The notes under the pieces were generated by a model. The model saw only the letters and a program-made list of their open reading frames with translations. It was not told where the DNA came from and did not search any database. Both the position numbers and the translations under genes were made by a program. This document shows, piece after piece, positions 1 through 64,000 of a stretch of DNA of 64,000 bases. The stretch lies in the NCBI GenBank assembly GCA_051294905.1, contig CM119377.1, positions 28,954,001 through 29,018,000 of the forward strand. The letters are read 5' to 3'. Position 1 is the first letter of the stretch, and every line of letters begins with the position of its first letter. Source of the stretch: Botryllus schlosseri (taxonomy: Eukaryota).

Positions 1-424
1 ACCAAAAAAAGAATTCAAACAGGAGAGATGATCTCGTTGAAGGAAGGGGCCGACGAATGGATGACATGCATCCAGGATCAACTTGATGGAAGCGAAGTCG
101 GACCCAAGTCCGATAGAGAAAACGAGACGAGAGTTGGAAATGAACCTGACGACGACGGCCTGGCTGGAGATGAATCCGACGATGAGGAATCTGAAGGAGA
201 CGATTCGGCCGATGATGAGTCTGATGCGGACGAACCGGATGATGATGATGGAGAGGACGATGAAACTGAAGCAGGAGCGAACCTGCGAAGAGATGAAATT
301 ATATAGTGCCGATGATATTTTATTGTCATTTCACAACTGCATATATAATCATGTATATTTGAAATATCTTGTATTGCAATAAGTCATATTAGAAATAAAC
401 GCCCCCGTCGGGCTCATACAAAAA
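1..424 (+). mobile_element. E0: 3' end of an L1/Tx1-like LINE (acidic ORF2 C-terminus, 3' UTR, AATAAA, short A tail)
   Basis: Frame is open from base 1 to 306 and ends in a D/E-rich tail. An AT-rich UTR with AATAAA (~395) and AAAAA at 420-424 follows. Layout resembles the E5 3' end (26400-26880). Confidence 0.55.
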
Positions 425-434
425 GAATAAGCAG

Positions 435-469
435 ATTGGGGTATTTGGTTGTATTAAGGTAAGCATCGG
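435..469 (+). ncRNA. Candidate spliced-leader (SL) RNA gene, 5' part: SL exon + splice donor
   Basis: 435-458 ATTGGGGTATTTGGTTGTATTAAG is 23/24 identical to the 482-505 copy and to the recalled stolidobranch SL. It is followed directly by the canonical donor GTAAGC and not by the element 5' UTR. Confidence 0.75.
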
Positions 470-481
470 AGTATTTGGAGT

Positions 482-505
482 ATTGGAGTATTTGGTTGTA
501 TTAAG
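482..505 (+). other. SL exon copy at the 5' end of E1
   Basis: ATTGGAGTATTTGGTTGTATTAAG, preceded by a stuttered partial copy (470-481). Confidence 0.85.
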
Positions 506-667
506 GTAGCAACCGGCGTAAGTATACTAACGGCTATTTCAGATTCAAGGAGCGTACCGGAGCCGATGAGGCATTAGCTACTTACCGTAAACCTCAGTTT
601 TAACCTAGCGATTTAAGTAGGCTACTTCTTCCTTCCTTCTTTTCGTCAACGTTCGGACTACATTTTC

Positions 668-855
668 GAGTCTCCTTCAGACTCAATCCTTCTACCTCTC
701 CAGGACTCGACTCCTCTTCGTGGGTCGAGTCTTGACTCTCTCTCTTGAGTCAGGACAGGACTCGATGAGTCTTTTCTTTGGAGACTTGACTCTCTCTGGA
801 GTCAAGCCTCCACTTTCTCCTTTCTCTCGCGCCTCTCCCTTGAGACGACGAGAGA
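668..855 (+). repeat. GACTC/GAGTC hairpin array in LINE 5' UTR
   Basis: Five or six inverted GACTC..GAGTC pairs. Homologous arrays lie at about 12340-12560(-), 22395-22600(-), 57370-57540 and 61085-61295. Confidence 0.75.
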
Positions 856-862
856 CTTTAAC

Positions 863-2980
863 CATAGTGTCCTATATGGTGTCGACACAAGCAAATCGCA
901 CGGTTCAATGAAATTGTATCACGTCACAGTTTCCATTTGGCTACAGGCAATTTGACGGTGATTTTTGACCGACTTTCCGAGCATTAAATTTGATGAATCG
1001 GGTATCAATCGAAAGCTGACGCTGTACTGCTTGCGAAAATATAAATTTTATTCCACTCATGGCCCTGGAACCCCCACAATCTGCCCCAAATTATTCATTG
1101 TCGAGTAGATTGGCAGTGTGACGCAACAATGATGTCTGGCGAAACGAGAGACTAGCTCAAGAGCAAGGATGCGGCCGAGCGGCGAGAGTGGGATCAGCTG
1201 ACGTCGCCGCAATAGCAATGTGCAACCGCGCCACAGAGAAACGCTGCGCTGTTGATACTTTTTCTATGCGTTTCGCTAAAAGCGAGCACACACCAGCCTT
1301 TCCTTGACTTGTAAGGGTAGAACTGGGTCCACGGAATGTATTAGGGCCCTACCAATTTTCGCGCAATATCCTTGAGCTGATAGAGATATGTAGGCTACGT
1401 CTAAGTAGTCTACATTGGATATGTCAGATTATTATGATATCGATTGCCTTAGCCCGCTTGTTGCGTAGGGCTCCAGAGATGCGTGGCGCTGTTGATACTT
1501 TTTCTATGCGCTTCGCTAAAAGCGAGCACACACCAGCCTTTCCTTGACTTGTAATGGTAGAACTGGGTCCACGGAATGTATTTGGTCCCTACCAATTTTC
1601 GCGCAATCCTTCAGCTGTTAGAGATATTTCTAGTAAGAAAAAGATACTTTCAAGTAATAAGATTCACTCAAGACAGCAAATTTAGATAATGTAAATATAT
1701 CATATTGTAGTAATACAACTACAGTGTTGAGTTTTCACTCTAGTCCCAATAAGCACCACGTCGGTGACCTTGCCAAATTCCGAGAAGGCGAGAAAGTGCA
1801 AACTCTGTTGGGCCGAATGGACAATGGACATTCAGTTATTCACAGATGCGAAAAAAATACTGCAAATCCGTTTTACGTAAGTTACATTAGGAATATATAT
1901 ACAGGCTACAGAATGAATATATTTCAAATATCTGTGATACCACTGTATTACTTTTGACGCAAAAGGTCCCCGGCATTCAAAAAAACTATTTGGTGATTGA
2001 AAAATGCTAAACTAAATTCCAACGTCAATGTTTATAGTGATATCAGATATATTCCAATGAAAAACAAAGGTATGAATTTGGTGGTAACATTTTGGAATCA
2101 TTTGGCAGGTATGGCCCGCAAGCTTTCTAGTAACGGATTGAATCCGGACAGCGATACCAGTTTAATTCGACACTCCTGCTGTTAAACTTTATTCAACAAT
2201 CAACATTTTACCTGCTGCATTCGCGGACCAAGTCCTACCCATACGGATCAAATAAAAGCTTGTAATGTATGCTCAATTGCTCATGCTCAATGCTCCGTGC
2301 TCACACTTAACCATAAAAGCGACTATAGAAAGTATCGACACCCGCCATCAACAGCGCGACGTGTCTCTGGAGCCCTACGCAACAAGCGGGCTAAGGCAAT
2401 AGATATCATAATAATCTGACATATCCAATGTAGACTACTTAGACGTAGCCTACATATCTTTATCAGCTGAAGGATATTGCGCGAAAATTGGTAGGGCCCT
2501 AATACATTCTGTGGACCCAGTTCTACCCTTACAAGTCAAGGAAAGGCTGGTGTGTGCTCGCTTGTACCGAAACGCATAGAAAAAGTATCAACAGCGCAGC
2601 GTTTCTCTGTGGCGCGTTTGCACATCGCTATTGCCGCGACGTCAGCTGATCCCACTCTCGCCGCTCGGCCGCATCCTTGCTCTTGAGCTAGTCTCTCGTT
2701 TCGCCAGACAGCATTGTTGCGTCACACTGCCAATCTACTCGACAATGAATAATTGGGGGCTGATTGTGGGGGTTCCAGGGCTGCGAGCGGCATAAAATTT
2801 ATATTTTCGTAATCAGTGCAGAGTCAGCTTTCGATTGATACCCGATTCATCAAATTTAATGCTCGGCAAGCCGGTCAAAAATCACCGTCAAATTGCCTGT
2901 AGCCAAATGGAAACTGTGACGTGATACAATTTCATTGAACTGTGCGATTTGCTTGTGTCGACACCATATAGGACACTATG
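863..2980. mobile_element. Non-autonomous foldback DNA transposon (P-like MITE), ~630-bp inverted arms
   Basis: Termini CATAGTGTCCTATATGG / CCATATAGGACACTATG; 7-bp TSD CTTTAAC (856-862, 2981-2987). The left arm has a ~240-bp internal duplication. No transposase ORF. Confidence 0.85.
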
Positions 2981-3332
2981 CTTTAACCTTACTTTACCTT
3001 CGATCGTTTGACGTCTGCTGTCTCGATCGAACGATCTCTCTAGCCGTCTAACAACGCCCTTGCAAACGGCTTTGTGCCTACTAAAAAGCGCTTTCAAACA
3101 ACGCTACTGTCCTGCATTTTAGAGTGGGATTAGCAACCATAGTACATCGCTATAGTCTGTTATCCTAGGCTCTTGTGTAACAAGCAGCGAAAACAACAGT
3201 AGTGACAGCTCCCAAGAATCAGGTTAGCTAGACCAACCTTCGGTAAACTGTAGCAAGCCTTCACACACAGATACCTGAAGGTTCAAGATACAGATAGTAC
3301 AAACAGAAGCCGACAACGAAAGAGCAACAAGG

Positions 3333-4500
3333 ATGGCATACGCAAACGCAGTACAAAACATTCAAGCACAACGCGTAACATATGGACTTAGACCGAGATC
3401 TATAGACATAATAGCGCCATCCGAAACGACCGCCTTTCAAATAATCGAGGTGCTAAGATCACACCCACAGCTCTCTAAACACCCGGAAGACATTCTCTCC
3501 ATGTTTCAAATAGGGAGAAACACCTTTAACTTAACTTTCACTGACGCACAGCCAGCTGAGCAGATGAAACAAAACTTCCTTCAACAAGGCGAGAATGGGA
3601 TTGCCACTGATAATGACACCATTTACTTTGAATATCCCAGACTGCCGACAGTTAAGATCAACGTTAGAGCAATTCCTACGGAAACAGAAGAGGAAGAATT
3701 CAGAAGGAAGTTTATATCTTACAACTGTGGCACAATCAAAGAGACAACCAAAATCTATCATCGGGGTACAAATATACAAAACGGCTATCGACAAATATCG
3801 GTCGAAAACTATCAGCTGGGCAAGATCCCAACCTTTGTATATCTTAGGAAGGCACCTTGCAAGGTGTATCTACCAGATACAGATGAGACGCACCAAAAAT
3901 GCTACAAATGCCTCCAACCAGGGCACGGATCCAGAGAGTGTCCCAATCAGACGGCGTGACTACTGTGCAGTAAGCAAGTAAAAACCAATACAAAATCAGG
4001 TACCGGTGCGAGAAGGAAAATACTTCAACACGAGCCGATGTCTGGCTCGCAATACACAAAAACGGCTGCCGCGCAGCAATCACAATTGGCGTCTCAGGGA
4101 CCCGGACAAGACGAAAATACACAACTAGACATAGAAATCGAAAATAAAACACACGGTGAGAAACCGAATATCGATGAAGGAAGTAGTGAGGTAAACGATA
4201 CTGAAATTGAAGACGTCTTCAGGCAAATAGACTCTATGTGCGAAGAAGAAAGCGTGCAGAACAAAACAATAATCAAAGCTACAGACGCAATTGAGAGCAG
4301 CAACGAAGATGAAGGAGAACTGACTATAGTAATCAGTGAAGAGGAAATAGCAGGCCTGAAATCCCCGAGAAATCGAAAGGAGTGATAGCGCACATGTCAT
4401 GTAAAGTCTTTGAGGAACGCTCCTTTACCCAGGAAGAAGAATCGCCGAACAAACGCAATAATGACCAGAGAAGTCCAACTGGGAGACCGAAACCTAGTAA
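3333..4500 (+). pseudogene. E1 ORF1 (RNA-binding, CCHC zinc knuckle), disrupted after aa 208
   Basis: MAYANA..TYGLRPRS N-terminus and CYKCLQPGHGSREC knuckle. A TGA replaces the Cys of the second knuckle. An acidic low-complexity tail follows in other frames. Confidence 0.85.
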
Positions 4501-4533
4501 ACATGAAAAGTAGCGCGCCCATTCCAAAATCCG

Positions 4534-7500
4534 ATGGATAACAAAATTTTATCCTTGAACGCCAATGGGATGGAAACCCATTGGTTCAAAATTAAAAACC
4601 TACTCAAAAGGGACAAGAATTGGAATATAATATGCATTCAAGAGACCCATAGAGTAGACATAACTAAAATAAGGAAATGGACAAAACAGAACGAATTCTT
4701 ATATTATCCAAACCACATAAATGTCGGGCAAACTTGGATAGATACAGAAGAGGGAAAATAACACTACTATAGAGGGACCAGTAAAATTATCAGAAAGGAA
4801 ATGGGAACTAAATTCGGAATCACCCATCGGATTATAAAGGAAAATAGGGCACAAGCGCTACAATTAACTGATCACGAAACGGAAGAGGACACGACAGTAT
4901 ACAATGTATACGGTCCCAGTGACGTCGGAAGACATCAAACGGATTTTTATAAGGAACTTATAACGGAAATCGAAAAAGACCCAGACAACGCAATAGTCTG
5001 CGGTGACTTTAATATAGTCACCGAGAAAATAGCTTCTAAAAACACCGAGAATTTTAAATTCACACTAGCGGCCAAAGTCTGGAAATCCTTCACGGAAATA
5101 TATAAAATACGAGACGTATGGCGTTGGCGAAACCCAACTAAAAAACTATACACAATAATGAAAGCAAGGCAATCAAGACGGATTGACAGGATATATGTGT
5201 CGCAGAAAAATCTAGCGAGAGTCAGAAGCACGACCTACATACTTAACACTATAAGCAGATCATGTCTTCATGCAAAAAATCCATATTGCCAAACCCTTCA
5301 ACATCCAATGGGGTAACCGGGTCTGGAAGAATGATGCCAGACTCTTCCAGAACGAAGACCTGCACGAAATAATAAAAAGGACCCACCAGACATGCACGGA
5401 AAACAAGCCGTTTTTCAACGATGTGTATGACTGGTGGGACTACCTGAAAAAACAAATGAAAACGCAACTAAAGAACTACAGCTGGTTAAAAAAAGGCCGA
5501 AAACGACAACAAGATAAAAGCTTTGTATGAAAAAAATACACCAAATCCAAAACGACCCAAACCCGCAAGATAGCCCCCTTGAGGCCGTAAAAGAACTAAA
5601 GAAAATAGAGGAGGAAATACGCCACCAATGTAACCTCCATAAGCTTAGGGACCTCGAGGAGGACGAAAAACCTACAAGGTTCGAAAAACTGAAGCAGAGA
5701 AAGGAAAGTAAGATATTGAGCGAGGTAATAAATGAAAGAGGTACCACGATCACCTCTAAAGAGGGAGTATTGGGAGAGGTAGAAGACTTCTACAAAAACC
5801 TCTGGGCCAAGGATGTGAATGCAAATAATGATATACAAATGCAATACCTGGATGAAATCAGACACATCAAAATCACTCCTGAAGAAAGAGAGGGGCTAAA
5901 AACCCAGATAGATCACGATGAAATAAAAGCCGTAATCCAGAAAATGGAATATGGTAAAACACCAGGACCAGACGGCTTATCGAGGGAATTTTACGCCAAT
6001 TACTATTATATCCTAAAGAACGATATACAGGAGGTAATTAACAATGCTTACCTATTCGGTGGAACATGCAAAACTTGGTCAGAAGGCATAACCACAATGG
6101 TCTATAAAAAGGGAAGCCCCCAGGATTTAAAAACTGGAGACCTATCACCCTCTTAAACACTGATTATAAAATCCTCACCGCAATATTGGCAGCAAGACTT
6201 AAACCCATCCTCCCAAACATCATCAATGGAACACAGAAATGTGGGATTCAGGGAAGATGCATAACAGATATCTTGAGAAATACACGAGCCGCGACCCAAT
6301 ACGCGAAAGAACGAGGAAAAGGTCCGACCAAGAGAAAGCCTTTGACAAAGCCTTTGACAAGGTAAACCATAATTATATCTATAAAATCTTGGATATATAC
6401 AGTTTTCCCAACCACTTCACTAAACTGATTTAAAATATCCATCAGGAAGCTAAAAGCAAAATCCTAGTGAATGGAGCCTTAACCCAAGAAATACCTCTTG
6501 AAAGAGGAATTAGGCAGCGGTGTCCGCTTAGCATGACCCTCAATGCCATTTGCAGCGACCCCCTCGCCAGAAGAATAGAAAAAGTCCACACGATCGAAGC
6601 ATTTAGGTTGGGAAAATACAATATGAAGATCCAGCAGTACGCGGACGATCTCACGGGCTACCTGACCAAAGAGGGGATATTGGGAAAATATTCCGAGAAT
6701 TCGATAAATATGAAAGAGCGACGGGGCAGAGGCTAAATGCGGGGAAAACCCAAATTCTTCACATACAGCCGAAAGGAAACTTCCCAACCCAAAAAATGCA
6801 GACCTAAAAAAGCCTAGCATAGAAATACTAAGACAAATATTCGGAATAAATCAGGTGATAGACACCTGGAAAAAGAGAACAATGAAAATCAAGAAAATAG
6901 TCAACGCCTACAGGCACAGAATGGATTGAAAAAAACATCCTAAACTCGTTAGCCGCAAGGCAAATAATATATAATGCGCGAGTAATAGCGATGATAAAGG
7001 AAGTACAGAAAGAAATACAGAAGATGTATTTCTACTTTCTCTGGCAACCAGAAAAAATGGAGGCTATAAAAAGGAAGACCCTAATATCAGAAAAGAGGAG
7101 GGGAGGAATGGAAATGCCGGATGTTTAGGCAAGAGTGAAAAGCCTGTGAATTAGAAAATATCCTAATTCTTAGAGAAATGAAAAAACCAACAGAACTATG
7201 GCACAAATATGCCATTTATGAGACGGGAACCAGAATAAAAGAAATTAACAAGAATCTTTATAGGAATACAGGACCCCACAAATTCCCGACCCCGCCCACC
7301 TGGGTCGAGAATCTGGAGATGAGCAGACGTATAGATCTCGATGAGGAGGAGTGGAGAGAGGCCACCCATAAGTCCTTGATAAGGCAATAAAAAATTTGAA
7401 TGAAATTAGGCCAGACATCAGAACGGAAAAAGGGGAGGAAATTAATTGGAATAAAATAAACCAAACGAAGTATGACACCCAAAAAACTATTACAAATGAA

Positions 7501-7990
7501 GAACTCATCATAAACTATAGAACAGCGCAGAACGGGTATATATTTGGGAACAAAAAAAGAAATCGAAACACAACGCACACAAATTTAGGCAAACCATTGA
7601 TATTAAATTAAACTGTGAATTCTGTAATGAAAGAAACGATGACGTAGAGCATATTCTCACGTTATGTACACATCTTAAAAAATTACGGAACCAAATAGGG
7701 AACATTGGGGAAAAAACTGAATAAAAATTAAATCCTATATAATATCGGAAATTGCAAGCTAGATTGGACCATACTGTCGATCTACAAGAAAGCCGCTATA
7801 AATTTCAAAATAGCACTGGATATCTATAACAGAATGATTACAGATGAAAATATAACAAAAAACATATTGAGAAAAATGAAAAGAAGATTAAATCGAGTAA
7901 CACCAGACAAACAGACGGACAAACTAATCGCAAACATCGCGAAGTTACGATCTGGTCCGCGAAGTTACGATCTGGTCCACTCTAACCTAA
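4534..7990 (+). pseudogene. E1 ORF2: APE endonuclease + reverse transcriptase, multiply frameshifted
   Basis: EN motifs SLNANG, CIQETH, GDFN, IDRIY. RT motifs KTPGPDG, DQEKAFD, GIRQRCPLS, QYADD. Confidence 0.9.
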
Positions 7991-8185
7991 TGAAAAAAAA
8001 TAATAAAACACAATAACCCCTAAAGCTGGGCTCCAAATGAAAGCTTGGCCAACCCAACAAAAAAAGTGACAAAAATCCCTTCCGGGGACGAGGGGGAGGC
8101 CCGACAAAAACGGCCCAACCACTCGCGGCAGGTGGGCAGCGTTTGGAGCACAAATGGAAATATTGCCTCCTTTTGCCGTGATGAC

Positions 8186-8271
8186 ATTGGAGTAGTTGGT
8201 TGTACTAAGGTATGGAAAAACCTGACAGAACCAAAAATTCCATTGTAGTTGTTGGCTGTACTAAAGTACGG
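8186..8271 (+). other. Two SL-like exon+donor copies in the E1 3' UTR (56-bp period)
   Basis: 8186-8209 ATTGGAGTAGTTGGTTGTACTAAG|GTATGG (22/24 to SL); a more degenerate copy at 8242-8265 is followed by GTACGG. Confidence 0.7.
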
Positions 8272-8329
8272 GAAAACCTGACAGAATCAAAGCTAGAGGA
8301 GCTAACAAGCTTAATAGAGTAAAATAAGA

Positions 8330-8470
8330 TGAAACCGTTAAACTAAGTTAAGAAACCGTTTTGAAATTCGAAACCGTTAAACTAAGTTAAGAAACTGCTC
8401 GAAACCGTTAAACTAAGTTAAGAAACTGTTTGGAAATTCTTAAGAAACTGTTTGGAAATTCCTAAGTTAA
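8330..8470 (+). repeat. Short degenerate tandem repeat in the E1 3' UTR
   Basis: Repeated GAAACCGTT(AAACTAAGTTAA) and GAAACTGTTTGGAAATTC units. Confidence 0.6.
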
Positions 8471-8617
8471 AAATAAAAAAAAAACATAAAAATAAACAAA
8501 ATGTGTAGTAAAGACCCCGAGCGGGAGGTAGCCCTATTCTATGAGAGGGCTGCCAAACGCCAGAGGGCTGCCAAACGCCGGCGGATGCCGGGAGCCGTAA
8601 AAAAAATAAGCATCGGC

Positions 8618-8959
8618 TTACTGGACGGTGGCCGGTGCGAAACCCTAGTGGTCCAACCATAATACCTCCAATCACTCTCACACCCAGGAAGAGTATGGCC
8701 TTTGGCCTTCATATTCCGACCCTGGATCTGAGTCTGCTTGACGGGCCAGTATCCCATGCATAGCCATGGTGGCGAGGACAAGCTTGTGGCCCCAGACTCA
8801 AGCCCCTCAAAGACTGGCTATGCAGACTCGCTGCACCTTCATGCTGGGACGGAAAAAATGAAGATGAAATGCGAGTCAACCGCGATGGGAAATCTGTGTC
8901 CTAAGACACAGAGGACCCAATACGGGGGGAGGTTTACTGCGGTTCCTCCGGACAAAAAA
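8618..8959 (+). mobile_element. E2: 5'-truncated LINE 3' fragment (or short non-autonomous element) at the same SL site
   Basis: Ends in ACGGGGGGAGGTTTACTGCGGTTCCTCC (shared with ~49482-49509) plus an A tail. TSD AAGCATCGGC (8608-8617, 8960-8969). Confidence 0.75.
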
Positions 8960-9012
8960 AAGCATCGGCAGGGTGCTGCCAGTTTAGACAGGTGTCTTCC
9001 TAGCTGTTTTTG
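8960..9012 (+). ncRNA. Candidate 3' (intron) part of the interrupted SL RNA gene
   Basis: Continues the target after the TSD: AAGCATCGGCAGGGTGCTGCCAGTTTAGACAGGTGTCTTCCTAGCTGTTTTT. It has hairpin potential and ends in a T-run; no canonical Sm site is present. Confidence 0.45.
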
Positions 9013-9128
9013 CAGATTTAACATTAGCTGTGGTTTTGACGCTGTGGCAAACGTTGTAATTTAAAAAAACTAGACAGGACGTGCTTTTTATAGAAGTAAA
9101 TTTTATTTTGCGGTGCGACGTACTAGAC

Positions 9129-11034
9129 CAGTGGTTCCCAAAGTGGGCGCCAGCGCCCCCCCCCCCCCGGGGGCGTTCGCGAGTGTGGAGGGGGCGCTGA
9201 CCATGAAATAGGCGATTTGGGGGCGCTGGCTAGAAATTTTGGCGGTAGGGGGGCGCTGAGAGCAAATGCGGGCGGTGTAGGTTTAGGAGTCAACGGCTGC
9301 GTATAGTGTAGAAACGATTGATTAATAAAGAGGCTATATTCGCAGCACCGGAAAAGTCCATTGTTACTTGACAATGTTATTCCTGCTCATCAATGGACTA
9401 ATTTTGCAGTCGGCAGCATACCCGAAAAGCGTGGTTCATTTGGTGCTGCAGTGAGAACTACGAAGTATATTTGAGCAGTTATTGCTCACTGCAAGATGTG
9501 ATGGCTTTTCATGAGATTTTATAATCTGTTTCAAACGATCGTGGAATTTCAACAGCGCTGTCACCGTGGCCATCGACACGGCTTTCTGGTTGCGAGAAAT
9601 GACATCACTTTTACTTGATGGTCGTATTCCTCAAAATTTGAAGGTGTAGAATACATCCATTCATATGGTATTGATGAAACCTGATAAACGTGAACATGGT
9701 ACTGTCCGTATTCGCTGACAAGTCAAATAATTTACCAGAATTTCGCGACACGTCAACTGTTCTAATTCTCAAGCTTAGCTATGAGCTACCGGTTCTGCCC
9801 TAACACCTGATTTTGATAGAGAAACATGGATAAATCATCTCACAATAGTAATCTATGATGGTGATTTGGTTCCACGATACGTTCCAATTAGAAATTCCTC
9901 ACCGGATAATCAATCCGTTCTGTGAAGTGTCCAGGCATGAAATGTTTGAGCCACTGATTACGTTGCAGTCAGGGTTACCATACGTCCACTTTTAAGAGGA
10001 TTTATCCTATTTACCTTTTTTTTTAAGTGTCCGCGGAGGAAAGGAAAGGACGTAGTTTATTTTTGTCCTTGATTTTTGCGGCATATACACCGACTCGTGA
10101 TACACATACACACGATCTGTGCATATGCATATACCATTTGTGCATGATGTGCATATGCCGCTGGACAAGGAAGTGCAGATATAGCCTTTACGGCTTTCCA
10201 AATCAAGCAGTAATGCATGAGCGCCAAGCAGGGAAGTAAGGAAGTCATGGATACCAGTTTTACTAAACAGGTCTTTGGTCTGACCCGGCCGGGGATCGAA
10301 GCCACGACCTACCGATCAAGAAGCCGAACGCTTCACCATTACGCTATCTTGCCTAAATGTCCTCTTTCCTGAGAATTGTTCCTCTTCTTTGAAATTTTGT
10401 CTCAAATGTACGTGGAAATTGAACTGAGGTATAGGAAATCAGCACCCGAGTAGGTCTGGCGGGATTTTCGTAACCTGAGCCAGAAAGATAACCTTTTAAT
10501 ATAGTCAACTGGCCACAAACTCTGGAAAATTTACCATTTTTTCCGGATTTTACTCCATCATTGTTAGTCCGAAAATTTTGAAAAAGCGTCATCTTTCCAG
10601 ATTCTCAAAATTTGATAACCCTAATTGTAGTGTAGAACAATTTTGGATTCAACCAAAAGTCCAGTATCTCCAATCAATCGTTCTGGGTACACAATTGAAT
10701 GAAAAATAAACACTCTCACTGAGGTCGGTTTGACTTTCTCGTCGTTGCCATTCCCCGCCCATATTTGATAGAACGTGTTTTCACGGCGACGCGTCCCAGT
10801 TTCTGACTCACAGCAGAAACCGATTTGCCAGTAGGCCTACATGAAGTGAACACTGGAGATTTTAGACCGATCAAACTTGAACCCAATATGACGAGAATGA
10901 TGATATTATTAGCAGTACTAAATGCAGATCAAGTTTCGTTTTATGATTTGGCGTGGTGAGGGGGGTGTCGGTAGGCGGTGGCACTTAATTCGCTGCCAGG
11001 GGGGCGGTAGCTCAAAAAAGTTTGGGAGACACTG
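9129..11034. mobile_element. Non-autonomous hAT (Charlie-like) element
   Basis: TIRs CAGTGGTTCCCAAA / TTTGGGAGACACTG; 8-bp TSD TACTAGAC (9121-9128, 11035-11042). Confidence 0.85.
10170..10353 (-). mobile_element. tRNA-derived SINE fragment inside the hAT MITE
   Basis: Minus strand shows an A-box TAGCGTAATGG and a B-box-like GCTTCGATCCCC, followed by a GTCAGACCAAAGAC..CTTCCCTGCTTGGCGCTCA body typical of invertebrate SINEs. Confidence 0.5.
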
Positions 11035-11465
11035 TACTAGACGACCCGTCTTTAACACGGAAAGTAAAATACAAAGCCGTAACTTAATTACTGCTCCTGC
11101 AATCATTGGAGTGTTTAGTCGTGAAGAGACTGCTGTCACGATATGTAGTCGATGTAATCTGAAAAAAAATTGTGAACAGCCAGCCCTAATCTGGCCACAC
11201 ACATCGGCGCAAGAGAAACTTGTCGCTGCAAAGCAGTGGTTATCGGTCCGGGTCTCGCCGGCCTGTAGAAAGCAGCTGTTTTCAGTTCCCCGTAACGAGG
11301 GTTATCGCGAACAAACGACTCGAATACACATCTTCGGCGGCGATGTCAGTTACGCTCTCAAAAAGAGTCTGTAACACGTCTCCTGATCGTAGTGTCGCGT
11401 AAATCAGTCACGCTGCTGGATGTTGTCGACACGACGGAATCGCCAACGACGGTGTACAGATTGAA

Positions 11466-12721
11466 TTTATTTGTATCGACATTTTATAGCAATTCTGCCC
11501 GGTGTGTAATTCTCAATTGATACCTGTCTATATCCGTTAAGGATATTTGTACCTCGGTGATATATCAAGGTGATCTCCTTGATCGTACCACATTGGTAGC
11601 TGGTAAATTTCTTCCGGATTTCGGCTTCCTCCACTTCTGTCGGGACCGCTCTAATATTTATTTTAAACGTGGGAAGTCTGGGTTGTTCGATGTGTATTGT
11701 ACCTTTTTCCGTGACAATCCCGTTGTGTGTTGTGTCCAGAAAGATCCTTTTCAGTCTTTCTATCGGTGCGTCGGCAGGATACGTTAGATTGTAAGTGTTC
11801 CTGCCTAATTGGAACAAAGAAAGGATGTTGTCTTTGTGTTCAGCGAGTGTTCAGTGCGTTCTTATTGCATCTATGACCTCAATCGCTGTTATCTCTGTTG
11901 GTGTGAGCAAGCCCAAGGATCTAGGTCTGAGGCCATAAGTGACCCTTCGATTGTTCATACCTTGCAGCGCGTGTGAGTATGCCATGTCTGTTGTAAGTGT
12001 ATGTTAGTTCCTGTTAGAGCCAGGCAACTGCTGGCGTCTGGTTTCTGTGTTCGTTCCCAAATACTTGTATCTGCGGCGATAGTTCCTGCTGTGCTGTGTA
12101 GTTGTTGGTTTGCTGCTCTGTGCTAGGCAGGCCGCTATCGATTTGTTGTTTCTCGTAGCCTATATACTGCTGCGCTGTTGTAAACTGCGTTGTTTAGCGG
12201 TGCTTTAGAAGCATTGTGAAGGTTTTTAAAAGGCGTTTCTGCGCGCTTTGTTAGAAAGATACTGCAGTTTCTGGTTTCGCTGGCCGATCGTACGAGCACC
12301 GTCCAGACGGTTTCGTAGCGCGTTAGTAATTTAGGTAGGGAAGCCAGACAAGTCTCTCGACGTCTCGAGCGAGACGCGCGAGAGAGGAGAAAGTGGAGAC
12401 TTGACTCTCTAAAGAAAAGACTCAACGAGTCCTGACTCGAGAGAGAGAGTCAAGACTAGAAGAGGTAGAGAAAAGACTCACCAAGACTCGACCCGCGAAG
12501 AGGAGTCAAGTCCTGCGGAGGTAGAGGGTTTGAGTCAAAAGGTGACTCGAAGTGGAAGTTCGGCGACGAAAAGAAGGAAATGGAAGTAAGTATGTTAGCC
12601 TATGTAAGTCAAAAAAGATAACTAGTAATTACGGTTAGGGTAAGACTAGACTACTGTCTCAGCGGCACCGGATCTCCTTGTTGCACCTGAAAAAGCCGTT
12701 AGTATACTCACGCGTTGCTAC
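11466..12721 (-). mobile_element. E4: 5' portion of an E1-family LINE (5' UTR + partial ORF1), 3' part missing
   Basis: Starts GTAGCAACGCGTGAGTAT, homologous to E1 directly after the SL. Has the GACTC hairpin array. ORF1 MAYSHA..TYGLRPRS starts near 11985 and matches E1 ORF1. Confidence 0.85.
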
Positions 12722-12945
12722 TTTTTTTGGGGGGGGCTTTCCGTATTCGCTGCCTTTGTTCGACCCTCTTTTAGATGTAGGGTCGCTTCCAGGTCAGGAT
12801 TTTTATTACACATTATTTATTAACTCAGGATTTTTATTACACATTATTTATTAACTAAGGTGACTGGTTTGAAATTAATATAACTTTTTGTTTTTGATTT
12901 TCATGCCGTTTAGTATGCCCGAGCTCTCAAGGGAGTGCGAAGGCA

Positions 12946-13172
12946 CATACCTTACTGCAACACAACACTCCAATGGCCAGGATGGGTGGGTTTCTCATTT
13001 TGCCTCTTTCGGACAAAGGCTGCCCACAAGAGAGTACGAAGCTACATACCTTACTGCAACACAACACTCCAATGGCCAGGATGGGTGGGTTTCTCATTTT
13101 GCCTCTTTCGGACAAAGGCTGCCCACAAGAGAGTACGAAGCTACATACCTTACCACAACCAAATACTCCAAT
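12946..13172 (-). repeat. 99-bp tandem repeat in the E3 3' UTR, each unit carrying an SL-like exon + GT donor
   Basis: Exon-like copies 13149-13172 (ATTGGAGTATTTGGTTGTGGTAAG, 22/24), 13050-13073 and 12951-12974 (ATTGGAGTGTTGTGTTGCAGTAAG). Each is followed by GTATGT. Confidence 0.8.
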
Positions 13173-13339
13173 AGGTGGAGTGGGTAGGTTTTGCATGTTT
13201 CTGCTTGTGGACCAAAGGCTGTTCACCCGCCGCGAGCAGGTCAGAGGTTTTTGTTCGGCCCCTCCCCTGAAGGGATTTTAGCCATTTTTCTTTCTTAGGT
13301 TGTTGTTGGGTTAAACAAACTTTCATTTGGAACCCAACT

Positions 13340-15420
13340 TGATTAGGGGTTTTAAGATATTTCCTGCAAAATCTTGTTATTTAGGTTTTGTAACTCATTA
13401 CAGAGGAGAGTTTTGTTTGAGAGTCTCTTTTTTGCTGTTGTTGCGATTCTGTTGTATATGTTTTTTGTCAAATTGGCTTTATCGTATTCATTTTCGATGG
13501 TTCGGTCTAATACAAGTCGATGTTTGAGCATTTGGGTTTTATACATTGTGATTATGAGTCTTGATTGTTTTTGGTTGGTTTCAGTAGGTTTTGCGTAAAG
13601 TATGTTGTCTCTCTGTAGTGATGTTTTCTTCCCGTTTTTCCGCAAGAGATTTTCGAGGAGGGCGAGGATTGGATATCTGGCGCCCCGGGACTGAACATTT
13701 TTGTGATGGTCCGATTACGTGCGTCATTGATTCTTTGATCCTGTTGGCCAGGATTTTTGCCATAATTTCATAGTCGCAGTTGGAAAGCGATATAGGACGC
13801 CAGTTATCCAGGCGTTTCATGTCTCCTTTTTTGGGGATTAATATCACATGCGATTCGCCCCAAGTTTCTGGTGTATTTGTGAAGCATAACGCGCTATTGT
13901 AAATTTCTGAGAGACTGTTCTTAAGAGTTTCAAAAAAAGCGGTATAGAATTCTGGCGAAAGGCCATCTGGTCCCGGTGTCGTAGATGTTTTTTGCGAGCG
14001 TAGTGCCGTTTTTATTTCCTCCTCGGTTATTACTTGATCTTGTAGTTCTTGTTGCTCCCGCGGGATTTGTTTTTCAAGGTCTTGAACCATGTTGTCGATG
14101 CTTCCTTCGGGTGCGCTGTGCGCGATGCCCCAGAGGTTATGGTAATAGTTGCGTGCGTGTGTGAGGATGTTATTTTTTCCACGTATTGGCTCTTTGTTGT
14201 TGTCGGTGAGCTCCGTGATACTTTTTTCTTTTTGTTTCATTCTCAGTTGATCGTAGAACTGTTTCGCTGGTTTTTCTTGATCTTCCATACTGTTTTTATA
14301 TTCCGACTCCACTAAGAAGTCTATTTTTGCCTTTTCAAGGGCTTTTAGTTCCTTGATTAGCTTATTTCTCATATCATTTGATATGTTTGGGTTCTGTAGT
14401 GATTTCTTTCTTTGGTTTGTTTCTTGTGTTTCTTTTTGTTTTTTCTCTATGCCGTATTGGATTGACGTTATTCTGATTTTGTTTTTCAAGGCGTCCCACC
14501 ATTGCCCTATGTTTGGATAGAATGCTTTCTCTAGTTCGAAGAGTTTGATCTCGTTGCGTATGATAGCTCTGTATTCCTGGTGTTCAAGGTGGGCTGCGTT
14601 ATTTTTCCAGCTGCCTTTGCCCCACTTTTCCAAGTGTTTTGATTTTAGATGCAGTTCCACATAGTGCGTATGGTCCGAGATTGGATTGACCTTGTAGGCT
14701 ATGTTCTTTACATCACTTACCAGTTCTTTCCCTGTGTAGATTCGGTCTACTCTTCGCTTGTTTTTTGGCGAGTTCGACATGTACACTTTTGTGCTTGGAA
14801 AGTTCCATCGGTATATGGCTATGACGTTGTTAGTTTTTGTGTATTGCTTCCAGACGGTCGATGCTGGAACTTCGGTAAAAGCGTCTGGGCGCTCAACGTC
14901 TATCGCTTTTGTTACGATATTAAAATCGCCTAGGATGATCCGTACGTTCGTGCGTCTTGGTTTTCTAGTTTGCTCACCACATCCTTATAGAAGTCTAGTT
15001 GTTTGTATTTGCCCGATGGTGGACCATACACATTGGTAATTGCTATCGACTCTTCGCGTTCTAGGTGTATAATTAATTGTTGTGCGCGATGTGTCGTGAT
15101 GATCTCGTGCTGTACGTCAGAGTTGTCAGGGAGCCAGCTTTCCTCAACAAGTATTGCTGTTCCCTGATAGTAGTGCTTGGGGTCCTCCTCGTCTTGCGGC
15201 CTCCACTCACCTCCACTCGTCATCCCTATCTAACGCATTAAGGTATATCTTGTATCCCAAGTTTGTTGCCCAAGTCGTGAGTTGGTGCGTTGTGACTTTA
15301 TGGGTTTCTTGTATACATAGAATGTTGAAGTTTTTTGTTTTAACAAATATGTGGAAACTATTCCAGTGTGCTTGTATTCCATTTATATTTATTGTCGCAA
15401 TGGTTGTTGGTGGAACGCCG
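13340..15420 (-). pseudogene. E3 ORF2 (endonuclease and N-terminal RT), deleted in the RT
   Basis: LCIQETH, GDFN, VDRIY, TPGPDG and NWRPISLSN motifs; the 401-aa ORF 14786-13581 then jumps to C-terminal sequence. Confidence 0.85.
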
Positions 15421-15612
15421 AATTTGTTATTTGAAGAGGTTTTGCAGGTCCTTGTCTGCCACTCCTTGCCTGCGTTGTTTACTCATTGGCTTTGGAGGAA
15501 CTGCTGGTCTGTTCCTGTTTATTTGGACGTTTTCCTCCGAACTGTTACTCCTATTTCTTTTAATAGGTGATGATTGCAGATTTCGGAGGTTGTCTAACGA
15601 TACCCTGTAGGG

Positions 15613-16779
15613 CAGGGGTGGGCAAACTTTTGAGCTCGCGGGCCGCATTCAACATCTGAATCCATTCGCGGGCCGCACTATATAAAATGGGAATATAAGT
15701 CAAAATGCAATATTGGTATTTGATTATATAGTGAGGACATGCAGATAACATATGTGCTTATTTAAAACAAAACAAACAGTGCTTTGATGATATCGTACAC
15801 GGGTCAGAAAGATAGTGGCGAGATTTTATAGGCTGGCCGACTTCAATAACCAATTTGTCAAAACTATAGAGATGAAAGTCGGTTGTTCCGATTCTTAGAA
15901 CAGGATTAAAATTTAAATCTGTGAGCAGCGATCTGTTCATAGATTTACTAATTTCACTTATGGTTCAGTTCCTGGACACACAATGCTCACAGAATCATAA
16001 CTATGTTAGCTTCAAACACGCTTTTACTTTGTGTAGATAAAATATAAATGCCCCAAGTCTACGCATAAAGAGAACGAATCTACTCAATACACGCGCGAAT
16101 CGGTTTGTATAAGCACATCACTGATATAATTAAAACAGGAGTGGTCAATCTGAAATCCCACTCGTGATCCGAATTATGTCAATCTCGTTTAGGATTTCTG
16201 TGATGTTAGCAGTTGAAACCTTTCGAACGGTGTGGGCCTTGAGATCGGGCTGTGGCGCCCGAAATTGAACATAAAAAATAATATAGGAAGTATTTACCTT
16301 AGAACAGTGGTTCTCAAACTTTTTAAGACACGTCCCCCCACCTTATGATGGTGAAAGATTTGGCGCCCCCTTATCGTCATATCACAAAACGCAACCAGAT
16401 TGCTAGCAACCTAACGGATAGTTTGATGGCATGGAAGGTTAATGGATGAGAGATTTTTAAATGTGAAATTGCGACAAAATACAGAATAACAATTATGAAA
16501 CCGCTGGTAAATCGCGCGGAGCGCGAAAAATTTTTTCAGTTGAGCTCAGATTCGCGCCCCACTTCTGATGCTTTCACGCACCCCAGTTTAAGAACCACTG
16601 TCTTAGAATTATCATGGTGAAATACACTAAGAAATAGTTTAATCAAGTCCCTGCACTATATTGATTTTTAGTACGCATTCTATCAATATTTTTATAAAGT
16701 TTCTTTAGACTCTCGCGGGCCGCACAGAACGATGTTGCGGGCCGCATGCGGCCCGCGGGCCGTAGTTTGCCCACTCCTG
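15613..16779. mobile_element. hAT MITE in E3 ORF1
   Basis: TIRs CAGGGGTGGGCAAAC / GTTTGCCCACTCCTG; TSD CTGTAGGG (15605-15612, 16780-16787). Confidence 0.85.
16305..16600. mobile_element. Small hAT MITE nested in the previous MITE
   Basis: TIRs CAGTGGTTCT / AGAACCACTG; TSD (C/T)CTTAGAA. Confidence 0.8.
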
Positions 16780-16799
16780 CTGTAGGGTATGGGGTTTGA

Positions 16800-17854
16800 C
16801 AAGGATTTTCGCCTTGATCGTAAGGCTGGCGAAGTTGGGGTAGGTATCTTCGTGCTTTCCTGGAAGGTGTTGGGATATATCTTCCCACATCGATTCCGCC
16901 AACGTATCTCCTACCAAGTGTGTGCTTTTATCGATAGTGTTTCTAGGGTTTTTGGTTTTACTATCATCACTGTCAGGTGTTTCCTGGATTTTGAGTTCAC
17001 CTGGAGTGTTTTCTTCGCTTTCTTCTTCCGTGCTGTCATTGCTTTGTTGTTCTTTGTTTTCTTCGTCAGATCTGTTTATTATACATTCGTTGCCATCACT
17101 TTCGTGTGTTTTTTCTTCTTCTTCTTCTTCGTGCATTTGTTCGTTGTTATTTTCAGTGGTGTTATGTATTTTCGCTTCAATTACGATTTTGTTGTGCTGC
17201 TCCTCAATTGTAGGATAGTTTTCCTTCAATTGTGGGCAGACTACTCTTTTATGGCCTGTCTGTTGACAGTGAAGACATCTCAAGTCGTTGTTACAATTTC
17301 TAGCGATGTGTCCGTGCTGTAGGCACGTTACATATCGCTACTGTTTGTTCTCCCGGTGGAAGAAAAACTTTGCAGTTAAAACCGCGTATCTTGAGATACT
17401 GCGGTAGCCTGCCTGCTTTGTAATCAGCAATGAGCACTTTTCTGTACCCATTGTGATACTGTGTTTTGCTGTGGTTCACTCGTAATACTTTGATCACTTT
17501 GCCGCACTGTTATAGGGCTAGTAGAATTGCTATTTCAGAATCCGTCGCTTCCGTTGGGACGGCGCGTATGTTTATAATTTACAGAGGCTCACTAGCGTCT
17601 TTGATTCTTAGGGTGCCATTGGCTGATGGTATGCCATTCTGGCACGCTGTGAGTATGTTATTCGTAATGGTTTGTGCATCCGGTGTATCTTTAACTGTAA
17701 TAATAAAGGTTTCGTAGCCAATTTGGTACATGGAATCTATATTATCCAATAGAGACTGCAAAGGCTCATACGCTAGTACGGCTTGAAAGACCTCGCTTCC
17801 TTGCGTATTGTTCGGGATTTCCACGTCTAGCGAGCGTGGTCGCTGTCTTTTCAT
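16800..17854 (-). pseudogene. E3 ORF1 main part (continues to ~15430 beyond the MITE)
   Basis: MKRQRPRSLDV N-terminus, YHNGYRKV and CLHCQQTGHKRVVC knuckle. Confidence 0.8.
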
Positions 17855-18813
17855 GTTGTAGTTGTGGAAGGAAACTATTGTTTAGTAGAATACGCTTCTG
17901 TACCTGACTGCTGGCTTGTTTCTACACTGTTTTGGCGTCGGTGTAGAGATGCTGTAGAGCGTTTTCTAGAGCGTTTTTCCGCGCTTTGCTGAAAGCGAAA
18001 CCGTAGTTTCGGTCTGCGAAGGATCGTACGATGACTGTCTACACCAGTGGTTCCCAACCTTTTACGGTATTGGGGCCAAATTTAGAATTTCAGAGTACGG
18101 TCGGGGCCGCACGAATACCAGGGCAATGAAACGGACCCAAAATAGTCATCAAAAAATGAAAATTGGCAATGTTCCGATCAATCGATCGAAGCCATTGGCC
18201 ATTGTTATGGTCATTGTGTCGCTGCGCTGCCATTAGAACAATCGACCTTTGGTGGTAATTTCGGAGCAGTTTTATTGCCCTGGCGAGATTTCAATTCGTA
18301 TTTTTGGAATCAGTACGACAGTAGCTTTCAAATTATTCGGACGATTGGGTCGTGCGCTGTAGGCTGCTTTTGGGGCCGTTTAGTCAGTCCGGTTTTATTA
18401 GCTAAACGCGCTAAGCGCGAAAATTTTCTGTAATTCATAATTGAATCCGTCAATATGATTGGGAATCGCATATATATTGCTATCAATTTTTATCCTCTCT
18501 CTACTCACGTAATCAGTTTCAAAGGTAGGGCCGAGGGAGGTGTGTTTAAAAGGGTATGGGACCCCTCAATAATAATTAAACATCTCCGGGCGTATATCCG
18601 TTGGCAGGAATGAAAGAGCACTTCGTGAGCCTCTCTTCTCCAGAAAAAACTATGGTCTCGGGCTCCCATAGGGTGAAAAACCTGCCCCTGTCACCTTGTT
18701 CGCTTTATCACGAAATTAGCTGCACCGTTTAGTGAGCCAGCGCGAAGCGCGAAATTTTCGATAATTTATGATAAAATCGGTCAATATTATTGGGAACTGC
18801 ATATATATTGCTA

Positions 18814-21721
18814 CCGTAAACCGGGGTAACTTTGGACTTAAGGGTAACTTTGGACAGTAAGCAGTAAAAGATTTAATTGGTTATTGATGGAAATGTGTTG
18901 CTGCTGGAAGTCTAATTCTTTTTCAGGGGGAGAAGGTACCACAAGTAATTTCAAGAAAAGGTGGATTAATATCCCAACTGGATAAACTTGACCCGTCGTT
19001 GATGAATTAACGGCAGGGGTCAATTTCTGCAAAATTGATGGTCACCATACTTCTTACCACCAAACATTGAAGACATGTGAGCCATATATTCAAAAGTTGG
19101 CAGCAGAAGGCTGTTAGCTCTCCAAAGCCACACAACAAAGCTCAGTGGGATCTGCCTTGGATTGATATCTGATATGGTCATGTCCAAAGTTGCTCCCAGG
19201 GGGCAACTTTGGACAGTTTACAATAAGTGTTCAAACTCAGGTATTGGTGTTGCTTTATCTTCATTCAGGTGCATTCTCAACTATTTTCAGATCTTAGCAA
19301 TGGTGCGCAAGTACAAGGCTAGTGTAGGTGCTAGACCTTATCAGAATTATTCCAAAAGTCAATTGGAGAAGGCAATTGATGCATGCAAGGCAGGTTCATC
19401 AATAAGAAGGGCCTGTGAGAAGTATGGAGTAAGGAGAGGAACATTGAACAATAGACTCAGAAGTCTTCATGGACTGCCGCAAGGTCGACCTAGAGCCCTT
19501 TCAGATGTAGAAGAGAGAGCTATTATCAATCACTTGTTGGTCATGAGCAGTTGGGGGTTTCCTTTTGACATGTATGAAGTGCGGAGGTTAGTAAAACTCT
19601 ATCTCGACAAAACCGGTAGAAATCTTGCACTGTTCAAAAACAACCTTCCTGGCGAAGAGTGGCTGAAGGGATTTTTAAGGAGAAATGAAAGAGTAATTGG
19701 ACTGAGAGTTTGCCAAAATATAAAGAGGAACAGGGCTGCCATAAGCAGAGAGATTATAACCAACTATTTTGAAAATTTAACAACAACCTTGAAAGACGTG
19801 CCACCTGAAAATATAATTACGATGAAACAAATTTATCTGATGATCCAGGAAAGAAGAAGTGTGTATTTGAAAGAGGAGTAAAGTATCCTGAAAGAGTGAT
19901 AAACCACTCAAAATCTGCGACAAGTTTGATGTTTGCTGGGACCGCCAGTGGGGTAATCTTGCCACCATATGTTGTATACAAGTCTGAACATTTATGGACA
20001 ACATGGATGCAAGGTGGGCCAAAAGGGACACGTTACAACAGATCAAGAAGTGGGTGGTTTGATGGCTGTTGTTTTGAAGATTGGTTTATGAGTTTAGTAT
20101 TGCCGCATTGCAGAAAATTACCTGGGAAAAAAGTTCTCATTGGTGACAACTTGTCTAGCCACATTTCTGCCGAGGTGATAAAAAAATGTGAAGATAATAA
20201 CATTGCATTTGTTTGTCTACCCCCCAATAGTACACACCTTTGCCAGCCACTTGATGTGTCATACTTCAGATCTCTGAAGCAAAACTGGCGAAAAATTATA
20301 TTGGAGTGGAAATCTGGATCAGGACGTAAATTCACCATACTGCCTAAAGATTGCTTCCCTGTACTTTTAAAAAAATTGGTCAATGCAATGAAAGCCTCTT
20401 CAAAAGCCACATTGCAAAGTGGCTTCAAAAAGACTGGAATTTTCCCATTTCATCCTCAGGAAGTAATAAAAAGGATTCCAGATGACACAGGAGATCAGGG
20501 TGACCTTTTTGAGACATCACAACTGGTTTCTAGCACTGTAATTGACATTCTATCAGCTGCAAGGTTCAATCAGGACACTACCAAGAAGAAGCGGAAATCA
20601 AGAATCAGTGTTACTCCTGGAAAGGGTGTTACTCCAGAAATTTTAGATTCCGATGATCAGCCAGGACCGAGCGGATTGAGAATGACAACGAGATTATCGC
20701 CCCAGGAAGCGGACAGTGCCTTGGTGATTGAATTTAATGATCATAGCGAACAAGAAGATATGATCATGACTGGTGATGATGACGAGAGATCTGCAAGAGA
20801 AGACAAAGAACAGATTAGAAGAGGGGCGTGGGTTTTGACCTCTTTTTCTGCAAGGAAAAAGACCAAGTATTTCATTGGAGAAGTAATTGCGGTTTTGGAT
20901 GGCGAGCCGGAAGATGGTGATCTGATTGTTTCCTTTCTGGAAAGGCGGGGTAAAACTTATGAATTTTGCTGGCCAGCTATTAAAGATGTAGCAAACATCG
21001 ACTTACAACAAGTTGTAAAAACGCTGGGTGTACCCACAGATGTAATTCGGGGTAATTTGCTGCGTCAACAGGGTGCATTAACCTTCTCCGATCACCTTGA
21101 AGACTTTTGGGATAATTTGAGGGATCCACCTGCAGGATAGGCCTAGAATATTTCGTTCCATTTTCAGACACTTTTCTTTGCAACTTTCTGTAATAAATGA
21201 TGGGTTTTGAAACCTGAACTCTTTCAAAAAAGCCTCAATTGGTGGGATAATGATGTGAAGTTTATTATAAAGATTAAAACAGGAATTGGCACAACTGCAA
21301 CGCAACATGAAAAGTCGACCTCTCTCTCCACCATCGCATGTGATGTGCCGAATAATTGTACACTTCCGTCTGCCTAAACTCAAATCAACACGTAAGCAAT
21401 CAGTCAATCTCACGTGTGATACTCAGAAGCCGAGACAACACTAAGCAGGAGCTACACAAAGGCACAGTAATTTAGGCACGAGGAAATAAAGTAAAATTCT
21501 AACCCTGTCCAAAGTTACCCCACATGCAGGGGTAACTTTGGACAGAGGAAAAACAAAAAAAAAAGGTACTTATTTGTGAAAATGAAGTTTTGAGTAAAGC
21601 TAATTCGAATCTTCAATTCATGACACAAAAAGTACAAAAAAAATATTCCCCCTGGAGACTGGTATAAAAAAATTATCAAGCAAAGTTCGAAAAAATTGTC
21701 CAAAGTTACCCCGGTTTACGG
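18814..21721 (+). mobile_element. pogo/Tigger-like DNA transposon
   Basis: Perfect 24-bp TIR CCGTAAACCGGGGTAACTTTGGAC and TA TSD. Subterminal TIR-like repeats occur near 19185-19215 and 21505-21545. Confidence 0.92.
19300..21140 (+). pseudogene. pogo transposase (HTH + CENP-B-like HTH + DDE_1), one frameshift near 19820
   Basis: SIRRACEKYGV HTH, LIGDNLSSH and QPLDV catalytic-region motifs; the frame breaks at the expected NYDETN segment. Confidence 0.85.
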
Positions 21722-34570: not shown

Positions 34571-36863
34571 CGTACTTTGCCTCCAAGAAGTACATAAATA
34601 GATAAGGAGAAACTGGAAAATCGGTGTACCGGTAACAACTTCGAGATGCATGCCAATTGTCTAGATGTAAAAGACACTTGGCGGGATGCGGATAAAGGTA
34701 AAAAGAACTACTGTCAAGGTACCTTTGTGCTAGTAAAAACAACATAAAAACAAGAATACGACATAGCCAATGATATTATGATAGAAAACAGAGTACAGAG
34801 AATTAAATTGAAGACAAACAACAAAGAAAATTTGGAAATCTGGGATATATATGCGCCACCGGGAATTTCAAAACATACAACGGACTTTTACAAAAACCTA
34901 GTGGAAAACACAAAAAAGCAGGAGATCGCACACTATTGATAGGGGACTTCAACATAATTACAAACAAATTGGACTATTGATAGGTGACTTCAACATAATT
35001 ACAAACAAATTGGACGCTAAGAAAAACATAAATTGGACTATTGATAGGTGACTTCAACATAATTACAAACAAATTGGACGCTAAGAAAAACCTAAATTTC
35101 AAAAGATCACTGGCCGCAAACATTTGGAAAAATTTTACTGAAATTCATGGGTATCAAGATATATACCGATCCAGGCATCCGCACAAGAGGTTGTACACTA
35201 AGAGAACTGGAGATCAGGAAAGACGCATCGATAATGCGTATGCCACTGACATCCTGAACAAAGACATCACCAAGTGTACATACAAAATCAATCCTATTTC
35301 GGACCACGTCTATTCAATGGAAATAAAAATTGGAAATCATAAACAAAACAGATAATGTAACAAAGAGGTATTAACAAGCAAACAAACGAAAGAAAATATA
35401 GAAATGATCATTGAAGTTATGTCGAGAAACAGTCGAAATGGTGGGATGATGTAAAAAGCAAAATAAAAAGAGCCTTACAAGCGTATGAGGTAACAGCAGA
35501 GAAGATCGAAAAAAGAAAAATCAAGGAATTAGGTCAGAAAATAGAAATAGCGGAGAACAATCAAGATCAACCGACCAAAATAAAACTGCAATGTGAACTG
35601 AAAAAGTTCGAATGGAAGAACTTAGAATTTACAATAGCAAAAACGAAAATGAAAGATAGGGAAGTTGGCGAGAAACCAACGAAACCTTTCTTTGATATGC
35701 TAAAGAAGAAAACAACCTTACAAATAATGAGCTGCGTAATGGATAATAACGAAAGGGAACTAAAAGACCCAAAGCAAATAAAGCAGAGGGTCGAACAGTT
35801 CTATGAAGAGCTATGGAGGGCCCAGCCTGATGTAGATGAAGAAGAGCAGAGGCTCTTCATAGAACAAATTAAAGACGTTAGGGTCAAAGAGGAAGACATG
35901 CCTTCACTCGAAGGACCCATAACGCAAGACGAGATCAAGGAAACGATAAAAAAGATGAGCAGTGACAAGACGCCCGGAAGCGACAGGCTGACAAAAACCT
36001 TTTATACCATCTACTGGGAGAGCATAAAGGGATACCTGGAAGAATTATACAACAATGCTGTATATGGGAGACACATGTGAAAGCTGGAATAAAGGGATAG
36101 TAACTCTAATATACAAAAAAGGGAGACTCGAAAAACCTAAAAAATTGGCGACCCATCACATTATTAAACCTAGACTACAAAATTTTACCAGCAATTATCT
36201 CCAACAGACTAAAAGGGGTAATGGAAAATCTGGTCATAAATACACAAAAATGTGGAGTAAAAAATAGACAAATTGCAGACGCTTTAAGAACCATAAAAGC
36301 AGCATTAGACCAAGCATTTAGAAAGATCACAAATCTCATAGTAGTCTCCATAGACCAAGAAAAAGCTTTTGATCGCGTGCATCATGATTACTTGCATAAA
36401 ATTCTGCATTCCTATGGCATACCAGTGAGAATAAGAAAATGCATAAAAAACTATATGAAAATTCATATAGTCAAGTGCAAATAAACGGCACACTGACGAA
36501 TGGTATAAACACAGGCAGGGGGCTCCGTCAGGGATGTCCCCTAAGCATGTGTTTATATGCAATGACAGCGGACCCGTTGGCCAGAAAAATCATGGCCAGC
36601 AAAGAAATAAAAGGTCTTGAAATAGGAAAAACGAAATTCGATTACAACAATATGCGGACGACCTGACCGCAATAGTAAGAAATGAAGAATCGGCAACAGA
36701 AGTATTTAAAAATTCAGAGCAATTCGCAAAAGCAACGGGACAAATCATAAATAAATCAAAAACCGAGATGATATGTACTAAACCTAACCTAATTAGATCT
36801 GAAGAATACAAACAATACATAGTGGAATCATCAAAAATACTCGGACAAACATTCGGCAGGAAC

Positions 36864-39843
36864 CAGGCACGTATCCAGAGCGCGAAAAAGGGGGGGGGGT
36901 TTTGAGTGCAATAACCTATTATGACGTCATAATTACGATCACTCGTCTACACGCCAAGGCGAATATTTACGATATATTATAGTTCAATAATTAAAAGAGA
37001 TTTGCGGTGAGTGGGAGATGTACGAATTCGATACAGACAATGCCTGAAATTTCGTGTTTTTACGTTATGATTGAACGAAATTCGTAAATGCTCACATTTA
37101 GTCATGAGCCGACTAACGCCGCCGGTCTCCAAGCGCCTAGTTCCGACCAGAGATGCACGATTTTGTTAGGTTTTGACTATATTATGCGCACAGCCGGTAG
37201 TATCGCAGCGGACGAACAAGCGCGGAATAGTGCGGTAGCATACACGAGGGCGATCGCGATCGCCACAGAGAGGTGTGGAGTGTACAGCTGCACACTAGGG
37301 TTGTCCAAAATTTGGAAAATCTGACAAATCCTCCGTTGTAATGTCTTATTCTATAGATTATTGATAAAAAACGACAATGGGCCTAAAAGAAGCTCACATG
37401 AAGGCCGTTTAGATTTCGTGCAAAGCGTTTGAAAGTAGCTGCCCAAGAATGGGCGTACCACCGACCATGGAACGGCGAGAAGACTAGTAATCACGAAACC
37501 ACGGCTCTTGATTGGCTAATCGGCTATGCTTCAATGACCACGACAGCAGCAGCTTGCTGATTAGGCAATCAAGGAGTCTGCTACCGGCGGCGATTCTGAA
37601 AGCACATTGTATGTAGGTTGACGGATCATGATTTAGGATTGATTCAGGGTGTGTTGAGGTACGAAATACATGATGAACAAACAACAGCAGCTTCACAAAA
37701 ACGTCTAAAGCATGACCGCTTTATTGTGAAGGAAACCGCCGTAGCCTATATGCCTTGTTTTTAACGAGGGAAAGCATAGGCGCTTATGCAAGTGCCGACG
37801 GATTCCTAGTTTCAGAAAGGATATATCATTATTGAATACAAAAATAAAGCTCACCAACGACACTATAATTCGTGTGATCTTATTGGGCTCAGGTTGTAGT
37901 ACATAGTTGAAGTTTTGAATGCTTTAAGGATCGGCTGAATCAGCGGGTTATGCTTGGCACTTATCACATCAAATTATATTCACTTGCAAGTGTTGTCAAA
38001 GTCCTTAATGATAACGCAGAAAAGAGGTGTAAAAGTAAGCACATACTATGCTGGATATGATATGTCAATGATATGGCAAAGTCCTTAATAATCGTGCAGA
38101 AAAGGGGGTAAAGGTAAGCACAGAAAGTGCTGCATAGTGCATAGTATCCAGCATAGTTTATATATCACATCAAGCATAGTCTGTGCTTGCATTTACATCT
38201 CGTTTCTGCGGCATCATTAGGGACTTTGAAAACAGTTACAAGTGAATTCAATTTGCTGTAAACATCTGATAAGTGCCCACTGCCCAGCCTAACCGTCTGA
38301 TTCAGCCGATCCCAAGAGCATTCAAAACTTCAACTATGTACTACAACCTGAGCCCAATAATATCACACAAATTATAGTGTCGTTGCTTAGCTTTATATTT
38401 TGCATTCAATCATGATATATCCTTTTTGAAACTAGGAATCCGTCGGCACTTGCATAAGCGCCTATGCGTTCCCTCGTTGAAAACAAGGCATATAGGCTAC
38501 GGCGGTTTCCTTCACAATAAAGCGGTCATGCTTTAGACGTTATTGTGAAGCAGCTGTTGTTCGTTCATCATGTATTTCGTACCTCAACATACCCTGAATC
38601 AATCCTAAATCATTATCTGTCAACCTACATACAATGCGCTTTCAGAATCGCCGCCGGTAGCAGACTCCTTGATCACCTAATCAGCCAGCTGCTGCTGTCG
38701 TGGTCATTGAAGCATAGCCGATTAGCCAATCAAGAGCCGTGGTTTCGTGATTACCAGTCTTCTCGCCGTTCCATGGTCGGTGGCACGCCCATTCTTCGGC
38801 AGCTACTTTCAAACGCTTTGCACGAAATCTAAACGGCCTTCCTGTGAGTTTCTTTTAGGCCTAGTGTCGTTTTTCATCAATAATCTATAAAATAAGACAT
38901 TACAACGGAGGATTTGTCAGATTTTCCAAATTTTGGACAACCCTACTGCACACGAATGTGTGCATTCGATGGCTTTACTAGCCGCACGGTTGAGCGTGTA
39001 GTACGCGCGAAGATAATTAGCCCTTAATTGCAGGCACGCAAGTCGCTCTATTAATACAGAGTACACACTGGGATAATAACTTGAGCGACAGAGGACCTTG
39101 TCAGCCGATATCACTACGTTAACTTTACTAATAGGCCTACTCAATTCCCCCGTTCAGCGGCAACATAGGCCTGTATTTGGACGACAGCAAGCCACCTAAC
39201 AATCGAGAACGTGGATTGCTAGGCTTGTATTTTGAAATGTGAATGTCAATCGTAGGGCAATTCTCGCCGATAATCGCGAAGACAATGTGGATTTGAGAAC
39301 AGCATTGTCGTACCGGTGCCGCCGTGTCTGCGTCTCGCTGATCAATCAACACGCCGTGCAATTCTTAATTAGGATTTCAAGGCGAGCAGGTGTAGCGAAT
39401 TCGCGGGCGATGTTCATTGCCGACAACTTTGTCTTTGCAATTACGTATCGGCGGTATCGCGTCGGCCAATTAGATTAGATTTTCCTAAAATGCGTCTCTC
39501 GTTTTAGCAAGGCGAGAGAGAAATCGAGGGAAGAAAGTTGTGAACGTCAGCATCTGCCACAGCTGAAATGTAGCTGAACAAGCGCAGAATTCGTACGCAA
39601 TTAGCGAAATATAACGACCTATTTTATCCTTTCGACTAATTCGGCGAATAATTCCAATATTTTGTAGGGGTTTTAGTCCCCTTAAATAACATTAAGACGC
39701 CATATTCGCCTTCTCATACGTAAAAATGAATATGTTGAACTAATAAATTAGCAAATATTAGAGGCTATATTTAACATGAATTTTTAGGATTTTGAAAAGG
39801 GGGGGGTTCCGACCCCCTAAAACCCCCCCTGGATACGCCACTG
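36864..39843. mobile_element. Non-autonomous hAT-like element in E6 ORF2
   Basis: Termini CAGGCACGTATCCAG / CTGGATACGCCACTG; TSD GCAGGAAC (36856-36863, 39844-39851). Confidence 0.85.
37296..38945. mobile_element. Foldback hAT MITE with ~660-bp inverted arms
   Basis: TIR TAGGGTTGTCCAAAATTTGGAAAATCTGAC; TSD CTGCACAC (37288-37295, 38946-38953). Confidence 0.88.
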
Positions 39844-41758
39844 GCAGGAACTATATCCAAAAAACATGGGATAGAAGAATAGAGCAGGTAAAGAAAGTAT
39901 TAACGACCTACCAGATGAGAAATCTCACCTGGTACGGAAAAGCAATCATAATAAATAGTCTGGCCGCCTCTAAGGTGGTACATAACGCCAGGATAATAAA
40001 AGTGCCAAAAGAGGTGGCGAACATACTTGAGAAGCTCCTTTTCAACTTTATCTGGGCGCCAGAAAAGATCGAGCCGATAAAGAGAAGGCACATGACGACG
40101 TCCACTGAGATTATGGGAGACCTGAAAATAACCTGTATAAAAAGTAAAATTGAAGCATGTAAATTAGAGAAATATAAGATACTGACTAGCATCGAGGAGC
40201 CAACAGAATTCTGGCACCACGAAGCAATCTATACATTAGGATCAAAACTCGGAAAATTAACGAAATGTTATATAACAACTCGTCCCCACACAGCCCAATC
40301 GTGTCGGACGAGTGGACGACTATAATAAAAAGAGCGGAAGAACTGAAATGGGAAAAGGAAAACTGGGTAGACGCAGCACATAAAGACTTGTGCATCGGCA
40401 TTAAAAACTGAATGCCAAGCACATACCCAGAATGACCCAGCCCTATCGGAAAGACATAATGTGGAGAATGATCACCACCACAAATGGGGAAAGCAACCCC
40501 ATAACAAATGCAGAAACGGTAGTAAACATAAGAACGTTGAATATATTCAATATTAACTCAACGAACACAACTATCACAGAATGCAAGTTCTGCGGTAAAA
40601 ATGAAGACAGTATTGAAAATATTATGGTCAAGTGCAGGCTAACAAATAATATATTCAATGCCTTCAAAAGGCTAATAAAACAGAAAAACCTAGACAGCGA
40701 ATGTATACTATACAATGAAAAACTAAGAAACAAAACGGATTGGACTATAGTAAGCATAATTAGGAAAGAAATGATCAAAAGAAAATTTGGACTAGACAAA
40801 ATCAATGAGAAAGTGAAAAACTTTGATATGACAGTAGAAGTAATGGTCAACAAAATAATCAAGAAATTACTTAAAAGAATATCGATATTCGACAACGCAA
40901 TAGAAGAACAGCTTTTTAAGAACGAATTGGTGTTCTTAGATGAAGAATACGGATGAGTTCAACATAGAATCGAACCGAAGATGTAAGTGGCGAAAGCTAC
41001 GATGGATTACCGGTACTCAAAAATTTTTGTAGGAATTTGGCCATAAAAATGATATCATAGGATAGATAGTGATTAGCACAACAAGTAATACCCTTAAATT
41101 AGATTTTAGTGCAAAAGTGAAGGAAATAGAAGCAAATTCAGACCGAGAAATATTGATTGTTATAAAGAAAAGAAACCGATTGTTCCAGACACGCGGAACA
41201 ATGCGATCCGGCCACTCTGATTGTACTCATTCAATGAGAACAATCGCGAGCGAAATGAAGTCTCGGGCCCAGTCAACTGTGACACACCATCGAGTTTTTA
41301 TCGAATTTACTTACAAAAACAGAAATTAAATGAAGAAAGAAGAATAACCGAACGCAAAATATAAATTAGATACGGAGAATCAACAAAATACGGAAGAAAA
41401 ATAACAACGACAACAGAAAAGAATAAGACCTGAAGGAAAACAAACAAGAATTAATTCGATCGACAAAAATTGAAACACCGAAGATGGGAGAAGGACGACG
41501 ACGGACGGACGGATGAGATGACGAACACGTGAAGGATGATGATTGACGGGACGAAAAGAGGAACATGGACCGGAAAGATTGCAATTGTGTGAATGGTTTG
41601 GTATGTATGTGCGCGTGTATGAATATACTGTGTCTGTATTTTTCTGAATGGTGAAGTGTGAATGAAATATATATATATATATATATATAGAATCCACTTA
41701 TTTGTATTGCAATTCTTTCCGGAATAAAATTGGGATCGCTGCGGCGACCGGAAAAAAA

Positions 41759-43944
41759 GCAGAATATAGAACAGTTAAAAAATGATAGGGGAGAATTACT
41801 AACATCGAAAGAAGAGATCACGAAAGAAGTTACGAACTTCTACGTGAATCTGTGGGGACATAAACCCGCAATCGATGAAACAAAACAAGCTAGCATTATA
41901 GAAGAAATAAAAGATATAAAAATAACTCTAGAACAAAAAGACATGATAAACCGGCCAATCCAAGAAGAAGAAATATTAGACGCAATAAAAAACTCACAGA
42001 ACGGAAAGTCCCCCGGGCTTGACGGGCTAGGTGCAGAATTCTACAAGAAATTCTGGAACCTAATCAAACGAGAATTTGTAGAAGTGTTGACCAACGCTTT
42101 CTTGTTGAATCATCCATGTGATTCCTGGAGGCAAAGGGTTAGTAAAACTGGTATACAAGAAGGGCGATGCAAACGATGTACGTAACTATAGGCCTATAAC
42201 ACTCCTCAATACGGATTATAAAATTCTGTCAAAGATTATAAATCGAAGACTAACGAACGTACTCCCGGACATAATTGCGAACACACAAAAATGTAGCATA
42301 ACAAACAGAAACATATACGACGCGTCATTGAATATAAAAGCTTCAATTGAGCATGCCATAGATAAAAACATACCGCTTTCCGTCGTAAGCATTGATCAAG
42401 AAAAGGCATTAAAACCAATTAAATCTCTAAATCTAGGTCATTTAAATCCCTAAATCTAGGTCATAACATAGAAAGTTACATCAAAAAAACATACGCGAAC
42501 GCAGAGAGCCACATTGTTATCAATGGAGAAACCCTTTTAAAAATCAACATCCAAAGAGGAATCAGGCAAGGGTGTCCTATGAGCATGTCTCTATATGCCA
42601 TAGCTTCCGACCCATTAGCTAGAAGGATACAGAATGATGAAAATATAAGAGGAATAAAGATAGGGAAATGTGAGATCAAAATACAGCAATACGCGGACGA
42701 CCTAATGGCCCTTGTGAAAGACGAGAGATCTATACAGAAAGTACCAAGTCACTTTGAAGACTATGAACTTGCCACAGGGCAAAAAATAAATAAGGCGAAA
42801 ACACAAATTTTACAAACAACGAAAAAAGCCGGAAATCAAACGATCTGCCCGGAACTAAAATCATACACCAAAGAGCAGATAAAGGTTCTTTGGCATCTAC
42901 TGGGCAGGAATAACAGAAAAGACATGTGGCAAAAAGTTGTAAGTAAAATTGGAAATGTGTTAAACCTGTGCAAGTGCAGAAAATTGTCCTGGATAGGGAA
43001 AATCACTATTTTGAACAGCTTAGCGTCTTCCAAGATAATACATATAGCAAAGGTCTATACACCAGAACTGAAATATGTAAAACAATTGGAGAAGCTCTTT
43101 TTTAGTTTTTTGTACCATCCAGAGAAAATTGAAACTATTGCCAGGAAATCGTTGATAAACGAGAAAAGAAACGGAGGGATAGGCATGCCCTATCCGAAAA
43201 CAAAGATAATAGCATGTAACTTGATAAAATTAAAAGATTCAGCCACAATCGATACGACGACTGAATTCTGGCACGTATTGGCTAGATACCAATTAGGTTA
43301 TAAAATAAAAATAATTAATAGTCGATTATACTCAGACGAAGTACTGCACAAAGACAACCCAAACGAGGATTGGACTAGAATACTCGCAGAAAACAAAAGT
43401 CTTAGTTGGAATGAACAAGATTGGCAAGAAACAAATTTCAAACAACTGTACCTAGACCTAACAAAGTTACACGCGAGAGCCGACATATCCAGCCCGTCAA
43501 TAAACTGGTATAAAATAAATTCGATTAAAGGAAATTATGAAGACAGATTGACAAATAAAGAAAAGGTAATCAACTATAGAATCGCTTAAGACGGATTCCT
43601 TTTTGGTAATATAAAATTCAGACAAAGCTTGCTGAAGATATCTCATGGCAAATATGAATTTTATAAATGTAAATTTTGCAAGAAAGAAGAAGACACTATA
43701 TTACATGTTTACAAGATGCAAGTCGACAATAAGAATACTAAATGGAATAAAAAATATTTTGGGACTAGATACGATAAGACGAGATAAAATCCTATACAAT
43801 AAATGCAATGATGACGGTCTACTTCTAACGCTAATGTCAATATACAAGAAGAAGATTTTGAGATCCAAACAAAATTTCGATATCAAGAATGAAGTCTTAA
43901 AATGTGAAGATAGATGGGTGAAAGATACAATAAAAGCATCGTAG
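41759..43944 (+). mobile_element. E7: LINE ORF2 fragment (RT to C-terminus), E5-like
   Basis: KSPGLDG, NYRPITLLN, DQEKA, RQGCPMS and QYADD motifs. Confidence 0.85.
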
Positions 43945-46900
43945 TTTACAACAGCATAGTGGGAAATAAGGCTGAGAGAAACAACAAACCGATAGCGGTT
44001 TGTTTAGCGCATGGTAGCAAGCAATAGACTACGCCGGAATTCTTCACCGGCGTAGTAAACGAGACTACAAAGGCCACATACTCAACAGACAGAGAACCCG
44101 GCAATACATACCGGTCTCCCAGGCTAAACAAGCCTAGGCCTTGCACGATGGCATATGCCAACGTACTACGAAGCAACGCAAATGCAAGAATAACGTATGG
44201 CCTTCGGCCAAGATCAAAGATCAGTCGACATACTGGTCCCAAATGAACTAACAGGAAGCGAGCTCATAGATACTATTAAACAACATCCAAGGCTATCGCA
44301 ACACATGGAAGATATATATTCGATCTTCCGAATAGGCAGAAATACATGTAACCTCACATTCGAGGCAGACTCGCCAATCGACAGACTAAAGAAAACATTT
44401 ATCCGTGAAACAGAAGACGAAATAAACACCAGCAAAGGGAAAATATACATAACAGAAACGAGACAACCGACAATTAAAATAAACATCAGGGCAGTCCCAA
44501 GTGAAGTGGATTAGGCTGAAGTTCGCCAAAAACTTCAAACATACAACTGCGGTAAAATAAAAGAGATAGACATGATCTTCCACAAGGGAACAAGGTTACA
44601 CAATGGATACCGCCAGGTATCCATGGTATCCATAGAAAACTATGTACCAGGAAGAATACCAGCTTACATATACCTTGGGCGTGCACCCTGTAAGGTATAC
44701 CTTCCCTCAGAGGAATTGACAAACCAGAAGTGCAACCGATGCCTTCTTACAGGCCACGGTGCAAAACAATGCCCGAACGAAACGGCATGTCTCTTATGCG
44801 GCGAATACGGTCACAAAAAAGATCTGTGCACAAAAAACATAAACGCGCTACGGGAGTTCCCACCTCTGCCCGTAAACGAAAATACGGAGAATATCACGAG
44901 CCCAGAACAACTTAAGGCTGAAGACGGACCGCCCGACACGCAGTTAACTCATACTTCAAACCCCTCCCCACATCAAGAAGAGCAGTGGCGGCTCGTCCTA
45001 TAGGGCAACTGGGGCATTTCCCCGCCTAAAATTCTGTTCAATAACAATTCTTTGCCATTTATAGACGCACAACAATCTATATGTACCGAAATCCCAGCGA
45101 AAATCGTATACTTCTTGTCCTTCCGCTTGTAAATGCCCATGTATAGCGAAGTCTCTGCGAAAATCGAATTCTCTTCGTTTTTTCGCTTTGCGAATGCCTA
45201 GCCGGGGCATGCCCCGGTAGCGCTCATAACAAGCTTTCACTGCCTATTCTCTCAAAGCCGCGCACAATAAAGAAACAGTGATTTACTCTCTCCTATTCAT
45301 AAAATTACCGAGCAGGTAGGGCAACATAGCATGGTTGCCCCTAAGGTGTGATGTAACAATCGTATCTATATCTGAACTCGGTTACCGTCATGTGCGTTTA
45401 GTCGACCTTTGCTGGTATAGGTCGATTTTGATGGTGTTTCACACCATGATAATTCTTGAAACTTGGTATGTCATGTCGTGATGGCAGTATTTAACATTGT
45501 CCTAAGTTTCAGGGTTTCTACTCAAAGTTTAGGGTAGTAATTCCGTTTCCAAAGTTGAGTGTGTGCTGATCCGTCATGTATCGCAAACAGATTTTACTCA
45601 AAAGCCGGTATTGGTATCCATTGATTTTGACGATGTTCCATACCGAGATCTGTCATGACATTTGGTACGGTAAGTCTTAATGTTAGTATCCAACGCTGTA
45701 CCAAGTTTCAAGTTTGACACTGAACTAGGTTAGTGGTAATTTCGTTTCCTAAGTCGAGTGAGAGCTGACTCGTCATTTATCGCAAATCATATTTTACGCA
45801 AAGCCGGTATTGGTTTCCATTGATTTTAACGATGCTCCTTACCTAGATCCGTCATGAGCTTTTACATGGTATGTCTTGATTTTAGTATCGAACGCTGTAC
45901 CAAGTCTCAAGGTTGTCACTCAATGATTAGGGCAGCAATTTCGTTATCAAGGTCGAGATTTGCGCTGATCTGACACTTAGCCTACCTAACGCATTGCGGA
46001 TTTCACGCAAAAGCCGGTGTATCTGTGTTAACGCTAACTGTGTTCCATACTGAGATAGGAGATGAGATGATGATATCATGAAACAGTTTACTAACATCCT
46101 CGGTTTGCATTCAAATATTTAGTTTTCTTTTATATTCTCCAATGTCAATTTCACCGTGAAATTGTGGCCTTCATGCCATTTGCTCACAATTAAAACCCCT
46201 GACAAGCGCGATAGCTGTTTCGTTTTCGATGGCGGCTAACAGCAGCTGATCGCTTGAACAGCCTATTCCTCAGTAAATTTTAGGCAAAATTCGGTGTTGG
46301 TCTGTTCGTAATAATTTTGACAGTGTGCCATACCGAAAACGGGCATGATGAGGCTGCTTCTCGGTGATTTCATGTAACAGTGTACCTAGTTTTCGGCTTT
46401 CATCCACGTATTTATTTGGTAATATATTTTCCGAAGGCGATTTTGCAGCAGACATATAGACACTATAGACCGTAAGCCGTATGTGTCGTGTGACAGTCTC
46501 CAGCCTCAAGGCCAAAATCTCCCAAGCTCTACCGGGACCGAATTTCCGAGGCTGCTATCCGTAGTTCTTCAGAATGTTTTGGATTCAATATGACATGTCC
46601 AATCTATGAGATAACAATTGCGTATGTGTCCGAACTCGATGACCTTTCCAGTTGAATAGTCATTTCCATTTCTGCAGATAATTAGTCACTAAGTCAGGTA
46701 AAGTGCGAACATGAACCGTGTCGAATCTTTGTTCCGTACGCCGTTTACGCAGTTACCACACTTCAAGTCACAGCTCACCGGCGGACCTCTCGCGGCACAT
46801 ACGTTAAAATCACTGTTGTCGGGAAGTTCGTGTTACCGTACCACCAAGTCACTTGTTTACGTTGGAAAACGCCATTTTGACGTCATGTTGATAAAAAGTC

Positions 46901-49360
46901 GTTTGCAGCCCTTGCCCCACCACCCCATATTGCCACGAGCCGCCACTGAAGAAGAGGCAGAGGGGGAAGAAAGTAATGAAGAAAATGAAATAGAACAAGA
47001 AAAAGAGGACCTCTTTGAAACCGTCCTAAACGAGGCGGACACACAAGAAAGCAGCGTCTTAGACCAAACAATAAGACCAGGTCAACAGGAAGAAATAAAC
47101 AGCGAAAATAGTGCAAAATCAGACGAAGAAAGCCTGAAAATCGTCACCAGCGATGACGACACACAACAGAGCACTAACAAAACGGGCAATCTCAAAACAA
47201 CCCGGACAAGCCGGGAAAAATCAAACGGCGCACTTGAGAAGGAAATTCGAAAGCCGTAACTTTACGGCAACCGAATTTTTCAGTGCACCATCACCGAATA
47301 AAAGAAATATAGAACAGCGTAGTCCGCGGGAAGAAAATAAAGACACGAAAGCCAGGAAAAAACTTGGCTACGAGAAATAGAATAACATGAACAGAAACTA
47401 ATACTCCCCCACCCAAAAAGAAAATGGATATGGACATAATATCAGTCAACGTCAACGGCATGAATGTCCATTGGCAAAAAATAAAAAAATCTTCTTAGAA
47501 CCGACAAAAAATGGAAAATAGCCTGTATACAGGAAAAACATAAAATGAATTTTGACAAAATAAAAAAGTGGGCCGAAACAAACGGCATCACGTATTACTC
47601 AAACCATATTGAGGAAAACACAAACTGGGTAGACGCTGAAGAAAACAAAAAACTGTACTTCAAGGGAACCGGAATATTCATAAAAAACGGAATGCATGAA
47701 GATTACAAGATAGTGAACACCATAGTAAAAGAACACAGAATTCAGTACATTAAATTAACAGATAAAAAAACAGATCAGGCCACAAAGATCTGGAATATAT
47801 ACGCACCAGCAGACGTCGGGAGAATACAAACAGAAACATATAAAATACTAACGGAGAACCTCAGCATCGAACCACACACAACAATCGTATGCGGTGACTT
47901 TAATATCGTCACCGAAGCAATAGACGTAAAAGACGCAACAAACTTTAAGCTAACACCAGCTGCAAAAATATGGCGAAACTTCATACGGATATACAAATAC
48001 CGCGACGTGTGGCGATGGCACAATACATGGAAAAAAACTGTATACAGTCATAAAGACCAGGCAGTCAAGAAGAGTCGACCGAATATATGTCTCCAACGAC
48101 CTGCTACACAGCAGCAGAACCCAGTATAAGCTGAACACTATAGCAGATCACACATTCTATCAGAGAATAACAATAAAACAAACAGAACAGGCCAGGTGGG
48201 GGAAAAACTATTGGAAAAATGACACGAGGCTGTACGAAGACAAAGAACTCGAAACGTTAATACAGAAAATACATCACAAATGTAACAAAAGAAAATCCCA
48301 CTACGAATTTATATACGAGTGGTGGACCTCTTTAAAAACCAAGCCAAGAGGCAAATAATCAAATACGCAATAACAAAGAGAAAAACTGAAGTCAGCAAAA
48401 TAACCGAACTAAGAAACTTCATAGCGAGAAAACAAGATGAGCACGACGGCGACAATACATACGCCGAAGTTAAAAAGCTGAAGGAGATAGAGGAGAAAGA
48501 AATCCAAAGAAATCCAATACCAATGAGGAGAAAGAAATCCAATACCAATGCAAGCTCCACAAGCTAAAAGACCTGGAGCAAGGCGAACAGCCAACAAAAT
48601 ACTTCTTTCGGAAACTAAAACAACGAAAACTTTCGGAAACTAAAACAACGAAAAACAAACAAATCACTAGCCGAGATAGAGAACCGAGGAGAGAAGAAAC
48701 TAACATCCAAAGAAGAGATATTAGGAGAAGTAGAGCAATTCTACGAAAATCTGTGGAAGAAATCAACACATGAGAACCGTGCCCTACAAGATAAGTACAT
48801 AGAGACTATAAAGCACCTAAGGATATCGGACGAAGATGAGAGGCAACTAGAAACTGAAATAACCCAATTAGAAATCAAACACACACTACAAGGAATGGAA
48901 AACGACAAAACAACGGGCCAAGATGGCCTCTCCAAAGAATTTTATACAAGGTATTGGAACATAATCAAAAAAGACATACAGGAACTCCACAACAACGCAT
49001 ACCTCTTCGGAGGATTATGTGAAACGTGGAAAGAAGGTGCTACCACGATACTCTATAAAAAGGGAGACCCAAACCTTTTAAAAAACTGGCGCCCAATAAC
49101 TCTCCTTAACACGGACTATAAACTCCTAACCGGAATCTTATCGAATAGACTCAAACAGGTACTACATAAATTGATCCTACCGACGCAGAAATGCGCAGTA
49201 GCAAATAGAAAAATTAGCGACGTGCTGAAAAACATACAGTCAGTGAAAGAGAGGAGGAAAGAAGTGCTGATAATAAACTGAGACCAGCAAAAGGCGTTCG
49301 ACCAGCAAAAGGCGTTCGATTTAGTGAACCAGACTTATCTATGAGAAACTTTGAAGGTAA
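43945..49360 (+). mobile_element. E8: E1-family LINE, 5' UTR truncated, ORF1 44148-47400, ORF2 47424-49345, 3' truncated
   Basis: MAYANV..TYGLRPRS N-terminus, two CCHC knuckles, EN motifs and RT up to DQQKAFD. Confidence 0.85.
44983..46948. mobile_element. Non-autonomous hAT-like element in E8 ORF1
   Basis: TIRs CAGTGGCGGCTCGT / ACGAGCCGCCACTG; TSD AAGAAGAG. Degenerate internal repeats at ~45380-46060. Confidence 0.85.
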
Positions 49361-49370
49361 AAAGCAAAAC

Positions 49371-49529
49371 GGAAGCAAACCCTGATGGGTGCTTTTGAGT
49401 CCTACGACTCTTGAGTGCCCTATCACGGGCGCTTGTGGCAACAGTGCCTTGGTGTAATGCCAAGTCGCTGTCACAAGCGTGACGGGGGGAGGTTTACTGC
49501 GGTTCCTCCCGGTTACCCCTAAAAAAAAA
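49371..49529 (+). mobile_element. E9: short LINE 3' end related to E2
   Basis: Shares a 28-nt terminal motif with E2; A tail at ~49521-49529. No TSD found. Confidence 0.55.
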
Positions 49530-51245
49530 GAAACAGTGCACTTCTCTATTCCAATTTCTACTTCAGGATAAGATTTCGATAGACAGTACGGCCCTTGGAC
49601 AACGGGGGAACCGGCTGTCGAGGCCCTAAGTCTTCATAGCTGCAGCTACCCGGCTTGCCGGTACCGTGTCGAAGACTTGGGAAATGAAGCCCCATCTTCC
49701 ACTTGCTGTTGCGTCTCTGCAACCGCGCCATGAACAGATGTTATATATAAAACAAACAACAAACAAGAAAAGAACAAATACGAAGAACATTTACTTTATA
49801 ACTTAAAAAACCTTACTTAAAACACGTAGAACAAGTAATTTAATTTAAATCAAAAACCTTGGTCTAGAACAGTGGTTCCCAAACGGTAGGAAATTCCCCA
49901 CTGGTGGGGAATTCAATGGTTTCTGGTGGGGAATAGACGAATTTGTTCAAAATTATATACAGGACAGTCTACATATTCACGGAGACACATGCGCAATTAC
50001 CGATACCAGTTAGCTGCTCTGGAATGTATGTATCGAAAATTATATTGCGTGTTGTTCACAAAACCTCATTTTTAACTCTCGGTGGCCAATGATGGCGTCA
50101 CAAACGCATCCAGCACGACTAGTTTGATCTGAAATAACGCTTTCGCGAAATTTTGAGCGTTATACTGGTATCGGTTCACAATACGTTTTACGTTGCAGTT
50201 ATAGGCGATTGTCTTGCGTAATGGTGTTGTTGTGGGTCTTGTGTAGTAAAACCAGCAAATAGCTGCTCTGTGATGACAAAAGTGCTGGGTAGTGGGGAAC
50301 AGGACCGTAACTGCCGCTACAATACGTAGAATTTGTATAAATGGAAACTTCGGCGTCGGTCCTTACTGCGCCACGACACACCAAGGCATATGAAGTTATC
50401 GGCCGTGCAAGATGCAACTCTGAGAAGTGTGCCAGAACGATCAGCAGCTAGAAGACCTTGGCCGAGACGAAATGCCCTCGTGGTGACCCAAAACTTTGAT
50501 ATACAATATTAGCGAAATGGCTGGCGCCGAATGTTCCTGTCCTGGCGATCTGAACCCCACAGGACAAATGCCATCCCGCAGGGAAAAATTATTTGCCAGT
50601 AAAGCAATACCAATTTGAAAACGTGTGTGCCTTTTACTTTTGCGCTTTCCACATTTTTTGACATATCAGATATATAGGAAGTCACGAAATAGCATAATTT
50701 AACGAAGTCAATATACCAACGGGTCCGCCCGAAGATATTCAATTCTTATTTAGGAGTCCTACTTTTCCAACACACCTCACTCAGCTCTACCGGTAAATCT
50801 GATTACGTGAGCAGAGAGGGGATAAAAAATTGACAGCAAAATATATGCAATTCCCGATCATATTGACCGATTCAAACACAGATTATATAAATTTTTTCGC
50901 GCCTGGCGCGTTTAGTCGAAATAAGGCTACGCACTAAACAGTAGACCAAAGGCAGTTATAAGTTGCAGGGAAAACGCGTACAGGCTTAGCGTGTCTGAGG
51001 GGGTGCTGGGGGCCCAAGACCGACGTTTTTTATGTTGGGCTGACAAAGTGCTGTTACGGTCCTGGTGGGGAATGGAGGCTCGTAATAAATCTGAAGTGGG
51101 GAATGAAGACAAAAAGGTTGGGAACCACTGGTCTAGAAAAACTAAAAAAAGAAGAACTTCAAAACCCCCAGACCGGAGCAGGCACCTATACCAGACGTAG
51201 AGAGGGCCTGCGATGGTCTGGGTTTCCGGAGAGCCGCATAAAAAA
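49530..51245 (+). mobile_element. E10: 3' UTR remnant of an E1-family LINE (interrupted by a MITE)
   Basis: Terminal stem-loop and GAGCCG+A tail (51178-51245) resemble the E1 and E3 3' ends. Confidence 0.5.
49870..51130. mobile_element. hAT (Charlie-like) MITE
   Basis: TIRs CAGTGGTTCCCAA / TTGGGAACCACTG; TSD GTCTAGAA. Confidence 0.88.
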
Positions 51246-52289
51246 TGAGCAACGTTTCTATAGACAGCCCAACACTTTCATGGGGTTACCAGAAAATTTT
51301 CAAATTTATTATTATTTATTTTTATATATAATAAATAGAAACTTCCTTTTTCTGTAGCAAAGCGGTTACTGGCTGGAATTGAACCAAATTTGGTGTGTAG
51401 GCTTAAATTAGGTAACCTAACAATTTTATCAAGTAGCCAGTACGATTTGAGAAAAAAAGTCATTTTTTGCACAGGCAAGAATTCCAATTTGCAGGTACAC
51501 ACCAACGCACCCTCCAATTTCGCGCTTCGATTACCAAGACTATCACGAAGCTAGCTAGCTCATGAATGGCTTTGTAAACGAATATGGGCGCACATAATTT
51601 AGATTTCGGAGAAGCAGAACAGAACTTCTATATAGGCGTCTGGTCAGGAGAGGATATCTATGATGGTGATTCTCAGCACACGCTAGGCGCGCCGCCAGAA
51701 GTTAGGGGGATTTGGATTCTTTTTCAAATTTACCAATATAGCATCAATTTCATTTCCGGTCCAGTACAAGTGTAAATGGCGATCATATCTCTTCGTATGG
51801 ACGATTTTATGCGTATGATGAGCTTGCTTACCAACGGATGCGGGAGTGCTGTCAATTAGCGAGTCCCTGATCTCTGGTGAACAATTAAATACACGTGCGG
51901 ATTACGCAGTCTCAGCGACAGTTTTCGCAATTCAAATTGTCCGAACTTCAGTGCACCAATTTCAAACCTTTGTCGTCTTTTAGAACTCGAGCCATCATAC
52001 ACATCTTCTGATCGTTGCGTTCAAGTATGAGCGGGAATCAATTACGCGCGTTAAAGTCTGTTTGCAGCGGTCGATGTTATTCAGTTTCGGGATATCGCTT
52101 TTTAATCAATATCACATAAAACAATCACTAACTAGCGTACACTCGACCGCATCGTCTCCAAACCCGCAAGAGATACGAGCCAAAGAATGCTAGGCCCGAG
52201 ACGCGATAGTTAGGCCAGTAATGATATCTTTCACACCAGGCCTATTGCACATGCTATTGTGTAGGCCAGCGATGATATCGTGCAAACCA

Positions 52290-53690
52290 GGCCGAAGCCG
52301 CCAATGCAGATGCGATTCAAAGGAAAAAGCAACACGGTCGCGGACGCACTTTCGAGACCAACGATCGCTATTACCGGCCAACAGCCGACTCCTAAATCTA
52401 AACCTCGAAAACTTAGCTACTAAAGCACAAGAAACCGATGAGGTACGGGCTTATCGCACTGCGGTTACAAACCTACAACTCAGAGACATCCCTATCGGAA
52501 ACTCAGCAGTCACGCTGCTATGCGATATCTCGTGGGGACAACCTCCTCCTGTGGTCCCCAAACCTTGGAGAAGGACAGTTTTTGAAACAATCCACGGTTT
52601 GTCACACCCGTCCATTCGCATTACGAAAAAACTCGTGAGCTCGAAATTCGTTTGGCACGGTATTCAGAAACAAGTGGGGTTGTGGGCCATGCAATGCCTG
52701 CCGTGCCAGCGTTCAAAAATGCATCAGCATGTCACTTCGCCGGTTCAATCACTCCGCCAGTTCAAGATTACCCAACACCCGCAGCGCGCTTCAGCCATAT
52801 CAACATTGATCTGGTGAGTCAGTTGCCTCAATGCCAAGTCAAAAACTACTTGCTCACAATAGGCGACCGATACACGCGTCGGCCGGAAGCGATCTCAATT
52901 AAAAACTCCACAACTATCACGTGCGCCAAGGCGTTGATATTTAATTGGATTTCTAGGTTTAGTGTTTCTTACCATCTGTCTTCCGATCGTGGGCCACAAT
53001 TTACATCGGAATTTTGGTCAGCAAGCAACCAACTTTTGGGTATCGAACTTCACCGCAGTATACATCGTTCTATCCACAAGCAAATGGCGTAGTGGAACGG
53101 TTTCACCGACATCTGAAGAGTGCGTTAATGGCTCGATTGGCAGATGCAAACTGGGTGGACCACCTTCCGTGGATTTTGCTCCGGATCCGAACCGCTCCTT
53201 AGGAAGATCTAAAGACTACATCGGCCGAGCTGGTTTACAGGACTACACTCAACGTACATGGCCAGTTTATCTCCCAGTACATGGCCAGTTTATCTCCCCG
53301 CAAGCCACACAAAAAGCAGAAAAGTATATGCCGTCGCTGCGAGAAACGCTTCGCAAGTTACTGCCTACGTCAATGTCCAGGCACGGCAATGCACGAGCAT
53401 TAATTGCAAATTGTTTGACAGATTGCAATTACGTGTTCGTGCGGCGAGATACACACAGACCTCCACTGACGAAACCATACGACGGCCCCTTCAAGGTCCT
53501 CGCAAGAACATTCAAGACATTCAAGCTGCAAGTTGGGGGAAGGGAAGAAACGAAATCAGTCGACCTTTTGAAACCGGCGCACGTGGACCTCTCCATGCCA
53601 GTTCCGTTAGCTCAACCAAACCCACGAAGAATACACGACGTCACACTCAGCCTCCACAACGCTACCAGGCCTGAACTGCCCGCTTATGGA
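52290..53690 (+). pseudogene. Ty3/Gypsy pol fragment (RNase H end + integrase)
   Basis: GKSNTVADALSR, HGLSHP..CLPCQ zinc finger, HINIDLV, SDRGPQF, QANGVVERFHR and PYDGPFKV motifs. Confidence 0.85.
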
Positions 53691-53698
53691 GGGGGCTC

Positions 53699-53848
53699 TG
53701 CGGCCACACCATGCGGTAACACCACTATGGTCATCGAAGCGTACAGAGTGTGCTTTCTCGTATTTCATGTCGCTTCATATATAAAGCCGTTTGGTCAGTT
53801 CGCCCAAGTGCTCCATACAATAAAGCTGTTACCCGCTTAAACCCTACA
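53699..53848 (+). mobile_element. Probable Gypsy 3' LTR
   Basis: Follows a G-rich PPT-like tract, has TG...CA ends and contains AATAAA; no second copy is available for confirmation. Confidence 0.4.
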
Positions 53849-54422
53849 ATTATATTCAATTCGGTGACGAAGAATTGGACGATCCATTTTGATTGAAAAG
53901 TAGTCGGCGGTTTTCTGAGTTTTTCATCATGCTCTGGCATGCATGATTGCTATTTATTGTATGTTCATTTACTTCGTTTCCATGCTCGGCCGACGGTCGG
54001 CCGAAAGGCCATGACGCATGCGTTGTACATGTCGGCCGTGTTTCCATGACCAGGCGTAATCCGACCGTGACTTGGCCGAACTAGGTGGGCGAAGCGATCG
54101 CAACGACGTTTTTGGCTTACTTCGTGTAATAATTTCATAATAATCACAAGATTGCGATAAAATGACTCGGTAGGAATGAGCCGAGATGACTTGTAACGGC
54201 CATTCAGTCAAACAACACTCTTTGACCTTGAACACGTAGGCCTAAATCCATCCATCATGTAAAATGGTCATGATGAAGCAATTGCTTAAAACCAACAGAA
54301 GATAAAATAAAATGGAAAAAATGAAAATTGGTGGCATATATCTTAGTATGTGGGGGATATAGATATGGGATATCGTGGTCCAATAATTTCGAGCGCAGAA
54401 TGGTAACTTATCCAGTAGTCTA

Positions 54423-54638
54423 CCGGTACTACTGTTTCGTCGTCATGATTCAGACATGAACTTCCAGTGTCATGTTGATGATTTGCTTACAAGGGGAATG
54501 TGAATAAGTTCAGCTAGTTTGTGGTCAAACGGTATAGTACCCATGCACCAGAACACAAACCCTCGAATTGTGGCAGCTGCGTATGTGATCAGATCACGAA
54601 GATTTCGGTAGCCTACGGGTAATTCGTAGCAGTACCGG
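54423..54638. mobile_element. Possible small TA-target MITE
   Basis: 8-bp TIR CCGGTACT flanked by TA; weak evidence. Confidence 0.25.
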
Positions 54639-56078
54639 TACTACTAAATTCCATTGCAATCATAATTAAATTCCGGGTTTTTCAAAGCGTCCAAGATCCT
54701 TCCGGAGTGCAGCCATAGGTAATTTGATACGAAAAGTGTATTGTAAGTAGCGAATACCAATTGGCTAATCCAAGACACAGCGCAAGCATGGCCGAAGGCT
54801 AAGCCGAAGCATTCACTCGATGGCCGACGAGTCGGCCGACGTGGGTGTGCAATCTGTGCATGCGCAACAAAATTCTCTCGTTCGTCGGCCGAATCTCTCG
54901 AAAATGGGCCCATCGGCCGTGCATGGAAACGCAGTAAATGTGAAGTTTGCAACCGCGTCATCTAACACCCTGAACTTTTGTCGCAGCCTTTCTCGCCGAA
55001 ATTCCAGACGTCAAACACACTGTTTGCATACTGTTTGTTGATACTCGACTAACTGTCTGATATTTGTAGCAGTATGGTGATTGCCCTATCTACTGTCAGA
55101 GTAGTAATAACACGTCCCGTAACGCTCCAATTTCGTTACATGGCACATTTCTTCGTTATTCGATTAGTTCTAATTTGTTACCAGCAGTTTCATTAGCTTC
55201 GCAATTCGCAATTTATTTGTGATGGAATAAGACCAGTGATTCAAATGGGTTGTGGCACGAAATTCGGCCACCTGGTAATTTATTAATTTTAGTTGCGTTA
55301 AATCGTGTTCGAAACCAGCTGACATGTGCAAAGTTGAATATTGTTGGCACTACTGTGTTAGGTGAGAGGATGGCACCATATTATCAAACTCGGATAACTA
55401 GATTAATTCTAGTCTGATTAACGTAAATTCGGGCAAAATGCCAGTAATTTAATTTTACTCTATTTAGCGACATCCTTCTTCGCTCTAATTCCATTTCGAA
55501 TTTGATTTGTGAAATATTTCTGCTTCAAATAATTATAATCTTATCTGTGAAATTACAATTTTAATCTAATATGGACTAATTTTTTAGATGTAATTATAAT
55601 CTAATTGGGAAAAGCTGAAAAATCTGAAGTTATCCAAGTCTGGTTATTACGTCATTAACCCTACTCCCACGGTCGGCCGCCAGGCCAAATTCCAAATATT
55701 CAACTTGAATGTTTCTTATGTACTGTCTTGTGTCTGTTTCGTTGCATTATTTTTGTTAATATACACGTCGTGTTTAAATCTACATACTGACGACTAATAT
55801 TCTGGCTATTAAGGTGGTAAAAGATCAGTCTTTTCTTTGTCCGACTCCGTTCATGTAATACAAGTCAGGTAGGACACTTTAGAAGGCAGGAGACTTGAGA
55901 AACACCTAGTTGACGAAATAGCAAAACGGTTTCACGATTCCAAGCTAGGGGGATTCAGAACCTACCCTAGACTTCAAAAATACCAAGGATATTTTACAGT
56001 GTTCATCTCGAAACACCACACACCACACACAGCATAATAACATTTCTAGGACGTTTCAAATTAGCTCTACCGCCCAAA

Positions 56079-56600
56079 TTGAATCCTAGAATGGTATTGA
56101 TAGACGGTGCACTTGCATTGTGGAATGCAATGCTGCCCGTCTATTGTGGTGAAACTAGATTAAAATATTACGAGCGGGTCTGTCGGATCGTAACGGGCGC
56201 GGCTCATGAAGGTGACATGGATCTTACTTTTGTCCTCAATTATATGAGTCATTGCATGAAAGCAGCATCGCTTATGTGTAAAAGCATTTCATCAGTAAGT
56301 ACTGAAAGAAAGTCATGTACTGGATAAGTCTATTGTTTTTGTCCAGTACAATTGAAGAATTGGATTCCATCATTTGGGATTTGTGTGGCAGTGGCATCCT
56401 TCTTCCGCGCCAGAAATCCGAAGGTGTTTTGTTGTATTACAGGAGTCTGATCGAACACCGAACACCAAAGCACAAGCACAAATCGAGTGTCTTCCTCCAA
56501 CTAGTGGAACGAGGAATTCGATCCACACGCTAACAATGAAGATTTTGTTCCAATGTGAGTTCGCTAGACCGGAAGCAGGAGTTGGAGTTGCCATGTTTGG
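56079..56600 (+). pseudogene. Possible degenerate DNA-transposase fragment (MULE/NOF-like)
   Basis: Broken ORFs with D..ALWNA and a degenerate (C/Y)xSH-MK-like segment; recognised by pattern only. Confidence 0.25.
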
Positions 56601-57086
56601 CAAGATATGAAAAACTTATCGGGGAATTTAAAAACAACAAGCAATATAAAGAAGGAAACGACGCGGACCAGTGGATAGAAATAATAAATAATGATAAAAA
56701 TACATAGGCCTACTTGAACGAAATTGTATCAAGTTATAATTGACCGGATTTGTCACTGCTATGGACCAGATTTTTCACTGCTATGGATTGTTTATAGTCA
56801 GAGAAACTAGCCATTGCGAGGAGACCGCATTTACGTCCACCGCGTCAACAAAATACAATGGAAATGTTTCATTGCAGGAATCAGGTAACTATAAATCGAT
56901 ATAGCCAATCATTTACCCTTATACTACGTCATTTCATTTTAAGCGACTAAAATACGGAGAATGGGCCAGCAGTCAAGTTCGCGGGTATTATGATAGAGTA
57001 GATTTGTGTAGTTCTCTACAGTCTGAATAATTGTTTAATTTTTCTGTTCCATATATATACGGCAGGACGGAGTATGGACCGGAGCC

Positions 57087-60000
57087 GGAGTATTTGGTTC
57101 TGTTAAGGCCGCGCCAGCGTGAGTATTAACTGCTTTTTCAGATTCGAAGACTCGTCGACTGAGCCGCTTCGGCTATTGTAGCTTAGATTTACCGTAAAGA
57201 TTAGATTTAACGTATTGTACCTGTGCCGTAACCAGGTAAGAACTAGTGCCGTAACCAGGTTAGAACCTCCAAGGCTAAATTGTGACTGCTGCTCTGCCGT
57301 ATCTTCGCCGGCAGACAGCAGTCACTTGGGCTACCTCTACTTTACCTCCTTCTACTCTCTTTGCCGTCGACGATCTTCGAGTCTCCTTTAGACTCAACTC
57401 TCTCCAAGTCTTGACTTTCTCTCTCGAGTCAAGTGTTGTCGAGCTCTCCCTCTCCGAGACTTCGCTCTCTCTCTCTCGAGTCTAGTCTTGGTGAGTCTAC
57501 CTTCGCTCTCGCGCCTCTCCCTTGAGACGTCGAGAGACTGCTTTCTTGAACTCGAGTGAGGTTTCTTGAACTCGAGTGAACTCGCCTGACGTCAGCCGTC
57601 GGACGAGTATCGTTCGATTCACAGTGCCGTCTGAGCGCGCAGACTACGCCTATCGAGACACGGAGACAGTAGTATCGATTTCTCGAGCGTCTGGAAACGC
57701 CTTGCTTTGCGCTCTATAGCAAAGCAAAAATAGTATGCAAACGCTCTAACAGGACGCGATAACCAGCGAATAACCTACGGCAACAGGCCACGATCACTGG
57801 ATATAACGACACCACCAAACAGCGAAACAACAGAAGTGATAGATGCCGTTATCACACACCCTAAACTCAAACAATACAGGGAACACATCGCCTCCATCTT
57901 TCGAATAGGCAGAACGACGTACAATATATCCTTCCACGAACATGCACAGGTGGAAATGATACGCGAAGAGTTCCTGGATCAAACAATCACGGGAATAAAC
58001 ATGACAAATGGAACGATGTACGTACAAAAGCCGAGGCCACCTGCGGCACAAATAAACATCAGAGCCGTACCAACGGAGGTGGAAGAACAAGAAGACACAA
58101 AATCGCACAGTACAAATGCGGCACGGTGCAAGAAGTCAAACTAATCTATCACAATGGTACTACCCTCCATAACGGGTACAGACAAGTAACAATAGATGAT
58201 TACGTACCGGGAAGACTTCCGCCCTTCATATACTTGGGACAAGCACCCTGTAAGGTCTACCCACCGAACAATGAGGTAAATGAAACGTGCTTTAAATGCT
58301 TGCAGAGAGGACACACGGCAAGCAGAGAGGACACACGGCAAGCCAATGCCCTAACATGACAGTATACTTCCTATACAAACAAACGGTCACAAATCAGAGG
58401 AAAATACTAAAGGTCGACGAACAAATCACACCAACGGACGTGGAAGAACTACATGAACCTGAAAATAACAACGAAGAACAAAGCCCAACCTCTGCATCCT
58501 TTGATACAGAGGTTGGGCTTTGTTCTTCGTTGTTATTGAGGAGACAGAGATTGAGGAAACAGGAGAGGAAGAAAAAGATGATAATGAAGGAGAAGAAGAA
58601 GAGGACGAAATAGTAGAAGACTACTTTAACCTAGAGCAAAATTCACAAACACCAAGCGAACTTGATACAACGATCATACCAGGTTCACAACACGAAAGCG
58701 AAACTGAAGAACTGCAAATCATCACAAGCGAGGATGAAACCTAAACACAGCAAGATGAAACTCAAGGCAGTAAAAAGCCAAAACACACACTAAATAAAGA
58801 TAGAAATAACCAAACAAAGGTTCGAGGTCAGTCGATTCACGGAAAGCGAATTCTTTAGTGCAGCACAACGCTCACCAAATAAAGGAAATAGTGACGCACG
58901 TAGCCCAACTTTGCCAACGACAAGTAAAAACAGACGAATGCTGGCGAAGCCGAACCCGGGCGAAGAGAAACAGAAAGCCAAAATAGTACCTTGCCCCTTC
59001 CCGCAATCAAAAATGGCTCTTGATATTATCTCCTTGAACATAAATGGAATTAATGCTCACTTGTACAAGCTTGAATGCTTATTGAAAAACAATAAAAGAT
59101 GTAATATCCTCCACAAATAGGCCCAACAGAACAACTGGATATATATCCCGGACCATATTGACGACGGACAATACTGGATAGATAGAATAGGAAACAAAAA
59201 ACATTACTACCAAGGAACCCCGATATTCGTGTAAAAAGAATTAGAGAAAAACCATACCATAGAGAACACCGACATACCATAGAGAACACCACCATGTTAG
59301 AAGATAGGAAACTAACAAAGAGGATGACCAGTCAAAGCACATATACAACGTATATGGACCGGCTGATGTGGGGAGAAACCAAACAGATGTGTTCAAAATA
59401 CTAACGCAGCGCATCGGAAACCATCCAGACAGCGCCATAATCTGCGGCGATTTCAATATAGTAACGAACCGTCTTGACTCGAAAAACAACCGAACGTTCC
59501 AACTTACACCAGCAGCGAAAATCTGGAAACTCTTCACAGAAATCTGGAAACTCTTCACAGAAACCCATAAAATAAGAGACATATGGAGATGGAGAAATCC
59601 AAACAAAAAACTATACTCAGTAATAAAAACTTTCAACTCGAGAAGAGTTGATAGAAGATCCTTATAAGAGAAATATCTTAGCCATGCGCAAACATGCAAA
59701 AAGTTAAAGAACACCTGCAACTCTTCGCACGCTAAAAAAGAAAGGCGGAAATAAACCAAGTAAGAAAACTACGAGAGGCGGAAATAAACAAAGAAAGAAA
59801 ACTACGTGATGAAATAACACGAATACAAAGAAACAGCAACAACGTCTTCGACGCAACGGACAAAATCAAAGAGCTTAAGCAGATGGAGGAAGAGAACATC
59901 ATCCACCAATGCCGGCTCAGTAAGGTAAAGGATATTGAAGAAGGCGAATAGCCGACCAAATACACTAACCAAGAACTGAAACAAAGAAAGGAAAGTAAAA

Positions 60001-60830
60001 TAATCACGACCGTAGAAACCTCCTCCGGAAAGGAGACCACAAACAGCACAGAGAGCCTACAAGAAATCGAATTATTTAACAAAACGCTGTGGGCGAAAAC
60101 AAACCAAGAAGACCACCGTATACAGAAAGACTACCTCAGTGCGATTGAAGGCATTCACATCACACAAGAGGAAACAGGATCTAAACACCAAGATCCAGAC
60201 AACGGAAATAAAAAACGCCTTATGCAGCATGGACGGGAGCAAAACACCAGGCTCTGACGGCCTGTCGAAGAAATTCTATACGTGCTTCTGGACCACAATA
60301 AAAAAACGACCTACTAGAACTAATCAATAAACACCTTCACTTTTGGAGGCTTATGCGAAACCTGGAAAACTGGAATCACGATAATGATATACAAGAAAGG
60401 ACATCCAAAACACCTGAAACACTGGCGACCAATCACACTTCTAAACACCGAATACAAATTGATAACGTATATATTAGCAAACAGACTAAAACACAACCTA
60501 CCAAATTTGATCAGCGACACCCAAAAATGTGCAATAACAAACAGAAGCATAACAGACATACTCCGCAACACACAGGCCGTCATAGAAATAGCAGAAGCGA
60601 AAAACCAAGAACTTATAATCGCTAACCTCGACCAGGAAAAGGCTTTCGATATGATTCACCATGAGTATCTATACAAAATCATGGCGATATATCTATTTCC
60701 TAAACACCTAGGACGTCTCATAAAAAATGTCTACAAATCAGCCCGGAGCAAAATCCTAGTAAACGGGGGAACAACAAAGGAGATAAACATAGAGAGAGGA
60801 ATCCGCCAGGGGTGTCCACTCAGCATGGCA
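57087..60830 (+). mobile_element. E11: E1-family LINE with SL head, truncated within RT
   Basis: GGAGTATTTGGTTCTGTTAAG head (19/21 to SL) and GACTC array. ORF1 starts near 57735, ORF2 at 59013, and the element ends at RQGCPLSMA. Confidence 0.85.
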
Positions 60831-60881
60831 ATCGAAGTTGGATCATGTCGAATGAGATCCTTTCCTAATAGGAACAGAGCC

Positions 60882-61369
60882 GGAGTATTTGGTTGTATCA
60901 AGGTCGCACCAGCGTAAGTATAACAAACGGCTTGTTACAGATGCACGGAGCGAACCGGAGCCGCTGGGGCAATAGCTAAACGTACCTAGATACCTACAGT
61001 AATAGCTAGTATTTTTCTTGTGGTAACCTAGACTAGAAAACTTCCTTCCATTTCTTCCTTTTCGTCGCCGGGTATTCACACTCACCTTCGAGTCTCCTTC
61101 AGACTCGTCCCTTCTCCCTCCTGAGACCTGACTCGTCTTCGTGAGTCAGGTCTTAAAGGAGTTTTTTCTACCTCTCCGAGACTTGACTCGTCTTCGTGAG
61201 TCGATTCTCGTTTAAGTATTTTTCTTTAGAGACTTGACTCTCTCTCGAGTCAAGTCTCTACTTTTCTCCTCTCTCGCTTGAGACGCAGAGAGACTGCCTG
61301 CTTATCTTTAGCCTAATTACCTATACGTCTTCGCCGCTGTCTAGACGGCGATCATACGATAGTCTAGCG
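60882..61369 (+). mobile_element. E12: 5' UTR of an E1-family LINE with SL head
   Basis: GGAGTATTTGGTTGTATCAAG (20/21 to SL), GTAAGT donor motif and GACTC array; interrupted by a hAT element. Confidence 0.85.
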
Positions 61370-61481
61370 CAGTGGTCCCCAACGTGGGCGATATCGCCCC
61401 CCAGGGGGCGATTTGGCGGTCTAGGGGGCGAAAATAGCGAAGGGGGCGATGGCGCGTTAAAACGGCTATATTGCAGGCCAG
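61370..61481. mobile_element. Left end of a hAT MITE
   Basis: CAGTGGTCCCCAAC after the GTCTAGCG target; the right end is not in the window. Confidence 0.65.
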
Positions 61482-62080
61482 GGCCCGTATTCAAGAAACC
61501 TCACTCAGTGCTCAAACTCACTTTGCGTCAAAATTGCGTAACAATTGGTATTCAGAGAACGCAACTCAAGAATGAGTTTGAGCACGGCTGGAGTCGAACT
61601 TCGCGGTCTGTCGAGCTCGACTTCGAGCTGTTTGGTATTCAGAGACGATGCGCGGTAGCTGGCGAGCTGAGAATTTGGCAGTCGAGTGCGCGTTTTCCGA
61701 GTCGAGCCGGGGACAGTCTCAAGGCTTTACTCCAACGCTTTGCACTGACTTTTCTGGTAGTATATGCTGCGGGATGATGGGCTGTGCACATATATTAATC
61801 GGATTTATGATCTTAATGGTAAACTATACCGGTATAGAACATTGTAAAGTCCACAGAGTTAAATCATTTTCATGTAATATCTGGATTTAATAAGCTGTAT
61901 AATAGTGTACTGTATATCAATGAAATGGTAGTTGTGAAGTATGGCAGTGATGTGGTAGTATTCATAAAAGCCATGCTTTTTCGCAGTATCCTCGATGTGT
62001 CTGCCGCATGATAATGTTCAGGTAAAGCAGACTATAATGTTGGATTTCAACAGAAACATTTTTCCAGTTGCAGTTACAGT

Positions 62081-63404
62081 ATGTCAAAATTAAGGTTTAG
62101 TTTGGCTGACAAGAGCCGTCTTATGACTCTTGTAAGCGCAAAGCTGGATGTACTTGAGGATAAAAGAAATGATGGAAATTCTATCCAAAGGAAAAATGCT
62201 GCATGGGAAGATCTTGCCGTTCAATACAATTCCTTCCCGGATGCTCAAAAGGTATCATCCAAGCAGCTTAAAAAATAGTGGAATAACATGAAGGCGAGGT
62301 AAGATTTTTGATGAAATTCTAGGAATATGCCGAGGCCAGTTCTAATGCGTAGCGTATGCATTTCAACAGATCGAAAGAAGATATAACAGAGGAACGTGCC
62401 CACCTGGCTGCAACTGGCGGAGGTCCTCCAACCAAGGCAGTACCAGAGATGTCACAGATGATCCATAGCATGATACCGGAACAATTCGAGCCACTCCAGA
62501 ATGATTTTGATTCTGACCAAGTGATGTTTGTGAACGTTTCCGTAGCATCGACATCTTCAGGTACGGTATTCCATAATAATGGACACTTCATTGATAAAAG
62601 CACCATATCAAGCAGTGATTCCCACTATTAGTAGTCAACGGTATTCGCTGTTGATATTTGAGCATCGCTGACTCTGGTTATGTAGGTTTTGATGCGTGTT
62701 GGGTTACCGCTTAGCTGCGACTCCTGTACATACCAAACTTGTGCCATACCTCCAAAATCCCTCCGTATAATAACTGTAAAACCTTATATTCGCAAACCCG
62801 AAAGCTAACACTGACCAGAATTAGCACTGCGCATTGATTGATAGTCATAAGGACCATAGCCAGTCAATGGTGATCAGGGTCTGGGGCATATCCACGATGT
62901 GATGTTGACATCGATATTGTTTATTATTAATGAGCGTTAACTAAAATCTGTGTAAATATATACAGATACATGACTAACATTCTGAGCAAAGCTTATAAGC
63001 ATATATAAGTTATTTAGAATTTATACGCATTTGTTTTGCAATGAGTGCTTTCTATATCATATATCCCAATTTCAGATGTAAGTTTCACGACTGCAACTCT
63101 GGCTTCAAGGCCGGTGGTGAAAGAAATGGAAAAGACAGAGATGCCAAGAAAGAAACCAAAAAGAGCTGAAGTTAACAACTTCATATCGGATGCCATGTTC
63201 TTGGAGCATGAGCTGAAAGTGGAAAAGATTAAATTGGAAATTGACTGCTTGCAACAGCAAAGGCTCTTAGTAGAGAAGCAGCAGTCCGTTACTGATCTGC
63301 AGTCATTACTTGTGACCAAGCAGCTGTTGATAGCAGATGCAAGGCAAAAGCTTGAAGGCTTGCCTTCACCAGACCCACTAGAAACTGGTCTACCTACTTT
63401 ATAA
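62081..63404 (+). pseudogene. Myb/SANT-like DNA-binding protein gene, 3 predicted exons (62081-62298, 62370-62560, 63076-63404), in-frame stop at 62276-62278
   Basis: FS..K..L..LV..LE.K..D....RKNAAWE.LA.QYN..S.KQLKK-WNNMK pattern; GT-AG introns; coiled-coil-like C-terminus. Confidence 0.7.
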
Positions 63405-63496
63405 AAGCTTTCAATTAAGATTCATTGCTTCTGCTTGCAGCACCGTGATGCAAATATTTTTTTGTGCTATTCGCATTTACCTGCGCATTATTGATG

Positions 63497-63960
63497 TTAC
63501 TATGCTTGTACTTGCAGCAATGTGACATGAAGGCTTTCCTTGTGCCATACCCATTTAACTGTGAAATGTTGATAGTTACTATGCTTGTACTTGCAGCAAT
63601 GTGACACGAATGCTTTCCTTGTGCCATACCCATTTAACTGTGGAATATTGATAGTTACTATGCTTGTACTTGCAGCAATGTGACATGAATGCTTTCCTTG
63701 TGCCATACCCATTTAACTGTGGAATATTGATAGTTACTATGCTTGTACTTGCAGCAATGTGACATGAATGCTTTCCTTGTGCCATACCCATTTAACTGTG
63801 AAATATTGATAGTTACTATGCTTGTACTTGCAGCAATGTGACATGAATGCTTCTCTTGTGTCATACCCATTTAACCGTGCATTATTGATAGTTACTATGC
63901 CTCTAATTGCAGCACCGTGACATCAATACGTTTCTTTTGCTATGCCCGTTTAACTGCATA
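63497..63960. repeat. 79-bp tandem repeat, ~5.5 copies
   Basis: GTTACTATGCTTGTACTTGCAGCAATGTGAC... recurs every 79 bp; terminal copies are degenerate. Confidence 0.9.
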
Positions 63961-64000
63961 AGCCATGACTTGCAACACTGCACCGTGATATTTATGCTTT

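Follow-up and report, generated by a model that had tools for sequence, protein, structure and literature searches.

An L1/Tx1-type LINE and a SINE-like companion that favor the spliced-leader donor in Botryllus schlosseri

Does an APE-type retrotransposon lineage in a chordate insert recurrently at spliced-leader (SL) RNA genes, a target habit known so far only from unrelated elements of trypanosomes and nematodes? The question is raised by a 64,000-nucleotide stretch of Botryllus schlosseri DNA (GenBank assembly GCA_051294905.1, contig CM119377.1, positions 28,954,001 to 29,018,000, forward strand), referred to here as the window. A first-pass annotation made from the sequence alone described an SL exon followed by two elements, E1 and E2, with target-site duplications (TSDs) offset by 1 nt, and read them as two independent insertions of SL-targeting, L1/Tx1-like APE elements at one site just inside the SL splice donor. 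The observation itself is confirmed by our analysis. The interpretation is only partly supported, because recurrent and nucleotide-precise use of the site is borne out, whereas strict specificity, the identity of E2 as a second LINE and assignment to the Tx1 clade are not.

The first step is to establish the junctions. Positions 435–458 (+) are the 24-nt SL exon ATTGGGGTATTTGGTTGTATTAAG, followed at 459–469 (+) by GTAAGCATCGG, the start of the SL intron, of which positions 460–469 form the upstream copy of the E1 TSD. E1 occupies 470–8606 (+) and ends in A8 (8599–8606), followed by the downstream copy of its TSD, TAAGCATCGG (8607–8616), and a C (8617); this segment (8607–8617, +) is also the upstream copy of the E2 TSD. 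E2 occupies 8618–8961 (+), ends in A8 (8954–8961) and is followed by GCATCGGC (8962–8969), which begins the remainder of an SL-RNA-like gene (8962–9053, +; a hairpin and then GTGGTTTTGACGCTGTGGCAAACG, ending at about 9053). The sequence AAGCATCGG occurs exactly three times in the window, after the SL exon, after the E1 A8 and after the E2 A8, compared with a mean of 0.48 in shuffled sequences, and an SL-like 21-mer occurs five times, where 0.00 are expected. A conserved block, TAGACAGGACGTGCTTTTTATAG, lies further downstream at 9071–9094 (+) and is present about 15–20 nt after the RNA-like part in the paralogous loci L035 and L049–L056 (L numbers denote the genomic loci sampled here); its resemblance to an snRNA-type 3′ box is an inference.

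Is the 24-mer the SL of this animal? It matches the published SL of stolidobranch ascidians (PMC3795323), and RNA reads carrying the cap-switch oligo directly followed by ATTGGAG begin exactly at the position equivalent to 435. The 11 intron bases GTAAGCATCGG follow the SL in thousands of reads, including 3798 in run X7. The copy in the window is, however, a variant: it has G at position 440, where about 100% of the reads have A, so it was not seen expressed, and its function is not shown. An Rfam scan of the window found only U6 and no SL RNA family. A 30-mer search for intact SL+GTAAGCATCGG genes returned SINE heads, one polyadenylated retrocopy (L003), one variant-exon copy (L017) and L006, and the continuation of the abundant cap-switch reads, searched in the genome with two 30-mers (one each from runs X7 and X3), was not found at up to three mismatches. 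We therefore did not identify the functional SL RNA gene, and no intact, canonical, unoccupied SL gene was found in the assembly.

What are the two elements? E1 is full-length in span only. It is a decayed L1-group LINE comprising a 5′ UTR, ORF1, ORF2, a 3′ UTR and A8, with at least 26 in-frame stops and at least three frameshifts relative to an open relative; its nearest genomic relative is 77% identical. A 2.1-kb TIR (hAT-like) element is nested in the 5′ UTR at 864–2980 and is flanked by the 8-bp TSD CTTTAACC (856–863 and 2981–2988); relatives of E1 align to 483–857/863 and resume at 2991. The ORF1 remnant (3333–4510, +) contains a CCHC zinc knuckle and the ORF2 remnant (4513–7947, +) an APE endonuclease, a reverse transcriptase and a C-terminal zinc-binding region. 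In E1 the ORF pieces hit zf-CCHC, Exo_endo_phos (PF03372, 2e-7) and RVT_1 (5e-4); open relatives of 1156–1165 aa hit PF03372 at 2e-13, RVT_1 at 4e-35 and zf-RVT at 9e-4, the last below Pfam's cut-off. Residues C1044, C1047, H1056 and C1061 of the C-terminal region are at least 90% conserved in 34 sequences, and there is no RNase H hit. Reads aligned to positions 1–6000 of the window gave a depth of 0 over the E1 body (3000–6000), and reads aligned to an open relative (L037, positions 1701–7700) gave a depth of about 0.

These features, together with the polyA tail and TSD, place E1 among APE-type non-LTR retrotransposons of the L1/Tx1 group. In a structural comparison with Foldseek, the best match in Swiss-Prot is Tx1 ORF2 (2e-58), but by a negligible margin over L1 ORF2 (5e-56 to 9e-54) and at 19% identity, as for L1; jockey, R1 and R2 score 1e-20 to 1e-30 (jockey and R1 about 1e-27 to 1e-30), and SLACS is a distant match covering the reverse transcriptase only (1e-14). 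Sequence hits carry no clade names, and this structural ranking does not separate Tx1 from L1.

E2 is not a second LINE. It is a SINE-like, non-autonomous element with at least 149 BLAST candidates in the genome at 74–92% identity, and other copies of the family normally carry the SL exon plus GTAAGCATCGGC as their own head, followed by a body of 0.34–0.45 kb, a polyA tail and variable TSDs. Most genomic SL+GTAAGCATCGG sites are such heads with ordinary TSDs. SINE RNAs with a capped SL start were found in run X5 (82 reads), and capped ends at SL position 1 suggest transcription by Pol II.

Relatives of E1 likewise begin with the SL exon at non-SL flanks. In E1 itself the head (470–542, +) has partial SL repeats at 470–481, a full SL copy at 482–505 and a decayed copy of the SL intron start, GTAGCAACCGGC (506–517), followed by GTAAGTAT..TACTAAC..TTTCAG, an intron-like stretch ending at 542. 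The same layout is found in 11 heads of diverged relatives, with pairwise identity of 0.83 over the SL part and 0.66 over the next ~135 nt, and one copy, at position 2036 of L036, lacks exactly the intron-like stretch. Two further SL-exon-plus-GGTA look-alike cassettes lie in the E1 3′ UTR (8186–8271, +), the first of which is an island of at least 90% conservation in the 3′ UTRs of 14 diverged copies, while its flanks vary.

Is the site used recurrently? Enrichment of insertions at this motif had been named beforehand as a test of the targeting hypothesis, and our censuses, which draw on pattern searches and 70 loci rather than on every copy, largely support it. Of 14 LINE 3′ junctions in loci chosen by ORF2 similarity alone, 8 (L032, L034, L035, L036a, L039, L041a, L041b and L046) place the polyA against T[A/G]AGCATC or its homologue in LINE heads. 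Within the window there are also the insertion of the element E3 into the head of E4 and the junction at 51245. The string A6+TAAGCATCG occurs at 25 sites, compared with 3 for the reversed control. Of 58 SINE heads, 16 are split at this point and preceded by another element's polyA, and about 15 of 50 SINE tails abut TAAGCATCG, AGCATCG or TGAGCATCG. An unrelated repeat containing TGAGCATCGTTTC is hit at the same base by at least seven LINE or SINE copies, with TSDs of 7–13 bp. Among 13 SL-RNA-like gene copies, at least 7 (the window, L032, L034, L035, L050, L052/53 and L054) are interrupted at the same point by polyA-ended elements, and the remainders continue into a T-run or a conserved downstream block with no polyA, as expected for insertion into genomic genes rather than RNA copies; that these copies are functional SL genes is not shown. 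The preference is strong but not absolute: 6 of 14 LINE junctions and about two-thirds of SINE junctions lie at other sequences, so specificity is loose, or a second machinery moves some copies.

We consider the following model the most likely, and hold it with good though not full confidence. E1 is a dead copy of an old, diverged family of APE-type LINEs of the L1/Tx1 group, and E2 is a copy of a SINE-like element that would use the same machinery. The family's endonuclease would prefer to nick the bottom strand opposite G|T[A/G]AGCATCG (the vertical bar marks the nick), at the second base of the SL RNA intron, and reverse transcription would be primed there, so that the polyA of the new copy abuts TAAGCATCG; a variable second nick would give TSDs of 7–13 bp. 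A copy sitting in an SL gene would be transcribed from the SL start site, and its RNA would begin with the SL exon plus the first ~12 intron bases. In this view the head travels with the RNA and is visible whenever a copy lands off target, and each head creates a new target. In the window, one variant SL-RNA-like gene copy would have been hit by E2 and E1, either in two events or as one chimeric cDNA. Our data show directly the anatomy of the locus, the domain content, the exact and recurrent junction, the identity of the SL and the existence of capped SL+intron RNAs, whereas we infer that the endonuclease rather than RNA/DNA homology reads the site, that heads arise by read-through and that the SINE depends on this LINE. 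The endonuclease preference is deduced from insertion sites alone, and because the SINE and LINE 3′ tails are not obviously alike, their partnership rests only on the shared target. It also weighs against the model that SL genes of snRNA type have upstream promoters, so that headed copies at off-target sites should be silent, and that the functional SL genes are not shown to be the natural target.

Among the alternatives, the one that survives best, although we regard it as doubtful, is that E1 and E2 entered in a single event. Reverse transcriptase could have copied an E2 RNA whose 5′ end was at (G)TAAGCATCGGC, for instance the leftover after its SL head had been spliced off, and then switched to the polyA end of an E1 RNA, and the tandem arrays of polyA, TAAGCATCG and SINE elsewhere could have arisen in the same way. 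Two separate arrivals cannot be proven; the E1+E2 composite is itself flanked by AAGCATCGG. The reverse transcriptase of this family clearly switches templates, as pieces of U6, tRNA and U1 are fused to LINE heads, and the junction lies one base after the splice donor, which is what a stop at a branched G would give. This scenario cannot, however, explain insertions into genomic SL-RNA-like genes whose remainder lacks polyA and runs into conserved downstream DNA (L032, L034, L035, L052 and L054), nor the repeated hits at TGAGCATCG in an unrelated repeat, and it changes the number of events at this locus rather than the nature of the family.

A more speculative possibility, unlikely on present evidence but not excluded, is that the SL look-alikes are functional parts of the elements rather than passive transductions. 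Every LINE copy keeps a near-perfect SL exon at its 5′ end as well as the conserved cassette in its 3′ UTR, whose homology to the target stops within two bases of the nick. The element RNA may pair with the complementary strand of SL genes and so guide or position the nick and the 5′ joining, which would be RNA-assisted homing in an APE-type LINE. Alternatively, the heads may act as portable SL start sites or SL donors, so that part of this animal's SL-RNA-like transcription would be element-borne.

Less likely still is that the 5′ SL comes from ordinary trans-splicing of LINE and SINE RNAs that are then retrotransposed, with clustering at SL-like sequences reflecting homology-driven joining or gene conversion between heads rather than an endonuclease preference. 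The near-perfect SL at all diverged LINE heads, the L036 copy in which the SL is joined directly to the exon after the acceptor and the 3′ UTR cassette, which could supply homology, are consistent with this reading. The heads, however, keep 8–13 bases of SL intron (GTAAGCATCGGC in SINEs and decayed versions in LINEs) that trans-splicing would remove, the TGAGCATCG pseudo-sites have no SL exon beside them yet are hit at the same base, and homology would not fix the 3′ junction to one nucleotide. Finally, that the SL gene in the window is merely the head of a dispersed SL-headed SINE in which one LINE happened to land is very improbable: although most SL+GTAAGCATCGG sites are SINE heads with unrelated flanks and the exon here is a variant not seen in RNA, the sequence after the E2 polyA resumes with GCATCGGC and about 90 nt that have 12 paralogs (at least 6 of them interrupted at the same point) plus a conserved downstream block, the junction recurs dozens of times and no ordinary TSD flanks 435–8961 as a unit.

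How does this family compare with known systems? Target-specific Tx1-clade LINEs (Keno in U2 snRNA genes, Mutsu in 5S rRNA, Dewa in tRNA arrays and Tx1L in the Tx1D transposon; PMC4494074, PMC4640811) also combine an APE endonuclease with reverse transcriptase and insert at one position of a multicopy small-RNA gene with a polyA tail and TSD. We did not find the splice-donor region of the SL RNA gene listed as a target for any APE-type lineage, and the preference described here is leaky. SINEU and Tx1-Mar of crocodilians (Kojima 2015, PMC4494074) are similar in that short polyA retroposons carry a piece of a Pol II small-RNA gene as their head and share a target preference with a LINE family rather than an obvious tail, and transcription from flanking or target promoters has been proposed for them. 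Here, by contrast, the head is the SL exon plus 12 intron bases and is identical to the sequence upstream of the insertion site, which points to read-through from the target rather than template switching, and the head itself recreates the target.

The SL-gene-specific elements CRE1/2, SLACS and CZAR of trypanosomatids and NeSL-1 of nematodes also home to SL RNA genes (PMC4640811), but encode a restriction-like endonuclease and belong to early-branching clades, whereas the endonuclease found here is APE-type and N-terminal. Those elements insert within the SL exon, whereas the site here is the second base of the intron. R2 and R1 in rDNA are likewise co-transcribed with their target gene, and target-derived sequence at the RNA ends is thought to help precise joining (PMC4494074); the target, clade and, for R2, endonuclease type differ, and in the present family off-target copies are common and keep the transduced head. 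The U6, tRNA and U1 pieces fused 5′ of LINE heads (window positions 22740–22944 and L036) recall L1 U6-chimeric retrocopies, but this is a side feature that does not explain the fixed SL head. Literature searches for SL-targeting APE elements or SL-headed SINEs in tunicates found no prior description, although they did not extend to Repbase Reports.

Homing to SL genes has thus been described for restriction-like-endonuclease elements, and here an unrelated APE-type lineage in a chordate has reached the same safe harbor, a clean case of convergence. The SINE-like family provides a new kind of SINE head, the SL exon plus intron start, and a natural example in which a transduced head recreates the element's own target. 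More than 100 exact SL-exon copies in this genome are element heads and more than half of one SL-RNA-like gene family is disrupted, so annotation of SL genes in ascidians must take these elements into account. A nucleotide-precise preference with many natural on-target and off-target sites is also good material for studying how APE endonucleases acquire specificity.

The sequence of the window bears out the structure described in the first-pass annotation, and that observation holds. An SL-like exon at positions 435–458 is followed by GTAAGCATCGG (459–469), E1 then runs to an A8 tract at 8599–8606, and TAAGCATCGG follows at 8607–8616. After a single C, a 0.34-kb element, E2, extends from 8618 to a second A8 tract at 8954–8961, which is followed by GCATCGGC. 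The 9-mer AAGCATCGG occurs three times in the 64 kb, only at these three junctions, against an expectation of 0.48. E1 spans a whole element, but it is dead. Its ORF pieces match a CCHC knuckle, an APE-type endonuclease and RT, yet comparison with an open relative reveals at least 26 in-frame stops and at least 3 frame changes, and no RNA covers its body. A non-autonomous TIR element of about 2.1 kb with long inverted arms is nested in the E1 5′ UTR at 864–2980, flanked by the 8-bp TSD CTTTAACC; related copies lie in L046, one of the loci retrieved by similarity to the E1 ORF2. At least five more copies or fragments of related LINEs are present in the window, at 12720 (minus strand), 13040–13170 (minus strand), 47750–49140, 57084–59630 and 60879–61300, and these include a tail-into-head junction and tandem SL-like cassettes in a 3′ UTR.

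The 24-mer is the spliced leader. GATTGGAGTATTTGGTTGTATTAAG is tabulated as the SL of the stolidobranch ascidians Botryllus, Halocynthia, Herdmania, Boltenia, Polyandrocarpa and Styela (PMC3795323), and in four RNA runs thousands of reads carry the SMART cap-switch oligo directly before position 435. Those reads have A at position 440, where the window has G, and they run through GTAAGCATCGG before diverging (3798 reads in run X7, and 82 reads in run X5 that continue into the SINE body). Thus, capped RNAs that begin with the SL and retain this intron start exist, whereas the copy in the window is a variant that was not seen expressed. Thousands of the cap-switch + SL + GTAAGCATCGG reads continue with sequence that is not found in the assembly, and in X7 the continuation ends in a stretch complementary to the first 10 bases of the SL. 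It is possible that these reads represent the true SL RNA, transcribed from unassembled genes, but they could also be a library artefact.

Elsewhere in the genome, the SL + GTAAGCATCGG 30-mer occurs at least 43 times, on all chromosomes. In nearly all of the loci retrieved it is followed at once by an E2-like body and a polyA tail, and the unit is flanked by ordinary, unrelated TSDs that lie upstream of the SL. E2 therefore belongs to a SINE-like family with at least 149 candidates, whose head is the SL exon plus 12 intron bases. Likewise, relatives of E1 at non-SL flanks start with the SL exon, followed by a decayed version of the same intron start and then by an intron-like stretch with a strong donor, a TACTAAC box and a CAG acceptor. 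One copy (locus L036, position 2036) lacks exactly that stretch and so derives from a spliced RNA. The exact SL exon + GT also sits inside other dispersed repeat families that have their own conserved upstream and downstream sequence (loci L058–L064, L065–L067 and L068); in one example gttgctatggtaac lies upstream, ataatatt directly precedes the SL and GTACCAAGGTCAAG directly follows it. In total there are 110 exact copies of the 23-mer genome-wide. The prevalence of such heads went halfway toward a condition that had been set beforehand as refuting SL targeting, namely that the SL plus its intron start occurs only inside elements, and insertion sites therefore had to be counted independently of the SL.

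For this purpose we used loci L031–L048, which were retrieved by similarity to the E1 ORF2 only. Of 14 distinct polyA-ended LINE-type 3′ junctions in these loci, 8 abut T[A/G]AGCATC or its homologue in a LINE head: two are in long-type SL-RNA-like genes (L032 and L035), one is in a short type composed of a hairpin plus a T-run (L034), two are in LINE heads (L036 and L041), one is at TAAGCATCGG (L041) and two are at TGAGCATCGTTT pseudo-sites in an unrelated repeat (L039 and L046). The window adds three more: E1 itself, a LINE tail joined to the post-SL boundary of another LINE head near 12720 on the minus strand, and a tail at a pseudo-site at 51245. Genome-wide, A6+TAAGCATCG occurs 25 times against 3 for the reversed control, 16 of 58 SINE heads are preceded by the polyA of another element at exactly this base, and about 15 of 50 tails of one SINE subfamily abut TAAGCATCG, AGCATCG or TGAGCATCG. 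A given 9-mer is expected about once per 130 kb, so this is enrichment by several orders of magnitude. The remaining junctions are at varied sequences, most of them starting with T, and the preference is therefore strong but leaky. In one LINE copy (L042, about 7914–7970) the polyA abuts a tRNA-like sequence containing GGTTCGAATCCCACC, which may reflect insertion into a tRNA gene or a tRNA-derived SINE. At the pseudo-site the first nick is fixed while TSDs range from 7 to 13 bp, the pattern of a sequence-reading first nick and a loose second one.

An important question is whether the targets are genes. The sequence following E2 (8962–9053) has 12 paralogs, and all share a conserved block about 15–20 nt further downstream that resembles an snRNA 3′ box, although that reading is an inference. 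At least 7 of the 13 copies are interrupted at the same point by polyA-ended elements: those in the window, L032, L035, L050, L052/53 and L054. The remainders carry no polyA and run into conserved flanking DNA, so they are genomic genes and not retrocopies. We did not find an intact, canonical, unoccupied SL gene, which is the main gap in the argument: locus L017 has a variant exon, L003 is a polyadenylated retrocopy of a short form, and the continuation of the abundant SL + intron reads, searched with one 30-mer each from runs X7 and X3, is absent from the assembly at up to 3 mismatches. The functional genes may lie in unassembled arrays. The L003 retrocopy (G000:C2:12216900-12219929, about 1490–1570 within the locus) consists of SL + GTAAGCATCGGC + a 4-bp hairpin + T9 + A6 and is flanked by the TSD ATCTTGAATTGAG; the same hairpin + T-run form is the target remainder in L034. 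LINE copies, SINE arrays and SL-RNA-like gene remainders are concentrated in two stretches of one chromosome (G000:C14, 22.17–22.30 Mb and 24.13–24.33 Mb), possibly a degraded SL gene cluster.

Open relatives of E1 encode a CCHC ORF1 and an ORF2 of 1156–1165 aa with APE, RT and a C-terminal zinc-binding region. A predicted structural model with a pLDDT of 85.6 matches Xenopus Tx1 (2e-58) and mammalian L1 ORF2 (5e-56 to 9e-54) about equally, and jockey, R1, R2 and SLACS lie far behind. The element therefore belongs to the L1/Tx1 group; membership of the Tx1 clade is plausible given the target specificity, but is not shown. The family is old and low in copy number, with the nearest copy to E1 being 77% identical and most copies 65–70% identical, and both E1 and an open relative were silent in the sampled RNA.

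The reviews and primary papers that we consulted list SL genes as targets only of RLE-type elements, whereas for the Tx1 clade they list U2, U5, 5S, tRNA, satellites, microsatellites and transposons. No description of an SL-targeting APE element or of an SL-headed SINE was found in the literature searched, which did not include Repbase Reports. The first-pass interpretation, that an APE-type lineage has converged on SL RNA genes and that two independent insertions share one site, is partly supported: the APE-type lineage and the recurrent use of the site are supported, but the specificity is leaky, E2 is a SINE-like element and membership of the Tx1 clade is not shown.

Template switching offers a different account of the two insertions in the window. 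It is active in this family, as shown by U6, tRNA and U1 pieces fused to heads. At 22740–22944 on the minus strand of the window, a U6 snRNA (Rfam, 97 bits) is fused head-to-tail to a tRNA-like piece and then to a truncated SL and a LINE 5′ UTR, a chimera of the L1/U6 kind, and L036 around 1950–2060 shows U6 + polyA + a U1-like start + SL + spliced LINE. Such switching may have produced E1 and E2 as one chimeric insertion, since the composite is also flanked by AAGCATCGG, but it cannot explain the hits in genomic genes or at pseudo-sites. An additional feature is that every LINE copy keeps, about 250 nt before its tail, an SL-exon-plus-GGTA cassette that is at least 90% conserved among subfamilies whose flanks differ freely. 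The homology of this cassette to the target ends within two bases of the nick, but a role in homing is speculation.

The junctions, the heads and the capped SL + intron RNAs are observed directly, whereas the mechanism that connects them is inferred from sequence. In the reading that we favor, with fairly good confidence, an APE endonuclease with a preference for GT[A/G]AGCATCG, cut between the G and the T, would start target-primed reverse transcription at the second base of the SL intron. Inserted copies would be read from the SL start site, so that progeny RNAs carry the SL head. This view parallels what Kojima proposed for SINEU and Tx1-Mar and what is known for R2 co-transcription (PMC4494074). 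The head would be kept at off-target sites, where it recreates the target, and this would explain the tandem SINE arrays.

Follow-up and report, generated by a model that had tools for sequence, protein, structure and literature searches.

Four LINE copies in the window, a 64,000-nucleotide stretch of the Botryllus schlosseri genome (GCA_051294905.1, contig CM119377.1, positions 28,954,001 to 29,018,000), are headed by the 24-nt spliced leader (SL) of stolidobranch ascidians, ATTGGAGTATTTGGTTGTATTAAG. Tentatively, we read this SL as an element-encoded leader that was once captured from the host SL RNA and is now inherited; the sequence fits such a leader somewhat better than it fits renewal by trans-splicing. 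With each copy, a LINE has to restore its 5´ end and promoter, and trans-splicing animals offer it the SL as a ready-made capped leader. Whether inherited or renewed, a host SL carried by tunicate LINEs connects the SL machinery of a chordate with its genome parasites, and SL-headed LINEs may explain many dispersed 'SL pseudogenes'. Searches for ascidian SL genes and SL-based mapping of 5´ ends will also pick up LINE heads.

SL-headed LINEs in the window

The window sequence is the same SL as that published for Botryllus, Halocynthia, Boltenia, Herdmania and Polyandrocarpa (GATTGGAGTATTTGGTTGTATTAAG; PMC3795323). Six matches to the SL were found in the window against none in 100 shuffles (22-mer, at most 3 mismatches), and occurrence by chance is excluded. 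The elements are APE-type non-LTR retrotransposons (LINEs) whose ORF2 encodes a reverse transcriptase (RT) and, at its N-terminus, an apurinic-type endonuclease. The copies are collinear by tblastn, and Exo_endo_phos and RVT_1 matches were obtained on the window ORFs and on the intact ORF2 of L121, a LINE from another assembly; the sample comprises five heads in the window and this one outside locus. LINE hallmarks in the window include a target-site duplication (TSD; element I), A tails (elements I and II) and 5´ truncation (LINE-C and LINE-F).

A preliminary description of the window had placed SL heads on four elements (E1, E2, E3 and E4), and each was found at its position. The reported contrast between diverged ORFs and a near-identical SL was also confirmed: ORF1 identity to E1 is 32% in element II, 43–51% in E3 and 58% in E5, versus 86–95% for the SL. 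Between copies, the 5´UTR is 77–87% identical in the block after the SL and 54–78% identical in the remainder. The statement that all diverged LINEs begin with the SL was too broad. E5 has a homologous head without the SL, none was found on LINE-D (from about 26860), and LINE-C, LINE-F and other fragments are 5´-truncated. Mismatches to the SL in the four heads number 0/21, 0/16, 2/21 and 1/21; every one is private to a single copy, and no lineage-specific SL variant was seen among these heads. SL nt 1–3 are absent in three of the four.

Element I (E1; 485–8606, plus strand) is a full-length APE and RT LINE composed of the SL head, 5´UTR, ORF1 (3333–3959; CCHC), a broken ORF2 (about 4540–7890), 3´UTR and an A8 tail, and its 5´UTR is interrupted by an inverted-repeat element at 862–2986. 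The 5´ flank is the 3´ end of a protein-coding gene, with E1 located just past the AATAAA of this gene. The 5´ junction (428–469, plus strand) is complex: TAAGCA (428–433) is followed by a G and an extra full SL copy with 1 mismatch (434–458), G459, and TAAGCATCGG (460–469). A stutter, AGTATTTGG / AGTATTGG (470–486, plus strand), precedes SL nt 6–24 at 487–505. The head as a whole consists of SL nt 4/6–24 at 485–505 followed by GTAGCAACC, which places the SL/element junction at 505/506. The second copy of TAAGCATCGG (8607–8616, plus strand) directly follows the A8 tail (8599–8606), so that the SL head is enclosed by the TSD, as had been described, and the SL is therefore part of the E1 insert and not flanking target DNA.

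Element II (12722–22751, minus strand) comprises the E2 head and a LINE body (18045–12722) to which this head belongs, separated by a 4.3-kb pogo-like DNA transposon that cuts the 5´UTR (22346–18046). The body contains ORF1 (about 17854–17330), APE/RT (15400–13580), the 3´UTR and an A7 tail (12728–12722). The head, G plus ATTGG^TTGTATTAAG at 22751–22736 and then GTTCGC, lacks 9 internal nt of the SL (AGTATTTGG), and the 31-nt block after it is GTTCGCGTAATTATATAACGGCTACTTTCAG (22705–22735, minus strand). A chimera lies upstream. Its outermost piece is a full-length U6 snRNA copy (22845–22944, minus strand; Rfam RF00026, 97 bits, model positions 1–105), and a tRNA-related piece (22752–22844, minus strand) with an A box (TAGCTCAGTTGG), a B box (GGTTCAAGTCC) and a TTTT end followed by AGA separates U6 from SL nt 1; no tRNA was called in this piece by ARAGORN or Rfam. 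The chimera meets element II at exactly SL nt 1, where there is an additional, cap-like G. This end-to-end joining indicates that the template RNA ended at SL nt 1 and carried the additional G. The chimera shows RT switching onto small nuclear RNAs, and both U6 and the tRNA-like piece have the arrangement of snRNA/LINE template switches, in which the 3´ end of the small RNA is joined to the LINE 5´ end. The SL heads do not have this arrangement, and their junction lies at the end of the SL exon rather than at the 3´ end of the SL RNA.

Element III (E5; 11491–12721, minus strand) has a homologous 5´UTR and ORF1 and is truncated near 11490. It has no SL and begins with (G)TAGCAACG, immediately next to the A7 tail of element II, and its post-junction block spans 12721–12687 (minus strand). 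Element IV (E3; 57087–60833, plus strand) is a decayed LINE with many stops, with ORF1 at 57734–58329 and APE/RT to 60833, and ends inside the RT at the start of the E4 head region. The E3 head (57067–57141, plus strand) begins with an extension, ACGGAGTATGGACCGGAGCC (57067–57086), in which parts of the SL and of an internal 5´UTR motif are combined. It continues with SL nt 4–24 (57087–57107, 2 mismatches), then GCCGCGCC, and the 34-nt block (57108–57141) opens with GC. In the E4 head (60871–60940, plus strand), a copy of the internal motif, GGAACAGAGCC (60871–60881), precedes SL nt 4–24 (60882–60902, 1 mismatch), then GTCGCACC, and the 38-nt block is at 60903–60940. The E4 5´UTR runs to 61369, where it is interrupted by a MITE-like element.

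Splice-signal look-alikes and SL modules in 3´UTRs

The SL is followed by GTAGCA, GTTCGC, GTCGCA and GCCGCG in the heads, by GTATGT in L121, and by GTATGG or GTATGT in the 3´UTR modules. GT directly follows the SL in seven of the eight well-preserved modules, and GC is found in E3. Judged by its motif, the G(T) looks like an SL-RNA-type donor rather than an arbitrary acceptor exon. The 37-nt block of E1 (506–542, plus strand) contains GT..., GTAAGTAT, TACTAAC, a Py run and CAG/AT, which resemble donor, branch-point and acceptor signals, and the post-SL block is the best-conserved part of the 5´UTR. In the window family, the branch point, Py tract and CAG look-alike lies 31–38 nt 3´ of the SL with its signals conserved. 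It is the only strong acceptor near the junction, where an exon start would coincide with a donor-like GT or GTATGT; the terminal AAG of the SL itself is a weak acceptor, and the SL has no evident branch point. No copy joins the SL directly to the downstream CAG. For the heads, RNAalifold yields only a 3-bp helix without covariation, and there is no conserved Sm site. No Rfam SL family matches the window, and the modules are not in SL gene arrays. In L121 (ORF1 31–39% and ORF2 30–42% identical), the SL with one inserted base plus GTATGT is located 340 nt before ORF1, and TACTAAAC, a Py run and CAG come 126 nt after the SL.

SL-like modules also occur inside 3´UTRs, some 400 nt upstream of the A tail. 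The module of element I (8186–8215, plus strand) is ATTGGAGTAGTTGGTTGTACTAAG followed by GTATGG and matches the SL at 22/24 positions; a second, decayed unit is located at about 8247–8270 (plus strand). Element II contains three tandem units (12950–13172, minus strand), each of which ends with an SL-like sequence and GTATGT. The first (13172–13143) matches at 22/24 and the other two, decayed, at about 18/24; after the last comes CATACTAAACGGCAT, a sequence similar to the head block. Elements I and II have homologous 3´UTR sequence on either side of the module, which is therefore inherited. The modules are still about 92% canonical, while the ORF1s of the two elements share 32% identity. Because inherited modules remain this close to the SL, a near-identical SL needs no re-addition. 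The head SLs are slightly nearer to canonical than these modules in the same copies.

Origin and maintenance of the SL head

If the leader is encoded, the captured piece would comprise the SL exon and the start of the intron including the GU donor, and it would subsequently be inherited like the remaining 5´UTR. We infer an internal promoter that starts transcription at the SL or a few nucleotides inside it (nt 1 to nt 4–6). The capped RNA would be reverse-transcribed to its end, and each full-length copy would therefore again be SL-headed. Purifying selection would hold the leader near the host sequence. Since the identity of the following block approaches that of the head SL, selection alone can hold such a sequence. 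The leader may be a module taken over from SL RNA genes that serves as initiator or promoter; alternatively, it could be a 5´ exon and, together with the branch point and CAG downstream, yield an mRNA resembling the trans-spliced mRNAs of the host. Acceptors with an upstream partner donor are cis-spliced, not trans-spliced, in SL organisms (PMC1488885), which counts for an encoded leader. A precedent comes from trypanosomatid LINEs: their first 77 nt act as an internal promoter to which SNAP50, a factor in SL RNA gene transcription, binds (PMC8190864, PMC1874656). Several observations count against an encoded leader. The mismatches are exclusively private, as fresh addition also predicts, and the heads are slightly closer to canonical than the 3´UTR modules. 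The distance from the SL to the CAG is probably too short for cis-splicing, and the heads are without a conserved SL-RNA-like fold or Sm site. To account for the SL-less E5, one must further assume that a jump from the SL AAG to a poly(A) tail occurred prematurely.

The preliminary description had proposed that the host SL is trans-spliced onto LINE transcripts at the element start, that the AG of the genomic SL may be the next acceptor, and that the reverse-transcribed SL would then renew head and cap in every cycle; the model would extend to read-through transcripts. Reverse transcription of the SL as part of the insert is borne out by the E1 TSD and by the chimera abutting SL nt 1 in element II. 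Renewal is unlikely in our assessment, even though a canonical SL with private mismatches only, in four copies of diverged families, is what it predicts. It would also fit element II, which begins at SL nt 1 and has an additional G, as from a capped SL, and the three heads that stop at SL nt 4–6 with stutters could reflect an RT block near the modified SL cap. Support comes from Hydra, in which about 30% of TE Iso-Seq reads bear the SL, including full-length CR1 (bioRxiv 10.1101/2024.03.13.584568), and from flatworms, in which partial SLs beside LTR and LINE elements were, in passing, read in the same way by the authors (PMC12582326). The junction between element II and E5 (...AAAAAAAG/TAGCAAC) and the position of E1 past AATAAA resemble Ciona operons, in which the upstream cistron ends right at the acceptor AG (PMC1488885). 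On balance, however, the evidence speaks against re-addition at the genomic AAG. AAG is the least favored 3´ splice site, and the TACTAAC-Py-CAG acceptor should win, yet the SL is never joined there. The G(T) or GTATG(T) after the SL modules has the appearance of the SL RNA donor and not of an acceptor exon, and the inherited 3´UTR modules are near-canonical without renewal. Element-derived sequence lies directly upstream of SL nt 4/5 in E3 and E4, E5 starts at the junction without the SL, where an un-trans-spliced precursor is not expected to begin, and tandem relic SLs of the dinoflagellate type are absent. It is doubtful that host trans-splicing gives each retrotransposition-competent LINE RNA a fresh capped SL whose DNA copy re-creates the signal. 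If it does, this would be a new, promoter-free mode of retrotransposon expression, in which a LINE is independent of its own promoter and, like a downstream operon gene, can be expressed from any read-through transcript. On this reading, the dispersed modules of SL exon plus GU, in heads and 3´UTRs, might in addition donate the leader themselves, which would link LINEs to SL RNA gene turnover in tunicates.

Addition of the SL by the RT at insertion appears quite improbable. The native RNA would start with GUAGCAAC, as in E5, and the cDNA end would jump to the SL RNA, guided by G/GU/GUA microhomology with its donor site; the same jump would lead onto U6, tRNA-like RNA or the poly(A) of another LINE. 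Jumps are directly evident in the window from the U6, tRNA-like and element II chimera and from the junction between the element II poly(A) and E5. The extra SL plus G copy (434–459) between the target-sequence copies and the hopping between SL nt 4–14 and the internal GGAG motif in E1, E3 and E4 are in line with jumping, which also accounts for E5 and for the G(T) after the SL. However, the SL is present on four of five heads and on L121, a frequency far above that of the snRNA/LINE chimeras described elsewhere. In end-to-end jumps it is the 3´ end of the RNA that is reached, whereas the junction here is always the exon/intron boundary of the SL RNA, and the homology of the post-SL linker across families indicates inheritance. 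LINEs specific for SL RNA genes (SLACS/CZAR/CRE or NeSL-1-like), with the 5´ SL as flanking target DNA, are extremely improbable. SL-like sequence does occur near both ends of elements I and II, but the flanks are a gene 3´ end (E1), U6/tRNA-like sequence (element II) and the RT of another LINE (E4), the E1 TSD is outside the SL head, and the 3´ modules are internal to the 3´UTR. The endonuclease is of the APE type, not restriction-like. An SL-gene-specific LINE is contradicted by the lack of a fixed SL-gene site and by the APE domain at the ORF2 N-terminus.

Comparison with known systems

SLACS, CZAR and CRE1/2 of trypanosomatids and NeSL-1 of C. elegans reside inside SL RNA genes and encode a restriction-like endonuclease. 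The SL flanks their copies, and the element RNA can begin with SL nucleotides; unlike these LINEs, the elements described here are dispersed, carry the SL within the TSD and use an APE endonuclease. U6/L1-type chimeric retrocopies arise when the LINE RT switches template; in them, the small RNA is attached through its 3´ end and is not passed on. The window contains such a case in the U6 and tRNA-like RNA on the 5´ end of element II, and by analogy this is plausibly the route by which the SL RNA was first captured. In contrast to these chimeras, the SL heads stop at the exon/intron boundary and are found in more than one family. SINEs have heads derived from small RNAs (tRNA, 5S, 7SL, and U1/U2 in SINEU), and their 5´ end from a host small RNA is kept as a functional head, but here the head sits on an autonomous LINE and would come from the SL RNA. 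We know of no described autonomous LINE with an SL RNA-derived head, and an encoded leader would, to our knowledge, be the first.

Slamovits and Keeling reportedly described relic SLs in dinoflagellate retrogenes (recycled cDNAs) in 2008. As in the LINEs here, an SL retroposed into DNA marks the 5´ end of the copy (see also PMC12014239). Like relic-SL retrocopies, element I has the SL at its extreme 5´ end inside the TSD, and element II starts at SL nt 1 with the extra G. In dinoflagellates, the AG inside the SL is re-used, which results in tandem truncated relics, and the carrier is a host gene rather than an autonomous LINE. Tandem truncated relics were not found in the window, where the stutters are 9-nt units (SL nt 6–14) or pieces of the internal motif and do not consist of 3´ portions of the SL placed after a complete SL.

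Pr77 of L1Tc/ingi, bound by TBP and SNAP50 (PMC1874656, PMC8190864), is likewise a short conserved 5´ module common to diverged LINEs. It is tied to the transcription machinery of SL RNA genes but is not SL sequence, and a promoter role of the SL heads is putative. Close parallels are parasitic flatworms (PMC12582326) and Hydra (bioRxiv 10.1101/2024.03.13.584568), trans-splicing animals in which the host SL is found at the 5´ ends or on the transcripts of retrotransposons, as it is here. Those reports give no anatomy (junctions, TSDs, conservation), and the Botryllus LINEs are set apart by the donor-like GT, the conserved splice-signal block, the recurrence in 3´UTRs and the chordate host.

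Spliced-leader heads of the window LINEs

The motif repeated at the 5´ ends of LINEs in the window corresponds, as judged by sequence identity, to the 24-nt spliced leader (SL) of stolidobranch ascidians; GATTGGAGTATTTGGTTGTATTAAG is listed as the SL of Botryllus, Halocynthia, Boltenia, Herdmania and Polyandrocarpa (PMC3795323, Table 1 and supplementary files), which makes the window a stretch of tunicate DNA rich in TEs. About ten LINE copies or fragments with APE endonuclease, RT and CCHC ORF1 are present, together with a BEL/Pao LTR element, a pogo-like DNA transposon and smaller elements. The four SL heads of the preliminary description were all found by direct reading, in elements I (E1, plus strand, from 485) and II (E2, minus strand, 22751-22736), E3 (plus, 57087) and E4 (plus, 60882). 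A chance origin is ruled out, as the SL with its next G, taken as a 22-mer with up to three mismatches, has six matches in the window and none in 100 shuffles. The described contrast between diverged ORFs and a near-identical SL was also borne out: ORF1 is 32–58% identical to that of E1 and most of the 5´UTR is 54–78% identical between copies, but the SL is 86–95% identical among E1, E3 and E4, each mismatch being private to a single copy. The statement that all LINEs begin with the SL, however, is overstated. Four of the five heads of one 5´UTR family carry it, but the fifth head (E5, element III) lacks it, LINE-D has no recognisable SL, and LINE-C, LINE-F and further LINE fragments are 5´-truncated.

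The head of E1 lies inside a target-site duplication, TAAGCATCGG, with copies at 460-469 and, after an A8 tail, at 8607-8616, which confirms that the SL is part of the insert. An additional G+SL+G piece is located just 5´ of E1 (434-459), between two TAAGCA copies. Positions 1-433 comprise, on the same strand, the 3´-terminal part of a host gene, with an acidic C-terminal tail, a stop at ~304 and AATAAA at ~396; element I is inserted ~30 nt beyond this poly(A) signal, an operon-like position. Its 5´UTR contains an inverted-repeat element (862-2986), which is flanked on both sides by CTTTAAC and has 640-bp arms of 95% identity (857-1496 and 2986-2347) and internal 156-bp repeats.

Chimeric 5´ ends and LINE-to-LINE junctions

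The E2 head has its LINE body at 18045-12722 on the minus strand; the two are split by a 4.3-kb pogo/Tigger-like DNA transposon in the 5´UTR (18046-22346) with CCAGTGRTTCCCAACC ends and plus-strand HTH_psq and DDE_1 ORFs (19162-21140). A related transposon end (CAGTGGTCCCCAAC) interrupts the E4 5´UTR from 61370 onward, ~25 nt beyond the homologous point. Directly upstream of the element II SL (22944-22752, minus strand) is a full-length U6 snRNA copy (97 bits, model positions 1-105), the sole match of the Rfam search. U6 is followed by a Pol III-type, tRNA-related piece with a terminal TTTT, by AGA and then by G+ATTGG; ARAGORN, with and without introns, made no credible tRNA call for the tRNA-like piece. 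This arrangement, fused head-to-tail, is an end-to-end, multi-step template-switch chimera like U6/L1. It puts the 5´ end of the element II RNA exactly at SL nucleotide 1, preceded by an extra G of the kind typically left by capped templates.

The remaining heads are less regular. In E1, E3 and E4 the SL is present only from nucleotides 4–6 on, preceded in E1 by stutters of SL nucleotides 6–14 and in E3 and E4 by copies of an internal 5´UTR motif, (G)AACCGGAGCC, which shares GGAG with the SL. The 9-nt unit duplicated in E1 is exactly the unit missing from E2. E5, a homologous head on the minus strand from 12721, starts with (G)TAGCAACG, its first base directly adjoining the A7 tail of element II (junction 12728-12720, minus). 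Further LINE-to-LINE junctions are formed by LINE-C and then LINE-D (~26850), by LINE-F, which starts within ORF2 of the preceding LINE (43943), and by E4, which starts inside the E3 RT after 37 nt of unassigned origin (60834-60881, plus). Both LINEs have the same orientation at all four junctions, a pattern that suggests jumps of the RT from one LINE RNA template to another, not random nesting.

LINE-D also contains the BEL/Pao LTR retrotransposon (28155-34484, bounds approximate), with an open 1111-aa ORF (Peptidase_A17, DUF1758) and a gag-like ORF (DUF1759). Its insertion looks recent, since the ~230-bp LTRs are 99% identical and the long ORF is open. Short tandem repeats are located in the distal 3´UTRs of elements I and II, just 5´ of the A tails (8320-8450 and 12800-12870), and ~79-bp units are tandemly repeated at the window end (63426-63959).

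An encoded or a renewed leader

In the heads, the SL is followed by donor-like GTAGCA, GTTCGC, GTCGCA or GCCGCG. In the 3´UTR of both element I and element II there is an SL-like module, continued by GTATGG or GTATGT (8186-8215; 13172-13143, with two decayed tandem units). The alignment of the two 3´UTRs extends to either side of the module, which is thus inherited by the elements; 22 of its 24 positions still match the host SL, although ORF1 identity between the two elements is only 32%. After the SL position, the best-conserved stretch of every one of the five heads, SL-less E5 included, is a splice-signal-like block composed of a sequence like GTAAGTAT, TACTAAC, a pyrimidine run and CAG/AT. 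It ends 31–38 nt past the SL and is 77–87% identical between copies. In a rough hand count, the SL deviates from the canonical sequence at 3 of 79 positions and the block from the majority at ~17 of 150, a difference that looks marginal at best. RNAalifold detected no conserved RNA fold in the heads. The LINE 5´UTRs also form arrays of short GAGTC...GACTC inverted repeats (600-857; 12600-12350 and 22620-22400, minus; 57350-57540; 61060-61300), which may act as internal enhancer sites or RNA hairpins. An AP-1-site promoter array was rejected, as TGASTCA is not enriched over the whole window, though six of its ten sites lie in LINE 5´UTRs.

Relatives recovered with ORF1 and ORF2 representatives came mainly from Logan and ENA assemblies. 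Among the outside contigs L121–L127, a 5´UTR with an SL is present only in L121, an ENA contig with an intact LINE whose ORF1 and ORF2 are 31–39% and 30–42% identical to those of the window LINEs. Its SL, with one inserted base, is followed by GTATGT 340 nt upstream of ORF1, and TACTAAAC, a pyrimidine run and CAG come 126 nt further on; apart from the SL, this 5´UTR shows no DNA-level match to the window 5´UTRs. Two CRE-like sites (TGACGTCA/TGACGTCG, L121 180-205) lie ~200 nt 5´ of the SL in a 400-nt upstream stretch (flank or element). SL scans yielded only chance matches in metagenome contigs (120 loci, none with the longer SL) and in genome contigs (one Flavobacterium match), and neither the SL scan nor a protein-based scan matched viral contigs.

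Insertion into SL genes is ruled out by the flanks, the target-site duplication and the APE endonuclease, and the heads are not functional SL RNA genes, having no Sm site and no fold. The preliminary description proposed that the SL is added by trans-splicing, or by cis-splicing from an upstream SL gene, and that the terminal AAG of the genomic SL copy may act as the next acceptor, renewing the head in every cycle. Of this, there is good support for the SL being copied from RNA whenever a new insert forms, but its renewal in every cycle appears unlikely. The argument from diverged ORFs and an identical SL is weakened because the inherited 3´UTR modules are near-canonical without renewal and conservation of the adjacent block nearly reaches that of the SL. 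As a 3´ splice site the AAG is weak, and no branch point is evident for it; just downstream lies a canonical acceptor, and in no copy is the SL joined there. The GT or GTATGT after each SL module would be expected of SL RNA-derived sequence, not of an arbitrary acceptor exon. Where an acceptor has a donor upstream of it, cis-splicing is the rule in SL organisms (PMC1488885). A third option, slightly less likely than renewal, is that the RT switches to SL RNA as template at each insertion, through GUA microhomology.

The weakened renewal argument, the poor AAG acceptor and the donor-like GT behind each SL module lead us to favour, tentatively, an element-encoded leader. The SL would have been captured from SL RNA, probably via template switching as documented by the U6 chimera, then inherited as element sequence; its possible roles are those of a first exon or of a module for initiation or promotion of transcription. 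This encoded leader has weak points: its transcripts are putative, all SL mismatches are private, cis-splicing would be cramped by an interval of only 31–38 nt, and the exact E5 boundary needs explanation. The E5 junction, AAAAAAAG/TAGCAAC, is ambiguous and could reflect a premature jump from the AAG of the SL to the poly(A) tail.

Comparison with known SL-associated elements

A literature search found no description of SL-headed LINEs in tunicates. Retrogenes of dinoflagellates are marked by relic SLs. The elements SLACS, CZAR and NeSL are located in SL genes. SL sequences were reported on TE transcripts in Hydra (bioRxiv 10.1101/2024.03.13.584568), and in flatworms partial SLs occur beside LTR and LINE elements, for which renewal by trans-splicing was offered in passing (PMC12582326). 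In trypanosomatid LINEs, Pr77 recruits an SL-gene transcription factor (PMC8190864, PMC1874656). In none of these five cases are an SL-exon+GT head, a conserved splice-signal block and 3´UTR SL modules described together for a group of chordate LINEs.

Follow-up and report, generated by a model that had tools for sequence, protein, structure and literature searches.

A spliced-leader-like exon and donor within the 3′ UTR of spliced-leader-headed LINEs in Botryllus schlosseri, a candidate copy of the insertion site

Non-LTR elements tied to spliced leader (SL) sequences are known from trypanosomatids (SLACS, CZAR and CRE) and nematodes (NeSL-1), and the elements described here share this tie. 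The endonuclease of SLACS, CZAR, CRE and NeSL-1 is restriction-like and their insertions lie within the SL exon, whereas the present elements have an AP-type endonuclease and join at the boundary between exon and splice donor. The RNA of SLACS starts at SL position +1, like the SL heads of the present elements, and we know of no internal SL copy in the 3′ UTRs of SLACS, CZAR, CRE or NeSL-1. The target-specific LINEs of the Tx1 clade are a second point of comparison, since they likewise combine an AP-type endonuclease (APE) with a reverse transcriptase and sit on small-RNA genes; Mutsu, for example, targets 5S genes. Keno targets U2 genes, and SL exons are also listed as a known LINE target (PMC4640811). 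Our literature search returned neither an SL-targeting member of the Tx1 clade, nor a target copy in a 3′ UTR, nor a published description of an SL copy in the 3′ UTR of a LINE.

Target-derived sequence is also present on the RNA of the LINEs R2Ol and R1Bm, where it aids insertion by annealing. In these elements, co-transcription places the homology at the ends of the RNA; the B. schlosseri sequence, in contrast, is an internal and heritable stretch situated 390 nt before the tail, and it is the upstream flank that it matches. Target-homologous RNA flanks raise R2Ol insertion efficiency, from 12% to 96–98% with 3′ read-through 28S sequence, and 105 bp of upstream 28S were added to favour full-length insertion (PMC6530143). 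Moreover, small nuclear RNAs are fused to LINEs by template switching in U6/L1-type chimeric retrocopies and in snRNA-headed SINEs, but such fusions lie at the 5′ end of a copy, whereas the sequence reported here is a fixed internal part of the UTR of a LINE lineage. Site-specific LINEs serve as models for how retroelements find their address, and they are being made into gene-insertion tools.

We analysed a window of 64,000 nt of B. schlosseri DNA (contig CM119377.1), to which all positions refer. Element E1 is a decayed LINE on the plus strand. The upstream flank of its insertion consists of a target SL exon copy (23/24 identical to the exon copy at 482–505) with the first 11 intron bases, GTAAGCATCGG (435–469, plus strand). 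By direct reading, a 12-nt filler of partial SL pieces follows at 470–481 on the same strand (AGTATTTGG and then AGT), which apparently shows template slippage or switching among SL copies during formation of the 5′ junction. The head of E1 (482–856, plus strand) starts with its own full SL exon (482–505), after which come a GT and the beginning of the 5′ leader. The 5′ UTR is then interrupted at 857–2986 by a foldback insertion with 640-nt inverted arms, foreign to the element proper; a second foldback-type insertion, with 551-nt arms, lies at 37293–38948, and in both cases the arms are 95% complementary and the host is a LINE copy. E1 continues on the plus strand with ORF1, which encodes a CCHC zinc knuckle (3333–3959), and with the remnants of ORF2 (4534–8016), covering an AP-type endonuclease, a reverse transcriptase and a C-terminal Cys/His motif in a frame with many stops and frameshifts (stop codon at 8014–8016). 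The 3′ UTR (8017–8598, plus strand) leads to an A tail (8599–8606), with which the repeated target bases TAAGCATCGGC make up positions 8599–8617 of the plus strand. A short, 5′-truncated LINE of another lineage, E2, occupies the same site (8620–8957, within a mapped interval of 8620–8969 on the plus strand), and past its A tail come GCATCGGC and the remainder of the interrupted sequence. This map of E1 was colinear in tblastn, and its A tail and the repetition of the target bases come from direct reading of the sequence. Pfam domains zf-CCHC, Exo_endo_phos and RVT_1 were found on E1 or its relatives, as in APE-type LINEs; membership of E1 and of a second element, E3, in the Tx1 clade is putative.

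Within the 3′ UTR of E1, an SL-like 30-mer, ATTGGAGTAGTTGGTTGTACTAAGGTATGG, occurs at 8186–8215 on the plus strand, starting 169 nt past the ORF2 stop. This is its single occurrence in the window, and none of 100 dinucleotide shuffles contained a match. The SL exon copy at 482–505 was taken as the reference leader for scoring. It equals the published tunicate SL consensus minus the first G, so the reference is a real leader and not a guess; the published chordate (tunicate) SL is 25 nt long (PMC3795323, Table 1). Scored in this way, the exon of this first cassette (cassette a, 8186–8209) is 22/24 identical to the leader, and GTATGG comes next. A decayed tandem duplicate, cassette b, lies at 8242–8271 on the plus strand; its exon (8242–8265) agrees at 18 of 24 positions and is followed by GTACGG, a weaker donor (AAA/GTACGG versus AAG/GTATGG in cassette a, the slash marking the exon/donor boundary). 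For searches allowing up to 8 mismatches in 26 bases, the shuffles give an expectation of ~0.4 hits per window. Given the A tail at 8599–8606, cassette a ends 390 nt upstream of the tail. An earlier note on this DNA had described an SL-like cassette (22/24, then GTATGG), a degenerate second copy 56 bp downstream, and a location well inside the element, ~400 nt before the A tail, and each of these descriptions is borne out.

The same block recurs in E3, which lies on the minus strand and runs from a 5′ end at 22733 to a tail at about 12721. The ORF2 pieces of E1 and E3 are only 26–44% identical, and their 3′ UTRs (12721–13355, minus strand, in E3) align despite this divergence. The top-scoring 30-nt window of the UTR alignment is the SL block with GTATG (26/30); three other blocks just upstream reach 25, 25 and 24/30 and one near the tail 22/30, and the conserved blocks fall at 8029–8088, 8124–8153, 8186–8214 and 8500–8529 in E1. 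Since the SL block is no better conserved than the adjacent UTR blocks, selection for likeness to the SL is not set apart from general constraint on the UTR. In E3, SL-like copies start at 13172 (22/24), 13073 and 12974 (19/24 each) on the minus strand, with GTATGT after each, and the first of them lies about 180 nt past the ORF2 stop. This shared UTR position in a deeply diverged element upholds the claim that the cassette is part of the element and no chance match. Moreover, the first copies of both elements have GTATG after the exon, versus GTAAGC at the SL copy at 435, which argues for inheritance of the block from one ancestral UTR, as we read it, and not for two captures. Elements with this type of UTR and an intact 3′ end number just two in the window, E1 and E3, and the block is present in each; the comparison is one of n = 2 carriers, both dead copies. 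Taken together, the cassette appears to be a conserved 3′ UTR block in a single group of SL-headed LINEs of Tx1/L1 type, represented here by E1 and E3.

How the additional copies arose can be followed in both elements. Tandem Repeats Finder resolved 8185–8291 into a 56-bp unit present 1.9 times (86% matches) and reported, among overlapping rows, further tandem duplications of 20, 31, 22 and 18 bp in the 3′ UTR of E1. Cassettes a and b of E1 have two departures from the SL in common, G10 and C20, indicating that b was copied from a within the E1 lineage; cassette b is thus a by-product of a duplication-prone UTR. The two further SL-like copies of E3 lie within a 99-bp array and form a mosaic, copy b combining the exon of copy c with the spacer of copy a, a pattern that one offset 99-bp duplication explains. 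After removal of the exon changes shared within each element, private changes relative to the SL numbered 0 in E1a, 1 in E3a, 4 in E1b and 4 in E3c (1/9 in the first copies; p about 0.02 in a hand-calculated sign test on this small sample). This suggests that one copy was held SL-like while extra copies were free to drift, and we infer that the first copy alone is maintained, the later ones being by-products of tandem duplications. The E3 array (12928–13235, minus strand) also contains AGCCTTTGT, near the Ciona Sm motif and 27 nt past the donors of its SL-like exons, and an older, diverged unit of the array reaches upstream into the conserved UTR block. The order of exon and Sm-like motif in E3 is a product of the tandem layout only.

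On the minus strand at 22736–22944, adjoining the 5′ leader of E3, we found a full U6 snRNA copy (Rfam, 97 bits), a tRNA-like stretch that received no ARAGORN call, a shortened SL, ATTGGTTGTATTAAG, and a GT. We interpret this arrangement as the outcome of template switching, a chimera that heads a LINE copy at its 5′ end. Together with the filler at 470–481, this U6/tRNA-like/SL chimera shows template switching at SL sequences by the reverse transcriptase of the element. It also bears on the main rival to a functional reading of the cassette, namely that the block is a functionless relic, an SL 5′ end brought into the UTR by some template-switch event, for example in an old chimera between a short SL-headed retroposon and a LINE, and persisting only because the UTR module has diverged little. 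Such an origin would agree with a homology that begins at the first SL base and ends after GTA, as for a copied RNA 5′ end, with the occurrence of template switching in the family, with a conservation (26/30) about equal to that of other UTR blocks, and with the existence of related lineages that manage without the block. It accounts less well for the retention of 22/24 positions in two lineages whose proteins are only 26–44% identical, and for first copies that stay SL-like in E1 and E3 while their duplicates decay. We regard a functionless relic as somewhat unlikely, although it is the strongest of the competing explanations; the readings as a splicing site, a landing pad or a true donor are less likely.

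The presence of an exon and a GT donor in cassette a (22/24, then GTATGG) raises the question of an SL RNA gene. The earlier note had suggested that the cassettes may compensate for a disrupted SL gene or provide alternative leaders; taken further, the idea is that they are working SL donors or mini SL genes which supply a variant leader (...GTAGTTGGTTGTACTAAG) and make up for SL genes hit by insertions. The exon is indeed near-perfect and the donor usable, and the E3 array places AGCCUUUGU, near the Ciona motif (PMC7986045), 27 nt past two donors. However, homology to the SL is confined to the exon and GTA. The intron that adjoins the SL copy at 435 showed no significant similarity to the UTRs of E1 and E3 in local alignments; against dinucleotide shuffles, p ranged from about 0.1 to 0.98 with the region and the scoring scheme used. 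By direct reading, no canonical Sm motif of the type known from Ciona SL RNA (AGCUUUGG; PMC7986045), nor anything Sm-like, lies 3′ of either E1 donor, including the 32 nt after cassette a and the sequence after cassette b. Rfam gave no match to the cassette at E-values up to 5 apart from a chance lncRNA, although tunicate SL models may be absent from the database. Nor did visual comparison reveal any resemblance between the upstream side of the cassette and the sequence preceding the SL copies at 435 or in L004, one of the LINE loci fetched from outside the window. Since likeness to the SL stops at GTA, with neither intron similarity, Sm site nor Rfam match, the cassette is not an SL RNA gene, and the same results leave compensation for a disrupted gene without support. 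Supply of an alternative leader fares no better, given the lack of intron similarity to 435 and the decay of the duplicate copy. The cassette moreover sits within a Pol II LINE transcript and its duplicates are decaying, so that we consider working donors very improbable, the least probable of the explanations weighed here. For annotation, this is a warning that hits to an SL exon and donor within repeats are not SL genes.

Several other relationships of the cassette were considered and rejected. A permuted or complete SL gene failed in the same intron alignments, and a GGCAGG..GTTTGG resemblance to the intron, seen by eye, was not significant. The cassette and its downstream sequence are not a duplicate of the 5′ leader: an nhmmer profile built from five leaders (post-exon part) hit only those five and no UTR at E-values up to 10, and a short match between E3c and a leader did not generalise. 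Nor is there a conserved hairpin, as cassette a of E1 folds well (z = -2.97) but cassette b of E1 and the E3 units do not.

The distribution of the block is narrow. SL-like sequence above chance is missing from the 3′ UTRs of nine other LINEs, of which four lie in the window and five in fetched contigs. Among these block-less UTRs are those of L004 and L009, both of which start with SL and GT, and that of L011, an E1-like element (62% identity over a C-terminal piece of ORF2) which by eye has some distal tail motifs in common with E1. The block is thus specific to one UTR module. As L004 and L009 are SL-headed without it, the block is not needed for SL targeting and does not determine which target is chosen; the readings of the earlier note as a decoy target or a homology guide may still apply. 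Outside the window, a word search with ORF1 returned two short Logan contigs, and a search with a spurious ORF spanning the cassette had no match. The best hit of a representative search was 37% identical over 1104 aa, and only two short fragments reached 39–43%. The fetched loci L003, L004 and L007–L011 represent other lineages, with the block absent, and L005 is a locus of an unrelated eukaryote. L009 (1–5488, Logan SRR25569769) has the SL from base 4, a GT, ORF1, an intact ORF2 of 1164 aa and a 26-A tail, with a short AT-rich UTR that contains no internal SL copy; it has the appearance of a complete SL-headed element belonging to a different LINE lineage.

The A-tail junctions read A8/TAAGCATCGGC in E1, A8/GCATCGGC in E2 and A7/GTAGCAAC in E3, all 0–4 nt from AAG/GT, so that one target position was used in n = 3 independent insertions within a single window. 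With three tails so close to AAG/GT, the cassette corresponds to the insertion site of the family, copied as far as the nick. Indeed, the cassette appears to copy exactly the SL exon and the first donor bases, the sequence immediately upstream of the A-tail joint AAG/GTA. Terminal target homology of the R2/R1 type is not what the cassette offers, as it is internal and far from the tail, whereas the SL copy in the 5′ head (482–505) fits a 5′-terminal version of such homology.

Our preferred, still tentative reading, to which we give a probability of roughly 0.4, is that the cassette is a retained copy of the insertion site that provides homology to the upstream target flank. Under this reading, the internal SL copy would place an anti-SL stretch within the first about 400 nt of the first-strand cDNA. 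Early in target-primed reverse transcription, this anti-SL cDNA could pair with the SL exon beside or just upstream of the nick; alternatively, the element protein that reads the target site might bind the block in the RNA. Either pairing or protein binding would tether the upstream target end and hold the two target ends together. The effect of target-homologous RNA flanks in R2Ol is a precedent. As a side effect, pairing could yield very short copies headed by SL and GT, that is, SINE-like derivatives. Against this stand the position of the block, 390 nt from the tail and away from the RNA ends where annealing is known to act, and the elements L004, L009 and L011, which lack it and suggest that it is dispensable for SL targeting. 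If the reading is true, template and target would be coupled in a new way, by an internal, heritable stretch of the template RNA that copies the upstream flank, and this could explain the origin of SL-headed short retroposons.

A different use of the block would be as a second transcription or processing unit, carried by the element and starting at the SL exon in the UTR. In one version, the SL sequence would serve as an internal start signal, and the last ~420 nt of the LINE would form a SINE-like RNA with an SL head that depends on the same enzyme for its mobility; in the other, trans use of the donor would give host mRNAs a variant leader. This we hold to be quite improbable, though not to the degree of the working donors above.

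The donor bases could also matter as a binding site. An exon with a donor might recruit U1 or SL-type splicing machinery and remain unspliced, for example in the control of polyadenylation, nuclear retention or localisation. In keeping with this, the donor AAG/GTATG is kept in 4/5 of the copies of E1 and E3, and the 5′ heads also consist of SL and GT, followed by a branch-point-like TACTAAC and a YAG; cassette b of E1, in contrast, has no AG before its GT. A splicing-factor site appears unlikely, slightly less so than a second unit. With respect to the 5′ heads, all five 5′ leaders contain, about 12 nt past the SL donor, a very small intron-like motif composed of GTAAGTA, TACTAAC (which fits the branch-point consensus perfectly) or a close variant of it, a run of T and CAG (519–543; 22722–22698, minus strand; 12722–12698, minus strand; 57119–57141; 60915–60941). 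The leader may use this motif as an acceptor in cis- or trans-splicing.

The tail of E3 is joined exactly at AAG/GTAGC of the SL head of a further element, E4, indicating that element-borne copies of SL and GT do serve as targets. The 3′ UTR block could then be one more AAG/GT target, a landing pad on which later copies stack within elements and spare host genes. Yet none of the five 3′ UTR copies in the window is occupied (0/5), and being a target may be a consequence and not a function. A promoterless pad would moreover be a dead end for the incoming copy, so that selection on the carrier would be weak. We judge the landing pad to be about as unlikely as the splicing-factor site, and keep the retained insertion-site copy as the preferred reading.

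Other repeats share the window with these elements. E3 contains, between ORF1 and the 5′ leader, an ORF on the plus strand (19896–21140) with a DDE_1 transposase domain of the pogo/Tigger type. A short module, CAGTGGTTCCCAA.. followed by GGGGGCG repeats, adjoins LINE ends at 9120–9230, 49865–49930 and 61365–61440 and could represent a small non-autonomous element. At 63417–63956 lies a tandem array whose period is 79 bp. Finally, a BEL/Pao-type LTR retroelement extends over 28155–34479, with DUF1759 and Peptidase_A17 domains in its ORFs; its two 227-nt terminal repeats are 100% identical, which suggests a recent insertion.

Follow-up and report, generated by a model that had tools for sequence, protein, structure and literature searches.

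What is the significance of a tandem array of spliced leader (SL)-like exons in the 3′ UTR of a LINE? The question is raised by a segment on the minus strand at positions 12945-13172 of the window, the whole stretch of 64,000 nucleotides of Botryllus schlosseri DNA that we have analyzed. As originally predicted, it contains three 24-nt SL-like exons spaced by 99 bp, at 13172-13149, 13073-13050 and 12974-12951, each followed by GTATGT; TRF assigns a period of 99, with 2.5 copies at 93%. The original prediction held further that selection maintains the donor function of each unit, and that the array imitates the tandem SL gene clusters of the host. The analysis presented below points instead to a non-functional by-product in a LINE that has lost much of its reverse transcriptase (RT), in which the single exon typical of its clade and one old extra copy were followed by an exact 99-bp duplication. 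We consider this likely, with a probability of about 0.8.

The reference for all comparisons was the canonical leader at 482-505 on the plus strand of the window, which lies at the head of another LINE. RNA reads confirm this as the leader of the host, since in three bulk runs it begins immediately after the template-switch oligo and continues into diverse sequences. We take the sequence to be of the stolidobranch ascidian type. It matches the 'Chordata 1' consensus in the accessible text of PMC3795323. Exact matches to the leader plus GT number 101 genome-wide, and the exact leader was also seen inside several dispersed, LTR-like-looking repeat families (L001-L012).

Copy 1 of the array (13149-13172, minus strand) is the primary exon, homologous to the single exon of sibling UTRs, and differs from the host leader at 2 of 24 positions, 19 and 20. 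Copy 2 (13050-13073, minus strand) is an old extra copy with 5 mismatches, including one at leader position 12, which is invariant in 22 primary copies. Copy 3 (12951-12974, minus strand) is identical to copy 2, and so also carries 5 mismatches. A resemblance of 2, 5 and 5 mismatches in 24 is far beyond chance, and all three exons end in the donor context AAG|GTATGT, such that every unit has a leader exon and a GT donor. The derivation from the SL was thus borne out, as was the placement of the exon at a position homologous to the cassette of a second LINE, E1. In both elements the segment CTCGCGGC..CAGC.TTTGG lies upstream of the first exon, and 36 of 38 sibling UTRs carry an exon at the homologous place. 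The E1 cassette (8186-8265, plus strand) has two exon copies 56 bp apart, a primary exon at 8186-8209 and a decayed extra copy at 8242-8265 with donor context AAA|GT. Repeat units of 56 bp in E1, 99 bp in the present array and 53 bp in a third lineage agree with the claim that the amplifications were independent.

The array lies in the 3′ UTR of E3, an L1-group LINE deleted in its RT. The ORF2 remnant (13581-15404, minus strand) comprises the apurinic-type endonuclease (APE) and the start of the RT, and about 1.44 kb is missing near 13671 relative to a closer sibling, so that E3 is unable to encode a full RT, as an autonomous LINE would. E3 aligns over amino acids 20-598 with the ORF2 of an intact sibling, which matches PF03372 and PF00078 and whose top PDB match is human L1 ORF2p (E=8e-61). 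An L1-group non-LTR retrotransposon is recognized by an ORF2 with N-terminal APE and RT, an ORF1 and a poly(A) tail, and the element agrees with this description in the APE and RT of its intact sibling and in its own A tail.

Directly upstream of copy 1 is a block of about 170 nt common to sibling 3′ UTRs (13173-13345, minus strand), with modest support for hairpins with a GNRA-type loop. A hairpin-like segment recognizable in the sequence across the clade (12761-12786, minus strand) immediately precedes the short poly(A) tail that ends E3 (12722-12728, minus strand). This tail abuts directly the 5′ head of the next LINE, E2 (12687-12721, minus strand), which begins at the GT found immediately after the leader exon in the heads of siblings; E3 occupies the place of that exon in front of the E2 head. 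The probable 5′ head of E3 itself is a partial leader at 22736-22759 (minus strand), which would be separated from its body by later insertions. In the 5′ region of E3 are inserted an LTR-retrotransposon-like set of ORFs (28915-33939, with 227-bp direct repeats at 28155 and 34253) and a transposase-like ORF pair (19081-21140), both labeled by eye. A U6 copy (22845-22944) and a tRNA-like stretch lie upstream of the probable E3 head (22760-22944), and elsewhere a U6-poly(A)-U1 fragment precedes a LINE head on C3 (L015). U6 was the only Rfam match in the window, and five UTR loci gave none at E<=1.

How did the array arise? The sequence at 13153-13044 is the same as that at 13054-12945 over 110 bases without a difference, consisting of 99 bases plus an 11-base redundancy that is present in all copies. 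This identity over copies 2 and 3 is bounded by GTAAGGTATGT, and it defines an exact 99-bp tandem duplication (12945-13153, minus strand) whose 11-nt terminal redundancy spans the exon/donor junction. Copies 2 and 3 thus result from one duplication event, and the array contains only two independent versions of the exon. The repeat unit takes in the last 50 nt of the upstream block, the remainder of which is not repeated. Among the best-scored candidates in a DNA search the interior of the array has no other match in the genome; matches cover the block and copy 1, and resume downstream.

We propose that the starting state in E3 was the single SL-like 3′ UTR exon of the clade with one old extra copy, and that the third copy was then added by the exact duplication, probably by slippage or unequal exchange at the 11 shared bases. 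Copies 1 and 2 diverge by about 30%, exceeding the divergence of E3 from its nearest siblings (81-83% identical). Together with the retention of AAG|GT in the old copy, this suggests that two copies may already have been present in a lineage that was still active. The old copy might have arisen in place, or by template switch from a sister family; the latter is suggested by the 50 nt preceding copy 2, whose likeness to the sister family is 0.74, compared with 0.65 to copy 1. The suggested comparison of substitutions in exon and donor with those in the spacer was made on the older pair, copies 1 and 2, giving mismatches at 5/26 and 23/74 sites, respectively (p=0.31). This lends no support to selection, in a test that has little power at 26 and 74 sites. 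Since two of the copies are identical twins, and most relatives have a single copy, the array is likely an accident of copying.

An exact repeat without a single difference in 110 bases might also be produced in assembly. This is most improbable, given dozens of similar near-exact short duplications in the window and the fetched regions, and the older two-copy state would stand regardless. Near-exact duplications of at least 20 bp in 2-3.5 copies gave 91 entries in 774 kb of fetched DNA, comprising repeat-rich and partly overlapping regions. Those of 50-250 bp cover 0.43%, corresponding to a chance of about 17% that at least one would cover any of 43 cassettes. The same E3 UTR contains an unrelated near-exact tandem duplication of 31 bp, found by TRF (12794-12860, minus strand). 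Counting diverged duplications, 3 of 18 UTRs have the exon in duplicate, compared with 33 of 251 background tiles (p=0.72), or with 8 of 191 tiles when the three duplicated elements are left out (p=0.057). There may be a mild enrichment over background, though not a significant one. On its own the array is an ordinary short duplication in a dead element.

Could each unit nevertheless be a working SL-like mini-gene or donor, in an array selected to resemble the SL gene clusters of the host? All three copies have AAG|GT, exon duplication has occurred separately in three lineages, and SL-type tandem arrays into which the clade inserts do exist in the host. These lie at C7 19.43-19.56 Mb (L109, L156-L164) and on C4 (C4:85474-93473, L104), both with units of about 340 bp, and at C13 23.78-23.93 Mb (L110, L137, L138), with units of about 300 bp. 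In the host genes the donor is followed by a hairpin and T-run, and the units have upstream motifs of their own. The accessible text of PMC7986045 gives an Sm site and stem-loop as criteria for SL RNA genes, while stating that tunicate Sm sites can be atypical. In an SL RNA gene these would be expected 20-60 nt behind the donor. The 80 nt that follow copy 1, a stretch identical behind copy 2, contain neither an Sm-like site of the AT(4-6)G type nor a T5 run; copy 3, folded to 46 nt past the exon, has no T-run. The array region folds no better than shuffled sequences (z -1.05). The proposed check of folding and Sm-like sites has therefore gone against mimicry of host clusters: the hairpin and T-run are lacking, and of the block no more than its final 50 nt recur in the units.

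The RNA data agree with this. It had been proposed that variant leaders would be found in transcriptomes; none of 160 leader reads has the letter of E3 copy 1 at leader position 19, and copies 2 and 3 have no read depth in any of four RNA runs. These runs come from other samples, which may lack the insertion, were read to 3-13% each, and would have lost short RNAs, so that it does not follow that E3 is silent in its carrier. With copy 3 the twin of copy 2, exon and spacer indistinguishable in substitution (p=0.31), extra copies that decay, host units of 300-340 bp with their own upstream motifs and such a leader undetected in RNA, the evidence has largely contradicted the idea of mini-genes, which is very unlikely. 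The E3 array is not an SL gene cluster.

Some features of the host SL loci may be recorded here. The SL-RNA-like arrays are of two kinds, with exons unlike the canonical leader that end in TTAAG|GT; from their sequence they may encode second leaders or SL-related RNAs. A young LINE family (L109:330-400, L110) has a head derived from a C7-type array gene, which is kept in the C13-type array, and its UTR exon is of canonical type. An intact canonical SL gene was not encountered in genome searches, which yielded only 3′ halves located behind tails, and a single locus resembling a retrocopy (L047). The 3′ halves, of a likely canonical gene, lie behind three LINE tails on C14 at 22.20, 24.15 and 24.26 Mb (L165-L167), and end in the same hairpin and T-run. 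The main canonical SL array seems to be absent from the assembly, or wholly invaded.

Having established that the array is unlikely to have a function, we turn to the single exon from which it derives. An HMM was built from the 170-nt upstream block with the exon excluded, using 11 exon-bearing UTRs as seed. It gave 39 matches, 38 of them distinct, and 36 of these 38 have an SL-like exon with no more than 6 mismatches at the homologous position; in one exception the exon is internally deleted, and in the other the block is truncated. Extra copies of the exon occur only in E3 (three copies), E1 (two) and a two-member family (two copies, 53 bp apart). Among 22 family representatives the pairwise identity is 83% for the exon and 61% for the block, falling to 46-50% in the 30-nt flanks on each side, about the level of shuffled sequence.

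The extra copies behave differently. They differ from the host leader at 5, 6 and 7 positions, compared with 2 positions for each first copy in these elements (18/72 versus 6/72, p=0.013) and 58/528 for the 22 primary copies (p=0.002). Evidently the primary exon is held while the extra copies drift. The claim of exon conservation is thus upheld for the primary exon across families, and fails for the extra copies, which decay in all three lineages. Nor is maintenance of the extra donors supported: AG|GT is lost in two of the three extra copies, and where the old E3 extra keeps AAG|GT, copy 3 is simply its exact twin. Most leader positions are kept in 20-22 of the 22 families; position 20 is kept in 7 (with C in 8, G in 4 and A in 3). 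The TTAA of the clade's insertion site is intact in 5 of the 22 primary copies and lost in 17. Between the exon and the tail there are about 120-410 nt.

The expression of a sibling family, L115, could be followed through the letter of the element at position 20, which was found in 28 of 29 reads in run X7, 11 of 56 in X8, 1 of 97 in X9 and 0 of 214 in X13. In X7 the reads cross both exon and donor, and 20 of them extend over a site located 33 nt upstream of the exon. Among the matches listed neither a joint leaving the donor nor a start peak was present, and oligo-adjacent ends fell at the canonical start. In this expressed family the exon is read through without splicing, and behaves as an internal segment of the element RNA. 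A variant exon was found at a LINE head in none of the 30 loci read of 43 found, 20 of which stand behind the block. Selection probably maintains the single exon, as a signal that lies inside the LINE RNA and is not spliced.

The distribution of the cassette indicates that it has a history partly its own. It is found on both deep branches of an endonuclease tree, beside lineages that lack it; the tree was made by a quick method and its exon labels are wrong for at least 6 entries that carry the exon, so counts of changes were disregarded. Block identity barely tracks endonuclease identity (rho 0.18, p=0.09) and exon identity is flat at 78-83%. The cassette therefore likely moves between families. 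It is absent from several families with a long open ORF2, and is thus dispensable. In one family the UTR has a leader-like remnant in decay, and in another the sequence upstream of the exon is non-homologous (L132, in the C1:31992672 region, and L147). A coding role was rejected by eye, as the indels are not in threes. RNAalifold gave no consensus structure for the sibling block; in named helices 79% of cells are paired, with covariation reached by 1 of 500 shuffles, for a structure chosen by eye and with relatedness uncontrolled. A hairpin antisense to the SL is present in single families, and was rejected as a general rule (mean z 0.02 for 27 representatives, and -0.10 for 22, with 1 of 22 in the top 5%).

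The clade prefers the exon/donor junction of the leader for its insertion. In about 29 of 49 cases the tail directly adjoins SL-donor-like sequence, belonging to an element head, an SL-headed SINE-like family, half of an SL-type gene or a repeat with a look-alike site, in a sample pooled over families, classified by eye and biased to clusters; this exceeds the 20% of flanks of one type taken to indicate target preference in the accessible text of PMC4494074. The dispersed repeat with a leader-donor-like site is a frequent landing place of LINEs and SINEs (L046, L053, L060, L062, L140, L141, L150, L153). E1 is inserted at the exon/donor junction of the SL-headed SINE-like family (8598-8960; L045-L072), the body of which has a stretch antisense to its own leader. 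LINE heads at 12687-12721, 506-542, 22700-22735, 57108-57141 and 60903-60940 combine a donor-like motif with a branch point and an acceptor in a span of about 25 nt, and in run X13 seven reads join the leader to such a LINE 5′ UTR.

What might the single exon do? We tentatively favor a putative role in the recruitment of host factors that bind the leader. L1 endonucleases cut at TT/AA, and the TTAA of the insertion site has probably been eroded in the UTR exon such that the element avoids insertion into its own tail; selection for leader likeness would then be coupled to selection against self-insertion. Among the three families that retain GTATTAAG, one has the head of another element at its donor (C7:27650609). 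The UTR module occurs in families only about 30% identical in endonuclease. A scheme uniting these points is possible, though we hold it with reserve: an SL-targeting L1-group clade would carry a mobile 3′ UTR module, a selected leader mimic that binds host SL machinery with its own cut site removed, and the E3 array would be an accident of dosage.

A different history is offered if the exon is a functionless relic that is refreshed by RT through template switching onto leader-bearing RNA, and swapped between families along with the UTR. The flat identity of the exon, the weak relation of block to endonuclease, the presence of the cassette on both deep branches, the U6 and U1 chimeras formed by the clade and the exon behind different upstream sequence in one family would all be accommodated. 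Yet refreshing would restore the whole leader, whereas position 20 differs in 15 of 22 families when most positions are kept in 20-22, and extra copies within the same UTRs stay unrefreshed; we regard this as rather doubtful. It is unlikely that the exon is either a targeting aid, pairing with the target strand in priming, or a spare landing site for later insertions. The exon does have the same sense as the target, and the foreign head at the donor of one of three GTATTAAG-keeping families is what a landing site would receive. On the other hand the exon is about 120-410 nt away from the tail, a family in the C7, C4 and C13 arrays retains a canonical-type exon despite its differing targets, and a landing site would hardly have lost TTAA in 17 of 22 families. 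By analogy, block and exon might serve as a promoter in the tail that starts the next element in head-to-tail trains, re-heading it by splicing to its acceptor. E3 indeed ends on the E2 head with its branch-point and acceptor motif, and by eye about 29 of the 49 tails adjoin either donor-like sequence or a head, SINE or SL-type gene half. But the variant exon was at a LINE head in none of the 30 loci read, with 20 behind the block, and four runs gave no start peak or donor joint among the matches listed, the template-switch-oligo ends being at the canonical leader start. The block HMM matched neither U1 upstream DNA nor C7 array units, in a comparison confined to these two. Such a promoter is quite improbable.

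The array itself is of little import, and interest lies in the single-copy module. An internal, unspliced leader, if it is kept by selection, would mean that sequence-specific binding is a role of the ascidian leader besides cap splicing, and the 22 families would be a natural mutational scan of the leader positions that matter. The loss of TTAA suggests a way in which a site-specific element may harbor its target within its own sequence and remain unharmed.

How do these elements compare with known systems? HeT-A and TART have 3′ UTR promoters, the tail module lying directly upstream of the next element in head-to-tail trains. The present clade shares the trains and the placement of the module, but no transcription start or re-heading was detected for it here. 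The SL RNA genes of Ciona are laid out in tandem. The E3 array resembles the SL RNA arrays of the host in having an exon followed by a GT donor in tandem, and is unlike them in lying within a LINE tail, without hairpin and T-run, Sm-like motif, host upstream motifs or detected leader. Ciona SL RNA is given as 46 nt long, with at least 670 copies, in the accessible text of PMC7986045.

The closest relatives in behavior are elements that insert at spliced leaders. Non-LTR elements located at the SL sequence include CRE, SLACS and CZAR of trypanosomatids, and the clade is like these and NeSL of nematodes in its preferential insertion there. It is unlike NeSL and CRE in having an APE-type endonuclease and L1-like ORF2, with no restriction-like endonuclease. 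The accessible text of PMC4640811 names SL exons as targets and NeSL as SL-specific, such elements carrying a restriction-like endonuclease, and an internal leader mimic in the 3′ UTR goes unmentioned there for NeSL-type elements. Crocodilian Tx1 elements are snRNA-headed and target-preferring (accessible text of PMC4494074, in the main text of which 'spliced leader' occurs 0 times). By analogy, the SL-derived heads and SL-headed SINE-like family of the present clade may be likened to Keno and Tx1-Mar of the Tx1 clade and SINEU, although both target and head are here the spliced leader, and there is a second conserved leader copy within the 3′ UTR. The accessible literature searched, which lies outside Repbase, subscription journals and supplements, reports no SL-targeting or SL-mimicking L1-group element in ascidians. 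SL targeting is thus known in clades with restriction-like endonucleases and snRNA heads are known in Tx1 elements, and the conserved 3′ UTR leader module is a variant of that kind.
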